Shown here: piece after piece, positions 1-64,000 of the stretch
Numbering within the stretch: the first letter of the stretch is position 1
How the letters are laid out: each line of letters starts with the position of its first letter
Source: an uncultured virus (IMG/VR IMGVR_UViG_3300027770_000035)
Lineage: Duplodnaviria > Heunggongvirae > Uroviricota > Caudoviricetes
Virus record (IMG/VR): IMGVR_UViG_3300027770_000035
DNA length: 64,000 nucleotides
Reading direction: 5' to 3' (one strand)
Position numbers and translations under genes: made by a program
Notes under the pieces: generated by a model
What the model saw: the letters and a program-made list of their open reading frames with translations, nothing else
Told to the model about the DNA's origin: nothing
Database searches by the model: none

Positions 1-1380
1 TCCCTGCAACCCTGATGCACCAGTCGCACCAATGGGACCTGTGGATCCAGTGAACCCTGATGCTCCTGTGGCACCAATAGGACCAGTGGTTCCCTGCAAC
101 CCTGATGCACCAGTCGCACCAATGGGACCTGTGGATCCAGTGAACCCTGATGCTCCTGTGGCACCAATAGGACCAGTGGTTCCCTGCAACCCTGATGCAC
201 CAGTCGCACCAATAGGACCAGTGGTTCCCTGAAGACCAGAGGCTCCTGTGGCTCCATTAGGACCAGTTGTTCCTCGAAGACCAGATGCTCCTGTGGCACC
301 AATGGGACCAGTCGCACCTGTGAATCCAATCAATCCAGTAGAACCAGCAGCACCAACAACACTGCTGGCAAGCAGCCAATTGGTAGTTGCTGCTCTATAT
401 ACAAGAGTTACATTAAATACACTAGTATCCAGAGCAAGAGGATTATTGCTCTCCATAATATACTGTCCAGCATTATTAGGAGTAATAACGCAACCAGAAA
501 TACCAGTAGACCCTGATACAATGGTTACAAAGTTATTATCAGCAGGTGTTGCAGGAAGAGTTACATTACTGTTATTGTTGATTAACCAATAATTAGAGTT
601 GAGTTGTGCTGTAAATGCACCACCTGTGGCTCCATAGATAGCAATAGATGCATAGGGACCAGTAGCACCAGAGGCACCAGTGAATCCAGAGGCACCTGTG
701 GCTCCAGTAAATCCAGTCGCTCCAGTGAATCCAGAGGCACCTGTGGCACCAGTTGCACCCTGACCTGTGGCTCCAGTGAACCCTGATGCACCTGTGGCAC
801 CAATGGGACCAGTGGTTCCCTGCAACCCAGAGGCACCAGTTGCACCCTGACCTGTGGCTCCGGTGAACCCTGATGCTCCTGTGGCACCAATAGGACCAGT
901 TGTGCCTTGAAGACCAGAGGCTCCTGTGGCACCCTGACCTGTGGCTCCAGTTAGTCCAGAGGCTCCTGTGGCTCCATTAGGACCAGTTGTTCCTCGAAGA
1001 CCAGATGCTCCTGTGGCACCAATGGGACCAGTGGTTCCAGTATAACCAATCAGGCCTGTAGAACCAGCAGCGCCAACAACACTGTTTGCTAACAGCCAAT
1101 CAGTAGTTGATGCTCTATATACAAGAGTTACATTGAATATACTAGTATCCAGAGCAAGACTGCTGGCAGATTGCATAATGGTTTGATTAGTATTAGGATT
1201 AACCACACAACCAGAAATACCAGTAGACCCTGATACAATGGTCACGAAGTTATTGTCAGCAGGTGTTGCAGGAAGATTTACTGTACTGTTATTGTTGATT
1301 AACCAATAATTGCTATTGAGTTGGGCTGTAAATGTACCACCTGTGGCTCCATAGATAGCAATAGATGCATAGGGACCAGT
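1..1380. repeat. Nested repeats in the collagen gene: 90-bp tandem units (1-90, 91-180, partial from 181) and a ~720-bp duplicated module
   Basis: Bases 1-90 recur at 91-180; ggctcctgtggctccattaggaccagttgttcctcgaagaccagatgc occurs at both 241 and 961. Confidence 0.9.
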
Positions 1381-2001
1381 AGCACCAGAGGCACCAGTGA
1401 ATCCAGAGGCACCCTGACCTGTGGCTCCGGTGAATCCTGTGGCACCAGTAGATCCCACCAATCCAGAAGCACCAGTCGCACCCTGACCTGTGGCTCCGGT
1501 GAACCCTGATGCTCCTGTGGCACCAATAGGACCAGTGGTTCCCTGCAAACCAGAGGCACCAGTTGCACCCTGACCTGTGGCTCCAGTGAACCCTGATGCT
1601 CCTGTGGCACCAATAGGACCAGTGGTTCCCTGTAACCCTGATGCACCTGTCGCACCAATAGGACCTGTGGTGCCTTGAAGACCAGAGGCTCCTGTTGCAC
1701 CAATAGGACCTGTGGATCCCTGCAATCCTGAAGCACCAGTGGCTCCTGTTGCCCCCTGACCTGTGGATCCAGTAAATCCGGTTGCTCCTGTCGAGCCTCG
1801 TAATCCTGATGCTCCTGTAGCACCAATAAAACCACCACCAATATTCAAATCTACATACTGTTTATTGGCAGCATCCAATGGATTGATAGGATCTAACACA
1901 CCAAAGATATAGTTCCCATTCATATCGACGTTCGAATGGGAAACAATAGACTGAGTGGTTAAGTCTATATCGAGATAAAATTCTGTGGCACCAGAAGGCA
2001 T
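1..2001 (-). CDS. Collagen-like (G-X-Y) fibre protein, GATG-rich, with repeated globular spacer domains; 3' end lies outside the window
   Basis: Not in the ORF track because it has no stop in the window. Hand translation from ATG at 2001: [20 protein letters not shown]...[36 protein letters not shown]..., then G-X-Y repeats interrupted by two ~100-aa domains ([33 protein letters not shown]...[17 protein letters not shown]). TAAATA late-promoter core at 2008-2013. Confidence 0.88.
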
Positions 2002-2006
2002 ATATC

Positions 2007-2909
2007 TTATTTAGGTGCTAGTAGAAAGTTCACCCACTTATCGATGTGTTTAGACCAGTCATAGTGCTCTCGGGCATACTCCTGAATATCAGTACAGACT
2101 TTCCTATACTCCTCAGGATATGCCTTGGAATAATTAAGCACACCAACCACATCCTGAACGAATAGATCCTCTGCCATATGAACAGCAAACCCACCTCTAA
2201 GTGCCCGAGAATTTTCTCTGAAGTATCCTACTGGAGTTCCGATACACAACTTACCAGCAGCCGCAGCTTCGAGCATAGGCAGTCCTGCACCCTCTTCGGT
2301 TGATGACATAACCACAGCATCCACACTCTTATAGAAAGAAGGCATTCCAAGGTAATGCGTCTGGGGTCGAATCAAAGGCAGACCGACTTTATCACAGGCA
2401 GACTGGACTAATCGGCCTCGCTTGATTTCCTCTCCCGCAAAATTCCTCGACTCAAATGCCGCAGCATATCCCACCTTATTGAGAGACTGAGACACTGGTG
2501 CATAGAATCGATCAAACTCGATGCCCATATTAAGTACAGCAGGTATTCTCGATATTCCGAAATCAAATGACTTCTCCTTTAGTGTTACAGATACTACTCC
2601 ATAGCCAGCAAGATCTTTATATACTTCAGTTCCGATCTGAGAGTTGGAAAGAAGTATGTCCCATTGGGCGTGAGCCACTGACTTAATCTTCTGAGGTGGA
2701 ATATCATATTGCAGAAGCCACCCAACACCAACCGGAGTTGTGACAAAGTATTCAGTATTGTCAGAGATCGCCAGCATTTCTTCTCTGGTATACTGAGTAA
2801 AGAAGTCCAGGACTTCAGCATTGATTCCATAAGGAAGCAGACGTTTGCATAGAGAGTTATGGATCTGTCCAAAGGCCCATTTAGTTTCTGTGAAAAATAT
2901 AATATTCAT
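2007..2909 (-). CDS. Glycosyltransferase, GT4-like (GT-B fold)
   Basis: EX7E motif: [18 protein letters not shown]. Confidence 0.85.
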
Positions 2910-2942
2910 ATTAGTTTGTTGTGAACTTTCTCAATCTCGGCA

Positions 2943-3674
2943 TTAAATAGTTTCATCTTTTATCAACCTGAATCCTTCATTCATTGCTCTGGTAAGATCA
3001 TTTCTCATATATTCCATAGAGGTAGAGGCAGTGGCAAGACCATCATCACCATAGGCCCATCCCTTAAGAGATCCCCATTGACTGAAGTCATTCATAGGAT
3101 GAGGAGGAACATATGTCGCCAATGAAGTATACTTCTGGATCATATGTGAGAACCTAATATCTTCGCCGACAAAAGAAACCTGGTCTAGGGGAGGAAGTTC
3201 ACGCCATAGTACAGAAAGCAAATCCCGATGGAAGAACCACTGGTGACCAACTATATCAACCTTGGTGGTTACTTCATTAGGATTATCCCAACCCACACGC
3301 ATAACATTATGATAGATGCCTTCAGGAAATATTACACCAATGGTTCCAAGAAGTCCTGGTGTTTTCTCGTGAGTCTCAAGACAATTCTTCAACCAATTAC
3401 TTCCGGGAATCGTATCATCATCAGTGATGCATACCCAATTGGTTCTAGCATTCAGGGCATAGGCGAATCTGGACCACACACCGAAGTTGGTATTGGCGTA
3501 TGCAGAGACACATTGCTGAGAAGTCTGGTTGTCATATTCGACTCCATCAACAGTGTTTTGCCAGTAGAAGATGTTGGTTGGTTTGACTGATTGATTGACG
3601 AATGCATCATACTGTTCTTTCAGACGATGTGGACGGCGGAACCCATTAAGAATTACTGTTACGTCAGATGTCAT
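2943..3674 (-). CDS. Glycosyltransferase, GT2/GT-A-like
   Basis: N-terminal VTVILNGFRRP, DxD-type ITDDD, later GEDI. Confidence 0.75.
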   Translation of the reverse strand: MTSDVTVILNGFRRPHRLKEQYDAFVNQSVKPTNIFYWQNTVDGVEYDNQTSQQCVSAYANTNFGVWSRFAYALNARTNWVCITDDDTIPGSNWLKNCLETHEKTPGLLGTIGVIFPEGIYHNVMRVGWDNPNEVTTKVDIVGHQWFFHRDLLSVLWRELPPLDQVSFVGEDIRFSHMIQKYTSLATYVPPHPMNDFSQWGSLKGWAYGDDGLATASTSMEYMRNDLTRAMNEGFRLIKDETI

Positions 3675-3750
3675 AGTTGTCCTTCATATAATTCCAATAT
3701 TCAGTTTCACTTTGCTCAATGGCACCCTTGATAAGTATAGCGACTCTCAT
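3664..3750 (-). pseudogene. 28-aa fragment resembling the N-terminus of ORF 5583-6365
   Basis: MRVAILIKGAIEQ... versus MNVAVLLKGAISK...; overlaps both neighbours. Confidence 0.45.
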
Positions 3751-4877
3751 AAGAATCTTGTATTTGGATTGATTGTAAGAATACCCTTCTTAATTTCTTC
3801 AGAATATGGACTATCAGTAAGTACCACAACAGGATATGGATCATACCGTAGAATCTCAGGACTCTTCACCCAAAGATTGGTTCCATATAATCTCTTACCC
3901 TGTTTGTTTACATCATTGTCAAGAACACATTCTGCTCCAGATTTTAATCCCTGACTAACCAGAAATTGAGTCGGAGGATTTGCACCAAAGATAAAATAGT
4001 CCGGAGGTAATTGTTGATTAAGATGCCAGATCAGATCCTCGTAATGTCTGAAGTAACCGTTGGCGTTATATTCATTACGGTTATAATGATTAGGAACCTC
4101 AACCACAGACATATCTACATCAGCCTTTGTCTTGATCTTCAGTGCAGCAAAAAAGATGCTGTGATCGTCACCAAATAATCGTTTCTCGATCAGAGCATAT
4201 CCATTCGCCTTCAGCCAGTATTGAATGTATGGTTCGGAACACATATAACTATGTTCGAATGTAATTGAACTGATATACCTGAAATCAAAGAAATGTTTTT
4301 CGATGTTAGGTACACTGAAGATCATTCGAGTCCCTACTGGCAGAGTACTCAGATGATCGAAGAATAGTGAAGGCTCATAGACGTGTTCAAGGAAATGACT
4401 ATGAGTAATGGTATCAACATCAGAATCAATGACTGTGTTATCAGAGAAGAATTCATTGATGACCTTCACCGTAGAATCTTCAGGCAGAGTTGTTAATGGA
4501 TCAATGATGGTCCAATCAGCGTCTGGAAATTTCTTAAGGTAATGACTTGAGAGGGTTCCGTGGCCTCCACCAATTTCTAGAATTTTCTTGGAGGAATATT
4601 TCTGCACGAAGTCACAGAATTGAGAGTGATGATCTGCCCAAATTTTTCCTACTGTGCCTGAGAAGTGTGACTTGCGATATACCTTATCCAGAGGAAGTAA
4701 CTGCCTCATCTGAATCATACCAGTGCCTCGGCTGATAGCAAATTCTAGATCAGCAAACTCATCAGTGGATGGATCCTCATCAGTACATCCATGAAATATA
4801 GGAATATCATAGTATGTCTTTAGGTGCTCCAGATCAGCAGCACCACTAACCACATCATTTTTTCTAATCATTTTCAC
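3747..4877 (-). CDS. Class I SAM methyltransferase, NDP-sugar C-methyltransferase-like
   Basis: KILEIGGGHG, HSHFLEHV, FEH, and a C-terminal Rossmann-like FIFGA...VLDND domain. Confidence 0.75.
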   Translation of the reverse strand: MKMIRKNDVVSGAADLEHLKTYYDIPIFHGCTDEDPSTDEFADLEFAISRGTGMIQMRQLLPLDKVYRKSHFSGTVGKIWADHHSQFCDFVQKYSSKKILEIGGGHGTLSSHYLKKFPDADWTIIDPLTTLPEDSTVKVINEFFSDNTVIDSDVDTITHSHFLEHVYEPSLFFDHLSTLPVGTRMIFSVPNIEKHFFDFRYISSITFEHSYMCSEPYIQYWLKANGYALIEKRLFGDDHSIFFAALKIKTKADVDMSVVEVPNHYNRNEYNANGYFRHYEDLIWHLNQQLPPDYFIFGANPPTQFLVSQGLKSGAECVLDNDVNKQGKRLYGTNLWVKSPEILRYDPYPVVVLTDSPYSEEIKKGILTINPNTRFL

Positions 4878-5581
4878 TCACCCCATATACAAATTTTATC
4901 AGAGAACCCAGACACTCCTGTGGAGTAGCATCGTTTATTTCTCACATCATTATTTAACCATCTATCTACGGTAGAACCTACATCGATATATGTATTAGTT
5001 TTATTAGACGACCACAATTGATGGGCCAATATATTTCCAAGAGGACCACAAGAAAATAAAATTAGATGATCAGAATACTTCTTACTTTGAATTTCTCGAA
5101 TCACATTCAGATTATCTACCCAAGCATTATATCCTACAGGATAGAAGTCGGTGACATTGAATGGAAGTTTAATTACATGACTGTTCTCATTAGCGACCAA
5201 AACTATCTTATCCCGTTTAGAAAATTCTGGAATAACGTTATCTAGGTAGAATTGATAATTGCCGTTGACAAATAGATTCGCAAATGTGAGATGGTCGTCA
5301 TCCTGACCTGATGCCTTCACCATATCATAATGAGCTTGTCCTTGGCAGCAGGGACAAGATATTCCGACGTAATACCCAGGATCGTTATATTGGAATGATT
5401 GGATTAGTAATTGGATAGATGGTATTGTATCTTTAGAAATAATCCATTCACCATTTCCAGGATATCCTCCGACTCCACACATAGCCATCCACTCTCCATC
5501 TGCATACTTCGAGAAACAGAACGGTTCTCCGGATTTCATCTTATGTAAAAATTTCTGAATTTCATCACTGAATAGTTTCAA
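4874..5581 (-). CDS. Putative GT-D fold (DUF1792-like) glycosyltransferase
   Basis: FSKYADGE ... SCGPLGNILAHQL ... YIDVGS parallels the GT-D pattern RFGDGE...GPTATVLAYDL...IDIGH. Confidence 0.55.
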   Translation of the reverse strand: MKLFSDEIQKFLHKMKSGEPFCFSKYADGEWMAMCGVGGYPGNGEWIISKDTIPSIQLLIQSFQYNDPGYYVGISCPCCQGQAHYDMVKASGQDDDHLTFANLFVNGNYQFYLDNVIPEFSKRDKIVLVANENSHVIKLPFNVTDFYPVGYNAWVDNLNVIREIQSKKYSDHLILFSCGPLGNILAHQLWSSNKTNTYIDVGSTVDRWLNNDVRNKRCYSTGVSGFSDKICIWGE

Positions 5582-5582
5582 T

Positions 5583-6365
5583 TTACCAATCTCCTAATTG
5601 GTATGTAAGTATTTCTTGTGGATATATTCCATATTGTGATATTCTTTCTGGAACAAGCCTACCATCAGATAATTGCATACCCAATTTCCTGATTACTTCT
5701 TGGTCCCTTCCTGCCAAGATATCATCCATTTCTAAAGGTTTATGCATAAAATTAAGAATATATTGTCCCATGACCTCATGAGGTGTTGGAGGATTGTCTA
5801 TAGAAATAGAATTATATATGTTTCCAAAAAGAAGGGCATTATGATAATTCATCACAAAGTGGAAATCCCCATTTTGATTAGTGCAATGATTGCAGTAAAT
5901 TGTATCCTGAGAATATTGTTCGAGAATTATGTCCTTCCATAATAAGACATCTAATCGATAAAAAATAGTTCGATCATATTGAGTTTCACTTTTGGTTACA
6001 TATTGTTCGAGTAAATCTGTGACTCGTTTAATAGATAAACAATGAGATACTTGACCAAAATCTTGGACGGGAGCACCACAAGAATGAATCTTATTCAACA
6101 ATTCTTGGGTGTATATATCATTTGATTCAAACAAGTATGATTTTGGGCTATACAATTCTACTAATTCTTGTTGCAATTCTGGGTGCCAAGTATGTATGAA
6201 AAAATCAAAACTATGAGAAGGATTTGCCTTAACGATATGTTGTATGATTGAATTATAACAAGACTTGTAATTAACAAAATTCCCTGGTCTATCTGAACCT
6301 CCAGGTAAGTTGGACCTGCCAGTAGTCTTTGATATCGCTCCCTTCAATAAAACGGCCACATTCAT
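5583..6365 (-). CDS. Hypothetical glycan-related protein
   Basis: VAVLLKG...DFFIHTW...YDRTIFYRLD pattern typical of ORFs in glycosylation loci; position within the cluster. Confidence 0.5.
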   Translation of the reverse strand: MNVAVLLKGAISKTTGRSNLPGGSDRPGNFVNYKSCYNSIIQHIVKANPSHSFDFFIHTWHPELQQELVELYSPKSYLFESNDIYTQELLNKIHSCGAPVQDFGQVSHCLSIKRVTDLLEQYVTKSETQYDRTIFYRLDVLLWKDIILEQYSQDTIYCNHCTNQNGDFHFVMNYHNALLFGNIYNSISIDNPPTPHEVMGQYILNFMHKPLEMDDILAGRDQEVIRKLGMQLSDGRLVPERISQYGIYPQEILTYQLGDW

Positions 6366-6370
6366 AATAA

Positions 6371-7042
6371 TTATTTCCTATTTAAGAATATTTTTTCAAT
6401 GTATTTAGTATGTTGGGTTCCATCTCCACTAGTGAACACCTGAATTCCAGGATCGTCTAAATGGTTCAGATATATTTTGGATGCAGATATTAGATGGAAC
6501 ATTAGACTCCATCGTCTTTCCATAGCACATGCCTGTTCTTTAGTTGTTGGAGGGATCAACCATTCGTTAGGAATTCTGTTTAATGTGCTTCTGTTAACAG
6601 CAAATATTGGTCCGAATATTCCAAATTCTGGATAAGAGTGTATAAATGGAGATAGATCCTCCTCTGCCCATCGTTGAGAGAAATGATCGTATCTGAAATT
6701 AAAAAAGGGTACTACATCATATTTAGAAAGAAGATCATTCAATTCATTGAACAAGTCTTTATTTTTAATTGAAATCGAATCCTGCAAGAATATGTATGAG
6801 TCGGCGACATATGTGTTATATGCATATATAAATGCTCCAGAATCCCTTTGACTAACAAGCATTCTATCAAATTTATAATTCGGGTATTCCTGTTTCAGTT
6901 CATTAAATTCTAATAGATACTGGGCATCTGTAGAATTTGTATCGACTACCAACACTTCATGTCCATATAAAGAAATACCTGAGATCTCTGCTAACAGAGA
7001 CCTCAGTAAATCCGCTCTGTTATGAGAAGCGATTACAATCAT
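6371..7042 (-). CDS. Glycosyltransferase, GT-A-like
   Basis: IVIASHNR...EVLVVDTNSTD...YIFLQDS. Confidence 0.65.
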   Translation of the reverse strand: MIVIASHNRADLLRSLLAEISGISLYGHEVLVVDTNSTDAQYLLEFNELKQEYPNYKFDRMLVSQRDSGAFIYAYNTYVADSYIFLQDSISIKNKDLFNELNDLLSKYDVVPFFNFRYDHFSQRWAEEDLSPFIHSYPEFGIFGPIFAVNRSTLNRIPNEWLIPPTTKEQACAMERRWSLMFHLISASKIYLNHLDDPGIQVFTSGDGTQHTKYIEKIFLNRK

Positions 7043-7731
7043 GACTTAGTGGCCTTAACGAATATCCATTGGTTATGAGCATCAGAAAAAGAAGGACGAA
7101 TGGTAGTCTCGATATTCTTGAACCCAATTTCTTCAAAATCTTTAATTAGCTGAATTGGATTAGTTACGCTAACATCATGTCCGCTATTAGTACTAGTTGC
7201 ATGTACAGCATCAACATAATACTCTTCAGCATTTGGATGATCAACACCATAACCCATTTGTATCGATACAATTCCATTCGGAGCCAAAGCCTTATACATA
7301 CTTTCTAAAATCTTTCTACGAACTGAATACACACAAATATGTTGTAAGACAATTGTAGACATAATATAATCATAATGATTGTCTTCAGCAGATCCAAGAT
7401 CATTTCCGTTTGTCACAAAGAACTTGAAGTTCTTGTAATTTTGACTAGTGAGTAACGTCTTACAATACTCAATATTAGATCTACTAATATCACAACCATG
7501 AGCTTCCTTAACATTAAAACGTCCTAGCATGTTCATGACATTTCGACCACACCCACATCCAAAATCTAAAACTTTTTTATTTGTCCAATCTCCTTCTGAT
7601 AGTGGACCTAATAAAATATTCCAATAGTCAGGATTCGCATCATGATGTCTATGATTCCCCTCAGACATTCTAGGAGTTTCTGCTTCGTAGAAATCTCTTT
7701 GCATGTCAATATAATCTTTTTCTGTTCTCAT
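7039..7731 (-). CDS. Class I SAM-dependent methyltransferase
   Basis: KVLDFGCGCG, GCDIS, YDYIMSTIVLQHI. Confidence 0.85.
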   Translation of the reverse strand: MRTEKDYIDMQRDFYEAETPRMSEGNHRHHDANPDYWNILLGPLSEGDWTNKKVLDFGCGCGRNVMNMLGRFNVKEAHGCDISRSNIEYCKTLLTSQNYKNFKFFVTNGNDLGSAEDNHYDYIMSTIVLQHICVYSVRRKILESMYKALAPNGIVSIQMGYGVDHPNAEEYYVDAVHATSTNSGHDVSVTNPIQLIKDFEEIGFKNIETTIRPSFSDAHNQWIFVKATKS

Positions 7732-7746
7732 ATTATTCCTTATCTC

Positions 7747-9120
7747 TTATTTGTTCGACTCTACGAAATATGTTAAATCTTCTGGCGTGCCTAGTCCCCA
7801 CATTTTATCAACATTGAATGTTTTGACCTTTTTTCCATCTTCAATAGCTTGATTAAACACCGGGCAAACATAGAATTCTCCATTTGTACGAATATTTTTT
7901 TCAATCATATTCTCGGCATATTTTACATAATCAGATCCCTTAGCCCAATAATACACACCAACTGTGGCAATATTAGATATGGGATTCTTCTCGGCAACCT
8001 CAGTGACATATCCCATATCATCGATCTTAGCAAAAGACCATTTAGGGTGAGTGGCCGTGAATGTGACCATTCCGGCATCAACATGGGGATCCTCCATCTT
8101 ATACATGAATTCGTTTGAATTCCATTCTAAAAACTGATCTGAATTTGCCATCATTAATGGTTGGTCATTATCAATATATTTCTTGGCAAGTAGAGTGGTA
8201 CACGCAGCACCTTCTGTTACTCCATCTACCTCTACTAGTATACTACCAGGAGAGACTAAAGTCAATAGAGAATCTAGATTATATTTCTCTCTATGGGCCT
8301 TCTGCACTACGAAAATGAATCTACCAGTCACATTCAGATTCTCTACTACTGCTTGAATCATGGGTTTTCCGAAAACATCAATCAATGGTTTCGGAAATGT
8401 GTATCCCGCTGATTCAAATCTCGAACCCGCACCTGCCATCGGAATCAATATATTCATATTACCACCTTGCCATTTAGGAATTGGGTTGGTTGTGTTATTT
8501 TCTATGTTATGAATTTTATCCATAATCTTTGTTACACTGACATCTTCAGAATTTTTTACACGTAGAACATGAGCACCAGATGTGGCTGCTGCAAGTAGAC
8601 CGTGTGGAGAATCTTCTATGATCAATGTTTCTTCTGGGTATACATTAAGATCCATCATTGCTCTCCAGTATATACTGGGATGAGGTTTAGACAACACGAC
8701 ATCTTCATTAGAAAATATGACATCCATGTATGATTCAATCCCAATCTTATTCAAAGAAATCAAAACAGTTTGTTGAATAGAATTAGAGCAACATCCAAGA
8801 ACATATCCATGTGATCTTAATTCTTCGCACAGAACTATTAGTTTTGTGTTTTCTCGGAGGTTGATAATAATATCTAATGTGAGATCTTGTTTTCTTGACC
8901 AAATTTTAGAATAACTTTCTTCAGGAAGACCTTTGGTCTGAGTCAATAATTTGAGCTTGTCATTAGTCTTCAGACCATCATACAATTTCATATGGTCTGT
9001 CATAGAAATGATATATTCTTGACCAACTACCTGCAATATAGCCGCATTCAAAGTTTCGTAATGAATCGCTTTGGTGTCTATCAATACCCCATCAAGATCG
9101 AATAAAATACACTTAATCAT
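7747..9120 (-). CDS. HAD phosphatase fused to a sugar-phosphate nucleotidyltransferase
   Basis: N-terminal ILFDLDGVL...KPHP...IEDS; C-terminal NILIPMAGAGSRF...FPKPLI...GLGTPEDL. Confidence 0.88.
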   Translation of the reverse strand: MIKCILFDLDGVLIDTKAIHYETLNAAILQVVGQEYIISMTDHMKLYDGLKTNDKLKLLTQTKGLPEESYSKIWSRKQDLTLDIIINLRENTKLIVLCEELRSHGYVLGCCSNSIQQTVLISLNKIGIESYMDVIFSNEDVVLSKPHPSIYWRAMMDLNVYPEETLIIEDSPHGLLAAATSGAHVLRVKNSEDVSVTKIMDKIHNIENNTTNPIPKWQGGNMNILIPMAGAGSRFESAGYTFPKPLIDVFGKPMIQAVVENLNVTGRFIFVVQKAHREKYNLDSLLTLVSPGSILVEVDGVTEGAACTTLLAKKYIDNDQPLMMANSDQFLEWNSNEFMYKMEDPHVDAGMVTFTATHPKWSFAKIDDMGYVTEVAEKNPISNIATVGVYYWAKGSDYVKYAENMIEKNIRTNGEFYVCPVFNQAIEDGKKVKTFNVDKMWGLGTPEDLTYFVESNK

Positions 9121-9854
9121 CTACACCCTCTGTGGTTTATATCTATTCCATAATCACTGAGCATATTTATTAGATCTGGATATTCAGAAACATTCCATTT
9201 CCCACCAAAACAAGCAGTTGCAACATATGGGAGACAAAGGGAATCAAAATGCCCCCCAACCAATTTTCCTCTGCCTTTAACGCAAGCACCAATAGTAGTG
9301 ATCTTACTTAAATTTGGAGAAGTTTCTGGTTCACTCCTCACAGAGGGAATATCACAAGAGGATACCAATTGTTTCAATAAATCTTTTCTCCATATAGTAG
9401 CCTGAGTACTGAAAAAGTATGTTTCATCCGGATGTATGACATAAATATTATCATCATAATCGGCGATTGGGGTAGCTCCACTTTGGAGCAATCGAATAAA
9501 TCCTATTCTAGAATCATTCTTCATGGTTTCAATTAATGTGTTTAACAAGACATTATCGGTAGGTGCATAAAGAACATAGTCCTCTAGCATAAATAGAACG
9601 AACTCTGTGTCAATATGATCTAGTGATTCGGATAATCTATTAGAAAAATAAGAGTCTTTCTGATATATTGTCTGAGTTATACTATAGTCTTGAAGAATAT
9701 ATTGATCTGTTACTACATGGTGTGGTACATCAGAACCAAGATAGTTCTTCAAGCATGTAAAATACATTGGCCAAATATCTGCACAATCAGAATGAGCATG
9801 AGTAAGTACAGTTAAATTGTTAACGGCGATGGTCATGAAAGAATCCCATGTCAT
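9117..9854 (-). CDS. Putative glycosyltransferase (start uncertain)
   Basis: FVLFMLEDY...QATIWRKD pattern; cluster context. Confidence 0.5.
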   Translation of the reverse strand: MTWDSFMTIAVNNLTVLTHAHSDCADIWPMYFTCLKNYLGSDVPHHVVTDQYILQDYSITQTIYQKDSYFSNRLSESLDHIDTEFVLFMLEDYVLYAPTDNVLLNTLIETMKNDSRIGFIRLLQSGATPIADYDDNIYVIHPDETYFFSTQATIWRKDLLKQLVSSCDIPSVRSEPETSPNLSKITTIGACVKGRGKLVGGHFDSLCLPYVATACFGGKWNVSEYPDLINMLSDYGIDINHRGCR

Positions 9855-10440
9855 TCTCTTCTAATGAATTATTACTAGTAATATCAAAAATCTTAGGATT
9901 AATTCCATAATCCCAAAGAATTTTACCAAAAGATAATTCTGCACAATCATTTACCAATTCTAATTGAATATCAATATCATAAAATTTCTTAACCAGGGTT
10001 CCGGTCATTATCACGTCTTCTAACATGATATATGGGTATTCCAGAGAATTATCTATATTTCCTCCAGTGCCGACATATCGACGAAATACAATATTATAAT
10101 TATCCAGTTCTTCCACTAATGACATAATTTTTTCTTTATTTACTGGATATATGTCATCATGAGAAAAGATGACCACATAATCTTCAATATTCGGAATTGA
10201 CTTTGCGGCCATCTTTAATGATTGAAGTGTAGAATTCAATGCACCAAGTTGCCAACCTTGATTTTGACCCCACACTTCGAACACAACATTATCTGGCAGA
10301 CCCTCTGGTCTGGGGATCCCATTCGATGCAATAAAAATTGGAGGAAACCCGAACAAATTATTTACAATATTGACATTATGTAGTAACTTATCTACATTAT
10401 AACAAGCATTCATACAGTAAATAATTTGTTCAGATGTCAT
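9820..10440 (-). CDS. Putative glycosyltransferase
   Basis: NQGWQLG...VIFSHDD (DxD-like); cluster context. Confidence 0.5.
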   Translation of the reverse strand: MTSEQIIYCMNACYNVDKLLHNVNIVNNLFGFPPIFIASNGIPRPEGLPDNVVFEVWGQNQGWQLGALNSTLQSLKMAAKSIPNIEDYVVIFSHDDIYPVNKEKIMSLVEELDNYNIVFRRYVGTGGNIDNSLEYPYIMLEDVIMTGTLVKKFYDIDIQLELVNDCAELSFGKILWDYGINPKIFDITSNNSLEENDMGFFHDHRR

Positions 10441-10442
10441 AA

Positions 10443-11018
10443 TTATTTCCTCGTAATTTCAATCAACATGTCATCACCACGACCCTTGACGTTTCTTAGA
10501 TCCATAATATTATAATCATATACTGTGTCGTCAATATTATCCATCAATTTGGTGATGTTGTCATAGTCCAAGTCCTCGATTACCATCTTACCATCCGGTT
10601 TGAGGAACTTCATATAGTTATTGAGAAGAAAAATTTCATCGTGAACAAGGTGAGTACCATCATCAATAATGATATCGAATTGTTTGTCTTCGATTAACTT
10701 CAGAGTCTTGAAACAATATGCATTGACTAACTGATGATTGGTGATTCGATCTGCTCCAATCAGATCGAATAGACGAGTAGAGAACTTATCCTGAATATCA
10801 ATAGTAGTGAACTTGGCCATAGGAAGAAGCTGACTCATTGCAAAAACAAAGCCTCCCTGCCAACATCCCACTTCCAAAATCTCACATTCCTTATCCTTAT
10901 ATGGAGTTAGGAGTTGTTCGTAATAAGGACAATATGAATGCTCGGATGCCTTATCAGTACCTCCTTCAAACCAAAAACCATTCAGGTTATTATCGGTGAT
11001 GATTTCTTCTAGTGTCAT
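10443..11018 (-). CDS. SAM-dependent sugar O-methyltransferase-like protein
   Basis: GTDK..HSY..YE..ILEVGCWQG..FDIIIDDGTH..VIED. Confidence 0.75.
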   Translation of the reverse strand: MTLEEIITDNNLNGFWFEGGTDKASEHSYCPYYEQLLTPYKDKECEILEVGCWQGGFVFAMSQLLPMAKFTTIDIQDKFSTRLFDLIGADRITNHQLVNAYCFKTLKLIEDKQFDIIIDDGTHLVHDEIFLLNNYMKFLKPDGKMVIEDLDYDNITKLMDNIDDTVYDYNIMDLRNVKGRGDDMLIEITRK

Positions 11019-12178
11019 AATTTAACTGCTCCCTCAGGATACCACTTTGTTAGCCAATCTAGGTTAGTGCGTTCTGGATGTTCCTGGTACCAGCCCTTTC
11101 CAGTATGAACATCATAAACCATCTCGAAATATTCCTCATACATAAGAGCAACTCGCTCCATAGAATAGTTCTTTACTGCCCAATCCCGACAATCCTGAGG
11201 ATTGATCTTGTCGATGTTCTTTACTGCCCAACAGAACTGATCAAAGGTACGGCAACGATATCCTGTGACACCCTGCATATTATATTCAGGAAAGACTCCC
11301 CAATCGGTTGTGATGATAGGAGTACCCGAGAACATTGCCTCCATCGCCGCACCACCAAAAGGTTCATTGTACATCGACGGAAGGAAGAATCCCTTGGCTC
11401 GTGCCATAACCTTCTTACGAGTTTCCGAGTCAGCATAACCACAATGTTCAATCTGACCAGGAAGTTGTTTGTAGCCGTGTTCTTCCAAAGTACCCTGACC
11501 ATAGATCTTTAGTTTGACACCTGTTGCCTGTGCGACTTGCCAAGCAATGTCAATACCTTTGCCAGGATATACTCGACCCAGGAATAAAAAGTAATCATCT
11601 TTCTCCTTAGAGAATTCAAATTCATCTGGTTCAAAATAGTTGGGAATTACTACGTGGTACCAGTCCTCTTTGCAAGTTCCTACAGATTCGGCTCCACCGA
11701 TGGCTGATCGAATGGCATAGGATTCAAAGATTCGGAACTTTGCAAAGTGGCCTGAGGCATAACCAATACCAGGTTCAACCACAATCATATCCGGATGAGC
11801 ATCACAGATAGGTCGGTGGCCGTGTCCCCAGAATGGTAACAGGAAGTCGTTCTTCTTCTTGCGCTTGCCGATCTCTCGAATGGCATTGGCATAGAATGTC
11901 TGATAGGCGTGGTCATTCATATCGAACTTGAAGAAGTTCTTCCGCCAATCATAATTGCCATAGGCAATCTTTAGATCTTTATTGGTGGTAACAGGAACGT
12001 GTTCGGTGCATACTAACTCCGAATCTTCGTGACCATAATGAATTACTTCATGACCTCGTTCGGTCATCATCTTACCAAATCGGCGAACTTTGGTGGTGTA
12101 TGCACAAGCACCATAGTCCTTATGAGTTACCGTGTGTGGTAGACCCAGAATATGAAATCTGTATTTTTGATCAGCCAT
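11015..12178 (-). CDS. Glycosyltransferase, GT4-like (start moved to MADQKY)
   Basis: LFLGRVYPGKG and EPFGGAAME (EX7E); GGAG just upstream of ATG at 12178. Confidence 0.88.
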   Translation of the reverse strand: MADQKYRFHILGLPHTVTHKDYGACAYTTKVRRFGKMMTERGHEVIHYGHEDSELVCTEHVPVTTNKDLKIAYGNYDWRKNFFKFDMNDHAYQTFYANAIREIGKRKKKNDFLLPFWGHGHRPICDAHPDMIVVEPGIGYASGHFAKFRIFESYAIRSAIGGAESVGTCKEDWYHVVIPNYFEPDEFEFSKEKDDYFLFLGRVYPGKGIDIAWQVAQATGVKLKIYGQGTLEEHGYKQLPGQIEHCGYADSETRKKVMARAKGFFLPSMYNEPFGGAAMEAMFSGTPIITTDWGVFPEYNMQGVTGYRCRTFDQFCWAVKNIDKINPQDCRDWAVKNYSMERVALMYEEYFEMVYDVHTGKGWYQEHPERTNLDWLTKWYPEGAVKL

Positions 12179-12187
12179 AAATCTCCA

Positions 12188-12238
12188 TATTATTATTATA
12201 CTACGTTTCAATCAGAAAGTCAAGTGATAATTTATTTA
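12188..12238 (-). promoter_or_regulatory. Sigma70-type promoter plus upstream late-promoter core ahead of the glycosylation cluster
   Basis: TTGACT(12223-12218)-17 nt-TATAAT(12200-12195); TAAATA at 12238-12233. Confidence 0.8.
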
Positions 12239-12712
12239 GACACCTGGCATCACAGAGGTTGCGCCCAGAGCATTTAGTGTAGAATCATATCTCCAATAGA
12301 TGTATGATGTGGATCCATAGTAGGCAGAAGGTCCGATACCTGTGGCTCCGGTGGCTCCAATATTCGCATCAATGTTGAAGTTGGTGGCCGAAGGATTGAC
12401 CACAACAATACCCTGAAGCACTCTGGATGTTAAGCCACTCGCAGTAGTATTCACATCATAGAAATATCTTCCAGGAGGAACAGTCTGAGTTGCAGCAGCT
12501 GACATTGTCAGAGTAACATTACCAGCAGTTGCAGGAGCCGGAATGGTTACTCCCATAGCATATACATTGAGACCAGAATAATATGACTTTCTCATCAGAG
12601 CAATACCAGTAGCACCTGTAAGATTAATAACAGTTCCTGCCTGATTATGCACAGTAACTGTGGTTGAAAAGTCTGTTGCCTGATCCAACGAGAGGTTCGT
12701 GTATTGAGCCAT
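12236..12712 (-). CDS. Putative virion structural protein with GATGATG
   Basis: NLSLDQATDF...MRKSY...GRYFYDV...RVLQGIVVVNP resembles small structural proteins of T4-like phages; TAAATA 5 nt upstream. Confidence 0.6.
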   Translation of the reverse strand: MAQYTNLSLDQATDFSTTVTVHNQAGTVINLTGATGIALMRKSYYSGLNVYAMGVTIPAPATAGNVTLTMSAAATQTVPPGRYFYDVNTTASGLTSRVLQGIVVVNPSATNFNIDANIGATGATGIGPSAYYGSTSYIYWRYDSTLNALGATSVMPGV

Positions 12713-12730
12713 ACCTTTATTTAGTCTCCT

Positions 12731-13756
12731 CTACACACTGATAGTGGTTTGTACGGTATAGTTATCTTCTCGATTTGCTGTGGCAGGAATTACCTGAACC
12801 GTTGTGGTGGTAAGAATCTGATTGTTTCCCATATCCAGGAAGTTTATTTTATCAGTCTTGATCACAGCAGTGTTGTCGTGAACCGGAGGATACATCAAAT
12901 AATTTGCGGTGAAGTTCAGAGTCCAGGTTATGATTCTGTCATCGGCCACATCACCCTGATATATATCCTCGGATGTGATGGAGTTCAAGACGATTGGTAC
13001 ATCTCTCTTCGCTCCTCCAGGATTCAGCATATCATTGATGGATATAGTATAGAATGGAGTGAAGTATGGTAGAATTTGTTCGATGATCTGAAGACCATCA
13101 TCAATATACTTTACCAGGATCGACACCGTATAGTCGAATGTATAAGGCACAGGATTGAACTGAGTCGTATACTTAGTAGAGAAGTATTGAGTTCCTGTGC
13201 CTACAGTCGAAAGATTGATGGCTGATCCGGCGATGGCATTGGTATAGGTGGTGGCCAGTTTGATATTATTCGAATCTACTTTGATCACATAGTATGTAAC
13301 ACCACTGGTAAGATTACCGATTGTGGTTCCACCATTTCTGTTATACACCACTGCCTTGCCATTACCCAATCCGTGAGAAGTGAGATTGATAGTCTCGGTG
13401 GTGATGTTTACTGCTGTGGCAGAATTGAAGTTAATATCAGGTCCAGGCACATAGATGTTCTGAGTCAGGGTCTGAGTCTTACGAGTAGAATCATAAGCCA
13501 TGCCAGTTAGTTCATAACCAATTCTGGGCAGAGTTATTTTGATATCAACCTCATCATTTTGAATCGAGGGATTTCTCTGCTGAAGCATAATGATGGCCTT
13601 ATCAGTAGGAGAGTATGCCAGGGGACAAAGAATATTCTTGGCCAGAGATCCATCATTGTTGTATCTCATTACGTGAATATTATCAAACAGCGTTCCGAAT
13701 GCCGCAGTAAGATTGCGAATGGTCGAGAAGTAGTATGGAGTATTTGCTAGTGACAT
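12731..13756 (-). CDS. gp15: Tail sheath stabiliser/terminator, T4 gp15-like, with a ~90-aa inserted domain
   Basis: AFGTLFDNI, PLAYSP, LPRIGYE, YDSTRK, PVPY, DGLQIIEQILPYFTP. Confidence 0.9.
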   Translation of the reverse strand: MSLANTPYYFSTIRNLTAAFGTLFDNIHVMRYNNDGSLAKNILCPLAYSPTDKAIIMLQQRNPSIQNDEVDIKITLPRIGYELTGMAYDSTRKTQTLTQNIYVPGPDINFNSATAVNITTETINLTSHGLGNGKAVVYNRNGGTTIGNLTSGVTYYVIKVDSNNIKLATTYTNAIAGSAINLSTVGTGTQYFSTKYTTQFNPVPYTFDYTVSILVKYIDDGLQIIEQILPYFTPFYTISINDMLNPGGAKRDVPIVLNSITSEDIYQGDVADDRIITWTLNFTANYLMYPPVHDNTAVIKTDKINFLDMGNNQILTTTTVQVIPATANREDNYTVQTTISV

Positions 13757-14310
13757 TATCTTAATTTATCTCGGTATTCTGAAGGAATAATTTTATAAAA
13801 ATAAGAATCATCTGGGCCATTCAAGACTTTCTTTGCGAAGTCTCGTTTCATAATATAATGGTCTGCACCAGTACTGGTAGACCAGGCAACATATGTCAGG
13901 AATAATTCTGGTTGAGACTTTTCAAAATTTGCTATGAAAGTCGAATATAATCTACGTCTGCTGGGTTCATCAGCATCGAAAGCATCGAACTGAATTACAT
14001 TAGGGTTCTTCTTGGTAATGAAATCTTTAATAATATCCTGAATAGTAGCAAATATCCTAAATTGATCACCAGTACCACTAATTTTGAACGCAGTATCAAC
14101 ACTTTTATCTAATTTTCTTAGGTAATTAAAATCTATATTGAAAGAGAGTTCCCAATACTGATCCTGACTATACAATTTCACCCGATATGGTACTCCTAGC
14201 TTGGTGGTGAATTTATACATGAAATAATCATTACTTGAATTTTCGGCTTCAAACTCCCACTTGTATGGATTATTAAGAACTTCATTGAGGTACTGTTTGA
14301 ATGTTAGCAT
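13756..14310 (-). CDS. Hypothetical protein with capsid-targeting-like leader
   Basis: N-terminus MLTFKQYLNE; AT-rich; lies between gp14 and gp15. Confidence 0.7.
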   Translation of the reverse strand: MLTFKQYLNEVLNNPYKWEFEAENSSNDYFMYKFTTKLGVPYRVKLYSQDQYWELSFNIDFNYLRKLDKSVDTAFKISGTGDQFRIFATIQDIIKDFITKKNPNVIQFDAFDADEPSRRRLYSTFIANFEKSQPELFLTYVAWSTSTGADHYIMKRDFAKKVLNGPDDSYFYKIIPSEYRDKLR

Positions 14311-14314
14311 GTCT

Positions 14315-14950
14315 TTATCCGAAAGGATTGGCCTCTACGTTATTTATTATGCCTTCGGCAACATCCTGAATCTTTTGATTCTTAGCAAATAGATCAAGAA
14401 TACCAGATGCTCCCAGAGCACCATTGTTGGCAAACTTATCCTGAACCGTATCGGCATCGGTTCCTGTGTCAATATCTTCATTAGAATATTTGAAGACTTC
14501 ACAGGATAACACGAAGTACTGGCGAGATCCCAGCGGGAATAGTGGGTTCTTATCCTCGATGAACTTGATCTCAAATATAGCCTTGGTCACAGGGTTGTAG
14601 ATTAGATCTCCTTCGACTGGAAGATTAGCTCCAATGTATTGAGCGAACTTCTCTCTGGAAACAATCAGCCGAAGTTGGTAATTCAGTTGGAAGCCAAAAT
14701 TTGTGATCTGCGGACCTATACCTTGGTATGCATCATAATTTTCTACAAACATTTCTATCGTGAAGTTTTTGGTAAAGGAACTAAGAGTGTCCTCGTGAAA
14801 TAGATCATCCAGCTTAACTATATTACGAGGAATAAAAACCATATCAATCCCATAACTTTCTATGGCTTCATTGACTAGCTGTTGGACTAAATTTTGTTCG
14901 GCTGGAGAACCAATACCACTACCTGATTGAAAGTATGATCTAGTTGGCAT
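14315..14950 (-). CDS. gp14: Neck protein, T4 gp14-like
   Basis: EQNLVQQLVNEAIESYG, FIPR, PVEGDLIY, FEIKFIE, NPFG. Confidence 0.92.
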   Translation of the reverse strand: MPTRSYFQSGSGIGSPAEQNLVQQLVNEAIESYGIDMVFIPRNIVKLDDLFHEDTLSSFTKNFTIEMFVENYDAYQGIGPQITNFGFQLNYQLRLIVSREKFAQYIGANLPVEGDLIYNPVTKAIFEIKFIEDKNPLFPLGSRQYFVLSCEVFKYSNEDIDTGTDADTVQDKFANNGALGASGILDLFAKNQKIQDVAEGIINNVEANPFG

Positions 14951-14953
14951 ATT

Positions 14954-15709
14954 TTAGCCTATCTGAAAATCTATGGGCATCTGATAGTCATTCACCAATT
15001 TGTCTTCCAGAATATTACACTCTTCATTGGCCTGAGCATATATCTCGGCACCATTCAATGTAATCCCTCCTGGTAGATTAACTGAACCAAACTTACTCAG
15101 ATTACCTCCCCACTGCCGTTTGATGTATGCAGTAGCCAGAGCCTTTAACATATAGTCATCCCATACTGCGGGATAGCGATCAATATCGATTCTGGTGTAA
15201 ACTTTGAACAATACCGCAGGAGCCATTGCCTTGATGGTGGACAGTGTCTGAGAGAAAAATATCTTGGAGGTCTTGCGATTGAAATGGAACGACTTCACCG
15301 GAGCCATTTCTTTCTGCACAGTATCTGTATATGATCTAAGCATATCAAAGTACTGAAGATTACCTGTGGCCACACCAGGAGTTACATAGAAGTCATTGAG
15401 GAAGAACTGATACTGAGCCGAGAATAGATCTGACCCTGATAGGAAAGAAGATGCGGTAAAAGGATATACAGAGACCACAGAGAAGATTTTCGGATCTAGT
15501 GGAATAAATCCATTGGTGACATCGATGTCCTGAATCTTATAGACATAGGATGTTTCCTCGATACCATCAAAGTGGTAGTCATAGAAACGATCCAACGCAT
15601 CATCGATACGATCATCGATCTGAGTGGTGTCTACGTTGATATCGATGACAGGATGACCAAGTCGTCGAAGACAATATTCCCGAAATTCTTCTCTGTTTTG
15701 TGGTCTCAT
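14954..15709 (-). CDS. gp13: Neck protein, T4 gp13-like
   Basis: YCLRRLGHPVIDINV, YHFDG, KRQWGGNLSKF, LPGGITLNG; TATAAATA at 15723-15716. Confidence 0.93.
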   Translation of the reverse strand: MRPQNREEFREYCLRRLGHPVIDINVDTTQIDDRIDDALDRFYDYHFDGIEETSYVYKIQDIDVTNGFIPLDPKIFSVVSVYPFTASSFLSGSDLFSAQYQFFLNDFYVTPGVATGNLQYFDMLRSYTDTVQKEMAPVKSFHFNRKTSKIFFSQTLSTIKAMAPAVLFKVYTRIDIDRYPAVWDDYMLKALATAYIKRQWGGNLSKFGSVNLPGGITLNGAEIYAQANEECNILEDKLVNDYQMPIDFQIG

Positions 15710-15718
15710 ATATCTTAT

Positions 15719-16084
15719 TTATACAAAGTCAATGAATGGCTCCAACTGAAGAATGTCCGAAGAAGAGATGTTGAATGACTCCGGTAGATCCTTTGCACCC
15801 AGCTTGTCGAAGTTCAGAGTGACTTCTGTTTCGAGTAGTGGCCTCAAGGCTTCTGAGAACAATGGAATGTTCTCTTCCGTGACTGTGGTAATGCCTGTGT
15901 CAGGATCTGTCGTTCCGAATTTCTCGACCAGGCGCTTTCGATGATCCTCTAGATCTGAGATCTCCGAGATGACCTGTTTGATCAGTCTCGAAATCTTGTA
16001 TGCTGTTTGAATCGGTAGTGCCTGATTCGATAGATTTCCTAGTGCTGATTCTGCACCTTTAATTTGTCCTAGTGTTACTTTCAT
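15719..16084 (-). CDS. Hypothetical helical protein
   Basis: 121-aa ORF with GAGG upstream and CATAAATA further upstream. Confidence 0.65.
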   Translation of the reverse strand: MKVTLGQIKGAESALGNLSNQALPIQTAYKISRLIKQVISEISDLEDHRKRLVEKFGTTDPDTGITTVTEENIPLFSEALRPLLETEVTLNFDKLGAKDLPESFNISSSDILQLEPFIDFV

Positions 16085-16160
16085 GTATATACCTCACTTA
16101 TTTTGTACTACCAACATATTTATGTACCTGTATACTAGTATATTCCCTGGTACATTTAAT

Positions 16161-16241
16161 ATTATAGCTGGTCCTGAGGCAAAAGTCAAGCATAAACAAA
16201 AAAATATTTTGCTTGTGTTCTGGATGCCTATAGGGTATAAT
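16161..16241. promoter_or_regulatory. Back-to-back sigma70-type promoters
   Basis: Minus: TTGACT(16189-16184)-17-TATAAT(16166-16161). Plus: TTGTGT(16213)-17-TATAAT(16236), primase ATG 6 nt later. Confidence 0.75.
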
Positions 16242-16247
16242 AGTAGT

Positions 16248-17252
16248 ATGGCCCTCTATATCGATGTGAAGTATCTTGGATTCGTGTCCTCTGCTCTTCC
16301 TCTGTTCAAGCGAAAATCCGACAACCTATGGAACTTTCGTTGTCCATTTTGTAAGGATTCTGAGAAGAAGGCATCCAAGGCCCGAGGATATATCTATGCT
16401 CGATCTCAGGAACTGTTCTTCCGATGTCACAACTGTCAGTATGGAACCACGTTCTACAAGTTCTTGGCCAGGGTGGATCCTACACTTCACAAGGAATATA
16501 TGCAGGAGAAGTTTTTGGATTCCAAGGGCGAGGCCACGAAGAAGGAAGTTCCTGTGATTCCTCAGTTCAAGGCTCCGGTGTTTGGTCTTCGTCCTAAGAT
16601 TAAGCTGGACAAGATCTCGGATCTGGATTCGCAGCACTGGGCCAGGAAGTATATGCAAGGTCGAATGATTCCTGTGGACAAGCTTCATCTGTTCTACTTT
16701 GCTCCGGACTTCAAACGGTTCGTGGAAGATATGGGATCAGAGAAGCACAAGGATCTGAAGCCAGACGACCCTCGCATTGTCATTCCATTCTATGACGAGG
16801 AACATACTCTGATTGCCTTTCAGGGCCGAGCACTGGTTGACAATAAGATTCGGTATATCACTATTCGGATGAATTCATATTCTGGTCCGCTGATCTATGG
16901 ATTGGATCGAGTTAATAAGGATAGTCCGGTGTATGTGGTCGAAGGACCAATCGATTCCATCTTTCTTCCCAACTGTATTGCTGTTGCTGGTTCAGATCTA
17001 AATAGAGTGTCGGCGATGTTCAAGAATCCTGTGATGGTCTTTGATAATGAACCACGCAACAAGGACATCTGCAAGATTATGGCTCTGTCCCTATCCAAGG
17101 GACACCGTATTGTTATCTGGCCTGATGATATGAAAGAAAAGGACATCAATGACATTGTGGGTTCTGGTAAAGATGCGTGTTCTATTATGATGGATAACAT
17201 CCACAGTGGATTGACGGCTCAGGCCAAATTTGCATTTTGGCGCAAGGCTTGA
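16248..17252 (+). CDS. gp61: DNA primase, T4 gp61-like (start moved to MALYID)
   Basis: Zn finger NFRCPFC...CHNC, RIVIPF, FQGRAL, TOPRIM VEGPIDS, FDNEPRN, KDIND. Confidence 0.95.
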   Translation: MALYIDVKYLGFVSSALPLFKRKSDNLWNFRCPFCKDSEKKASKARGYIYARSQELFFRCHNCQYGTTFYKFLARVDPTLHKEYMQEKFLDSKGEATKKEVPVIPQFKAPVFGLRPKIKLDKISDLDSQHWARKYMQGRMIPVDKLHLFYFAPDFKRFVEDMGSEKHKDLKPDDPRIVIPFYDEEHTLIAFQGRALVDNKIRYITIRMNSYSGPLIYGLDRVNKDSPVYVVEGPIDSIFLPNCIAVAGSDLNRVSAMFKNPVMVFDNEPRNKDICKIMALSLSKGHRIVIWPDDMKEKDINDIVGSGKDACSIMMDNIHSGLTAQAKFAFWRKA

Positions 17253-17277
17253 CTTTTTTAATCAGATGTAGTATAAT
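17249..17277 (+). promoter_or_regulatory. Sigma70-type promoter
   Basis: TTGACT-17-TATAAT followed by AGGAGG and ATG at 17295. Confidence 0.8.
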
Positions 17278-17294
17278 AGTATAGGAGGAACTCA

Positions 17295-17513
17295 ATGAGA
17301 TTCTGGCAATATAATGATATCGCCGATAATGTTACCTTCACTCCAATAACCCGATGCGTGGATGATGATGAAATCTTGGAGATGTATTGGGAATACTGGT
17401 GCGAGAGAATGAGATATCGTGGATTTCCTGAGGAAATAATTACCAAGGAAGCCTGTATTGATGATTGGGTAGTTGTGAATTGGGCCTGGGAAATTAAAGG
17501 AGATGCGAGTTGA
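17295..17513 (+). CDS. Hypothetical protein
   Basis: Strong SD; EILEMYWEYW...CIDDWVVVNWAWE. Confidence 0.7.
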   Translation: MRFWQYNDIADNVTFTPITRCVDDDEILEMYWEYWCERMRYRGFPEEIITKEACIDDWVVVNWAWEIKGDAS

Positions 17514-17701
17514 TGACAAATAAACTACTGCAAGAGTTACTGCAAAAATATCCAGATGATGCTCTGGTCGAAGTAGAAACTCGCCAGAAGACTGGCTACG
17601 ATGAGGGAGATATATATCAATCTCAAATAAAGGATACTGTCAGGCACGATGGAATTATTGTAATATCTACGAGTATGAGACGATTGATCGGAGGATGGTG
17701 A
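17510..17701 (+). CDS. Hypothetical protein
   Basis: Coupled ORF; ELLQKYPDDALV small-phage-protein pattern. Confidence 0.55.
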   Translation: MMTNKLLQELLQKYPDDALVEVETRQKTGYDEGDIYQSQIKDTVRHDGIIVISTSMRRLIGGW

Positions 17702-17702
17702 T

Positions 17703-17849
17703 ATGAATATTAGCAATAATACAAAATCCACTCTGACACATTTACTGATAACGATATTAGCTTTGGTATTGATACCAACAGTATTCCTGTTTGTTGTTAA
17801 ATATGTTGATTGGTTGATTGGTATTTTAGAATTGAGACCGAATCAATGA
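17703..17849 (+). CDS. Small membrane protein (48 aa)
   Basis: MNISNNTKSTLTHLLITILALVLIPTVFLFVVKYVDWLIGILELRPNQ; GGAGG upstream; stop overlaps the thyX ATG. Confidence 0.55.
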   Translation: MNISNNTKSTLTHLLITILALVLIPTVFLFVVKYVDWLIGILELRPNQ

Positions 17850-18580
17850 GCTATAAAACATACGATGAAATTGTAGATGTGAAGCTGTTGTCATACAGTC
17901 AACCTAGCAGTGAATTCGCTCACCTGAAATGTGACGACTCCAAACAGGTGGATGGTTGGGACGACTCTCACGTAGATCATACTCTGACTAATCTGGTGTC
18001 ATATTGTGCCCGAGTATCCAATCCAGCCAATCAAAATAATGTAAATACCTCCGAGAAACTCATTGGGTATCTGCTTAAGAACAAACACTTCTCTCCGTTT
18101 GAGATGGTGAATGTGTGTCTGGAAGTAACCACAACCCGAGATATTGCTCGTCAGATTCTAAGACATCGGTCGTTCTCCTTCCAGGAATACTCTCAGCGAT
18201 ATGCCGATCCGACCCGGGATCTGGAATTCTGTATTCGAGAATGCCGAATGCAGGACACCAAGAATCGTCAGAACTCAGTCACAACTGATGATAATACTCT
18301 ACAATTATCATTCAAGAATATGCAGATTGAGATGATCGACGCAGCCAAGACTAATTATGAATGGGCGATCTCCGCAGGTATTGCCAAGGAAGTTGCCCGA
18401 GTCATTCTACCCGAAGGCAATACGGTCAGTCGCCTATATATTAATGGGACGTTGAGGTCATTCGTCCACTTCCTGGAAGTCCGACTTGGCAATGGAACCC
18501 AGAAAGAACATATGATGGTTGCCCGTGAATGCGCCAAAGTAATTTCTCAGATTTTCCCCTACATCAAAACTCAGGATTAA
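17846..18580 (+). CDS. thyX: FAD-dependent thymidylate synthase
   Basis: CARVSNP, HFSPFE, RQILRHRSFSFQEYSQRY, AKEVARVILP, TQKEH. Confidence 0.97.
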   Translation: MSYKTYDEIVDVKLLSYSQPSSEFAHLKCDDSKQVDGWDDSHVDHTLTNLVSYCARVSNPANQNNVNTSEKLIGYLLKNKHFSPFEMVNVCLEVTTTRDIARQILRHRSFSFQEYSQRYADPTRDLEFCIRECRMQDTKNRQNSVTTDDNTLQLSFKNMQIEMIDAAKTNYEWAISAGIAKEVARVILPEGNTVSRLYINGTLRSFVHFLEVRLGNGTQKEHMMVARECAKVISQIFPYIKTQD

Positions 18581-18582
18581 TA

Positions 18583-20538
18583 ATGTCATCGAATCACTAT
18601 CTAGAAAATTATGTATCTGATATTCTACCAAAGGAATTTCTAACAGAGTATATCACCAAGACTCCTCCTTTTGGATTCGCAGGTTTGGGATACATCGTGT
18701 TCAAACGAACCTATGCTCGTCGTCTTGCTGATGGAACTTCCGAAGAATACTGGCAGACAATTGCTCGATGTATTAATGGAGCACAGAAGATCGGAGCCAC
18801 GTATACAAAACAAGAAGCTCAGAAACTATTCGATCTCATCTTTAATCTGAAGTGTAACTTCGCAGGACGAATGCTCTGGCAGTTGGGTACATCCACCGTA
18901 GATAGATTTGGTGCCAACTCGCTGCTGAACTGCTGGGCAGTTGCAATGAGAAAGCCAGAAGATTTCTGCTTCCTCTTTGAAAATCTTATGTTGGGAGGTG
19001 GAGTGGGATTCTCTGTCAAGAAGGAAGACATTCACGAACTGCCAAAGATTCGCAAAGATGTTGTGGTTACTCACAAGGCCACCAATGATGCTGACTTCAT
19101 TGTTCCTGATTCTCGTGAAGGTTGGGTTGCTCTGCTCAGGAATGTACTTACCTCATTCTTTGATACTGGTAAGTCATTCACATACTCTACCATTCTTGTT
19201 CGTGGTGCAGGAGAACATATTGCAGGGTTCGGTGGTACGGCATCAGGTCCGGTTATTCTGATAGAAGGTATTGAGAAGATCATCCATGTTATTAAGAAAC
19301 GAGAGAATAAGAAGCTTCGGTCGATTGATGTTCTGGATATCGCTAATATTATTGGATCTGTGGTTGTGGCTGGTAATGTTCGTCGCAGTGCGGAAATTAG
19401 TATCGGTGATCCAGACGACTATCACTTCCTAAGAGCAAAGCGTTGGGATCTGGGTAACATTCCTAATTGGCGTGCAATGTCCAATAATACTATTGCGGCG
19501 GATTCATATGAACAGATCTCAGACACTGTATGGGAAGGCTTCAAAGGTAATGGTGAACCCTATGGCCTATTCAATCTTCCTCTGGCTCAGAAGTATGGTC
19601 GTCTAGGAGAAGAGAAGAAAGATACTGGAGAGCTTACGAATCCCTGTGCAGAAATCATTCTAGGTGATAAGGAATGTTGTAATCTATCAGAACTCTACCT
19701 GAATAATATTTCTTCTCAGGAAGAACTTTTGGAAGCAGCAACTCTGCTATACAAGACTCAAAAAGCGATCTGTGATCTGCCATTCATTCACGAAGAGACC
19801 AATGAGATCGTCCATAAGAATATGCGTATTGGAATTGGTGTCACTGGTATATGTCAATCATTAAATAAACTCGAATGGCTCGACCCGACTTACAAGGCAC
19901 TACGAAAGTTTGACAAGGTGTGGTCCAAACAATGTGGTTGGCCAGAGAGTATTCGTCTGACCACAGTAAAGCCCTCAGGAAGCTTGAGTCTGTTGGCAGG
20001 ATCCACACCAGGTGTTCATCCAGGATTCTCTAGGTTCTTCATTAGACGAGTTCGTATGTCATCAGGAGACGCATTAGTCTCCACCTGTAGGCAGCTGGGA
20101 TATCACATAGAGTATGCCAAGAACTTTGATGGTACGGAGAGTCGAGATACTGTGGTGGTTTCTTTCCCATGTGAGTACTCTGCCGAAACAGTTCTTGCCA
20201 AGGATATGAAGGCCACAGATCAACTTGAACTGGTTAAGAAGATGCAGACTCTTTGGTCTGATAATTCGGTATCCGTGACTGTGTATTATAAGAAGGAAGA
20301 GTTGTCCGAGATTCGAGAATGGTTGAAGAACAACTATACAAATTCTCTAAAAACAGTATCATTTCTTCTACACAGCGAACACGGATTCGTTCAGGCTCCA
20401 TATGAACAGATCGATGAGGTTAAATATAATGAGTTGAAACGGAAGATCAAACCATTGACCAATGTAATGATTGAATACTCGGAAGAAGAACTTGGTGGAT
20501 TGGGTTGTGAAGCTGGAGGCGTATGTCCTGTGAAGTAG
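18583..20538 (+). CDS. nrdJ: Class II (adenosylcobalamin-dependent, monomeric type) ribonucleotide reductase
   Basis: KRTYAR, GRMLWQLG, LLNC, GGGVG, VAGNVRRSA, TNPCAE, CNLSE, TTVKPSG, C-terminal CxxGxCP. Confidence 0.93.
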   Translation: MSSNHYLENYVSDILPKEFLTEYITKTPPFGFAGLGYIVFKRTYARRLADGTSEEYWQTIARCINGAQKIGATYTKQEAQKLFDLIFNLKCNFAGRMLWQLGTSTVDRFGANSLLNCWAVAMRKPEDFCFLFENLMLGGGVGFSVKKEDIHELPKIRKDVVVTHKATNDADFIVPDSREGWVALLRNVLTSFFDTGKSFTYSTILVRGAGEHIAGFGGTASGPVILIEGIEKIIHVIKKRENKKLRSIDVLDIANIIGSVVVAGNVRRSAEISIGDPDDYHFLRAKRWDLGNIPNWRAMSNNTIAADSYEQISDTVWEGFKGNGEPYGLFNLPLAQKYGRLGEEKKDTGELTNPCAEIILGDKECCNLSELYLNNISSQEELLEAATLLYKTQKAICDLPFIHEETNEIVHKNMRIGIGVTGICQSLNKLEWLDPTYKALRKFDKVWSKQCGWPESIRLTTVKPSGSLSLLAGSTPGVHPGFSRFFIRRVRMSSGDALVSTCRQLGYHIEYAKNFDGTESRDTVVVSFPCEYSAETVLAKDMKATDQLELVKKMQTLWSDNSVSVTVYYKKEELSEIREWLKNNYTNSLKTVSFLLHSEHGFVQAPYEQIDEVKYNELKRKIKPLTNVMIEYSEEELGGLGCEAGGVCPVK

Positions 20539-20774
20539 ATCTAATAAAAGACTTTCCGCTGCCCACGGCGGATGATCTGTGGATCTGTTGTGAATGGTGT
20601 GATTGGTGTGAGAAGCCAATCACCCAGCAACAATATGATGATGGTGATGTGTTGATTGAAACCTATATGGGAGGAAATCAATATCAGAGAGTGTTCCGAA
20701 CGAAACATAAAAAATGTTTGCTATACTCGGAAGAATTATTTACAAGGATTGGTGAATATGAACCTATGGCTTGA
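20523..20774 (+). CDS. Hypothetical Cys-rich protein (start uncertain)
   Basis: CDWCEKPI...HKKC; fills the gap between nrdJ and the next gene. Confidence 0.45.
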   Translation: MSCEVDLIKDFPLPTADDLWICCEWCDWCEKPITQQQYDDGDVLIETYMGGNQYQRVFRTKHKKCLLYSEELFTRIGEYEPMA

Positions 20775-21117
20775 TGATATACGACCTTGTCCCTTTATTG
20801 GGAACTGGACGACCGCCAAGAATTATGAAGAGGCTGTTCATATTATGAGTAGTAATATCATCGAACACGCCTGGTTAGATCACGACTTGGCTCCTGAACA
20901 CTATCAACCAGGTGCGGAATCCTCAGACAAAACTGGTTATGATTTTGTTGTTTGGATGCAGGAGAATGATAACTGGCCAACCAATTCATGTACCGTACAT
21001 TCATTGAATCCTGTAGGCTCTACGAGAATGTGCAATCTGATTGCAGATCACTATGGCACGGAAGATCCGCAGAAACACTATGTATCATTTTTACAATTGA
21101 CTGGGAGAATTTGGTAA
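20758..21117 (+). CDS. Receiver-like (cyclic-phosphate-processing type) domain protein
   Basis: LWLDDIRPCP...LDHDL...TGYD...VHSLNPVG. Confidence 0.75.
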   Translation: MNLWLDDIRPCPFIGNWTTAKNYEEAVHIMSSNIIEHAWLDHDLAPEHYQPGAESSDKTGYDFVVWMQENDNWPTNSCTVHSLNPVGSTRMCNLIADHYGTEDPQKHYVSFLQLTGRIW

Positions 21118-21311
21118 TGCCGATATATGAGTATCATTGTTCAAAGTGTGATTGTGATTTCGAGCAGCTACAAAAAATGGACGAAGAGAATTTAACTCTT
21201 CGTCCTGATTGTGGCAAGGATTGTACGCTGGTAAAACAAATATCCAGAACATCCTTTCGGTTGTCTGGATCTGGATGGTATGCAACGGACTACAAGGGAA
21301 ATAATTTATAA
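21117..21311 (+). CDS. FmdB-family zinc-ribbon protein
   Basis: MPIYEYHCSKC...PDCG...FRLSGSGWYATDY. Confidence 0.85.
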   Translation: MPIYEYHCSKCDCDFEQLQKMDEENLTLRPDCGKDCTLVKQISRTSFRLSGSGWYATDYKGNNL

Positions 21312-21314
21312 ATA
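21307..21314 (+). promoter_or_regulatory. T4-type late promoter
   Basis: Exact TATAAATA upstream of GAGG and ATG at 21333. Confidence 0.7.
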
Positions 21315-21332
21315 TAAAGAGGTTGACCACAT

Positions 21333-22691
21333 ATGAGCGTTGTAAATGCATTCTCCAATCGATCTATAGATCGTCGTACTCTACTTCGTGGTATTGGATC
21401 TACATTGGCTCTACCTCTATTAGATTCAATGGTTCCGGCTATTGCATCTGGCACTCAACGAAAGACTAAGATTCCTACAAACATTGCATTCTGTTATGTT
21501 CCAAATGGTATTATTCCCAAGGATTGGTTACCATCAACCACTGGGAAAGGTTATGATATGATGCCAACCATGAAACCTCTGGAAGCATATAGGAATGACA
21601 TGCTGGTTCTGAGTAATCTGGCTCAGAACAATGGACGTGCATTAGGAGATGGAGCAGGAGACCATGCACGGGCAGGAGCAACATGGCTGACAGGAGTTCA
21701 TCCTAAGAAGACAGAGGGTGCTGATATTCATGCAGGAATATCAGCAGATCAAATTGCGGCAAGGTATCATGAGAAAGCAACTCAGTTTGGTTCTCTTGAA
21801 TTTGGTCTGGAAGAACCCTATCTGGCAGGAGGATGTGATTCAGGATATAGCTGCGCTTACACTAATACTCTTTCTTGGCGTGGTCCAACCTCTCCCAATC
21901 CAGTAGAAGTTAATCCTAGAGAAATATTTGAAAGACTATTTGGTGACAGCGACACCACAGATCCTACTGCCAGATTGAAACGTATGGCTCAGGACCGTAG
22001 TGTTCTTGACTTTGTCCGTCAGGACACTCTACGTCTTTCTATGGGTCTTGGAGTTCGAGACAAAAGTAAGCTACAAGAATATCTAGAATCTATTCGAGAT
22101 ATTGAACGCCGTATTCAGAAGGCCGAGAAGCAAACTAATATATCTACAATAGAACGACCGATTGGAATTCCTGAAACGTTCGAGGACCATGCCAGAATTA
22201 TCTCAGATCTGATGGTGATTGCTTTTCAGACAGATATGACAAGAGTAATTACATTCATGATGGCAAGAGAAGGATCAAACAGAAGTTATCGTGAGATAGG
22301 AATCAGTGATGGTCATCACTCAGTAACTCATCATCAAAATGATCCTGAGAAGATTGCAAAGACTCAGAAGATCAATGAACATCATGTAAAGTCTTTTGCC
22401 TATCTGGTCAATCGTATGAAGGCAACTCAACACGGAGAAGGTACATTATTAGATCACACATTACTACTTTATGGATCTAGTATTCGTGAGGGTAATGTAC
22501 ATGACCACCATGATCTTCCATTGATATTGGTTGGAGGTAAGGCCAATGGAATAGTTGGTGGTCGGCATATTCGATATAAAGAAGAAACACCTATGAATAA
22601 TCTTCTGGTTACAATGCTTGATAAGTCTGGTGTACCAGTAGACAAATTCGGAGATGCTGATGGAAAGATTGATTATCTGGGAGATCTGTAG
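21333..22691 (+). CDS. DUF1552-family protein (host-derived; twin-arginine-like N-terminus)
   Basis: RRTLLRGIGSTLALPLLDSM, YVPNG, GDHAR, SADQIAA, GCDSGYSCAY, FERLFG, HHSVTHH, GTLLDHT, HDHHDLP. Confidence 0.85.
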   Translation: MSVVNAFSNRSIDRRTLLRGIGSTLALPLLDSMVPAIASGTQRKTKIPTNIAFCYVPNGIIPKDWLPSTTGKGYDMMPTMKPLEAYRNDMLVLSNLAQNNGRALGDGAGDHARAGATWLTGVHPKKTEGADIHAGISADQIAARYHEKATQFGSLEFGLEEPYLAGGCDSGYSCAYTNTLSWRGPTSPNPVEVNPREIFERLFGDSDTTDPTARLKRMAQDRSVLDFVRQDTLRLSMGLGVRDKSKLQEYLESIRDIERRIQKAEKQTNISTIERPIGIPETFEDHARIISDLMVIAFQTDMTRVITFMMAREGSNRSYREIGISDGHHSVTHHQNDPEKIAKTQKINEHHVKSFAYLVNRMKATQHGEGTLLDHTLLLYGSSIREGNVHDHHDLPLILVGGKANGIVGGRHIRYKEETPMNNLLVTMLDKSGVPVDKFGDADGKIDYLGDL

Positions 22692-22700
22692 AAAATAATT

Positions 22701-22916
22701 CTAATAATGAATCTCCACAGGAATAATTTCTACTGAGGTCTTGGGGTTTTGAACCAAAGAATAATATTCATCAGTCTGATGTCTCTCCAGAAAGATGGTG
22801 GCCTTCTTTGGGACCGTTGACCAAGACCAACCATTCTCAGAGTTATTATCATCAGCTTTAAGAAACTCAGAAACTCCGCTGAGATTTGATTGCGTGATCA
22901 CCCATCCAATTGTCAA
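22701..22916 (-). CDS. Hypothetical protein
   Basis: Last ORF of a run of short coupled minus-strand ORFs. Confidence 0.5.
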   Translation of the reverse strand: MTIGWVITQSNLSGVSEFLKADDNNSENGWSWSTVPKKATIFLERHQTDEYYSLVQNPKTSVEIIPVEIHY

Positions 22917-23083
22917 TACACATCCTCGGCTTCCAGAATAATCTTCTCACCATCATCAGCCACTACCAAGACATTCACTTCAAACAAAGTGTCAGTTTTG
23001 GTGTCATTGAAATATACAACTGCATCATCGAAGATGTGACTCATCTCCTCATTCAGAACTCGTCTTAGGTCACCTTTGGTCAT
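22913..23083 (-). CDS. Hypothetical acidic protein (56 aa)
   Basis: MTKGDLRRVLNEEMSHIFDDAVVYF...ILEAEDVY; below the ORF-track cutoff. Confidence 0.55.
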   Translation of the reverse strand: MTKGDLRRVLNEEMSHIFDDAVVYFNDTKTDTLFEVNVLVVADDGEKIILEAEDVY

Positions 23084-23084
23084 A

Positions 23085-23291
23085 TCAAAACCTGCTGGTT
23101 GAATTTTGTGCTAACTGCGGAAGAGATGCCCAGCGGAATGAGGTTCCGGTGTATCGGGATTCAATAATCTTCCGAGCCGCAAATGTATTTAGTGCAAAGA
23201 TAGTTTCTTCGGTGTAAACTCGTTTGTCAGAGACATAGAACTTACACAAATATTGTCCACGCATACTAGTTGTTCTCCCAACAGTCTTCAA
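23085..23291 (-). CDS. Hypothetical protein
   Basis: Coupled ORF in the early gene run. Confidence 0.45.
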   Translation of the reverse strand: MKTVGRTTSMRGQYLCKFYVSDKRVYTEETIFALNTFAARKIIESRYTGTSFRWASLPQLAQNSTSRF

Positions 23292-23463
23292 TCATAATCG
23301 ATCCAACAATCAGATTAACCATAATAAGTCTCTTGTTTCCCGTTGGCCACCACACAACAGAATACCCAAGATTGACTCCCCGAGAAGGAACAACCCAGTG
23401 CCAAGTCCATACAGTATTATACTTATGTTTCACTGGACTGTCCTCCCTCAGTTCGACCATCAA
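23266..23463 (-). CDS. Hypothetical protein
   Basis: Coupled ORF in the early gene run. Confidence 0.4.
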   Translation of the reverse strand: MMVELREDSPVKHKYNTVWTWHWVVPSRGVNLGYSVVWWPTGNKRLIMVNLIVGSIMIEDCWENN

Positions 23464-23764
23464 AGTACACCAACATTACGTTTTTATTCGGAACGACATC
23501 AACGCCATACAGCATTGGTTTGTCTTCGTACTCACCATCCCAAGTTCGACTCCACCGATCCCCACAACACTGGCAATCTAATCCTCTCCAACTACATCCA
23601 TCAAAATACACACCAGCAAAACTCTCAGCTGCTGCATTAGCCATAGCAGCATTGACTGCCTGGACTACAACGTGCCTTGGGCCATGAAAATATCCACCAG
23701 AATTATTCTGAGAGAAAGTAAACCACTTCATATTATTCGTTGTCATAATCATACTCCCGACCAA
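23423..23764 (-). CDS. Conserved phage hypothetical protein
   Basis: FTFSQNNSGG...GVYFDG...DCQCCGDRW pattern. Confidence 0.7.
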   Translation of the reverse strand: MVGSMIMTTNNMKWFTFSQNNSGGYFHGPRHVVVQAVNAAMANAAAESFAGVYFDGCSWRGLDCQCCGDRWSRTWDGEYEDKPMLYGVDVVPNKNVMLVYFDGRTEGGQSSET

Positions 23765-24000
23765 CCAAGCCGACGTAGAATCTTCCGAGTACGACGAGTG
23801 TTTGTGAAAAATTGAAACTCGGGATTGAGCACAGTCTCCTTCGACCCACGGAAGATTCCATCATTTTCATGCTCTCGCTTACTCATATACTCAAATTCTT
23901 TATCGGACATACGATCACGATCACAGACTAATGAACTGAACCAACTTTGCCAGACACGAATCCTCTTTCTGCTACGTTGCGTCGTCATCATCATAAACAC
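23749..24000 (-). CDS. Hypothetical protein
   Basis: Coupled ORF. Confidence 0.45.
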   Translation of the reverse strand: MFMMMTTQRSRKRIRVWQSWFSSLVCDRDRMSDKEFEYMSKREHENDGIFRGSKETVLNPEFQFFTNTRRTRKILRRLGWSGV

Positions 24001-24166
24001 TTAGCTCCATAATATTATCGTTCCAATTCGCACCACGACGAAGGTAGTCCAGACCACCATCAACAAAGACCTCACCACAAAGACAATACTTGAAATCGTG
24101 TCGGTGAGTGGACTCAATTATGTTACCACAAAGCTTACAGGCAATCTCATTCTTTTTAATTGTCAT
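23972..24166 (-). CDS. Small Cys-rich phage protein
   Basis: CKLCGNIIESTHRHDFKYCLCGEVFVDGGLDYLRR. Confidence 0.75.
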   Translation of the reverse strand: MTIKKNEIACKLCGNIIESTHRHDFKYCLCGEVFVDGGLDYLRRGANWNDNIMELSVYDDDDAT

Positions 24167-24514
24167 TTAATCTCCAGCTGGACAGAATCTTACTTGCTCC
24201 ATAAGATCCAAGATCTTATTAACAGTTTCACTATTGTTGGACACTAAGATTGAAACGGCGACTCGCTGATATTCTCTACGACATCCGGATGGATGAGGCC
24301 AAGAGGAACTGTTGTAGTCACACTCCTCTCCAAAGTGCAACAGATTATGAATTCTATCTGCTAACAATTCACTCGGAGTAAATAAGCTACGACGTTTCAA
24401 CTCTTCGCTGAATTCAGAAACAATCGTCTCAAGTTCTTTCTTTCTTTGGATCATGATGGAGGACGGCATATCCTTGATTGATCTACCCAAATTATCTTTT
24501 TGTTCAGTCGTCAT
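24167..24514 (-). CDS. Hypothetical protein (start moved to MTTEQ)
   Basis: ATG at 24514 follows GGGAG; the upstream part of the track ORF overlaps another ORF. Confidence 0.5.
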   Translation of the reverse strand: MTTEQKDNLGRSIKDMPSSIMIQRKKELETIVSEFSEELKRRSLFTPSELLADRIHNLLHFGEECDYNSSSWPHPSGCRREYQRVAVSILVSNNSETVNKILDLMEQVRFCPAGD

Positions 24515-24518
24515 CGGC

Positions 24519-24677
24519 TCACATCTCCCAATTGCAATATTCACACCAATGCCACAACGGATTTTCGTTGTTGTCGCATAAGTACTGGTCGTGCTTGGTA
24601 CAATGCCAGAACGGACGTTGTTCAAAGAGTGTAACCAGACCTGCAGTGTTGGTTCTAGAAGCTATGGGCATTTGCAT
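24519..24677 (-). CDS. Hypothetical Cys/His protein (52 aa)
   Basis: MQMPIASRTN...CTKH...WCEYCNWEM; coupled to the upstream stop. Confidence 0.45.
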   Translation of the reverse strand: MQMPIASRTNTAGLVTLFEQRPFWHCTKHDQYLCDNNENPLWHWCEYCNWEM

Positions 24678-25075
24678 TATTCTACTCCAATCTCGGCATA
24701 TTCAGCCAGACAGCGATCTCGAATTTCAGGAAGACACTCAGGAATCAAATAGCCAGGAAAGGCATTGACTCCCATTTCCCAGGCCATTCTCTCTGTATGA
24801 TCTTCACCATATAATTTATATGCCAGCAGATGACCGTACTCGTGAATCACCACACACAGAATCTGATCTGTATCGTCGTCTGGATTGTCGGCGTAGAGAT
24901 CAATCAGATTCTCGTCGAGGTACGCACAACCATTATAAGGCAGAGTGTTGCCTATATCCTCTGGAATTTTTGAAGTGTGTCCCATAAAGGCGACCTCAAC
25001 TCCAGCCTTTTCGATGAGGCTGATTGCCTTGGTGAGATTATTAGCAGACATTCTTCTTGACTCCAAATGGCCCAA
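24677..25075 (-). CDS. Putative zinc metallopeptidase-like protein
   Basis: HEYGH zincin motif followed by HTERMAW. Confidence 0.6.
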   Translation of the reverse strand: MGHLESRRMSANNLTKAISLIEKAGVEVAFMGHTSKIPEDIGNTLPYNGCAYLDENLIDLYADNPDDDTDQILCVVIHEYGHLLAYKLYGEDHTERMAWEMGVNAFPGYLIPECLPEIRDRCLAEYAEIGVE

Positions 25076-25265
25076 TCACTTCGAATACCAGTCCGAAACC
25101 GTGGATGGATAATCCCCACAGGCAGCGACCGCTACGGAAGGTGCTGAAGTGCCAAGGATTCTCTATATCCATTTTCATTCTCCGACGCAGAGCAAACCAA
25201 CCGACCCAACGATACTTACCCTTGGTGATATACTCCACGAACTTGAAGATGAATTCGGCAGACAT
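25041..25265 (-). CDS. Hypothetical protein
   Basis: MSAEFIFKF... coupled to the upstream peptide. Confidence 0.45.
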   Translation of the reverse strand: MSAEFIFKFVEYITKGKYRWVGWFALRRRMKMDIENPWHFSTFRSGRCLWGLSIHGFGLVFEVIGPFGVKKNVC

Positions 25266-25339
25266 TAGAGGATCTCCATCGCAAGCCACATCATAAAGAA
25301 TACCGCCACGAGTTTCAGAGCGTCTTTGATCATTTCCAT
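25265..25339 (-). CDS. 24-aa hydrophobic peptide
   Basis: MEMIKDALKLVAVFFMMWLAMEIL; first ORF after a promoter and AAGG. Confidence 0.5.
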   Translation of the reverse strand: MEMIKDALKLVAVFFMMWLAMEIL

Positions 25340-25356
25340 ATCAACCTTATATAACT

Positions 25357-25385
25357 ATTGTACCATATGCTGCGAGAGAAGTCAA
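25357..25385 (-). promoter_or_regulatory. Sigma70-type promoter
   Basis: TTGACT-17-TACAAT, then leader ATAAGGTTGAT-ATG. Confidence 0.8.
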
Positions 25386-25388
25386 CAA

Positions 25389-25931
25389 CTATTCTGATAC
25401 CACATCAACACCCGAGACCTGGGCATGATCCGAGACCTGGGCATTACCCGAGACCCAGGCCTTACCCGAGACCCAGGCATTACCCCGGACCCAGGCCGTA
25501 TCCAAGACCCAGGCCGTACCCGAGACCTGGGCATTACCCGAGACCAAGGCATTACCCGAGACCCAGGCATCACCCCGGACCTGGGCCTTACCCGAGACCT
25601 GGGCATCACCCCGGACCCAGGCATTACCCGAGACCTGGGCATCACCCGTGACCAGGGCATCATCCGAGACCCTGGCATTACCCGAGACCAGGGCATTACC
25701 CGAGACCCAGGCATTACCCCAGACCTGGGCCGCACCCGAGACCCAGGCCTTACCCGAGACCTGGGCCGCACCCGAGACCCTGGCCTTACCCCAGACCTGG
25801 GCATCTGGTCCAACAAAGGCTGTGTTGGCCACGGTCGCTGTGTTCTGGACCCAACCACCACCATTTGAATGCTGGTGCCAGGTTTCTTCGGTGGCTTTGG
25901 GGTAGAGTGTTTTCAAGTCTGAGAGTGTCAT
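25389..25931 (-). CDS. Hexapeptide-repeat (VSGNAW-type, beta-helix-like) protein, copy 1
   Basis: Conserved head WHQHSNGGGWVQNTA plus more than 20 18-bp repeats. Confidence 0.8.
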   Translation of the reverse strand: MTLSDLKTLYPKATEETWHQHSNGGGWVQNTATVANTAFVGPDAQVWGKARVSGAAQVSGKAWVSGAAQVWGNAWVSGNALVSGNARVSDDALVTGDAQVSGNAWVRGDAQVSGKAQVRGDAWVSGNALVSGNAQVSGTAWVLDTAWVRGNAWVSGKAWVSGNAQVSDHAQVSGVDVVSE

Positions 25932-25966
25932 TTAGTATCAATCAACCTTATATAACTATTGTACCA

Positions 25967-26150
25967 TATCCAGACAAAGAACACAACCAGAGAATTGCCT
26001 TTAGAATGAACAACTTACTCTAAGTTGTTGAAAACGCAGGGAAGAAAGTTCTGAACTTTCTCAACAATCTTTATTGCCTTTAGAATGAACAAGATACCGT
26101 AAGTTGTTGATTCTAAACAGAATTCTCTGGTTGTGTTCTTTGTCTGGATA
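25967..26150. repeat. Perfect 30-bp inverted repeat carrying divergent promoters, with internal direct repeats and a palindrome
   Basis: 25967-25996 is the exact reverse complement of 26121-26150; ATTGCCTTTAGAATGAACAA at 25994 and 26073; AGAAAGTTC-T-GAACTTTCT at 26043-26061. Confidence 0.9.
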
Positions 26151-26165
26151 CGATATAATGGTTGT

Positions 26166-26405
26166 ATGGTTGATATGGAAAAGCGAGACTGGTTGATTAT
26201 GAAGCTCTACGAGGGCGAAGATTGTAAACCATATACATATATGATCGACTGCCCAGAACTGGCCGACGCCGAATTCCACATCGATGACTGGAAGAACATC
26301 CTGGATCGTCGCCTCACTCGTGGCATCCTGACCGAAGTCGCACGAGCGACGTTCTCCTGGTTTCATTCCGAGAGCCAATTCATCGATGATGCTTGGTCCG
26401 CATAA
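26166..26405 (+). CDS. Hypothetical protein (probably leaderless)
   Basis: TTGTGT(26131)-17-TATAAT(26154)-6 nt-ATG. Confidence 0.6.
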   Translation: MVDMEKRDWLIMKLYEGEDCKPYTYMIDCPELADAEFHIDDWKNILDRRLTRGILTEVARATFSWFHSESQFIDDAWSA

Positions 26406-26448
26406 AATAGTCCTTGACTTCTGAACTCCGATACGGTATAATAATAAT

Positions 26449-27513
26449 ATGAGTCGAATTGCTAATGTGACTGAAGCCATGTATGGTAAGGAGCCTTCTC
26501 CTTCCGATACTAGTCTGGCTAATCTCCTGGACTATTACTCCCAGGCCCATACGAAAGAAGAGAAGAAGAAGTGGTTCTTGGAATACTATGAGAGTCCTTC
26601 TTCGATCAAGACAGGAAATCTGAAGCTGATTGAGTCTCTGCCTGACAATCAATTTGTCCAGGCAGGAACTCTGGCTCGGATCTGGCTGAGAGGATGTCAG
26701 CTTCCTCAGGTCGGGAATAAGCTTGAAGAGTTTGAGGCCGAGTTGCTGGCCGCAGGATGCCTGGCTAAGTTGCAGATTGACTCTGCCGCAGAGAAGAAGT
26801 CTCGCAAGAAGAGTCTTCTGGCGATTCAAAATGCCAATGATCTTGTGAGTCAGATTGACGAGCAGATTGATTTTTGTATTCAGAACAACTGTGTCTCTAA
26901 GTTTGATATGGGCCAGTGGACCAAACGCAATCCCACTCTCACGTCTGACATTCAGGCTACGATTCAGCGACGAGTTCAAAAGTTGTATGATGAGGTAGTG
27001 CTTTCCTCCAGCGATCCTGATCTGGCTGAGGCATACTCTTATCTTACCAACCGGAAGAAGCGAGACTTCCTGGCCTTTCTCTCTGGTATACTCTCTACCA
27101 AAGTTGAGAAGGCTTCTCGCAAATCCAGCGGTCCTCGAAAGACCAAGGCGAAGACACCAGATAAACTGGTCAAGTACATCAAGTACATGCCGTCTTTCGA
27201 GGAACTGAAGTTGACTTCGATTGATCCTAAGGATATCATCGGAGCAACTTCCCTCTGGGTGTACAATACCAAGTATCGTATCCTGACCAATTATGTGTCT
27301 GATTCTGGGTTGTCCATCAAGGGCACTACTCTACTAAATATTTCTGATGACTCTGTGGGTAAGAAAGTTCGAAAGCCAGAATGTCTCGTGCCTCTTATTC
27401 CTTCGATGGGAAAGGTTCCTCTGAAGAAAGTTATGGACAATCTGACTACCAATGACATCACACCAACTGGAAGGATTAACACGGACACCGTAATTCTACG
27501 GGCGAGTAAGTAA
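26449..27513 (+). CDS. Conserved T4-like phage hypothetical protein (probably leaderless)
   Basis: C-terminal SIDPKDIIGATSLWVYNTKYR...KGTTL...RKP...TGRINTDTVILR; TTGACT(26414)-17-TATAAT(26437)-6 nt-ATG. Confidence 0.75.
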   Translation: MSRIANVTEAMYGKEPSPSDTSLANLLDYYSQAHTKEEKKKWFLEYYESPSSIKTGNLKLIESLPDNQFVQAGTLARIWLRGCQLPQVGNKLEEFEAELLAAGCLAKLQIDSAAEKKSRKKSLLAIQNANDLVSQIDEQIDFCIQNNCVSKFDMGQWTKRNPTLTSDIQATIQRRVQKLYDEVVLSSSDPDLAEAYSYLTNRKKRDFLAFLSGILSTKVEKASRKSSGPRKTKAKTPDKLVKYIKYMPSFEELKLTSIDPKDIIGATSLWVYNTKYRILTNYVSDSGLSIKGTTLLNISDDSVGKKVRKPECLVPLIPSMGKVPLKKVMDNLTTNDITPTGRINTDTVILRASK

Positions 27514-27515
27514 CC

Positions 27516-27752
27516 ATGAAAATTACAACAAACCACGATAAGACTGCAATGTACCTGATTGAGAATGGCTGGGAGAAAATGAGTCAAGGGTTCTCTCATC
27601 CGTATCTGACAGAGGACAATTCCTTTGTGCCCAAGGAAGTTGCTATTATGACACAGAAGACTTTTGATCCAGTAGGTTATCAGGAGTTCCTGATGCTTGA
27701 TAGTCTGGATTCAAAGCAGTCTCATATGTATTCACGGTACATGGATTCTTAA
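27516..27752 (+). CDS. Hypothetical protein
   Basis: Coupled ORF. Confidence 0.55.
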   Translation: MKITTNHDKTAMYLIENGWEKMSQGFSHPYLTEDNSFVPKEVAIMTQKTFDPVGYQEFLMLDSLDSKQSHMYSRYMDS

Positions 27753-27760
27753 TTGACATT

Positions 27761-27836
27761 GGCCCTCTAGCTCAATGGTTAGAGCAGCGGACTCATAATC
27801 CGTGTGTTATGTGTTCGAGTCACATGAGGGCCACCA
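27761..27836 (+). tRNA. tRNA with CAT anticodon, most likely tRNA-Ile2 (lysidine type)
   Basis: GGCCCTC/GAGGGCC acceptor stem, TAGCTCAATGGTTAGAGC D-arm, GCGGA-CTCATAA-TCCGT anticodon arm, TTCGA T-loop, encoded CCA; ileX-like acceptor stem. Confidence 0.9.
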
Positions 27837-27848
27837 AAAGGATATATT

Positions 27849-28205
27849 ATGATTATCAATGCACAGATGTTGATCGACGCCGAATACAAATGTTACCTGC
27901 GTGGTGGTGGCGACATTTTCAAAAATGCTGATGCATTCTACCAGAAACTAGTTTGGTTGCCATGCGTTTCCACCGGACATCCTACCAAACTTTATTTCAT
28001 TAATGTATATTTCTACGACAACTCAAGATTCAACCAGCCCAATGGTGCCACCTTCGAGGCGATCCTATATCTACCCAATGATATTGGAGTGACCGCCAGC
28101 GTGTCTGCCTCGCAATTTGAGTCGATCACAGAGATCGAGAAAGTATTTAAGGATCTGTATCGGAACAACGGATTCGTTCCTGATCCCCACAACCAAAGTA
28201 CATAA
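27849..28205 (+). CDS. Hypothetical protein
   Basis: AAGGA SD, 118 aa. Confidence 0.6.
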   Translation: MIINAQMLIDAEYKCYLRGGGDIFKNADAFYQKLVWLPCVSTGHPTKLYFINVYFYDNSRFNQPNGATFEAILYLPNDIGVTASVSASQFESITEIEKVFKDLYRNNGFVPDPHNQST

Positions 28206-28206
28206 T

Positions 28207-29034
28207 ATGATACTAATAGATCTGAATCAGATTGTCCTCTCTAACATGATGCAGTCCCTCAATGTCAAGAAGTCCTCTGTAATCGAAGAGGACTTGCTTC
28301 GTCATATGATCATGACTGCCATTCGATCATTTAAGAATCGGTTCTCAGCAGAGTATGGGAATATCGTGCTTTGCTCTGATGCTCACCAGTATTGGAGAAA
28401 GGATATATTTCCCAACTACAAGGCCAATCGAAAGAAGGCCAGAGAAACTTCTGGTATTGATTGGAATCAGATTCACAAGATCTTGAATAAGATCAAGGAT
28501 GAGATTCAGGAGAATCTTCCCTACAAGTTTATGGTGGTGCCTCATTGCGAGGCTGATGATATCATTGCGGTCCTGGCTTCCGTAGCCAAAGAAAGGGTTC
28601 TTATCATCTCTGGTGATAAGGACTTCCTTCAACTCCAGCAGTATCCTAATGTGACTCAGTATTCTCCGGTACAGAAGATGTTTCTTGTGGAGAGCAATCC
28701 TGTATTATTTCTCAGAGAAAAGATTATCTATGGAGACTCGGGTGATGGTATTCCTAATATTCTTTCGGATGATGATACCTTTGTCGCTGGTAGACGACAG
28801 AATCGAGTCACTACCAAGTTTCTTGAAGCATTCAATGAATACAAGACTGATGTGAGTTACTATCAGAGGTATGATCGCAACAATCGTTTGATCAACTTTG
28901 ATTGTATTCCGATGGAGATCAAGGGGCAGATTCTCCTAGCATATGAGAAGCCGATCCAGGGTTCTGCTGACAAGGCCGATAAATATCTGCAACGTAACAG
29001 AATGAAAACGTTACTATGGAATGGAGAATTCTAG
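28207..29034 (+). CDS. rnh: T4-type RNase H (5'-3' exonuclease)
   Basis: MILIDLNQ, YWRKDIFPNYKANRK, EADDII, ISGDKDFLQL, GDSGDGIPN. Confidence 0.95.
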   Translation: MILIDLNQIVLSNMMQSLNVKKSSVIEEDLLRHMIMTAIRSFKNRFSAEYGNIVLCSDAHQYWRKDIFPNYKANRKKARETSGIDWNQIHKILNKIKDEIQENLPYKFMVVPHCEADDIIAVLASVAKERVLIISGDKDFLQLQQYPNVTQYSPVQKMFLVESNPVLFLREKIIYGDSGDGIPNILSDDDTFVAGRRQNRVTTKFLEAFNEYKTDVSYYQRYDRNNRLINFDCIPMEIKGQILLAYEKPIQGSADKADKYLQRNRMKTLLWNGEF

Positions 29035-29477
29035 AGATTATGTATATGTCATCACCCGCAGAAATCCTAAAAGAAGCTAATGAGATTTTAGATCAGGTAC
29101 ATCGAGCAGAGTATCTTCGAGGCAAGCTTCGACCCTCACTTCAGATTCTTCTTGCTGCTGTGTTCAATCCGGATGTAAGCTTTCCTGATTACTCTGATGT
29201 AACATACAAAGAATCTCAGGCAGCACGAGGCTCCAAAGGGATCGTCGATTCCAATCTGGATAAAGAGTGTCGCCGACTCTACATCTTCTCCAATGCATCT
29301 GCTCTGTCCATTGAAAAGAAGAAGGCCAAACTGAGTTTGCTGTTTGAGTCTTTGCATAAGGAAGAAGTTGCACTGCTGAAGGACGTTCTCAACAAGAAAC
29401 TTCCATACGGCAAGATCAATAAGAAGTTTATGGAAGCCAAATTCCCCGGAGTCTTTGTAAAGAGAATTGATCGGTAG
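29016..29477 (+). CDS. Conserved T4-like hypothetical protein (start probably near 29040)
   Basis: ECRRLYIF...LFESLHKEE...KKLPY; position between rnh and gp45. Confidence 0.65.
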   Translation: MEWRILEIMYMSSPAEILKEANEILDQVHRAEYLRGKLRPSLQILLAAVFNPDVSFPDYSDVTYKESQAARGSKGIVDSNLDKECRRLYIFSNASALSIEKKKAKLSLLFESLHKEEVALLKDVLNKKLPYGKINKKFMEAKFPGVFVKRIDR

Positions 29478-29478
29478 C

Positions 29479-29507
29479 TTTACTTTGAGTGCCTGATGTA
29501 GTATAAT
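29479..29507 (+). promoter_or_regulatory. Sigma70-type promoter for the clamp operon
   Basis: TTTACT-17-TATAAT. Confidence 0.65.
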
Positions 29508-29524
29508 AGTAATATGGAGATATT

Positions 29525-30187
29525 ATGAAACTAAGTCCTTTCACCAAAGCAGTACTGAACAACTTCTCAACCATCAACAACTCGATGGTCTTCAATGAAG
29601 GTAATGAGATTCGAGTTATGCCAGAGAACAAGACGATTCTGGCCGAAGCAATTGTTACTGATTCCTTTCCTCAGACGTTTGGAATCTATGATGTTCGTCA
29701 GCTAATGGGAGTAGAATCCTTAGCAAAAGATCCAGATCTTCTGTTCAAAGAGAAGTATATGGAAGTCAAGGATGGTAAGAATACCCTGAAGTATTTCTTC
29801 ACCGATCCTTCTCGTATCGTAACTCCAACCAAACGGATTACCATCACTTCCTCGGAAGCCACCTTTGAACTTCCTGTAGCTACCATCAAGAGTCTTCACA
29901 AGACCTCTCAGGTTCTTTCTGTTGAAGATCTTCTCATCACAAAGCAGGAAGGTGAATTGGAACTGACTGTGCTCGACAAGAGCAATCCTACTTCTCACTC
30001 GTGTTCTTTTGAAGTAGAAGGAAAGTCTTCCGGTGGATTCAAGGTATATCTCAAGATCCCGAATCTCAAGTTGATCGAAGACGACTACACAGTGGCTCTG
30101 TCATCCAAGGGAGTTGCCTTATTCACAGCCAAGAGTAATCCTGTTAAGTATTATATTGCTATCGAATCAGACTCATCCTTTGAGTAG
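29525..30187 (+). CDS. gp45: Sliding clamp
   Basis: MKLS..T..VLNNFSTIN, FGIYD, NLKLIEDDY.V, YYIAIE. Confidence 0.95.
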   Translation: MKLSPFTKAVLNNFSTINNSMVFNEGNEIRVMPENKTILAEAIVTDSFPQTFGIYDVRQLMGVESLAKDPDLLFKEKYMEVKDGKNTLKYFFTDPSRIVTPTKRITITSSEATFELPVATIKSLHKTSQVLSVEDLLITKQEGELELTVLDKSNPTSHSCSFEVEGKSSGGFKVYLKIPNLKLIEDDYTVALSSKGVALFTAKSNPVKYYIAIESDSSFE

Positions 30188-30189
30188 GT

Positions 30190-30348
30190 ATGACAAAGAA
30201 ATCACGATATAACAGAGTGGTGTGGTCTGGGTCTGGGCTTGGGTCTAGGTCTTGGTCTTGGTCTGGGTCTGGGTCTGAGTCTGGGTCTGAGTCTGGGTCT
30301 TGGTCTGGGTCTAGGTCTGGGTCTAGGTCTAGGTCTTGGTCTTGGTAA
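30190..30348 (+). CDS. Ser-X dipeptide-repeat peptide 1 (52 aa)
   Basis: MTKKSRYNRVVWSGSGLGSRSWSWSGSGSESGSESGSWSGSRSGSRSRSWSW; TCT-NGG/GAG hexamer repeats. Confidence 0.65.
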   Translation: MTKKSRYNRVVWSGSGLGSRSWSWSGSGSESGSESGSWSGSRSGSRSRSWSW

Positions 30349-30355
30349 ATAATAT

Positions 30356-30610
30356 ATGACAAAGAAATCAAGTGATAACAGAGTTGTGTGGTCTGGTTCT
30401 GGGTCTGGGTCTCAGTCTGTATCTAGATCTTGCTGTGTTTCCAAGTCTGGAACTGATTCTTGGTCCAGATCTGAATCGGGATCTGATGGTTGGTCTGGAT
30501 CTTGGTCTGGGCCTGTGGGCAGATTCATGGAACATTCTAGCTCTTGTTCTGGTGATGATCGGCCTAAGACCGGATGTACTATAACAGTATATAGTGATGA
30601 GGATCTATAA
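30356..30610 (+). CDS. Ser-rich peptide 2, paralogue of peptide 1
   Basis: MTKKSSDNRVVWSGSGSG...; TAAATA 4 nt upstream. Confidence 0.6.
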   Translation: MTKKSSDNRVVWSGSGSGSQSVSRSCCVSKSGTDSWSRSESGSDGWSGSWSGPVGRFMEHSSSCSGDDRPKTGCTITVYSDEDL

Positions 30611-30611
30611 T

Positions 30612-31553
30612 ATGATTAGTAACACACTCTGGACGGAACTCTACCGTCCTCAGAAAATTGATGATTGTATTCTTCCTGATGATCTGAAAAAGACATTCAA
30701 GAAGTTTGTTGAACTCAACGACATTCCGAATATGCTACTATGTGGCAAGCCAGGTATGGGGAAGACTACAATTGCCAAGGCTCTGTGTAATGAACTGAAT
30801 TGTGATATGATTATCATCAACGGTTCAGAGGAGCGAGGTATCGATGTACTAAGGACCAAAATTAAGTCCTATGCATCGACCGTATCGATGTCTGGTGGTC
30901 TGAAGATCGTTATCATCGATGAAGCAGACTATCTTACTCCTGAGACTCAGGCAGGACTCCGAAACTTTATGGAAGAGTTCTCCAAGAGTTGTAGATTTAT
31001 TCTGACCTGCAACTTCAAGAAGAAGATCATTCCTGCACTGAGCGAGTCTCGTCTGACTACATTCGAATTCAGTATCCCATCTTCTCAGAAAAGCAAACTT
31101 GCCGCTGCGTTAATGAAACGCATCAATAATATTCTGAAGACTGAGGGAATTGAGTTCGAGCAGAAGGTTGTTGCGGAAGTTATTATGAAGTTCTTTCCTG
31201 ACTTCCGCAAGACCCTCTCTGAGTTCCAGCGGTATGCAACTGTCAATGGTAAGATCGATGCTGGTCTTCTCTCGGCGATTCAGAATCTTTCTGTGAAGGG
31301 ACTGGTTGAGTCTCTGAAGAAGAAAGACTTTCCTGCAATGCGAAAGTGGGTCAATGAAAACCTAGACAACTCCCCCGATGATATTATTCGGATGGTGTTT
31401 GATTCGATGGAAGATGTGATGGAACCCGGATCTATTCCTCAGTGTATCATTCATCTGGCTGACTATCAGTACAAGTCAGCATTTGTTGCTGATGCCGAAA
31501 TCAATCTGTCGGCTATGTTTATCATGCTCATGGCAGATGTGGTGTGGAAGTAA
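30612..31553 (+). CDS. gp44: Clamp loader large subunit
   Basis: LWTELYRP, GKPGMGKTT, IIDEAD, CRFILTCN, FPDFRK. Confidence 0.96.
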   Translation: MISNTLWTELYRPQKIDDCILPDDLKKTFKKFVELNDIPNMLLCGKPGMGKTTIAKALCNELNCDMIIINGSEERGIDVLRTKIKSYASTVSMSGGLKIVIIDEADYLTPETQAGLRNFMEEFSKSCRFILTCNFKKKIIPALSESRLTTFEFSIPSSQKSKLAAALMKRINNILKTEGIEFEQKVVAEVIMKFFPDFRKTLSEFQRYATVNGKIDAGLLSAIQNLSVKGLVESLKKKDFPAMRKWVNENLDNSPDDIIRMVFDSMEDVMEPGSIPQCIIHLADYQYKSAFVADAEINLSAMFIMLMADVVWK

Positions 31554-31554
31554 T

Positions 31555-31938
31555 ATGCCAGAACTCAAGGACATCCTGAAGTCCATCAACCTCACCAAGG
31601 ATGCCGACCTCATTGATTCATTTAACGAGTCAGACTATCCTGCATGGGTGGTGAACAGGGCAATGTCTTTCTATCCTGATACAATCCTTCAGGTGAATGA
31701 GATGAACCAGAGATCTACCATTCCAAAAATACTACAATACAAGTATCTGTTGAATTCGGTGAGGAAGAAGAATCGATACAGTCCTTGGTTGAAAGTAAAG
31801 GTGGATCCTGATGTTGCTGTGATCAAGGAATACTATGGATATTCCACCCGCAAGGCAAAGGAGATGATACCATTGATCTCAAAAGAATCTCTTCATCAAA
31901 TGAAAGAATCATTAGATCGAGGAGGGATCAGAAAGTAA
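31555..31938 (+). CDS. gp62: Clamp loader small subunit
   Basis: YPAWVVNRAMS, NEMN, RYSPWLK, KEYYGYS; follows gp44. Confidence 0.92.
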   Translation: MPELKDILKSINLTKDADLIDSFNESDYPAWVVNRAMSFYPDTILQVNEMNQRSTIPKILQYKYLLNSVRKKNRYSPWLKVKVDPDVAVIKEYYGYSTRKAKEMIPLISKESLHQMKESLDRGGIRK

Positions 31939-31983
31939 ATTTCTCTTCCGACTAAATAATACCTTAGGAACAAGAGAAATATT

Positions 31984-32448
31984 ATGAACCCAGACGACAT
32001 TGTATCAACCTTTATTGAAATTGAACTGCCTGATAACGACAGCTTCCTCAAGATAAAGGAGACTCTCACCCGAGTGGGTATCTCCTCAAACAGAGATAAG
32101 AAGCTTTATCAGTCATGCCATGTTCTTCATAAGAAGGGAAAATATTACATCGTCCACTTCAAGGAACTGTTCTGGTTAGATGGCAGACCTCACACAATCG
32201 ACGAGAGTGATATTGCACGTCGGAATTCTATTGCTCGTCTGCTTCAGGAATGGGCACTGTGTACGATTGTGGGTTCCAGATTTATGGCAACCGATGAGAC
32301 AGGAAAGGATATATACTCCTATCCTCCTACAATGACCACCTTTTGTAGCTACAATAAGATTAAGATTCTTCCCTTCTCTGAGAAGGATGAATGGCAGTTG
32401 GTGACAAAATATAGTCTGGGAAAGAAAAAATATGACAACACAAAGTGA
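31984..32448 (+). CDS. regA: Translational repressor RegA
   Basis: FLKIKETLTRVGI, LYQSCHVLHKKGKYYIVHFKELF, RRNSIA. Confidence 0.96.
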   Translation: MNPDDIVSTFIEIELPDNDSFLKIKETLTRVGISSNRDKKLYQSCHVLHKKGKYYIVHFKELFWLDGRPHTIDESDIARRNSIARLLQEWALCTIVGSRFMATDETGKDIYSYPPTMTTFCSYNKIKILPFSEKDEWQLVTKYSLGKKKYDNTK

Positions 32449-32716
32449 AAAAAAAGTCTGGGTAATGGTTGAGACAATCTCCACCATGCGCCATCGTTAT
32501 ATGATTGAGACGCCTGAGGATCATCCAGAATGGGCAATGGATAGTGTTGTGATGGAAGATGCCGATGAATTTTCTCAGAAGCATATTGGTGAACTCATCC
32601 TGGATTACAAGATCCTTTCTGAGGCGGATGTTTTGTCTATTTGTGATGAGGACAATGACTACTGTCAGAGTTGGTCTGATGAGAAGAAGATAGAAGTATT
32701 CTGTAATAGAATGTAG
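32432..32716 (+). CDS. Hypothetical acidic protein
   Basis: VMVETIS..RHRY...EFSQKHIGE. Confidence 0.65.
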   Translation: MTTQSEKKVWVMVETISTMRHRYMIETPEDHPEWAMDSVVMEDADEFSQKHIGELILDYKILSEADVLSICDEDNDYCQSWSDEKKIEVFCNRM

Positions 32717-32717
32717 T

Positions 32718-33065
32718 GTGTATCAACCCACCCTTAGATCGATTCGGTTGAATTATTCGATACTGAATAAGACGATCTTCGATGGGATACTGCCCAGATC
32801 CACCGACATTGAATTCCGAATAGGAGTCATGAAAGGTGCTCTGGGCATTTGCATGTATATACGGTCTAGGGACGCTCTGGTAGTGAAGCTTCGTCCTGTG
32901 TTCCGAGATCGAAAACTGTTTATCACCATTCTTGCTCATGAGATGATTCATGTCTATGAGTTCACAAGACACCAACGAATGACTCATGGTCCTAAGTTCT
33001 TCGAATGGCGATCTCTTTTTGCACAACACGGGATCGTGCTTGCTAAGAAATATTTGGCTGATTAG
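32718..33065 (+). CDS. SprT-like zinc metalloprotease
   Basis: LNKTIFDGILP...ILAHEMIH...HGPKFFEW. Confidence 0.8.
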   Translation: MYQPTLRSIRLNYSILNKTIFDGILPRSTDIEFRIGVMKGALGICMYIRSRDALVVKLRPVFRDRKLFITILAHEMIHVYEFTRHQRMTHGPKFFEWRSLFAQHGIVLAKKYLAD

Positions 33066-33885
33066 AAGAGTTTAATTTCGCAAACATAGCTTTGATTGAA
33101 TTGGGATTGTCCAATGAGTATAACGATGATGTTTGAAAAGAAGAGAATCTACCAATCACAAACAGCTGTGCTGTACGATATATTGATAGATCAGATTTCT
33201 TTACTCCAGACCATTTTATTCTCATCTCAATATTCAATTCCCCATCCAATTCTGGTATAGGGAGATTCAACGGATTTGTTCCAAGAAAGAATAATCCAGA
33301 TCCCTTAGTGGTCTTGGTATCACGACCGCCTATTTGAATATAATACACATCTTTATTATTATATAACTTTTCGATGAACTTGGTATGATATCTCTGCACG
33401 GTGTTGATATTCTTCAATAATCCTTCACGTTTCAACTGATCCCTCACATCTATTGTTGATTTGAAAGGAAGGGATGCAATTTTAACTGAAGTGGAGTCGT
33501 CTGATAATTCGTTAGCTCTATCTATATAATCATTCAATTGAGTTGTTTTTGATTTCACTAATTCCAGTAGAACGAGCTTATCCTCGTCCTCTATATGTTC
33601 TGGAAATGAGAACTCCCCAGTTTTTTGATTATATTTAATTGAGAATCCTCCCATCTGATCTATGGCAGATTTCTTCACTTCAATATTGAAAGGTGTATTT
33701 TGATATTTTGCTTCAATATCACCATATCCTTGAGAAGAATATGCACCAGATTTTTTTCTGGGAACACTTAATGATGGAATAGGAATGTCTCTTTTGGCAT
33801 TAAATAAAACACGATAGATTTGATTTTGGTATTTTTCACCTTCAGCACCTACAGATTCTTCCAACCATTCCTTAAATGATAACAT
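33043..33885 (-). CDS. Putative PD-(D/E)xK nuclease-fold protein with capsid-targeting-like leader
   Basis: MLSFKEWLEE; GEKYQ...GDIEAK...NIEVKK; YYIQIG...GLF. Confidence 0.6.
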   Translation of the reverse strand: MLSFKEWLEESVGAEGEKYQNQIYRVLFNAKRDIPIPSLSVPRKKSGAYSSQGYGDIEAKYQNTPFNIEVKKSAIDQMGGFSIKYNQKTGEFSFPEHIEDEDKLVLLELVKSKTTQLNDYIDRANELSDDSTSVKIASLPFKSTIDVRDQLKREGLLKNINTVQRYHTKFIEKLYNNKDVYYIQIGGRDTKTTKGSGLFFLGTNPLNLPIPELDGELNIEMRIKWSGVKKSDLSIYRTAQLFVIGRFSSFQTSSLYSLDNPNSIKAMFAKLNSSNQPNIS

Positions 33886-34451
33886 TACTGGACTCCTAAG
33901 ATTTGATGTAACTTACCAATGACATCATTCGCATCCACGTACTTAATACCAATACCACCCTGCTTTTTCCAGGCTGTGATGTTCTTTCCGAAGTCATCAA
34001 TCAGAATATTAGGTACACCATTACTCTTTGCATAGTCCTGCTTATCCGAAGTAAAGATTGCAGGAACCGATCCGAGACCGTGAGCCTTCAGCCATTCCCT
34101 CTTGCCTTCGATTGACTCAGATTTCTTATTGCCTTTCATCGGAGCCGACAGGATACTGAAAGGTATGTTATTCTTCTTGAGCCAGTCGATCAGAATCTGA
34201 CCTCCTTCCAACACATCGAGGGAGGCAAAGAAGTCTATAGGATTCTCGATAGACTGGACAAGCTTGTTTTGCTCAGCAGGAGAAAGTTCTCGTTTCAGAT
34301 CCTCCCAGGCATCTTTCTTGGTATTCTTTTCCTGATACATTGTCCACAGTTCACCAAAGAAGTCAGCAAGAACTCCATCCATATCCAAGAAAATCTGAGG
34401 CTTTGCTTTCTCGGCCTCCATCACTTTCATATACTCTTTGAATGATTTCAT
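33885..34451 (-). CDS. HAD-family 5'(3')-nucleotidase-like protein with capsid-targeting-like leader
   Basis: MKSFKEYMKVMEAE; IFLDMDGVLADF, ILSAP, K.EWL, ILIDD...W...GGIGI. Confidence 0.85.
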   Translation of the reverse strand: MKSFKEYMKVMEAEKAKPQIFLDMDGVLADFFGELWTMYQEKNTKKDAWEDLKRELSPAEQNKLVQSIENPIDFFASLDVLEGGQILIDWLKKNNIPFSILSAPMKGNKKSESIEGKREWLKAHGLGSVPAIFTSDKQDYAKSNGVPNILIDDFGKNITAWKKQGGIGIKYVDANDVIGKLHQILGVQ

Positions 34452-34951
34452 TATACGACCGCCTCGATGGTGTAGTATGAATATGCAAACGTGGCATCAC
34501 ATGTCAATGGAGTGGCTGTGGTGATCTGAGAATCATAACTCAGCGCACCCAAGGCAGTCGGAAAACAATCCTTGAACCTGATGATCTGCAATGGATTATA
34601 TTTGTTGGATAGAATCAACAGAGTAGCATCAGAGACCAGGCTGTTGGTGGCTTTGTATAGTCTGTGCTGTTCTGTGCTCTGTGGCTTACCTAATCCTGTC
34701 ATCCAGTTTTGGATTTCCACATAGTTACTGAGATCAGACTGCACCAAGAAGTTAATGGTGAACGGATCAAAATTGAGCTTGTCACCAAAGGTGGGATAGT
34801 TGAGCAGTGGAGTAGGAACTCGAATCTCTGGCAGAGTAATCCCAGGCACAGATAAAGAATGTGCTGTGTATTCTACGTTAGGTAGCTTTGAGAACGCAAG
34901 CTTGAATAGAGATGGTAGCGCAAGATCTAGAGTTGAAGGAACGAATGCCAT
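34451..34951 (-). CDS. gp3: Tail tube terminator, T4 gp3-like (start moved to MAFVPS)
   Basis: LPNVEY...PGITL...GDKLNFDP...NYVEIQNWM...SDATL...F.DCFPTAL; TAAATA 5 nt upstream. Confidence 0.85.
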   Translation of the reverse strand: MAFVPSTLDLALPSLFKLAFSKLPNVEYTAHSLSVPGITLPEIRVPTPLLNYPTFGDKLNFDPFTINFLVQSDLSNYVEIQNWMTGLGKPQSTEQHRLYKATNSLVSDATLLILSNKYNPLQIIRFKDCFPTALGALSYDSQITTATPLTCDATFAYSYYTIEAVV

Positions 34952-34959
34952 ACAACTAT

Positions 34960-35226
34960 TTATCTCTCTGTGATTCTGATCTTCAACTGATCTGTACCAC
35001 GCCACAGACGATGGAAGATATCCTTACCAATAAAGTATGATTTCCCCTGCACCAGATCCATCGGAAGATAATCGTCGATCTGGAATTTCCAGCCGACTCC
35101 AGCTTCTACTGTAAAGGTTCTGTCATTCCTATCACGATGCCAGTGGAGTTCCATCTCATCTACATCCTCGGAAAAGATTCTTACGAAAGAACCTGACTTA
35201 TGTTCAGTATCATTATATGGTGTCAT
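34960..35226 (-). CDS. Small conserved cupin-like phage protein
   Basis: ELHWHRDRNDR...GWKFQID...FHRL. Confidence 0.7.
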   Translation of the reverse strand: MTPYNDTEHKSGSFVRIFSEDVDEMELHWHRDRNDRTFTVEAGVGWKFQIDDYLPMDLVQGKSYFIGKDIFHRLWRGTDQLKIRITER

Positions 35227-35957
35227 AGTTCAACTCTTTCACAAGCAGTAATATGCTTGTTGTAATTTGGTTTAGTATAACCATTACCACAATGAGGACA
35301 AGGTATCCTAATTCTAATTAGAGCATTAAGTCTCATCTTTTCTTTAGTTGATTCTGATTTAGGAACCCCTGCATTCCATTTTCCAGTTCCACTAAGTTTG
35401 GCAGAAATGCTTTGCTTTTTCTTAGTTTCTTCTGTATGAACAGTTCCAGTCTTAATTACTGACATATTAGTTCTGTATTCTTCGGTACGAATACTTTCTA
35501 AATGTCTTTTTCGGACTTCTGGATTCTTCATTGGATTATTTTCTCCCAAGTGAGCTTGACGATTTTTCTCTTTAGTTTCAGGAGATTGGGTAAGACCCAA
35601 GTGAGCTTGACGAATTTTCTCTTTAGTTTCAGGAGACATATTCAATGCAATTTGGCGTATTTTCTCTTTAGTTTCATTAGAATGAGTATATCCGCTGGAC
35701 CCTTCTCCTCCATCAGTGAGGTTACGAAGAATTCCAGTTCCGAGATCCTTTCTACCATAAAAAGTTATCCAGTATTGTTCAAGTTCAATCGATTCTTTTT
35801 CTGAAAGGAGGGCTTGGATAATTTGAATGCGATCTTTGGATGGAACAGCAATACGATGATTTTTGCTCCAGGCTCTATTCCCTTTACCTTTTCCGATGTA
35901 ATATGGGGTGCCGTCTTCTCTTAGATAGGCGTAGACGTAATAAATATTGGTAGGCAT
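35223..35957 (-). mobile_element. Free-standing GIY-YIG homing endonuclease with NUMOD3-like repeats
   Basis: YYVYAYLREDGTPYYIGKG.GNR, LRNLTDGGEG, repeated S.ETKEKIRQ, C-terminal CPHC; own TATAAATA at 36030-36023. Confidence 0.85.
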
Positions 35958-36025
35958 ATGCTAACTATCCTTAGTATGTGTTTAGAGGGTGGCGGTGCTT
36001 GATACACTTCCACCCTCACATCTAT

Positions 36026-36598
36026 TTATAAATTTAGAAATTTGGGAATGATAGCAGCCAGTAAGAAAATCCAAAAAAATTGTCCGCCCCCGACGAGGCC
36101 CAGACTCTTTGCGAAGTGTGGGGTCCGACACGCCCAGTATCCAGGAGTTGTCTTATCATTTTTTAGATGACATTGATGACGAGCAGCAAATGACTTTCTT
36201 GCCTTAGGATCACTAAGCTTTACTTCCAGTCCTGAGGTATCACCAAAAGCAATCTTGATGATATTGCCCTTGGCATTCTTTACATAGACGTAGAATTTCT
36301 TCGGCCCACCACGTTTGGGTTTATCCAAGTCAACTTTCTTGCCGTGGTATTCGGCTTCGGCTAACATAGGAAAGTCCAGAGGTACCTCAACTCCCTCATA
36401 TATTGCAAACGTTCCGATGTCTGTTGCCAGAATTTCCTTATCTGTTTCTGACAGAGTAAGCACATCCTGATGCAGTCGAGCCTCGTTGATAAGGTCGAAG
36501 TGAGATTTGGATCCATATCTGTACACCTGTTCTGCCAGAGGAATTTTATTTTCTAGGTGATACGCTAGACCTTCGGAAAATTCTTTGAATGATTTCAT
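36026..36598 (-). CDS. Conserved T4-like protein with capsid-targeting-like leader (start moved to MKSFKEF)
   Basis: AEYHGKKVDLDKPKRGGPKKFYVYVK...ARKSFAARHQC...GYWAC; CATAAATA upstream. Confidence 0.75.
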   Translation of the reverse strand: MKSFKEFSEGLAYHLENKIPLAEQVYRYGSKSHFDLINEARLHQDVLTLSETDKEILATDIGTFAIYEGVEVPLDFPMLAEAEYHGKKVDLDKPKRGGPKKFYVYVKNAKGNIIKIAFGDTSGLEVKLSDPKARKSFAARHQCHLKNDKTTPGYWACRTPHFAKSLGLVGGGQFFWIFLLAAIIPKFLNL

Positions 36599-37140
36599 AC
36601 AGGAGTATTTATGGCGTTCTGGCACAGAAAGAATGCATCCACGATATCAGACACAGGAGAATCGCAGTTCTTTCTACCCATCGTCTGCATCAGATCCACA
36701 CCTTCTTGTTCTACAAAGGCATCATACATCTGCTGTTTATTGGAGTTACCTTTGCCTGTGGCAAACTTCTTCAACACAGTGGGAGGAATCTTGAAATATG
36801 GCTGGCCAGTTGTCCAGAGAAGATACTGCAAAACCTGAGTATTCTCGGCGATGTGGAACACCTTGCCTTTGCTGCCCATAGAATAGTCTTCGATGCAGAT
36901 TCGAGAATTTTTGAATCCATTATTCATATTGATGAGTAAGGTGGCGATGTTATGATATCGTTCGTTGGGATCCTTCCAGGGTTTGTGAGGATAGAGAAAG
37001 ACGTTGCCCAGATCATGAGTAATCTTCTTATCGGTTATTACGGTGAAGGTACAGTTCTTAAAACAAAAATCCCCAGCAGTATCATTGAAGACACATACTG
37101 CTGGAGAGGTTAGAGAGTAATCAATACCAACATATATCAT
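36595..37140 (-). CDS. RuvC-like (RNase H fold) nuclease / Holliday junction resolvase
   Basis: VGIDYSLTSP, IEDYSMGS, PPTVLKKFATGKGN..K, DIVDA. Confidence 0.8.
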   Translation of the reverse strand: MIYVGIDYSLTSPAVCVFNDTAGDFCFKNCTFTVITDKKITHDLGNVFLYPHKPWKDPNERYHNIATLLINMNNGFKNSRICIEDYSMGSKGKVFHIAENTQVLQYLLWTTGQPYFKIPPTVLKKFATGKGNSNKQQMYDAFVEQEGVDLMQTMGRKNCDSPVSDIVDAFFLCQNAINTPV

Positions 37141-37150
37141 ATGTCAGTAT

Positions 37151-37582
37151 TTAGTTCAGGATTTCGGTGGCTCGATCCTGAGTGAGTAGACCTGCTGTTA
37201 CTAAGTATTCCACACCCTGAATGGTTGCGGAGTTTGTGACATCAATAGAATCTGCTGCATCAAAGTTCTTGGTGATGGTATTCAAAGTTGCTTTGTGAAC
37301 ATCACTGAGTGTGGTACTTGAGGCAAAGTTATCGATGGCGACCAATTCTGCCAGAGTAAATCTGGATCTGAATTGATACTTGGTAAACACTGTTTGAGGT
37401 GGAGGAGGTGGAGGAGGTGGTGGTGGAGGAGGCGCAGTAAATACTCCATTCTCATAACTCCAAGATTGATTAGGATGTCCTGTGGCATCTGTAATCTCAA
37501 TTGAATTTTCAACGGTGTAGTCGTCTTCTGCTACGATCATATTGACTACGATGTTTCCATTCATTAATGCTAAGTTTTTCAT
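37151..37582 (-). CDS. Tail-fibre-associated protein with poly-proline linker
   Basis: WSYENGVFTAP, poly-Pro run, TKYQFRSRFT..E, LLTQDRATEIL. Confidence 0.6.
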   Translation of the reverse strand: MKNLALMNGNIVVNMIVAEDDYTVENSIEITDATGHPNQSWSYENGVFTAPPPPPPPPPPPPQTVFTKYQFRSRFTLAELVAIDNFASSTTLSDVHKATLNTITKNFDAADSIDVTNSATIQGVEYLVTAGLLTQDRATEILN

Positions 37583-37950
37583 ATATTCTTACCTTTGATC
37601 TTTTTTGTGAATCTAGAATCTTCCAGTACTCGCCAGCCCACGTATCCACCAACGAATTTCATCTTGAACATTATATTGGATACATCACAACTCATATGTT
37701 CAGATTCTCCCATAATCAAATTTCCATTTCTATGAATTTTAACTGGGAAATATTTCGTTGATCCATCCTGGTCAGAAAAGTAAATCGTGGTTCCCATCGT
37801 GGGTTTTGGTGGCAACACAAACATCGCACTCTTGTCGAATGACTGAAGAGTATAATGTCCATTATCTTGGACATAATGATAATCATACTCTTCACCTGAA
37901 GTTACTTTGGGAGCATTAAAAATTTTTGCAAGGTCAATAATATTATTCAT
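37579..37950 (-). CDS. Tail-fibre-domain protein
   Basis: VLPPKP..G...RNGNLIMG...GW, the same domain type as the fibre C-terminus. Confidence 0.5.
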   Translation of the reverse strand: MNNIIDLAKIFNAPKVTSGEEYDYHYVQDNGHYTLQSFDKSAMFVLPPKPTMGTTIYFSDQDGSTKYFPVKIHRNGNLIMGESEHMSCDVSNIMFKMKFVGGYVGWRVLEDSRFTKKIKGKNI

Positions 37951-37953
37951 TAA

Positions 37954-38865
37954 TTAACCCACATAGAAAATCATTACATATCCAGTGCCGCCAGCACCAC
38001 CACTACCACCCACGCCACCCGAGCCACTACCGTTGTATGAACCCCCACCACCACCACCACCAGTATTAGCTGGTGCTGCTCCCCCAGCGATGCCACCACT
38101 GACGTTGCTCGTGGCTCCGATTCCCCCAGGTCCGATACTTGCTCCTCCTCCACCGCCAGCGTATCGACCCGTGTTAATTGGGGCCGCAGCACCACCATCC
38201 CCTCCAAGCACACCTAATCCACTATAGTTTCCTGCGCTGCCAGGGCCTTCTGTACTCGCCCCGTAACGGGCATTTCCAGTTCCACCAGCACCACCACCAT
38301 AATATGGATGGTCTATTACCCCACCCTGATTGGTATACGTATAATTGTAAAACCCGGTCATCTGTGCTGCACTAAGGGTAGTATATGATTTCAGTGTACT
38401 ATAGTAGTACCCATAATGCCCTGCGCCGTCTGTCGCAAACATTTGAACTGCCGATGGGGTGATATTAGTTTTACCATATACTCCAATATATGGATCTACG
38501 GCCCCACCACCAAATCCCCGCCACACGTTCGCCCCTAAAGCAGTAAACGTCGGGCTTCCTGGATAATTTGTTGTTAGTGTAGTATTACCGCCAGCGCCAC
38601 CAGAGGTACCACCTGCGCCTATACCCGCAGTGAGACTTCCGGTAAGATAAATGTTGTCATAAAACGCTATAGCACCACCACCTCCACCACCACCACCACC
38701 GCTAGCAGTTACTGCTGTGTCTCCACCACTGATCCCTCCACTACCACCACCAACAAGCATAGCATTTACGAATTGAACGTTGTTGGGTTGGGCGAATGAG
38801 CCTGAAGCTGTGATTGCAGTAGCTTTATTTGTACCACCACCCAAAAATTGACTAAGATTTGACAT
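37954..38865 (-). CDS. Glycine-rich tail/adhesin protein
   Basis: MSNLSQF, LVGGG, GGGGGG runs, GGAGGTGYVMI terminus. Confidence 0.7.
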   Translation of the reverse strand: MSNLSQFLGGGTNKATAITASGSFAQPNNVQFVNAMLVGGGSGGISGGDTAVTASGGGGGGGGGAIAFYDNIYLTGSLTAGIGAGGTSGGAGGNTTLTTNYPGSPTFTALGANVWRGFGGGAVDPYIGVYGKTNITPSAVQMFATDGAGHYGYYYSTLKSYTTLSAAQMTGFYNYTYTNQGGVIDHPYYGGGAGGTGNARYGASTEGPGSAGNYSGLGVLGGDGGAAAPINTGRYAGGGGGASIGPGGIGATSNVSGGIAGGAAPANTGGGGGGGSYNGSGSGGVGGSGGAGGTGYVMIFYVG

Positions 38866-38881
38866 TAATTATTATCCTCTT

Positions 38882-40024
38882 TTATGCTAGAACCCAACCA
38901 CTGCCTGTGTATAGGAGATCGAAAGGTGCTGCGGAATCTACTGTAAGATCGCTGGACAAACCCATAATAGTATTTGTATTTCTTGCAACGGTATAACTAT
39001 TTATAGAAGAACTTGCTGGCCGGAATCCAATGCTATCTCCGGTGGTAGGTGATGCTGGTAGAGTCAGGGTGATGCCTGTTGATGTCACATTATATGTGGT
39101 TTGAGCCACAACAGGATTCAGACTGGTGGATTGCACAGTAACATTGGTTCTACCTTTGAGCACACCAGTGACCGTGACACTCGAAGAGAATGTAGCAGCA
39201 CCTGTAACACCCAGAGTAGAACTAAGAGTAGCAGCACCTGTTACACCCAGAGTAGTTCCTACTGTGGCGAATCCTGTGGTACTCAATGATGCAGAGGCCA
39301 GTGTAGAACTAAATACACCCGCACCAGATACAGTAAGTGTCCCAGGTGTCCCCGATACAGTAAGTGACGATAGAGTTCCCACAGAGGTAAGACTTGAACT
39401 AACAACACCACCACCCAGAGTTGTTGCACTGAGTACAGAAGTCCCGCCAACATAATATGCAGTCGAGGTGGTGATATTACCAGTAACATCCAAAGGAGTG
39501 GCCGGAATAACATTACCAATACCAACCTTACCACCAGCCACATACAGATTGTTGGTGTTGATGGTCAGGCCAGTAGGCACAGTAAGCACACCAGCCGAGA
39601 ATGTGAATCCACTCGAACCATCAAAGGCTCCAGCATTATTAAATTGTACAAAGGTGGTGGATCCACCCGGAGTGGCAATATATTGAGGATGGACTTTCTT
39701 GACCGATGTTGAAGAGGCCTCATATATTAACAGATAATCATTGGCAGCAATTACTGGGGCAGTGATTTCACTCTTGTTTGTAAATGCAGCAGGAGTTATT
39801 GTGAAGTTTATGTTACCACCAGAGATTGCGGAAGACAGATCCGCACCAGGTGTATAGTTGATCCAGGACGTGCCATATGCAGCAATCTGTCCAGAAGTAT
39901 ATCCAGACCCACCAATCGATCCTGAAGTTGCACTGATTACATCAACCTGGTCCGCAAGTTGATTTGTTTTCTGCGCCCATTGAGCGAGAGAATCTGAACT
40001 TTTAAGCCTTGACGTTGATGGCAT
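38882..40024 (-). CDS. Tail fibre protein
   Basis: Ser/Thr/Gly-rich; VQFNNAG, KVGIG, SSLTSVGTL, TLGVTGA repeats, TLPASP..GD C-terminal domain. Confidence 0.7.
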   Translation of the reverse strand: MPSTSRLKSSDSLAQWAQKTNQLADQVDVISATSGSIGGSGYTSGQIAAYGTSWINYTPGADLSSAISGGNINFTITPAAFTNKSEITAPVIAANDYLLIYEASSTSVKKVHPQYIATPGGSTTFVQFNNAGAFDGSSGFTFSAGVLTVPTGLTINTNNLYVAGGKVGIGNVIPATPLDVTGNITTSTAYYVGGTSVLSATTLGGGVVSSSLTSVGTLSSLTVSGTPGTLTVSGAGVFSSTLASASLSTTGFATVGTTLGVTGAATLSSTLGVTGAATFSSSVTVTGVLKGRTNVTVQSTSLNPVVAQTTYNVTSTGITLTLPASPTTGDSIGFRPASSSINSYTVARNTNTIMGLSSDLTVDSAAPFDLLYTGSGWVLA

Positions 40025-40251
40025 TAACTATTTCCTCTAGAGATAGCCGAAAGTAATAGAGCTTTTATTTCCTGAATTTCTTTGGCAACAGTCCCGCTCA
40101 GTTCTTCTACAGACTTCCTTAGAGTATTTATTTCGTTTTGAATCTTCTGTTTCTCCAGGAACTCTGTCCGAGCCTTATTATCGACAAAGTGAATTGCCTT
40201 TGAATAAGGATCTCGAATAGCTCCTGGTGTATTAGTCTGTATGAAGTTCAT
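40024..40251 (-). CDS. Small coiled-coil protein downstream of the VrlC-like gene
   Basis: RDPYSKAI...EIQEIKALL; GGAG upstream of ATG at 40251. Confidence 0.65.
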   Translation of the reverse strand: MNFIQTNTPGAIRDPYSKAIHFVDNKARTEFLEKQKIQNEINTLRKSVEELSGTVAKEIQEIKALLLSAISRGNS

Positions 40252-40261
40252 ATACTCCAAC

Positions 40262-43200
40262 CTATTGTAGTACGATTGATCTGAAGTCAGATACTCGGGG
40301 AACCAGTAGCGGATCGGCACTCAACATAACAATCTTGATAGCATACTGAATGAAGTTGGTATAGGTAACTGAACCAGATTTGTAGTAGATTGCCTGTGTT
40401 ACACCAGTCGCCCCAGACGCATAGGGCAAGAACTGATATTCAAGGAACTGAGTCGGATCAGTAGAATAGGTAGATGTCGCCGGAGATACTTGCTGCATCA
40501 GTGTCCAATTCTTAGAGGCCAGTGTAGAAGAATCATCAGCCGACAAAACCTTGTAGTAAACAAGAACATTGGAGTTGGCAGGTTTATTTGCAGTCAGATA
40601 AATCTTGATGTAGGATGAATTGGTACTAAGCACCACTGGACGGGTGATGTACTTGGCATAGGCACCACCACCAGTCGGTCGAGTCTCATCCAGAGTAATA
40701 TCATTCACAATACCAGATGCCCCTGTGGAACCAATTGTCGATCCATTGTATCCACGAATAACAGTCAGGTTAGTTGCATTAGCGACATTACCACCAGAGA
40801 CAACCTGCATAAATTCAGCACCAGGACCAGTAGCTCCGGTGAAGTTTAGAATATCATTGTTATTGATTGTAAGAGCATCGGCCACAGGAATGGTTGTTAA
40901 AAACCGATTCAGCAGTGCCAGAGCACCAGTGGCCGCAGGAGTCGTGCTATTGTAGCCACGAACTACTGTGATACCAGTCGCACCCAGCGCACCAGTGATA
41001 TTAATCTGTTCCGCACCATTGATGATAACACCAGAGGTAGGAGTCGAAGTACCAAAGCTAGTCGCACCAAGTTGCTGAACCACACCAGCACCTGTTGCAG
41101 CCAAAGCACCCACAATCGTGATACCAGTCGAACCCACATTAGCAGTAAGAGTTGTGGTGAATCCAGATACATTATTGACTACGTTCTGCACGGCAATAAC
41201 TGACTGACGAGTTGCATTGAGCACCGGAGAAACATACTGAGAGGTAGTTGAACAGGTAACTTTTTTACGGAATGATTCTCCAGCAGTCACTACCTGATAA
41301 GCACTTGAAGGATAGGCAAAGTTCTTATTGGTTGCTAGTGTTGTGTATGTGGAATCAATAAAACCAGGACCAGTAGATCCCTTGATTGCCTGAGAGATTG
41401 ATGTGGATGAGAAAGGATTGTATGACTCTTCGGGAACCATAATCACATTAGGACGAAGCACTCCCTGAGGTTTCCGATAAAATGTGATCGGAGTTCCTGA
41501 TTGAATCGGGTAGTTCAATGTGTTTGATAGTGTAATCGACCCAGCAGTGACTGATCCTCCGGTGATTGTGGTAGAAGCAGGTATGGCTCCAGTCGCACCA
41601 GTCGAACCAACAATTGCACCATACACCAGACTCGGAGCCATAATATCAGTGAAGTATAATGTTGCTCCAGTAGAACCTGTGACTGTATTGATGGTGATAA
41701 TATTATCAGCCGCAGTAGGCACACCACCAGGGTCCCTATCATAGTCACTCCAGGTTGTTACAAAAGGATATGTTGTACTGAACTTACAATAGTAAAGATT
41801 AAATGCAAGATCAGTAGTAACATCAGCCGTCCAGGAAGAGGCATTCTGAGTTCTAAAGATATTACCAACATAGGGTCTCTGAGAGATCAGAGTCGAACTG
41901 CCGATTTGTTTCTGACCAATCACAGCAGCCCAGGGTGCATATAGATTAGAGTTGGCAATCAACACAATACAGTATTCACCAGGCTTCAGATACACAACAT
42001 TCGGAAAGGTTACAGTTGTGGCCACAGTTCCGGTTGTTGAGGTGTTGACCGAAGCCGCAGAGATGGTTACTGTACTTAGAATGTTTGTGGGTGAAGGATA
42101 TCCATTAGAAGTATCTCGAATCTGTACTGTAAGAGGCAGAGTCGGATCCTTGGTTGCAAAGAACAGATCCGCCTTAGAAAGGAATATGCCTTCAGGATAA
42201 TTGGTATTATCAATGTAGAATGTCTGAGCCAAAGGATAGATCTTTGTCTGAGGTTGATTCTGGGACACGGACTGAAACGAAGTAGCATCAACCAAGGCCA
42301 GAGGAGTGGCAAGACTCAAGGACGGATCGGCAAGACCCTGAACCTTGTAGGTTGTCTGGCAACCAGTGGTCTCAGCAGTCCTGGTTCCATTCACATTGTC
42401 AGTAAGAAGGAAAATATTAGAACCAGTATAGTACGCACCCAGAGTGATCGTAAAGGTACCAGATACAGCGCCAGCAGCATTAGTTGTTAGTGCTCCACCC
42501 AGGGTTCCGCCAGTCGGAGTGACACCAGCAGCAGCAGTCTTACCATCGAAGAATGGATATACTCTGGTAAATGGTTTAAGACCCACAGCCGAGAATGTCA
42601 GAGTCCGTGAACGAATGAACTGAGTCATTGCAATATTGGTAACCATATTACCAATCTGGTACTGATTCAGACCAATCGGAGGAGGCACCGGAACATTAGT
42701 CGATGAAGTTACTGCATTGGTTACTGAGCGAGGAACTGTTGTAATATTGGTAACATAAGTTGGTTCTGTATATAGATTCCAATAACCAACAATATCATTT
42801 GGATCAGAAGTGAGGAAGGGTCCTTTTCTAACAGCAACAGACGTGGTGGCTATGGCCTCACTGTGGCCAGAAAATATTGCCAGGGGACCGAATAATTTAT
42901 CCGCCGTGCCACCCGGAGTTATGGGTTGTAGACCATAGACAGAACCCGTGGCATCGGCTCCTCTGGTCGTTGTTGATACTGAATCATACTCTGTGGTGTT
43001 CTCATATGATGTTGTTGTGTGTACACCATACCAGAGATTATTCCACTGATTGTAAAGAGACCCATAAGGATTGACGGCACCCGGATGGAAGTTATCATAG
43101 ATACCATTTGGACTTGTGAGATTGACAGGACCCACCTGAATGTCATACCAGGTATCATTATTCGGTGTGATTGCAAGACTACCTACCCAATCAAAAACCG

Positions 43201-46200
43201 AGAATGGATTGAGATTGATTGGAGTTGTGGCCTGAGGCTGAGATACTACGGTATTCGAATCATCAAACGCAGCAGTAACCAGATCGCCTCTCTTGATATA
43301 TCCTGTGGCTCCATCAGTAGACTCTAAATTAGTTATCAATGATAGACCATATGATCTCTGGAGGAATGCTGGACGAAGTTCCTGATCAGCAATATCAATA
43401 GAGCAAGTATTGTCAGGATTGAATACATCAGAAATATTTGTTCCGGTGAATGAATCAACCAGAATAGAATTATTGAATCGAGTATTACCATTGGCATCAA
43501 CCACATTAAAGGTCGAGGTGGATTGTTCCAAGGCACTCAGAGCAGCATAATATTCAAGGTTGACGATTCTATCTTCCAGCTTTGAGATATCATTCATTGT
43601 ATATCTCTTGTTGCTGATCGCAGTAAGACCTACTGAATCAGTTCCATATGTATACGCAGGAATGTACATCGTATACAGGTCAAGAGAATTATCAATATCA
43701 GCAGGAGCCTTGGGCGACTTGCTGGGTGTGCCTGTGATATCAAGGAACTTACCATCAGAGGTTACAACAATCTTATCGATTCTCGGAAGGTAATATGATA
43801 TGGTAGAGATGAAGTTAGAGTTAGGAGCAGCAATTGTCTGAGCACTCACGAATGTATTAGCAGTCAGCTTTGTTGGACGACAATCGATAGCATTGAATAA
43901 ATTGATTCTTCTACCAGTAGAATCATTGTAATACTGAGGAATATTCTTATTGCTATATGAATTTGCACAGAAGAACCCATCATTGATACCGTGAGACAAG
44001 TATTCAAAGAAGATTACCACCGGAGTGGCCACAGCCTGACCTGTGCCTAATGTGACAGAAGATAAGTCATAATAATTATCTCGCTGACCATTATCGAATG
44101 TGTATTTACCAGTAACATCATTGGCAGTATTGAACCAATCGGTTGAGGTAGGATTTCCTGAGGTAGTGGTAATAATCTTCACGATCCGAGTTACGTCTGA
44201 CACACCCAGAGAAATAGTTCCCATTCCTGTGGCCGAGTAGACATAACCCGTACCAGAAGCACCTGTGGTAAATGTAGGACACACATTGTATGTGGATTCA
44301 GTGGTTACTGTGACAGGCACAGTAAGTGTTGCAACTTTAGTCGATCCTCCAACATATGACTGAACAGTATATACTGTACTACCTGAACCAGTACCCGAGG
44401 TGATGGTGAGATTGCTATAGAAGTTATCAGTAACTGATGCATCAGCCGAAAGAGTAACGTTTGTGCTGGCAGTAGAATTTGCAGCAAACTTACCCTGAGT
44501 TGACATCGGAGCCAGAGTCTTGGTGTTGGGTACGGCATTACTATTATTGATGTATGCAGTAACAGTCAGAATATCAGTAGGATTCTGTGGACCTGTTGCT
44601 CCAGCAACCGAAGAAATAGTTGCAGTCTGCTGACTAGCTGATCCAGGATTATTCAAAGCCAGATTGTATGTGGTGATAGCAGCCGTTAATGGATTACCAG
44701 TCACAACATAATATACTGATTTGGTGGTATTATCAATTCCTGTTGATCCTGCGACACCCTGAAAGCGTTCACGAGCAAATGGAGTCTGGAAAGTTCCTGA
44801 TCCAGCAGTAAGATTCACAGTGAACTGTTTACGATAAGACACATTCATCGTGCCAGTCGATAGATTATCTACAACATCATATCCAGTATCGTATACCAAT
44901 GAAGTTGTTCCGGGGAATGATAGAGCAGCCGGAGTGGTAACCAAGAATAATTGATTCGAAGATGACCTGACATCATTATCACCAATCGAAGTAACAGATG
45001 TGAAGGTCTTATTGGGAGTGCCTGTGATAGTTACATCAAACAAATATAGATTATAACTGCCAGCGGTTCCAGAGTATTCGATGTTCCTTGCTCTGGCAGT
45101 ACCGATGGTGTTATTGCCGCTATCATAAAGATACAGACTCTGGAAAGCACTGATGGTGGGTTGACCCTTGGAAAGGGTTACGATTGCATAATTTCCATAG
45201 GTGATTGATGTATAATGATTTGTATCAGTGGCAGTGGTTCTTGCCTTATTAATCGGAAGAGATTGCTTGGCGATTGTGGATATCTCAAAACCCTTTACGA
45301 ATGCTTTGCCCGGAGCAATCTTGAGCAGCATCGAAGGACCAGTCGCACCCACAGCAGGATTGACTTCAAGATTGGCCACAAAGGGATTGACAATGAAGTC
45401 GCCGTTTGTATCATAGGTTCGTCTCGCAAGCACCTTCAAAATTTCAGAGTATGAAGGACCAGTGATTTGTTGCTGAAGAACACCAGCATCAACTCGGAGA
45501 ATTTCAATGAATGTACTTGCACTGGTTACTGAATTAATATCCAGTGCAGTAAGTACCAGATTGATCAGAAGTCGATCTGCACCCGGAGCAGCATAGTTAT
45601 AAGAACCATTGGCATTATCCAGCAGAGTAGTATCTACTGTGGAATCCACCGTGGTGATGTTGGCTACCAAACCAACTTTCTTGGTTGGAATGTTGTTATT
45701 CTTATTCAGATACACGGTCTGAGCAGGACAGATTACAAAGCTACCCTGAGTGAAGAAGATACCATCGTCAATTGATACCGTTGAAGACGAACCAGTGAAG
45801 GATGTCGCAGCCACAGTAACAGGGAGGATTGTAGTGAGACCACCAGTCACAGTAACAGATTCTGAGGCAGAGAATGAGAGACCAGTCAGAGGTCTATAGA
45901 TAAGAGTATTAGGATCTGTAGAATCTACGGCAACAACAAGACCAATTGCTCCACTAGTCCCACCAGTAATTGTGGCACCAACGAATGAGGTGATTGTCTG
46001 AGTATTGTTGAATAGTACAAGATACCGAGCAGTAGTGACATCCAGAGTAGATTGTCCACCCAGAATAAGAGACCCGTCATTAAAGATATGACTGCCGAAT
46101 CTCTGGACCTGAGTCTGTAGAATTGCCTGAAGTTGATTTAGTTCTCTTGCCTGTACCGCATACCCAGGCTTGAATAATACTCGCAGGAAGTCCTTTGTCT

Positions 46201-46255
46201 CAGGAGAGTAGTCATCAAAGTAGGGTGCTGAATTAAGAGTGGAAATTACAGACAT
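40262..46255 (-). CDS. Large virion structural protein, VrlC/DUF4815-like
   Basis: PYFDD, VLFKPGYAVQARELNQLQ, APGADRL, LARRTYD..GDF, YYLPRID, RYTMNDI..LE.RI.NLEYY, PLAQTF, AKYITR. Confidence 0.88.
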   Translation of the reverse strand: MSVISTLNSAPYFDDYSPETKDFLRVLFKPGYAVQARELNQLQAILQTQVQRFGSHIFNDGSLILGGQSTLDVTTARYLVLFNNTQTITSFVGATITGGTSGAIGLVVAVDSTDPNTLIYRPLTGLSFSASESVTVTGGLTTILPVTVAATSFTGSSSTVSIDDGIFFTQGSFVICPAQTVYLNKNNNIPTKKVGLVANITTVDSTVDTTLLDNANGSYNYAAPGADRLLINLVLTALDINSVTSASTFIEILRVDAGVLQQQITGPSYSEILKVLARRTYDTNGDFIVNPFVANLEVNPAVGATGPSMLLKIAPGKAFVKGFEISTIAKQSLPINKARTTATDTNHYTSITYGNYAIVTLSKGQPTISAFQSLYLYDSGNNTIGTARARNIEYSGTAGSYNLYLFDVTITGTPNKTFTSVTSIGDNDVRSSSNQLFLVTTPAALSFPGTTSLVYDTGYDVVDNLSTGTMNVSYRKQFTVNLTAGSGTFQTPFARERFQGVAGSTGIDNTTKSVYYVVTGNPLTAAITTYNLALNNPGSASQQTATISSVAGATGPQNPTDILTVTAYINNSNAVPNTKTLAPMSTQGKFAANSTASTNVTLSADASVTDNFYSNLTITSGTGSGSTVYTVQSYVGGSTKVATLTVPVTVTTESTYNVCPTFTTGASGTGYVYSATGMGTISLGVSDVTRIVKIITTTSGNPTSTDWFNTANDVTGKYTFDNGQRDNYYDLSSVTLGTGQAVATPVVIFFEYLSHGINDGFFCANSYSNKNIPQYYNDSTGRRINLFNAIDCRPTKLTANTFVSAQTIAAPNSNFISTISYYLPRIDKIVVTSDGKFLDITGTPSKSPKAPADIDNSLDLYTMYIPAYTYGTDSVGLTAISNKRYTMNDISKLEDRIVNLEYYAALSALEQSTSTFNVVDANGNTRFNNSILVDSFTGTNISDVFNPDNTCSIDIADQELRPAFLQRSYGLSLITNLESTDGATGYIKRGDLVTAAFDDSNTVVSQPQATTPINLNPFSVFDWVGSLAITPNNDTWYDIQVGPVNLTSPNGIYDNFHPGAVNPYGSLYNQWNNLWYGVHTTTSYENTTEYDSVSTTTRGADATGSVYGLQPITPGGTADKLFGPLAIFSGHSEAIATTSVAVRKGPFLTSDPNDIVGYWNLYTEPTYVTNITTVPRSVTNAVTSSTNVPVPPPIGLNQYQIGNMVTNIAMTQFIRSRTLTFSAVGLKPFTRVYPFFDGKTAAAGVTPTGGTLGGALTTNAAGAVSGTFTITLGAYYTGSNIFLLTDNVNGTRTAETTGCQTTYKVQGLADPSLSLATPLALVDATSFQSVSQNQPQTKIYPLAQTFYIDNTNYPEGIFLSKADLFFATKDPTLPLTVQIRDTSNGYPSPTNILSTVTISAASVNTSTTGTVATTVTFPNVVYLKPGEYCIVLIANSNLYAPWAAVIGQKQIGSSTLISQRPYVGNIFRTQNASSWTADVTTDLAFNLYYCKFSTTYPFVTTWSDYDRDPGGVPTAADNIITINTVTGSTGATLYFTDIMAPSLVYGAIVGSTGATGAIPASTTITGGSVTAGSITLSNTLNYPIQSGTPITFYRKPQGVLRPNVIMVPEESYNPFSSTSISQAIKGSTGPGFIDSTYTTLATNKNFAYPSSAYQVVTAGESFRKKVTCSTTSQYVSPVLNATRQSVIAVQNVVNNVSGFTTTLTANVGSTGITIVGALAATGAGVVQQLGATSFGTSTPTSGVIINGAEQINITGALGATGITVVRGYNSTTPAATGALALLNRFLTTIPVADALTINNNDILNFTGATGPGAEFMQVVSGGNVANATNLTVIRGYNGSTIGSTGASGIVNDITLDETRPTGGGAYAKYITRPVVLSTNSSYIKIYLTANKPANSNVLVYYKVLSADDSSTLASKNWTLMQQVSPATSTYSTDPTQFLEYQFLPYASGATGVTQAIYYKSGSVTYTNFIQYAIKIVMLSADPLLVPRVSDFRSIVLQ

Positions 46256-46281
46256 TTAATAGTTGGCCTCTGGAGTATTTA

Positions 46282-47874
46282 TTAGTATTCGATGACAACT
46301 TTTACGTCTTCTATCTGATCTGGGTATCTTATGATGGGCTTTCTGTTCTCTACATAAAGAATATCTCCCACGTTGACAACCGCAGCCGCAGGAGTCACCG
46401 CAGATATAGCAACAGGACCTTGTGCCAACTGAGTTCCAGCGACGAATGTTCCTGTTACTGAAGTGAGATATAGTTGATTTTTGACAGTATCATACTTCAC
46501 AACAGTTCCACTCGCTCCACCTGATGTTACGGTAGAATCCAGAGCAAAGGATCCTACCTCACCCAGAGTAAGCACCACACACTGATTCAGTACAGCCGAG
46601 TTGGCAAGAATCCCATACTTAGAAGTTGTATCAGGAATGGTTGTCCAGTTAGAAACAAAGGACACGGCAGGGACCACATCATTGACATAGTTACTGATTA
46701 CATTAACCTGACCTGCACCAGTACCAGATAGAATTACCATACTCTTACCAGCAGTAGGATAGTAGGGTGTGGTGGAAATCATAGGAGAAGTTGCTGCGTG
46801 CAGTGCATTCAATCTCAGAGTATTGGGTCCGGTGGCACCACCTGCTCCTGTCGCACCTGCATTATAATATGATCCGGTGAAGATGGGATTGGAAACAATC
46901 CCGATCTGCCGATACTCATTGGTGTCTACAATCTGACCACCTTCATTACCATTGACTCGAACCTTGACCATAAGATTGGTGGCATTCAATTCTTTGATAG
47001 CATCGGCACCGTGATAGGGAGCAGAACCAGCCAGAGCATTTTGTTGAATCGTCCATTGATCCGAACCATCATTTGATTTAATGGTTCTTACAGGCAGCCA
47101 GCTAGTTGTTTGAAATTGTTCTGCATCAAAAGCCGGAATGGTATACATATACTTCCAGATGTATCCATCAACTGTTGTTTCTGAAGCACCTGCCGAAGTA
47201 GATGTGGAAGTAGGTTGAACAGTACTTCCTGCGCTGATATTACTATTGTTACCCAGACACTTATAGACTCTGTTGGAAGTATTGACCACATAGAATGGTT
47301 GGATATCAAAGGTGGAAGGAGTGGTACCTGATAGAGTCAGAGGATCAGTGAATGTAATTGTCGGAACCACAGTGTACCCAGTATTACCTGTTCCGGTGAA
47401 TGTAATTGCAGTCACGGAACCCGCAGAGATAGTGGCAACGGCGGTGGCGGTGTTTGGTGCGCCAGTAATAGTTACTGTAGGAGCAGTAGAGTAGTTAGAA
47501 CCAGGATTTGTAATTGTACATGAAATAACTCCACCAGACACAGTTGCTGTGGCCGTGGCCCGAGTATATGTCTGAGCAGTGGTCAGAGTCTTGATATCTA
47601 CTGAGGCACTATACTGTTGATACTTTTTGCCAGTAACCCAACCATAATAAGGAACCACATTAACCACATTGGTAGGTTGTACTCTTTTCATATAGACCAT
47701 ATCACCGAAGATATCGTTCTGAAGATTAACACAGTCTAGGGGAGTATCAGGAGAGTTAACATTGGACCAGGCAGTGGGATCAGAAAATGAGAAATACACA
47801 CTCTGATTTGTCACGTTGCTGACAAAGTTATTGACGTTCTTGAGTCTGAGTGATTCTGTTAGAATGTTTGGCAT
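46282..47874 (-). CDS. gp8: Baseplate wedge subunit, gp8-like
   Basis: FYVVN..NRVYKCL.N, DGYIWKYMYTI, YRQIGIV.NP, GDILYVENRKPI.R..DQIEDVKVVIEY. Confidence 0.85.
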   Translation of the reverse strand: MPNILTESLRLKNVNNFVSNVTNQSVYFSFSDPTAWSNVNSPDTPLDCVNLQNDIFGDMVYMKRVQPTNVVNVVPYYGWVTGKKYQQYSASVDIKTLTTAQTYTRATATATVSGGVISCTITNPGSNYSTAPTVTITGAPNTATAVATISAGSVTAITFTGTGNTGYTVVPTITFTDPLTLSGTTPSTFDIQPFYVVNTSNRVYKCLGNNSNISAGSTVQPTSTSTSAGASETTVDGYIWKYMYTIPAFDAEQFQTTSWLPVRTIKSNDGSDQWTIQQNALAGSAPYHGADAIKELNATNLMVKVRVNGNEGGQIVDTNEYRQIGIVSNPIFTGSYYNAGATGAGGATGPNTLRLNALHAATSPMISTTPYYPTAGKSMVILSGTGAGQVNVISNYVNDVVPAVSFVSNWTTIPDTTSKYGILANSAVLNQCVVLTLGEVGSFALDSTVTSGGASGTVVKYDTVKNQLYLTSVTGTFVAGTQLAQGPVAISAVTPAAAVVNVGDILYVENRKPIIRYPDQIEDVKVVIEY

Positions 47875-47881
47875 TTCTTCC

Positions 47882-50800
47882 TTAGACCTTTATGATATTT
47901 ATTTCGGATTCTTGGATGGATTTGATTCTCTTCCCTCGTGTACTGTAGTTCCCAGATACCGAAGCCACAGGTATATTTAGTCCATTACAGGACAGAGTCG
48001 AGGCAGTGAAGTCAGGAGACACCGGATCCTTGAAAATATAGAGTAGGTTATTATCCTGATCCCATTCATCAACACTTCCCTGAGCACCCGTGGATGGCTG
48101 AATAACTCTGCAACCTTTACGAATTCCTGGAGCATCAATAACTACTGAGGGAGGCGAAGTATAATCAAGACCATTGGTAGTCAGAACAATACTGACCACA
48201 CTACCACCAGACACTTCTGCATAGGCCTGACCACCCGAATCCGTAACAGTAGTTCCAGAATAGGTGATAGTCGCTCCGCCACCATTCAAAGTTACTCTGG
48301 GAGTTTCTACATATCCGGCTCCAGATGCTCCAGCAATCACTGTTATTCCGGTGATAGATCCATTGGCAATAGTAGCCTTGGCCTGAGCAGTCTTAAACAC
48401 TCCGGTGGCACCCGGAACAGAAAGAATCACTCCACCCACAGAAGAGTAGTTTAGATAGTCCGCAGCCGGAGCACTGGTATTACTCTTTAGATCCACATAG
48501 GCAAAGGCAGGAACTGTTATCGCAGTAGGATTGGTGATGGTTACTTTGGGAGTCGTGATATAACCAGAACCTGTTGCACCCAAAGTCAGAGCAGTAATAA
48601 CTCCACCAACCACCGTGGCGTAGGCAGTGGCCTGAGTTCCTACCAAAGGAGCATCGATTGTAACCAGGGGACCAGTCGCTCCTGATGAATAACCAGAACC
48701 ACCAGAAAGCAGAGTGATAGAATCCACATAGGTCGTGAAGTAACCAGAATTATTATATAGATCCTTGGAGATATAGTATGTTGAATTGGTATTCGGAGCA
48801 GTCGAGAACACAGGAGAATAGGTGATGATTCCTGAGGCACCATCAAAACCTACGATGGTCGAAGACTGTCCTGAGCCTGTGCCCGAAGTAACATATAACT
48901 TGTAGTCTCGGAATGCATGGCGTGAGGTGCTGAAGGCAGTGGCACCTATAGTATGAGTTGTTGCACCAGTTCCATAATAGGCACGAGTAACATTGAGAAA
49001 GGAAGTGGCTCCTGCCAAAGAACCTGTGGCTCCATTGATCAACATCTTCTCGGAGTCTACCAGAATAACATCATTGGTGTTATAGTAATCGTCGTTCTGA
49101 GTAACCACAGGAATCACACCAGTAGATGCATCTACCGCAGCGGACAGAGTAGAGACCACATAGTTGGTGAATCCATAGTTGAGAAGATTACCAAAGGCAG
49201 TCGCACCCTTCATGGTACCATTGGTATTATTGACAAAGGTGAACCGAGGATTTTCCAGAAGTCTATAGCTACAGACCGATCCCGGATATCCAAATTGAAT
49301 CGGAGTGTCAAAGGTGATACTCTGGTTGGCAGAATTATAGCGAGTGACTGTGCGAGTAAGAACACCAGTGGCACCAGTGGCACCAATGATGGCAGTGAAT
49401 CCCACCAGATCCGAATCATTGGTGAAGTGTCCTGATGCACCAATATTAAGAACTCCGGTGGCTCCGGTGGATCCCTGAGTTGTGGTAGTGCCAGAAAAGT
49501 CCTCAAAGAATATGGGTTCGGTATAACTCTTGAAGAAATCAATATTCTGATAGGTGGGTCCCAGTGCAGCACAGGCCGGAGAGGATGAACTTACAATACT
49601 AATATCAGGTCGAGGATTTACATTGGTCTCGGAGTCTGTGATACCTGTAGTCAGAGGATCATCGAATGTAATTGTCGGAACCACAGTGTACCCAGTGTTG
49701 CCTGAGGTGAATGTTATTGCCGTCACAGAACCCGCATAGATAGTGGCAAAGGCAACTGCTGTGTTTGGTGCTCCTGTAACAGTTACAGTAGGAACAGACG
49801 AGTAATTATAACCAGGATTTGTAATTGAATATGATAGTACTCCACCAGTGGCACCAACCAAAGCTGTGGCTGTGGCCCGAGTATATATATGATATGCAAT
49901 CTGTTCATTCAGAGTAAGGAAGATAAAATACTTGAGTCCAGCCGGATGAATAAGTTCTTCAATCAGATTCTTGAACTGAGTGATTGATTGATCTGCTCGA
50001 AGTTCATAGGAGAACTGCTGATAGTAACGTGAATCCTGGATCTTCTTATTGGACGAGGGTTGACCATCGGTGCCTAGATATGATCCATTGGCCACATAGA
50101 AGATACTTGTGGCTCCGGTGTTATAGGTGGTACCAATCTTCTCGGCCTTACCAGTGATAGGATAGTTGTAGAGGTCTTCTGGAGTGGTTGAGAAGGCGCC
50201 ATTAATCCCCGAGAGATCATAGAGATAGACGGCTCCGGTTGCTCCCACAGAATCCACCAGAGCCACAGCATTAGAAGTATTACCAATCACTCGATGACCC
50301 ACATAACCATTAGGATCTATTCCCGGAGCACCTGTTAGAGAGAGATAATTATTCTGAGTCCACTTACCATCGGACACCCGAAGCATATCCGTAGAAGGAT
50401 AGTAGAAGTTCAGATCCGTATTGAAAAGAATTCTGTACAGGAACCTGAGTGAATCTTCGGTTCCCTTAGACCCATAGAATTGTTTGATGAACTTGACAAA
50501 CTTATTAACTTCCACAGTAACATCATTCGAATATAGATTAACAGGGAAGTTAGGAATATACTCATTGGTCAGATAGGTGGTGAGTAGATCATATTCATTG
50601 TCGATGTCTCTGACAGAAACCGAAGCCTTGGTCGCCTGATTGATATTACCAAGATTGTTTACGACCACCGGAGCAGCAACAGCGCCAGATCCCGTGGTAT
50701 CGGTGATGACTACTCGGACGGCATCGGCATCGGTATAACCAGAACCATACGCACTGACCACAATCTTGGTAAGCTGTCCCTGCTTTATCACAGCAGTAAC

Positions 50801-51055
50801 CACGGCACCCTTGGTGTCACTGATGTACTGACCATAGGTTACTGAACTCACCACGTTGTCTAGGATCTGTAACTGAACAGTAGGAGCAGCAGAATAATTC
50901 TTTCCAGAATTCGTAACCTTTACTGCAATGAGTTGACCAATGGATCGATCCAGATAGGAATAGTACTGCTTGATGAAAGACACAAACAGCGGATAGGTAT
51001 CCCGGATGTACTGAGGGATCTGAGATTCGATGAATAGACTACGATTGAAATCCAT
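47882..51055 (-). CDS. gp7: Baseplate wedge subunit, gp7-like
   Basis: QIPQYIRD.YPLFV.F, FY.SKGT..S..FL.RILF, KKIQDSRYYQQFSY, HPAG. Confidence 0.8.
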   Translation of the reverse strand: MDFNRSLFIESQIPQYIRDTYPLFVSFIKQYYSYLDRSIGQLIAVKVTNSGKNYSAAPTVQLQILDNVVSSVTYGQYISDTKGAVVTAVIKQGQLTKIVVSAYGSGYTDADAVRVVITDTTGSGAVAAPVVVNNLGNINQATKASVSVRDIDNEYDLLTTYLTNEYIPNFPVNLYSNDVTVEVNKFVKFIKQFYGSKGTEDSLRFLYRILFNTDLNFYYPSTDMLRVSDGKWTQNNYLSLTGAPGIDPNGYVGHRVIGNTSNAVALVDSVGATGAVYLYDLSGINGAFSTTPEDLYNYPITGKAEKIGTTYNTGATSIFYVANGSYLGTDGQPSSNKKIQDSRYYQQFSYELRADQSITQFKNLIEELIHPAGLKYFIFLTLNEQIAYHIYTRATATALVGATGGVLSYSITNPGYNYSSVPTVTVTGAPNTAVAFATIYAGSVTAITFTSGNTGYTVVPTITFDDPLTTGITDSETNVNPRPDISIVSSSSPACAALGPTYQNIDFFKSYTEPIFFEDFSGTTTTQGSTGATGVLNIGASGHFTNDSDLVGFTAIIGATGATGVLTRTVTRYNSANQSITFDTPIQFGYPGSVCSYRLLENPRFTFVNNTNGTMKGATAFGNLLNYGFTNYVVSTLSAAVDASTGVIPVVTQNDDYYNTNDVILVDSEKMLINGATGSLAGATSFLNVTRAYYGTGATTHTIGATAFSTSRHAFRDYKLYVTSGTGSGQSSTIVGFDGASGIITYSPVFSTAPNTNSTYYISKDLYNNSGYFTTYVDSITLLSGGSGYSSGATGPLVTIDAPLVGTQATAYATVVGGVITALTLGATGSGYITTPKVTITNPTAITVPAFAYVDLKSNTSAPAADYLNYSSVGGVILSVPGATGVFKTAQAKATIANGSITGITVIAGASGAGYVETPRVTLNGGGATITYSGTTVTDSGGQAYAEVSGGSVVSIVLTTNGLDYTSPPSVVIDAPGIRKGCRVIQPSTGAQGSVDEWDQDNNLLYIFKDPVSPDFTASTLSCNGLNIPVASVSGNYSTRGKRIKSIQESEINIIKV

Positions 51056-51056
51056 A

Positions 51057-52859
51057 TTAGTTGGCCGTCACAGAAACCAGTACATCAGCAGGACTGATAG
51101 TCAGAATGGTATTTCTCTTGGAAGTAATATTACCAATCGAGAACTCTTGGGGTTTGACCACAATATCAAAGGTATTGTCCGAGTTAACCGTAGAGGGAGT
51201 GAAGTTATTCAGAGTAATAATACCAGTGGCATAGTCCACAGTTCCTGCTGCCAGATTGATATAATTCACAGTCTTGACATCGGTACCGACGAAGTTATAG
51301 ATTCTGATGTTACCCAGTGAATCATCATCGAGGTATAGATTGGCTGTGCCTGTATTCAATTCGGTATCATTCGCTGCCTGGAATGCATACTTATTCTGAA
51401 CTGATCCTGGATGAATAATATTCTGAAAGTCAATGGTATATTGTAAAGAGGTATTGAGCACCACCGGAATATTCTTTCTCATTGTTACCTGAGTGATGTT
51501 ACCAATGATAGAAGGATCGGCATTATCAATAAGTGACGTGAACTGAGAGTATGTGAAGTTGGTTCCGAACTGAGTCAGAGTTGTGTCATTATAATTATTG
51601 ATCGCCGCAATCACAGAAGTCTGAATGTCGCCGGGTCTCTGGGAAGTTGCCTTTGAGTTATAACCCACATTGGATGTTATCTGTAGGAAGATATACTCTG
51701 GGTCGATGATCTCAGGAATGATAGAAACAATATTCTTATTGGAGATCACATCATTGAGTATGACTTGTTTCTGGGCATTGCTGAGGACGAGACCTGTTGT
51801 GGGTTTGAACGACAGGAAGACCTTGCCGTACTGGGGCGGAATGGCGTCCTGGCCACCCCACACGTTGATGGAAGAGGCGAAGGGATAGTCTCGGGTCAGA
51901 AAGTATTTGTAGTCGTCAGCAGTGACCGAGCGAGACTGGGTTCTGAAGTTCTGAAGAGAGTTCGTCTTGATGGAGTCGGTATGTTCTTCGATGGCACCAC
52001 CCGAGGAAGGAACAACATTGGTATAGGTGAGACTTCTGGATATACCATCGATGGTAGTTGCCAGAGTGAATTGAGCACAACCATCGGATGCATCGGCAGC
52101 GGAGGTCTGATATGTAATAGTAACAATATTACCAGAGACCAGCTTCTTACCAAGTACACCATCACCAAACTGAATCTCATAGGATCGTGTGGGAGTCTCA
52201 AAGAGGTAGTAAGTAGTCGATGTGGGACTCAGTGTAGTGATAGAAGTAACAGGAGAGTAACTTACGGTGGTGGTATCGGTCGCCGAATTCTGCACAGTGA
52301 CAACTACCGAGTCCAGATCAATGCTGAAGTTATTGATCAGAAAGGTTTCGTTGGCAGATCCCTGAGAAGTAGACGAGGTACTTATATACGAACCTTCTCG
52401 AATTGATATATCCGAGAATGTGTATCTCCCTGATAAGGATGTGGCATAGTAAGTATCTATAGGAGAGAAGGTATAGGTAGTGTTATTCAGAGTGGATGTG
52501 AATACTGTGGTGGAGTCTATCTTAACCTGAGTGTTCTCGGGGTCCAGACTGGTGAAGTAGAATGATACTTTGGCAATAGATGACTTGGATGACTTGGGAG
52601 TATACCCCATGTTCTTGGCCAGAGATACTACAGAGGATCTTAGTTGTGCCGTGTCCACAAAGTTCTCATTGACAGCCATGTTGAGGTACATTGAATTATA
52701 ATGAGTATTGAAGGCGAGGATATCCATGAGGATCGATAGACCTGATCCTTCGAAGTTGTAGTCCGTGAAGTCTGAGTTATTGGCAATGAACGCAGCAATG
52801 TTACTTCGGATGGTTTCAAAATCTAATTCGGAGACTAGCTTGGTGGTGGTATCGGCCAT
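51057..52859 (-). CDS. gp6: Baseplate wedge subunit gp6 (start moved to MADTTT)
   Basis: ELDFETI, FTDYNFEGSG, LAFNTHY, AQLRSSVVSLAK..GY.P, FGDGVLGKK, RSVTADDY, VWGG, GTVDYATG; TATAAATA at 52881-52874. Confidence 0.95.
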   Translation of the reverse strand: MADTTTKLVSELDFETIRSNIAAFIANNSDFTDYNFEGSGLSILMDILAFNTHYNSMYLNMAVNENFVDTAQLRSSVVSLAKNMGYTPKSSKSSIAKVSFYFTSLDPENTQVKIDSTTVFTSTLNNTTYTFSPIDTYYATSLSGRYTFSDISIREGSYISTSSTSQGSANETFLINNFSIDLDSVVVTVQNSATDTTTVSYSPVTSITTLSPTSTTYYLFETPTRSYEIQFGDGVLGKKLVSGNIVTITYQTSAADASDGCAQFTLATTIDGISRSLTYTNVVPSSGGAIEEHTDSIKTNSLQNFRTQSRSVTADDYKYFLTRDYPFASSINVWGGQDAIPPQYGKVFLSFKPTTGLVLSNAQKQVILNDVISNKNIVSIIPEIIDPEYIFLQITSNVGYNSKATSQRPGDIQTSVIAAINNYNDTTLTQFGTNFTYSQFTSLIDNADPSIIGNITQVTMRKNIPVVLNTSLQYTIDFQNIIHPGSVQNKYAFQAANDTELNTGTANLYLDDDSLGNIRIYNFVGTDVKTVNYINLAAGTVDYATGIITLNNFTPSTVNSDNTFDIVVKPQEFSIGNITSKRNTILTISPADVLVSVTAN

Positions 52860-52891
52860 AGATCCTCTGTACCTATTTATAGCGTAGATAC

Positions 52892-52924
52892 AAAAGAAAA
52901 ACCCCATCGGTAACTCGATGGGGT
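52892..52924 (-). terminator. Rho-independent terminator closing the early-gene island
   Basis: Minus strand ACCCCATCG-loop-CGATGGGGT followed by TTTTCTTTT. Confidence 0.85.
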
Positions 52925-52961
52925 GATGTTACTTTAATGACTCGATGTATCTCGGGGGATG

Positions 52962-53285
52962 TTATGCAAACCACCAACAAATTGGTTTCATAACTACAGA
53001 ATCGCCGTTGACCTTGATTGCCCAATCGTCCACAAAGATATGGTCTAGTCCCCGACCGCAGGATACATCATCATGATCAAGTATATAATCGAGGGTCTTC
53101 TCCTGAAGAGCCTCTTCTCTCATCGCTCCCCCTGAGGGGTTATCATAGAACAGGTCGTCTTCCAGGACCAGTTGTTGTATAGCCTGGTGATCTGATTCTT
53201 CCAGTCGATACACCAAGGTACCCGTAAGTTCTTCGTCTTCGTTATCGTCTAGTTGTAACTTCAGAGTATTACTGATGAGTATCAT
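52962..53285 (-). CDS. Hypothetical acidic protein
   Basis: AAGGTTGAT leader shared with other early genes. Confidence 0.65.
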   Translation of the reverse strand: MILISNTLKLQLDDNEDEELTGTLVYRLEESDHQAIQQLVLEDDLFYDNPSGGAMREEALQEKTLDYILDHDDVSCGRGLDHIFVDDWAIKVNGDSVVMKPICWWFA

Positions 53286-53326
53286 ATCAACCTTAATTAT
53301 TTTGTATTCCCGGACTCAGAGGTTCC

Positions 53327-53509
53327 CTACCATCCCCAAAGATTATCCTGAGACTCACGAATAATCGCAAACAGGTAAGTATGCAACTCTACTATATCAG
53401 CCTCAATCAGGCCAAAGTAGGCCGGGTTCTTGATGGCATACATAATGTCGCTGGGACTATGCTGCATGATGAAATTTTGAATCTTCGGGCTGAGGTCTTT
53501 GATGTCCAT
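53327..53509 (-). CDS. Hypothetical protein, leaderless cassette
   Basis: TTGACA-17-TATACT-6 nt-ATG. Confidence 0.7.
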   Translation of the reverse strand: MDIKDLSPKIQNFIMQHSPSDIMYAIKNPAYFGLIEADIVELHTYLFAIIRESQDNLWGW

Positions 53510-53575
53510 ATAGACAGTATAGCAAATGGCGGGAACGTTGTCAAGGACCTTTATTCGAATCTCCCCCCCCTTAGG

Positions 53576-53737
53576 TTAAAAGGGCAGAGACATAATAAAT
53601 GGATCTGTGTCGGTTTCATAATTATCTTGTTCGTCTTGGCATGTCGGACACAGACCCCTACGGAAGCCATAGGTCCAATCGGTCCCACATTCCCGGCAAG
53701 CGCAGTCTTCTGCGTAGTCTAACAATCTGTCATTCAT
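53576..53737 (-). CDS. Zinc-ribbon-like peptide (53 aa)
   Basis: MNDRLLDYAEDCACRECGTDW...LCPTCQ; coupled to the upstream stop. Confidence 0.55.
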   Translation of the reverse strand: MNDRLLDYAEDCACRECGTDWTYGFRRGLCPTCQDEQDNYETDTDPFIMSLPF

Positions 53738-53820
53738 TACATTGCCACCAGGTAACCAACTACCAGAAGAATCGTGGCGAGGCAGGAAGCGATGGTGAGG
53801 AGAGTGTCTTTGATGTCCAT
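53737..53820 (-). CDS. 27-aa hydrophobic peptide, leaderless cassette
   Basis: MDIKDTLLTIASCLATILLVVGYLVAM, 6 nt after TATAAT. Confidence 0.6.
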   Translation of the reverse strand: MDIKDTLLTIASCLATILLVVGYLVAM

Positions 53821-53858
53821 ATAGAAATTATAGCAAATGGCGGGAACGTTGTCAAGTA

Positions 53859-53903
53859 CTATTCTGAGACCCAGGCCGTACCTGAGACCCAGGCATTATC
53901 CGA
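53859..53903 (-). pseudogene. Orphan 3' end of a hexapeptide-repeat gene
   Basis: Reads SDNAWVSGTAWVSE* with no start, directly after the stop of ORF 53904-54152. Confidence 0.75.
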
Positions 53904-54152
53904 TTACCAGGCTCCCCAAGTATCAGTGACACCAGTAACAGGATCGGAATAGTATGCGAATGCTGCCCGTCCCATGGGTTCCATCAGACCCAGAAACTTC
54001 CTCAGGTCCAGCGTCTCTTTCAGATCCGCAATGAGTCTCTTGGCAGCAGCCAGACTCTCACATGGAATATAGAGAATGTCGATCAACTCCAGATCTGCCT
54101 TGGGATTCAATTCACAACCCAAGGGATCAATTATAATTTGTAAGCTGTTCAT
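53904..54152 (-). CDS. Hypothetical protein, leaderless cassette
   Basis: TTGACA-17-TATAAT-6 nt-ATG. Confidence 0.7.
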   Translation of the reverse strand: MNSLQIIIDPLGCELNPKADLELIDILYIPCESLAAAKRLIADLKETLDLRKFLGLMEPMGRAAFAYYSDPVTGVTDTWGAW

Positions 54153-54204
54153 ATAGAAATTATAGCAAATGGCGGGAACGTTGTCAAGTACTATTTCAAC
54201 CTAG

Positions 54205-54393
54205 TTACCTCAGGTTACGATAATTATTCCGTAGACTCTCGATGGACATACGTCGATGGCATGGTCCGCAATACCAATCCTTCACGACCACTTCATTGGT
54301 CGCCGCATGAGTGGTGGAATCCATGATAGTGAGACACTGATAATTCATGAGAGCTTCCCAGATCGATCCGACTTTGATTTCGTTGAGGGCCAT
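54205..54393 (-). CDS. Hypothetical protein, leaderless cassette
   Basis: TTGACA-17-TATACT-6 nt-ATG. Confidence 0.7.
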   Translation of the reverse strand: MALNEIKVGSIWEALMNYQCLTIMDSTTHAATNEVVVKDWYCGPCHRRMSIESLRNNYRNLR

Positions 54394-54437
54394 ATAGACA
54401 GTATAGCAAATGGTGGGGACGTTGTCAAGTACTATTC

Positions 54438-54848
54438 TCAGACCCAGGCCGTACCCGAGACCTGGGCCGCACCTGAGACCCAGGCCGCATCCGAGACCCA
54501 GGCATTACCAGAGACCCGGGCCGCACCCGAGACCCTGGCATAATCCGAGATCTGGGCATTATCCGAGACCCGGGCATTACCAGAGACCTGGGCATAATCC
54601 GAGACCATGGCATTACCAAATACCTGGGCATTACCAGAGACAATGGCATCACCCGAGACCCAGGCATTACCAGATACCTCAGCATCACCAGATACCTCAG
54701 CATCACCAGAGACCAGAGCCTCAGGTCCAACAAAGGCTGTGTCGGCCACGGTGGCTGTGTTCTGGACCCAGCCTCCTCCATTTGAATGCTGGTGCCAGGT
54801 TTCCAAAGTGGCATCAGGGAAAGTTACGTTCAGATCAGAGAGTGTCAT
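54438..54848 (-). CDS. Hexapeptide-repeat protein, copy 2
   Basis: MTLSDL...WHQHSNGGGWVQNTA plus VSGNAx repeats; AAGGTTTGAT leader. Confidence 0.8.
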   Translation of the reverse strand: MTLSDLNVTFPDATLETWHQHSNGGGWVQNTATVADTAFVGPEALVSGDAEVSGDAEVSGNAWVSGDAIVSGNAQVFGNAMVSDYAQVSGNARVSDNAQISDYARVSGAARVSGNAWVSDAAWVSGAAQVSGTAWV

Positions 54849-54856
54849 ATCAAACC

Positions 54857-55087
54857 TTAGTAGTCAGTATAGTCCATGTGGGCGAGGTGATAATACCCTC
54901 GGCACCGATAGCAGTGCCCCGTGGAATCACCGCAGGGAGCGAAGGGTTCTTCGCATTTGGTACAGTACAACACATCTTCCCAGTTCCTAGCTTCCTGAAA
55001 GGCCTCGGCTGTTACCGTGGCATTACCAAACAGGTGGTCCCGGCGGGATGCCTCGAACTGAAATGATCTATCTGTGTTGATGTCCAT
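54857..55087 (-). CDS. Zinc-finger-like protein, leaderless cassette
   Basis: CTKC...CYRC; promoter -10 six nt upstream. Confidence 0.7.
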   Translation of the reverse strand: MDINTDRSFQFEASRRDHLFGNATVTAEAFQEARNWEDVLYCTKCEEPFAPCGDSTGHCYRCRGYYHLAHMDYTDY

Positions 55088-55125
55088 ATAGAAATTATAG
55101 CAAATGGTGGGCGTGGTGTCAACAC

Positions 55126-55434
55126 CTAGTTGAAGATCTCGATCAGATCCCAGGCACAGTTGACAATCTCGGAATCACCAGAACTATGTCCCTGCTCATA
55201 GGCTGCATATGCAACCTTTTTTACATACTGGGAAGGTACACCATGGTTCAGAAGATGCTGCTCGAAGTCATCATCGAAAGTATACACCGGGAGTTCATGA
55301 AAGCAAAACGACGGCTGATCTCTCAATTTGAAATGAGCGGTAACAACTGCTTGGTAGTATCCAGCACGGACATCGTCTACGAAGTTTCCAGTCTTGGCAG
55401 GGATCATGTTTTTGATTTCAGTGGCGTTGGTCAT
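55126..55434 (-). CDS. Hypothetical protein, leaderless cassette
   Basis: AYEQGHSSG..EI motif; promoter -10 six nt upstream. Confidence 0.75.
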   Translation of the reverse strand: MTNATEIKNMIPAKTGNFVDDVRAGYYQAVVTAHFKLRDQPSFCFHELPVYTFDDDFEQHLLNHGVPSQYVKKVAYAAYEQGHSSGDSEIVNCAWDLIEIFN

Positions 55435-55472
55435 ATAGAAAGTATAGCAAATGGTAGGGAAGATGTCAAGTA

Positions 55473-55943
55473 CTATTCCGAGACCCAGGCCGTACCTGAG
55501 ACCCAGGCCGTACCTGAGACCCAGGCCTTACCCGAGACCACGGCCTTACCCGAGACCACGGCATTACCCGAGACCACGGCATTACCCGAGACCCAGGCAT
55601 TATCCCAGACCCAGGCATCACCCCGGACCCAGGCATTATCCGAGACCTCAGCATTACCCGAGACCACGGCATTACCCGAGACCTCAGCATTATCAGAGAC
55701 CTGGGCATTACCCGAGACCACGGCATTATCATAGACCATGGCATAACCAGAGATCTCGGCCTCACCGTATACCATGGCATAACCACAGACCAAGGCATGA
55801 TCATAGACTATGGCATCAGGTCCAACAAAGGCTGTGTCGTCTACTGACGCTGTGTTCTGAACCCAGCCACCACCATTTGAATGCTGGTGCCAGGTGGTCG
55901 AAGTTGCATCAGGGAATTCGAATTGTAGTTCAGAGAGCATCAT
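55473..55943 (-). CDS. Hexapeptide-repeat protein, copy 3
   Basis: Same head and repeats as copies 1 and 2; own promoter at 55999-55971. Confidence 0.8.
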   Translation of the reverse strand: MMLSELQFEFPDATSTTWHQHSNGGGWVQNTASVDDTAFVGPDAIVYDHALVCGYAMVYGEAEISGYAMVYDNAVVSGNAQVSDNAEVSGNAVVSGNAEVSDNAWVRGDAWVWDNAWVSGNAVVSGNAVVSGKAVVSGKAWVSGTAWVSGTAWVSE

Positions 55944-56008
55944 GTCGTTTCAATCAAACCTTATATAGAAATTATATCAAATGGTGGGCGTGGTGTCAAG
56001 CGAACGGA

Positions 56009-56221
56009 TTAATTTACTGGTATAACCCTTTCCATACGGATCACTTCCACTAGCCGATAATTGAATGGTCCTATCTCAGATTGTAACATTTTCACCCTAC
56101 AAACCTTCGAGTTCAGATCACTGAGGGTTTGGGCCGACCAACTTGACGTTTGCCAAGAAGGAGCTGCAGCATTACGTGTCGAGTATTCAATCCTATATTC
56201 GATGGTCTTGATGGCTTCCAT
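56009..56221 (-). CDS. Hypothetical protein, leaderless cassette
   Basis: TTGACA-18-TACAAT-6 nt-ATG. Confidence 0.65.
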   Translation of the reverse strand: MEAIKTIEYRIEYSTRNAAAPSWQTSSWSAQTLSDLNSKVCRVKMLQSEIGPFNYRLVEVIRMERVIPVN

Positions 56222-56263
56222 ATAATTATTGTATCAGTTCCTCTCTGAAGATGTCAAGTACTA

Positions 56264-57283
56264 CTAGGATCGAGATTTCCAGCAGGTCGTCTCGACCACG
56301 TCCCGGAAGTCCTCATCATTCTCGGCAAACATCAGGATCTTGGCAACCTTCTGGACCATCCGCAAAGACAGTTCCCGGAACCGATTGTGATACTTTGTAA
56401 AGAGATCCATAATCTGGGCAGTCTGCTTCTCGCTCAGTCCCAGCGTATAGGCCATGTCGGTGTTCTCCAGAACGTCCTTGATCCGGATCAAATATTCTTT
56501 GGTGGAGTTCAGGTTCAGGTCGATGTAGAATGAACGAGAGATCAGAGCAGCAAAGTGAGGAGCCAGTTTGTTGTTGGCTGCGATCATCGATTCAAAGTTC
56601 AGGTTCGTGATGAAGATGACCGAGCCTTTGTACTCAAATGAATTGGGAATGATCTCGCCAGATTCGTCCTCAAACTTCTTCTCAGAGCGCCACGAGATCA
56701 CCCGGCGTTTGCTGGTATCCAGGGCACCCTTGAGAAGGTTCAGCGAGACTTCGTCGCCGAATGCAGAGTCGGCATCGTCCAACAGAATAACCTGGTTCTC
56801 TTCACGATTTTCCCAGAGCAGTTTGTAAAGGCCAGTGGGTCGAACAAAACCCTTTACCGATGTGAACTGAATGGTGCCAGCATCAGCAGCCGATTCAAGG
56901 ATCCCTTCAATCGTATAGGTCTTACCGATACCAGCAGGTCCCGACACGACCATCGAGCGCACCTGCTGCTTCACAACGCCACCAGCCATACGATCAAGAG
57001 TGCGGAACTTTCGTCGCTGTGAGGTAAGGATATCATCATCAGTAACCACAGTGGTCTCTGCTTCTACAGGAGTCGAAGAAGCCTGATTGGTCTTGGCAAC
57101 GAAAGCGGAGATATCATATGTACCCCAGCCAATCTTCTTTGACTGCAACCAATAGGGTTGATCGATGCGGAACTTCTTCGCAACCGACATCAACTGGGGG
57201 CGAGTGATCGTGGTACCATACCGAGCGATGAGTTCGTTGGCGAGTTGATCTTTGATCGATTGTGAGATTGTCTGGCGGCTCAT
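56264..57283 (-). CDS. AAA+ family ATPase, probably leaderless
   Basis: Walker A GPAGIGKT, Walker B ILLDDAD, LLKGALD, IFITN, ALISRS; TGGACA-17-TATAAT-6 nt-ATG. Confidence 0.85.
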   Translation of the reverse strand: MSRQTISQSIKDQLANELIARYGTTITRPQLMSVAKKFRIDQPYWLQSKKIGWGTYDISAFVAKTNQASSTPVEAETTVVTDDDILTSQRRKFRTLDRMAGGVVKQQVRSMVVSGPAGIGKTYTIEGILESAADAGTIQFTSVKGFVRPTGLYKLLWENREENQVILLDDADSAFGDEVSLNLLKGALDTSKRRVISWRSEKKFEDESGEIIPNSFEYKGSVIFITNLNFESMIAANNKLAPHFAALISRSFYIDLNLNSTKEYLIRIKDVLENTDMAYTLGLSEKQTAQIMDLFTKYHNRFRELSLRMVQKVAKILMFAENDEDFRDVVETTCWKSRS

Positions 57284-57426
57284 GTAAGAATTATAGCAAC
57301 TGGGCCGGGCAATGTCCAGCGATCCTATATTAAAATCTCTTAATCATATATGAATCGGAAGAGGGAAGAGGAACGCACACGCACGCACGTATACCACATT
57401 GCTATTATGAATGTCAAGTATTATTT

Positions 57427-57819
57427 TTAGCGGTCTCGTTGTAGATTGACAGTCACCGAGACTGGCTGAGGAATGTTATTGACATAGAAGAATATATTAA
57501 TATTGATACCATTGCTGTCTGTGTTCTCGATAACATCCACAGTAAGTAGAGTCACCCGAGGTTCATAATTCTTTAGGACATCCTGGACAGATCGTTTGAT
57601 ATTCAGAATGGTTGTGGCATTCATAGGTTCGAACAAAGAATTATATACAGTCGAACCTATCTCAGGATGAAACAATCTCTCACCCAGTGCAGTAGTAACT
57701 AATAATTTAACACTGCGTCTTACTGCATCATTATCAGTAAGTGTATAGATGTCTCCGGTGGCCGGGTTACGTTGCAGGGATATATCTATATCCTTATATC
57801 GGAATGCGGTATTTGCCAT
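57427..57819 (-). CDS. gp25: Baseplate wedge subunit gp25 (start moved to MANTAF)
   Basis: YKDIDISL..NP.TGDI, GERLFHPEIGS, LFEP, YEPRV; AATAAATA upstream. Confidence 0.93.
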   Translation of the reverse strand: MANTAFRYKDIDISLQRNPATGDIYTLTDNDAVRRSVKLLVTTALGERLFHPEIGSTVYNSLFEPMNATTILNIKRSVQDVLKNYEPRVTLLTVDVIENTDSNGININIFFYVNNIPQPVSVTVNLQRDR

Positions 57820-57838
57820 AGTAGTATTTATTTGACTT

Positions 57839-58067
57839 AGTAACATCGAGTAAGTCACTTAGTAACATAGGGAGTAACATCGAGTAAGTCAAAATACTAC
57901 TTGACAAATTCGGAGGAGTGTGGGTTGTGGATAAGCGCAGAGGAGGTATAATGGTACTTAGCTACTTTACACGTTTTTGATAGAATTATGATATTTAGGT
58001 AGGCCCAAATCCCCAGGATCTGACTTTATCCACAACTTTCCTAAAGTTATCCACAGGCTTATCCACA
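57839..58067. promoter_or_regulatory. Non-coding region with four perfect DnaA boxes and 19-bp direct repeats; candidate origin or DnaA-binding locus
   Basis: TGTGGATAA at 57926-57934; TTATCCACA at 58026, 58047 and 58059; AGTAACATCGAGTAAGTCA at 57839 and 57873. Confidence 0.75.
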
Positions 58068-58078
58068 CACACATAGCT

Positions 58079-58858
58079 CTACAGTCCAAACAGTTTCAGG
58101 ATCGACCCAACTACGGGCACCTTTGCTGTATACTTATTCAGGTAACTGATACCTAACAGATCAAACCTTACCAGAGTAGTATTCTTCTTTTGTTTCTTCA
58201 GGTTCTTTATCTTATCCATGATGTTCTGATACTGAAGCATGATGTTATTGATGTTTCTTATTGATGCATTCAACTCATTGATGATATGCAAAGGTACGCC
58301 CAGAGTAGGAACCAGACTGGTTATATCAGACAGATTACCCGTAAGGGCTGGTATGATCTTATTGATATCAGTAATATTCTTTGCTGTCAGGGTTCCTGTC
58401 TTTGATATGTCCTTTGAAATATTACTGAAGGATGTTATCGTTGACTGAGAAGTATTGATCAGGGATCTTGATGATCCTGTTATTCCATTCAGGGAACCAG
58501 ATATATTCAGGGTATCGAATGCCGAACTTAGTTGAGATAGTGCCTGGACGAGATTTGGACTCTGGGGTTTTTTGGGATTCCTGAATTGCTTATATGCAAC
58601 ATTAGCTACCGGGGCGGCGAAGCCGAATATAGCAATGATATCCTTGGCATACTTAGCCTCATTGATTACCTTGTCGGCCTTGATTAGTTTATCCGCAATT
58701 AGCTTTCGGGCCTTTACCTCATAACTCTTGATCTTGACCTGGGTGGCATGAACCTTCGCCAGAGCGAGCTTGACCAGAGCGAATGCCTGATACAATACAT
58801 TACCAGTAACAGGTAAGTCAGCAGGAGGGATTGTTGGAATTGTAAATGGGAATGGCAT
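58079..58858 (-). CDS. Hypothetical protein downstream of gp5
   Basis: 259-aa ORF with GAGGA SD; basic and helical. Confidence 0.65.
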   Translation of the reverse strand: MPFPFTIPTIPPADLPVTGNVLYQAFALVKLALAKVHATQVKIKSYEVKARKLIADKLIKADKVINEAKYAKDIIAIFGFAAPVANVAYKQFRNPKKPQSPNLVQALSQLSSAFDTLNISGSLNGITGSSRSLINTSQSTITSFSNISKDISKTGTLTAKNITDINKIIPALTGNLSDITSLVPTLGVPLHIINELNASIRNINNIMLQYQNIMDKIKNLKKQKKNTTLVRFDLLGISYLNKYTAKVPVVGSILKLFGL

Positions 58859-58874
58859 AGTTATCCTCTGTGTT

Positions 58875-60149
58875 TTAGATTAGATCGAAGGTGAGTTTGC
58901 CCAGACGCAATACCTTTGGTGTCATCAATGATATGCCTGATACTGTTGACATACCAATACCTGCGGCTCCGGCAGTGATATCCAGGCCTTTCGAGCCTGA
59001 TGCCAACTGAACATACCCACCCTGGAGTTGTAACATACCATCTGTCTTTATTGTTATTCCAAGGGGAGCACTCAGGGCAAGAAACCCCTTCGAGGTTATT
59101 GTTGTTGATGATGTGGAATTGACAGTGACATTGGTTCCGGCCACTGTTGCATTGCCTCCACCCAGGGCCTGAATACTTACATCACCCTTACCATAGGTAT
59201 ATATATCTATTCCCGTGCCATCACTCGCACAAGTCAGAGTAACATCACCCCCCACATCACAGGTCATGTCTCCGGTCAGATCCAGATAAGTATCACCATC
59301 CACAGATACCGTTGCATTGTTCTTGATTGTAATATTTGCATCATTGTTTATTTCGATGTTAGCATCCTTATTACAGGATACATTCACATCACCATTGACT
59401 GTCAGATTACATACACCATCCACATAGGCATAGTCTCCACCCATGACAATAGAATAATTATCATTGACTACCTTGGTGACCTTGCTGCCATCTGGACCAA
59501 TCTCATAGTATGTTCCCATTCTATGATACTCATGTATTCTCTCGTTGTCCGGAGTATCATCGTATTCCTTGATATGTCCGGACTCGGTTTCATAAACATG
59601 ATTGTAGGGATAGGTTGTGTTGTAAAGAGGTGTGGGTTCGTCCCAGGCATCATCGGCATTAAGGGCGACCGATATTCCTGTCTGTAGATTCTTCTTCTTC
59701 TCGGCTACAACAGTATTGTCTATGTTCTCATTACGGGCCAGTCTGTTTGTATCTGGTTCCTTGAGATAGTCGGACAGAGGATAGAATCCATTGGGATCAT
59801 TGAAGCCCTGGTCGGACTTGGGTTCTGATTGTGGAATACCCCCGAATGTACCCAGAATCATTGGTTCCTGACAACTCTCGCCGTCTCGGAAGAACCCTAC
59901 TACCCAGGTACCTTCTACCGCACCAATAGGAGTCTGACCAATACCATTCATGCTGGCCGAAGTAACAGGCATAACAGGATAGGCCCAGGGCAGATCTTTC
60001 GTGGGAATCTTACTCTTATCCTCTGTATGAATACCCAGGATTCTTACTTGCAGTCTTCCCAGAAACAATGGGTCTGCTCGTGATTCCACCACACCCTGGA
60101 ACCATACGAAGCCATCGAACCCCATGAATTGATCAGTTGATTTAAGCAC
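58875..60149 (-). CDS. gp5: Baseplate hub/spike gp5-like, no lysozyme domain evident
   Basis: WFQGVVE.R.DP..LGR..VR..G.H, LPWA, GTWVVGFFRDG, YPYNHVYETESGH..EYDDTP..ERI, beta-helix repeats. Confidence 0.92.
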   Translation of the reverse strand: MLKSTDQFMGFDGFVWFQGVVESRADPLFLGRLQVRILGIHTEDKSKIPTKDLPWAYPVMPVTSASMNGIGQTPIGAVEGTWVVGFFRDGESCQEPMILGTFGGIPQSEPKSDQGFNDPNGFYPLSDYLKEPDTNRLARNENIDNTVVAEKKKNLQTGISVALNADDAWDEPTPLYNTTYPYNHVYETESGHIKEYDDTPDNERIHEYHRMGTYYEIGPDGSKVTKVVNDNYSIVMGGDYAYVDGVCNLTVNGDVNVSCNKDANIEINNDANITIKNNATVSVDGDTYLDLTGDMTCDVGGDVTLTCASDGTGIDIYTYGKGDVSIQALGGGNATVAGTNVTVNSTSSTTITSKGFLALSAPLGITIKTDGMLQLQGGYVQLASGSKGLDITAGAAGIGMSTVSGISLMTPKVLRLGKLTFDLI

Positions 60150-61536
60150 CCGGTTTGAAATCCTTCACATCTATATTCAATGATTCCTTGGAACAATCCA
60201 GAAATATTCTGTACTCCGAAGGAGAGCGTGAGATCGTATGTCGAATACTATTCACCATATACTTACCAGAGTAGAATGGATCGAGAGCCTGGGTGTCGGC
60301 TTCAATTGAATTCAGTTGAAAGTTGATCAGATCCCCGGACTCGGTCAGACCATCACCAGGTAATATTATTCTCAGTCTGAAATTATTTAGGGACTGGATT
60401 CGATCCAGTCGAGCCGATGATATATTGGAAAGGTAATTAGGATTCTCGCTGGTTCCAGAGGATGCCAGCATCTGATGGGCCTCCGCATAGTCAGGATCAG
60501 TAAAGGTCTTACCAAATGAATCTATTACTCCCGTAGAGAATTTGGATGAGTTGACATGCTTATACTTTCCGAAATTCTTATCATATTGATAATCATGTTT
60601 GGTCAGGGTCTTGTTGGTGATATCATGAGCAAGGAGTCTGGAATTGAACATACCTCGACTAACATTGTTCAGAGTATCAAAGGAATGAATGATCTCGTAG
60701 TTCAGGGCATTGGAGAAGTTCATAGAATCCCCATCACTCCGAGGACTCTGGGGCACTGTGATAGGACTGTAGAAGATAGTCTTACGAACATCACCTCCCC
60801 ACAGATCAATCAGTTCATCCGTTGACAGGAACCAATACTTTGTGGAGGATTGATCGGATAGATCCGAAGTCCGGGAGCGATTGGAACTGGTAACTATTCC
60901 ATCATTGTACAGAGACTGATAGAAGAAGAACTGAGGAGTCTTATGCTTCTTCGAGATTGATCGAGAGGCCAACCAGGAGATTGCCTTGAGCGGACTCCAT
61001 GAAGGAATTACTACAGTCTGATTGTGCAGAGTATCTTCGAACTCCACGGACGAGGATGTCTTCTTATAATACTCCGAGAAGATCTTCGATACCATCTTAC
61101 CCAAGGACATATCCTTATAGGACTGGGATATCTTTATTTGTTTATCAAGAATAAGTTCTTCGGAGCAGAAATGTATCTCATAGTTCTGGGCACCCTCATT
61201 CACCAGACTCATGTTCTTGATGTCGGTTACCTTACCAGTAAATGATATCTTATTCTTTTTGGGTGGACTCCAGGTTCCATCCTCATTCTGTACCTTGAAG
61301 TCAGGAGCATTGAAGGTGAATTGAATAAGCTCGTTTCCCATGATAGGAAGGGAAGCCGTCCCCGAGATCAGATTGTGGGTATCAGTAACAACAATATACC
61401 CAGTAAGACAGGGAGCCAGGATGGACTCGAAGATATTGATCTGCTGATATATTCCAATCAGGTCCACGTACTGCGAACCATAGGTGGAGAATATATCCAG
61501 GGATTCTAATTCAAATTGTCCGGGTAGAATAGGCAT
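60142..61536 (-). CDS. Baseplate hub protein (gp27-like position)
   Basis: INIFESI, LPIMGNE, IPSWSPL.AI.WL, PGD...GD.I, YSGKYMV..IRH; lies between gp53 and gp5. Confidence 0.75.
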   Translation of the reverse strand: MPILPGQFELESLDIFSTYGSQYVDLIGIYQQINIFESILAPCLTGYIVVTDTHNLISGTASLPIMGNELIQFTFNAPDFKVQNEDGTWSPPKKNKISFTGKVTDIKNMSLVNEGAQNYEIHFCSEELILDKQIKISQSYKDMSLGKMVSKIFSEYYKKTSSSVEFEDTLHNQTVVIPSWSPLKAISWLASRSISKKHKTPQFFFYQSLYNDGIVTSSNRSRTSDLSDQSSTKYWFLSTDELIDLWGGDVRKTIFYSPITVPQSPRSDGDSMNFSNALNYEIIHSFDTLNNVSRGMFNSRLLAHDITNKTLTKHDYQYDKNFGKYKHVNSSKFSTGVIDSFGKTFTDPDYAEAHQMLASSGTSENPNYLSNISSARLDRIQSLNNFRLRIILPGDGLTESGDLINFQLNSIEADTQALDPFYSGKYMVNSIRHTISRSPSEYRIFLDCSKESLNIDVKDFKPGA

Positions 61537-62075
61537 TATTGATTGGCCAGGCTTGAGTATAGTTTCACAAATTGATTAACATACTTCGGGTTTATGACCT
61601 TGAAGGTTCTCTTGGCCTCGTTGGTATTTGTCTCGTCATCATACAGAGAGATAGAATACTTGGTGGGATCTGATGATGCCGTGTACGCAGTCTGATTCAC
61701 CTCGACATAGTTTGTGGTATAGGTCGAAGCCTTTATGAAATATCTGAAGGAGGTCGTCGCTGCCGTGATCGAGCCATACTTACTCACAATGAATTCGGTG
61801 AACTGAGAGGCCGATAAGGGAAAGTTATAGAACTTATCGAAGACTCGGTTGATGACAAGAATGGTCCAGTAGTATGCGGGAGTGCCATAGAGAGTCTGGG
61901 AGATACTTTCTAGGGACTCATGATCGGACATGGTGTAGTCATAATACACTGTCTTATCATCGATGAGAGCCATCTGCTTGATGACTCTGGTCGTGATGTT
62001 CTTCAGGATATTATATTGCGTCTTGTCCTGGAAGTCAGGATAAAGAACATAGTTGATGGGAGCAAAGTATGGCAT
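61536..62075 (-). CDS. gp53: Baseplate wedge subunit gp53
   Basis: MPYF, LysM-like ESISQTLYGTPAYYWTILVIN, KYG, NEAKR. Confidence 0.85.
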   Translation of the reverse strand: MPYFAPINYVLYPDFQDKTQYNILKNITTRVIKQMALIDDKTVYYDYTMSDHESLESISQTLYGTPAYYWTILVINRVFDKFYNFPLSASQFTEFIVSKYGSITAATTSFRYFIKASTYTTNYVEVNQTAYTASSDPTKYSISLYDDETNTNEAKRTFKVINPKYVNQFVKLYSSLANQ

Positions 62076-62094
62076 ATGATTATTTAACTAGTCT

Positions 62095-63195
62095 CTATGA
62101 CATTGGAACTGGAAGTATGATCGGTGTTTTCCCCGGTCCTGGTAAGGTAAATTCAGTTGGAACTTGCGTAGTAGCAGCTCCCTCTAACTTACCATTCACA
62201 CCCGGAGATATAGCCAAACCTTCTCCATGAATATAACTATCAAAGGCATTCACAACAGACTTAGTCATGACCTGAGTTTCCTGGAATGATAGGCTCAATG
62301 TTAGTTCTACGGGAGAACCATCGACGTGGGATACTATCTCCTTTTCTCCATAGGTAACATCCATCTTTGTTAGTACACAGGTGGAGATGGCAGGGAGATA
62401 CGGATTTAGTTTAGGAGAACCCCCCTCATACATATAGAATGCCATATCAAATTCGGAAGGATAAGTTAAAGTCAATCCTCCACCCAATCCAGCAATCCCA
62501 TTACCCAGATCAGGTAGCATATGATATCGGAGAAGGCGTATGATGTAGTCAATGGTATCAGTTTCTGTCTTATCCCGAGCCACTAACTTATATTGGAAGG
62601 TGAAGTTTCTCAATTCCACACCCTTGAACAGGAGTTGTTTGTGGGGGTTGATTATTGCTCTAAACCCAGCCGATGCAGAATTTACTCCTATTTCTCTAGT
62701 ATTGGCGGCAACGGTGCCTATTAACGTACCTAAAGATCCAGCAATAGGACTTTTTACTTTAAGAACATCAGTTGCTAATGATCCGCCGCCCTGTAAAATA
62801 CTGTAACCTAATTTAGCCCCCGCAGTTCCAAAATCGAATCCCTCATACTTGGCCTCAGCATTAGCCGAAATGTTCAGTGGGATAGGTAGGTAGATAGATT
62901 TCACGGTCTTACTTCCACCACTACTTCGACCAATGAAATTCCCACCTTGATTACTCTGGAACTTATCTATTATTGAACCAGTTATTTGTGAATCACCTGA
63001 AGCTTTACCTCGGGCCGGAACGCCAGCTACAGTTTTGATTGTAGGGGAAAATTTAATATCAGGAGATTTGGTATCACTATCTACATTGATGTATATCGCC
63101 ATGAACTGATTGCCATATCGATTACCTGCATGGACAAGATCATTTGGGTATACAATCGTAGTGGGATCAGTTGGGTTGGTCGCTAGGATGGCCAT
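62095..63195 (-). CDS. gp48: Baseplate tail-tube cap gp48-like
   Basis: YP.DL, IYLPIP, NPHKQLLFKGVELRNFTF, YPSEF, CVLT...V.Y, LSLSFQE. Confidence 0.85.
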   Translation of the reverse strand: MAILATNPTDPTTIVYPNDLVHAGNRYGNQFMAIYINVDSDTKSPDIKFSPTIKTVAGVPARGKASGDSQITGSIIDKFQSNQGGNFIGRSSGGSKTVKSIYLPIPLNISANAEAKYEGFDFGTAGAKLGYSILQGGGSLATDVLKVKSPIAGSLGTLIGTVAANTREIGVNSASAGFRAIINPHKQLLFKGVELRNFTFQYKLVARDKTETDTIDYIIRLLRYHMLPDLGNGIAGLGGGLTLTYPSEFDMAFYMYEGGSPKLNPYLPAISTCVLTKMDVTYGEKEIVSHVDGSPVELTLSLSFQETQVMTKSVVNAFDSYIHGEGLAISPGVNGKLEGAATTQVPTEFTLPGPGKTPIILPVPMS

Positions 63196-63237
63196 ATCAG
63201 ATATTATTTATACATGCCGAATAAATATCTTCTAACA

Positions 63238-63681
63238 ATGAGTAAATACTTACAGGGGCAGTTCATTCCCATCAATCCGAAGAAGTATCGAGGCAACGTT
63301 AATAATATTATATATCGTTCGTCCTGGGAACTGAAGCTACTTCGATGGTTGGATGAACAGACCAATGTATTGGAGTATGGATCAGAGGAGATAGTCATTC
63401 CCTATATATCTCCGGTGGATGGTAAGCCACACAGATACTTCGTGGACTTCTATGTCAAGCTAAGAAGTTCCAACGGACAGATCAAGAAGTATATCGTCGA
63501 AGTCAAACCCTATGATCAGACTCTTCCTCCGAAGAAGAAGTCCCGAGTAACTCCCCGATATATCAAGGAGTGTCAGACCTATGCGGTCAATCAGGCTAAA
63601 TGGATCGCCGCCAAGAAGTTTGCCGAGTACAACAACATTGAGTTTGTGGTCATGACCGAAAAAGAATTATACGGTAAATAA
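63238..63681 (+). CDS. gp4: Head completion nuclease gp4 (start moved to MSKYLQG)
   Basis: PINPKKYRG, YRSSWE, SEEIVIPY.SP.D...HRYFVDF, EVKP, VNQAKW.AA, TEKEL. Confidence 0.93.
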   Translation: MSKYLQGQFIPINPKKYRGNVNNIIYRSSWELKLLRWLDEQTNVLEYGSEEIVIPYISPVDGKPHRYFVDFYVKLRSSNGQIKKYIVEVKPYDQTLPPKKKSRVTPRYIKECQTYAVNQAKWIAAKKFAEYNNIEFVVMTEKELYGK

Positions 63682-63689
63682 ATACTCGT

Positions 63690-64000
63690 ATGGCATTCAA
63701 TGTAAACGATATAGTCACGAGTATCAATAAGGATGGAGTCCTCAAGCCATCTAAGTTTGAGGTTAAGTTCGTTCGTGGTGGGTTGAAAGAATTAGGTACA
63801 ATTCGTTGTATCGCCGCAATGATTCCTGGTATGACGATCAACACCACAGACTTCAGGTTACATGGTGGAATGCCCGTACTACGAGTACCAGTATCAAGAA
63901 CCTACAATGATATTAGACTAACATTTCTCACAACAAAAGATTCAAAAGATCGATATCAATTTGAGATATGGATGAAATCCATTCAGAACTTCAGTACAAA
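63690..64000 (+). CDS. Tail tube initiator gp54-like, truncated by the window edge
   Basis: MAFNVNDIVTSINKDGVLKPSKFEVKF...AAMIPGMTINT...VPVSRTYNDIRLTF...FEIWM. Confidence 0.65.
   Translation, partial: MAFNVNDIVTSINKDGVLKPSKFEVKFVRGGLKELGTIRCIAAMIPGMTINTTDFRLHGGMPVLRVPVSRTYNDIRLTFLTTKDSKDRYQFEIWMKSIQNFST

Follow-up and report, generated by a model that had tools for sequence, protein, structure and literature searches.

In Clostridioides difficile, the soluble glycosyltransferase SgtA is encoded beside a GAT-rich collagen gene and modifies Thr or Ser in the single GATG or GASG of short peptides; modification of such single-site GATG and GASG peptides reached 39% and 71%, respectively, in 24 h (PMC7157674). 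SgtA is a GT-A-fold enzyme with TPRs and has one substrate, the spore protein BclA3. (Gly-Pro-Thr)10 becomes triple-helical when its Thr residues are galactosylated, and viral collagens contain TGA triplets at an anomalously high frequency (PMC11923368). In the cytoplasmic Fap1 pathway (Gtf1/2, Gtf3 and DUF1792/GT-D), a GT4-type primer is followed by GT-D and GT-A extenders, DUF1792 adding glucose onto an already glycosylated protein (PMC5063993). Among phages, some mycobacteriophages, which are siphoviruses, reportedly glycosylate their virions: several glycosyltransferases of their own are proposed to give the particle a coat, at acceptors reported to be the C-termini of the capsid and tail tube subunits (Freeman et al. 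2023, as cited in PMC11256854 and PMC12619734). Pelagimyophages and cyanomyophages carry glycosyltransferase islands by their neck and fibre genes, in PMC7029224 between VrlC and gp14, and the published reading is modification of the host surface (LPS) or of DNA (PMC7029224, PMC12801897). A literature search, conducted mostly without subscription papers, found no paper describing the G[AS][TS]G motif studied here.

The DNA studied here (the window, meaning the whole 64-kb stretch analysed) is part of a 130,114-base contig of a T4-like myophage, and its transferase locus lies in the same setting as the pelagi- and cyanomyophage islands. Motif counts span these 64 of 130 kb, the other 66 kb of the source contig lying outside them. 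All features described below are on the minus strand, where gp13, gp14, gp15 and a gene for a 158-residue protein are followed by 12 enzyme genes (12178 to 2007) and then by a collagen-like fibre gene; as for SgtA/BclA-type systems, a Gly-x-Thr collagen-like gene thus adjoins the transferase locus. An earlier note on this DNA had described a 12-gene glycosylation cluster, which we find at 2007–12211. It holds two GT4 enzymes, two GT2-like proteins (below the Pfam cut-off), one GT-D fold protein, three SAM methyltransferases, one HAD-nucleotidyltransferase and three proteins without a named family.

The ends of this cassette are constant among relatives: its first gene is GT4a (phrog_3408; 11015–12178, ATG at 12178) and its last GT4b (phrog_18799; 2007–2909), the latter found in 10 of 47 records, each of which also has GT4a. 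Between them lie a methyltransferase (10443–11018), two genes without family match (9117–9854 and 9820–10440, together 9117–10440) whose homologues recur in relatives' cassettes, a HAD phosphatase fused to a sugar-phosphate nucleotidyltransferase (7747–9120) with a probable role in donor synthesis, a second methyltransferase (7039–7731), a GT2-like protein (6371–7042; PF00535, E 0.002), a phrog_13607 member with no assigned function (5583–6365), the GT-D protein (4874–5581), a third methyltransferase weakly resembling the sugar O-methyltransferase NanM (3747–4877) and the second GT2-like protein (2943–3674; PF00535, E 0.006). The middle genes vary between relatives. The cassette of locus L083 has a GT4a 96% identical to that of the window together with other middle genes, including a RuBisCO-like protein, and its GT-D counterpart matches PF08759; the middles of G024, G015 and G025 differ again, and cyanophage S-CAM7 has just the two GT4s, at 64% and 38% identity. 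From this gene neighbourhood we infer that the cassette glycan would be methylated.

The fibre gene (1–2001; PF01391, phrog_6320) is truncated by the window start, its 3' end lying beyond. It encodes a proline-poor collagen-like protein with 133 triplets, 48% of which are G[AS][TS]; Thr or Ser occupies the Y position in 68% and Pro in none, and 1% of X/Y residues are charged. The fibre contains 75 matches to G[AS][TS]G, the tetrapeptide that the earlier note had named as its dominant unit. No cultured phage matched the fibre in a tblastn search, probably owing to low-complexity masking.

To relate GT4a to collagen type, records of at least 30 kb were scanned for collagen patterns, giving, among the matches listed, 35 GAT, 27 GAQ and 27 GPT loci, from which 28, 26 and 23 records, respectively, were examined. 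Among these listed matches, GT4a is present in 15 of 28 GAT, 4 of 23 GPT and 0 of 26 GAQ records (Fisher p 5e-6 and 0.01, the records not being independent), and the near-complete records give 7/11, 1/6 and 0/4 in the same order. Again among the matches listed, the close GT4a subfamily (E <1e-150) occurs in 8/28 GAT records vs 0/49 others, and GT4a lies in the 10-kb flanks of GAT, GAQ and GPT loci in 8/76, 0/80 and 3/78 cases. The GT4a-positive collagen records, counted without regard to kinship, range from a complete 37-kb genome to 204-kb genomes. In cultured phages GT4a was found in S-CAM7, ACG-2014f and S-CBWM1; in two of these, S-CAM7 and the unrelated S-CBWM1, it adjoins GAT collagens. 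The association is incomplete in both directions: among the matches listed, GT4a is missing from 13 of 28 GAT records, including 4 complete ones, and GT4a also occurs in records that have no GAT collagen inside the examined flanks. We conclude that GT4a is linked to GAT collagens.

Outside the fibre, the earlier note had counted the motif by hand in five proteins, and these counts proved exact: 15 in the VrlC-like baseplate protein (DUF4815/phrog_358; 40262–46255), 10 of them within its last 480 residues; 13 in the baseplate wedge protein gp7 (47882–51055; motifs from 50245 to 48331); 3 in the wedge protein gp8 (46282–47874; motifs at 46857, 46839 and 46518); 3, all GATG, in a small neck/fibre-associated protein (phrog_1084/3304; 12236–12712; first bases 12616, 12358 and 12349); and one GASG (first base 14413) in the neck protein gp14 (14315–14950). 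Its absence from gp6, gp5, gp25 and gp53 also holds on exact counting, and gp15 likewise has none. When each motif-bearing protein was compared with 2000 composition-shuffled controls, the motif was enriched in all of them, the expected counts being 0.57 for VrlC (p 0.0005), 0.40 for gp7 (p 0.0005), 0.13 for gp8 (p 0.002), 0.07 for ORF 12236 (p 0.0005), 0.01 for gp14 (p 0.011) and 2.27 for the fibre (p 0.0005), an enrichment of ~20–40-fold in virion proteins. A useful internal control is gp6 (51057–52859), the first gene of the baseplate operon gp6-gp7-gp8-VrlC-like (52859 to 40262): with 24% Thr/Ser it matches gp7 in richness in these residues, yet it has no motif.

The 35 dispersed sites comprise 21 GATG, 7 GSTG and 7 GASG but no GSSG; Thr or Ser fills position 3 without exception, and all 13 G-x-T-G words of VrlC are GATG or GSTG. 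Two further GSSG matches in the window, in ORF 38882–40024 (p 0.33) and in a homing endonuclease (35223–35957), look like chance. The description of the sites as isolated is apt for some of them, but several are tandem (GSTGATG-type), and the gp8 site at residue 453 sits inside an S-G-A-[ST]-G element that motif-poor relatives also have. Codons are mixed, with 12 spellings over the 15 VrlC sites, and matches to the fibre gene never exceed 16 nt, so a recent DNA repeat or mobile element was rejected as the source of the motif.

With ORFs labelled by hand as virion or other, virion ORFs of the window, G024 and G015 carry 36, 43 and 40 sites vs 2.9, 2.0 and 1.3 expected, 11 of the 43 in G024 falling in two ORFs called virion without a firm family. 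The remaining ORFs, under the same hand labels, carry 1 site in 37 ORFs (window), 0 in 54 (G024) and 0 in 34 (G015), that is, 1 site in 32,684 residues where ~2 are expected. In G024 the motif is also found in the sheath (3 sites), in gp23 (1) and in two small ORFs (4 and 7), with none in the tail tube. The capsid lies outside the window; the single gp23 site of G024 is internal, not C-terminal. In G024, the sites of the sheath and of gp23 are located at or beyond the edges of the conserved core alignments to T4-type structures, in segments that presumably face outward on the particle.

We surveyed 214 baseplate loci that cover 800 or more residues of gp7, gp8 or VrlC. Only 11 are motif-rich (two from the same contig, several near-identical), and where these have gp6 it is 47–92% identical to that of the window. 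The other 203 loci hold 218 sites vs 118 expected, a 1.8-fold excess; this comparison and the shuffles led us to reject composition alone as the source of the motif excess. In a gp6 tree the rich loci form one clade (support 0.96) of two branches, with the motif-poor locus L004 nested inside. Of the 59 gp7 homologues compared, the closest 31 have 4–15 sites and 24 distant ones 0–3; P0032 (44% identity), with no site, is the sole exception in the closest 32, and P0033, P0034 and P0035 have 4, 2 and 23. Records L004, L865 and P0032–P0034 come without a linked cassette region. A replacement GxxG word in other lineages was seen in none of the 214 loci, except for Gly-rich words in 5.

Individual sites turn over, whereas motif density persists. 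In the 31 closest gp7 proteins, 55 aligned positions correspond to 36 distinct places, the motif arising as substitutions in hairpin turns and as short insertions, and sites come and go even between proteins 92% identical; the same turns carry other residues in homologues from other phages. Motif residues are substituted at about the same rate as other G/A/T/S residues (10/99 vs 108/1196; 9/103 vs 90/1221) and at 40–50% identity are less conserved than these. An exception is gp14, in which 49 of 74 close homologues have the motif, nearly all at one site that is kept across 54–97% identity; there Ser and Thr interchange, and the motif is lost in some lineages and repeated in others. Among distant gp14 proteins, 18 of 46 have one GATG located elsewhere in the protein, which we take as a sign of structural background. 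The earlier note had placed the sites in exposed loops; in the single gp7 model (mean pLDDT 63), motif Thr/Ser are in coil in 8/12 cases vs 72/152 for others, an excess that is not significant (p 0.24). On the same model, sites of gp7 homologues fall in coil in 34/50 cases vs 345/710 residues. A fold search with this model confirmed T4 gp7 and nothing else. We conclude that the motif is strong, protein-level, virion-restricted, clade-specific and mobile.

One alternative is that the cassette glycosylates the collagen fibre only, and that the dispersed words are recombination-seeded pieces of collagen codons tolerated in Gly/Thr-rich turns, either unmodified or modified without benefit. The lack of conservation of single sites above background, the 1.8-fold excess in other phages, the collagen-like flanks and tandem forms, a shifted Ala codon use (p 0.019) and a slight excess of DNA likeness to the fibre gene (match of 11.2 vs 10.2 nt, p 0.016) are consistent with such an origin. 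However, the longest match to the 2 kb of fibre known is 16 nt, the word is not in excess in non-virion ORFs, the gp14 site is kept over a wide range of identities, and S-CAM7, G025, G037 and G054 have clean baseplates despite 100–200 collagen copies. On this evidence, we regard a fibre-only role as unlikely.

The same four phages bear on whether the dispersed motif follows the enzymes. The window, G024 and G015, which are all three of the rich records that span both regions, have the GT4 pair. G025, G037, G054 and S-CAM7, which lie outside the clade, have GT4a and GAT collagens with 0–4 sites in gp7/gp8/VrlC; G001, G002, G003, G107 and G047 have neither the enzymes nor a rich baseplate. No motif-rich record lacking the enzymes was seen, few records being long enough to show it. 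In neck loci of the clade, GT4a was seen in 10 of 18, the other 8 ending before its position. GT4a was found in 0 of 28 baseplate records, which are mostly fragments (three motif-rich ones are too short for the cassette), and absence was counted for the complete G107 only. The expectation that relatives without the cluster would lack the motif agrees with five complete or near-complete GT4-less relatives, which are motif-poor. GT4a is found wherever this can be checked in the rich clade, yet, as the four phages with GT4a and motif-poor baseplates show, it does not force the spread. Given these four, the gp6 tree reduces the spread to one or two evolutionary events, and the link between dispersed motif and GT4a has no more events than these behind it. 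A test in 151 Omnitrophota genomes gave no support for a link: the GATGATG pattern occurs in 5, including the sole GT4a genome, where it matches no ORF of at least 150 residues, and GT4a is absent from genome G261, which has 17 matches.

GT4a is the best candidate for a priming enzyme. It has a PF00534 domain and a GT-B fold (model pLDDT 88; TM 0.70 to 7fg9), and its nearest solved relatives, Tll1591 and biopterin glucosyltransferases, act on sugars or biopterin, that is, small acceptors; GtfA ranks 41st (TM 0.53). Its Atlas neighbours are viral. Three plasmid-collection matches were found, two Pseudoalteromonas genes at 44% and a partial third at 31%, and a single partial gene at a contig end among genome contigs. 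The Pseudoalteromonas homologues follow a 79-residue Gly/Ser-rich precursor of the double-glycine type, a radical SAM enzyme that resembles XyeB (below cut-off) and one ORF lacking annotation, a peptide-maturation setting that hints at a peptide acceptor; the precursor has no G[AS][TS]G motif and no collagen is nearby.

The likeness to the Fap1 pathway, a GT4-type primer followed by GT-D and GT-A extenders, is accompanied by differences: GT4a has 387 residues compared with ~500 and lacks the larger GtfA architecture, and we saw no Gtf2 partner or accessory Sec, nor was a GtfA/GtfB priming complex or a serine-rich repeat substrate found for GT4a or the cassette. The GT-D fold of ORF 4874 was recognised by structure (Atlas feature score 0.95; TM 0.73 to a PF08759 model), with TIGR03728 at E 0.045 only. 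An enzyme of the GT-D/DUF1792 type cited in the earlier note is present, but enzymes of this type extend glycans and do not start them (PMC5063993), making ORF 4874 a probable chain extender. The window showed no SgtA-type GT2-TPR enzyme, its two GT2-like ORFs of 223–243 aa having no TPR match. Like the mycobacteriophages, this phage encodes several glycosyltransferases, but mycobacteriophage records were absent from the GT4a (57 records) and GT4b (4 records) matches. Compared to SgtA, the constant enzymes here are GT-B (GT4) rather than GT-A with TPRs, and the word is on many virion proteins rather than one spore protein; compared to the mycobacteriophages, the candidate acceptor is an internal, recurring tetrapeptide in a T4-like phage, carried by its baseplate, neck, sheath and fibre. 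The system would therefore resemble both in its working and, by enzyme type, appears to belong to neither.

Alternatively, the cassette might modify the host surface (LPS/O-chain) or another non-virion target, with the motif acting non-covalently, either as a word to which a decoration protein or chaperone docks or as a clade-specific turn. Such a target is the published reading of the islands of pelagimyophages (PMC7029224) and of cyanophage S-SCSM2R (PMC12801897), and would suit the small acceptors used by structural relatives of GT4a. It would also suit a sigma-70-type promoter match (11/12; 12195–12223) immediately before GT4a, which is kept in relatives, recurring in 7 of 17 loci (17 located of 18) and in S-CAM7. 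Early expression of the cassette fits enzymes made ahead of their substrates and equally fits host surface modification. In L094 and L124, however, a late-promoter match at most 60 bases before GT4a takes the place of the sigma-70 match. The window has 6 late-promoter matches vs 3.2 expected by chance, and one of them, TATAAATA (15716–15723), precedes gp13 and could read through to the cassette. A host-surface role also leaves unexplained why, among the matches listed, GT4a tracks Thr-collagens and not Gln-collagens and why position 3 is strictly Thr/Ser; homologous turns in other phages use other residues. We consider it rather improbable.

A very improbable alternative is that the word is modified by another chemistry or enzyme, either a phosphodiester-linked sugar or polyol added through the HAD-nucleotidyltransferase and an unannotated gene, or a priming enzyme encoded outside the window. 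Three cassette genes are unannotated, 66 kb of the source contig lie beyond the window and, among the matches listed, 3 of 5 GAT records without GT4a have a GT2 domain; however, the HAD-nucleotidyltransferase is missing from the cassettes of G024, G025 and S-CAM7, where GT4a and GT4b are constant.

We therefore lean, with somewhat better than even confidence, towards a collagen O-glycosylation signal that has become dispersed across the particle, G-[AS]-[TS]-G being the acceptor word of phage-encoded O-glycosylation. The earlier note's portable O-glycosylation signal agrees with the enrichment, the restriction to virion proteins, the portability, the link of GT4a to GAT collagens and the SgtA precedent, but the enzymes are insufficient for the spread and the coil excess is not significant. 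In such a system, the cassette would quite probably glycosylate Y-position Thr/Ser of the proline-poor GAT fibre, presumed to be the original acceptor, helping the triple helix to hold. GT4a would put the first sugar on a short peptide, a role for which this particular enzyme is an evenly balanced candidate. GT4b, the GT2-like proteins and GT-D would extend the chain, the HAD-nucleotidyltransferase would make the donor and the methyltransferases would cap, and swapping of the cassette middle among relatives would change the glycan. In proteins of the baseplate, neck, sheath and capsid, the clade gained the word repeatedly, at turns and within short insertions, a pattern that would suggest selection on the number of sites, not their place, and hence a particle-wide coat. 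The stronger form of this proposal, which we hold tentatively as plausible but short of probable, is a true portable sequon read by a virus-specific GT4 subfamily, a new type of peptide-priming enzyme; the sequon would have left the fibre for baseplate, neck, sheath and capsid, with positions turning over as in a glycan shield and a swappable cassette altering the methylated glycan.

The coat may serve in adhesion, host surface mimicry, reduced sticking or grazing, or shielding from proteases. If the proposal is true, it would provide the first sequence rule for phage particle glycosylation and a small, soluble enzyme for use with a tag of four residues, and many glycosyltransferase islands of aquatic myophages would shift from host LPS modification to virion tailoring.

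In L083, a relative's locus whose GT4a is 96% identical to that of the window, the same two GT4 genes flank an alternative glycan cassette, within which a RuBisCO-like protein is encoded (7054-8253, plus strand). Bacterial homologues of GT4a (44% identity) lie in Pseudoalteromonas clusters (L845 6904-11149 and L851 1901-6149), together with a Gly/Ser-rich precursor, a XyeB-like radical SAM enzyme (a match below the cut-off) and an HExxH-containing ORF. The product of these clusters is possibly a glycosylated cyclophane peptide; a literature search found no published description of such a precursor/XyeB-like/GT4a-homologue cluster.

A promoter-match scan detected nine strong sigma-70 matches on the minus strand of the window at 53500-57400, most of them held by a repeated element at the head of short gene units, an arrangement resembling T4-type early promoter cassettes. 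ORF 25389-25931 has two hexapeptide-repeat paralogues among these units, and the long Pro/Arg ORFs on the plus strand (54410-55066 and 55451-56053) are shadows of the two. Elsewhere, the window carries a tRNA-Met gene (27761-27836, plus strand), a NUMOD3 homing endonuclease gene adjoining the tail completion gene (35223-35957, minus strand) and a gene for a 452-residue DUF1552 (HXXSHH) protein (21333-22691, plus strand; E 3e-102), which is uncommon for a phage and a possible pointer to the host.

The domain inserted in the window's gp15 (12731-13756, minus strand) also occurs in fibre and baseplate families, and gp7 of the L006 type contains similar repeats in which the G[AS][TS]G motif sits in a turn. 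In the motif-rich relative G024, a 172-residue protein with four GATG and no PHROG match, encoded between the portal and prohead protease genes (L216 12679-13194), is possibly a head decoration protein. The 780-residue fibre of GT4a-positive G037 (L667-L666) contains 14 non-collagen sites and its baseplate is clean, perhaps representing an intermediate stage in motif spread.
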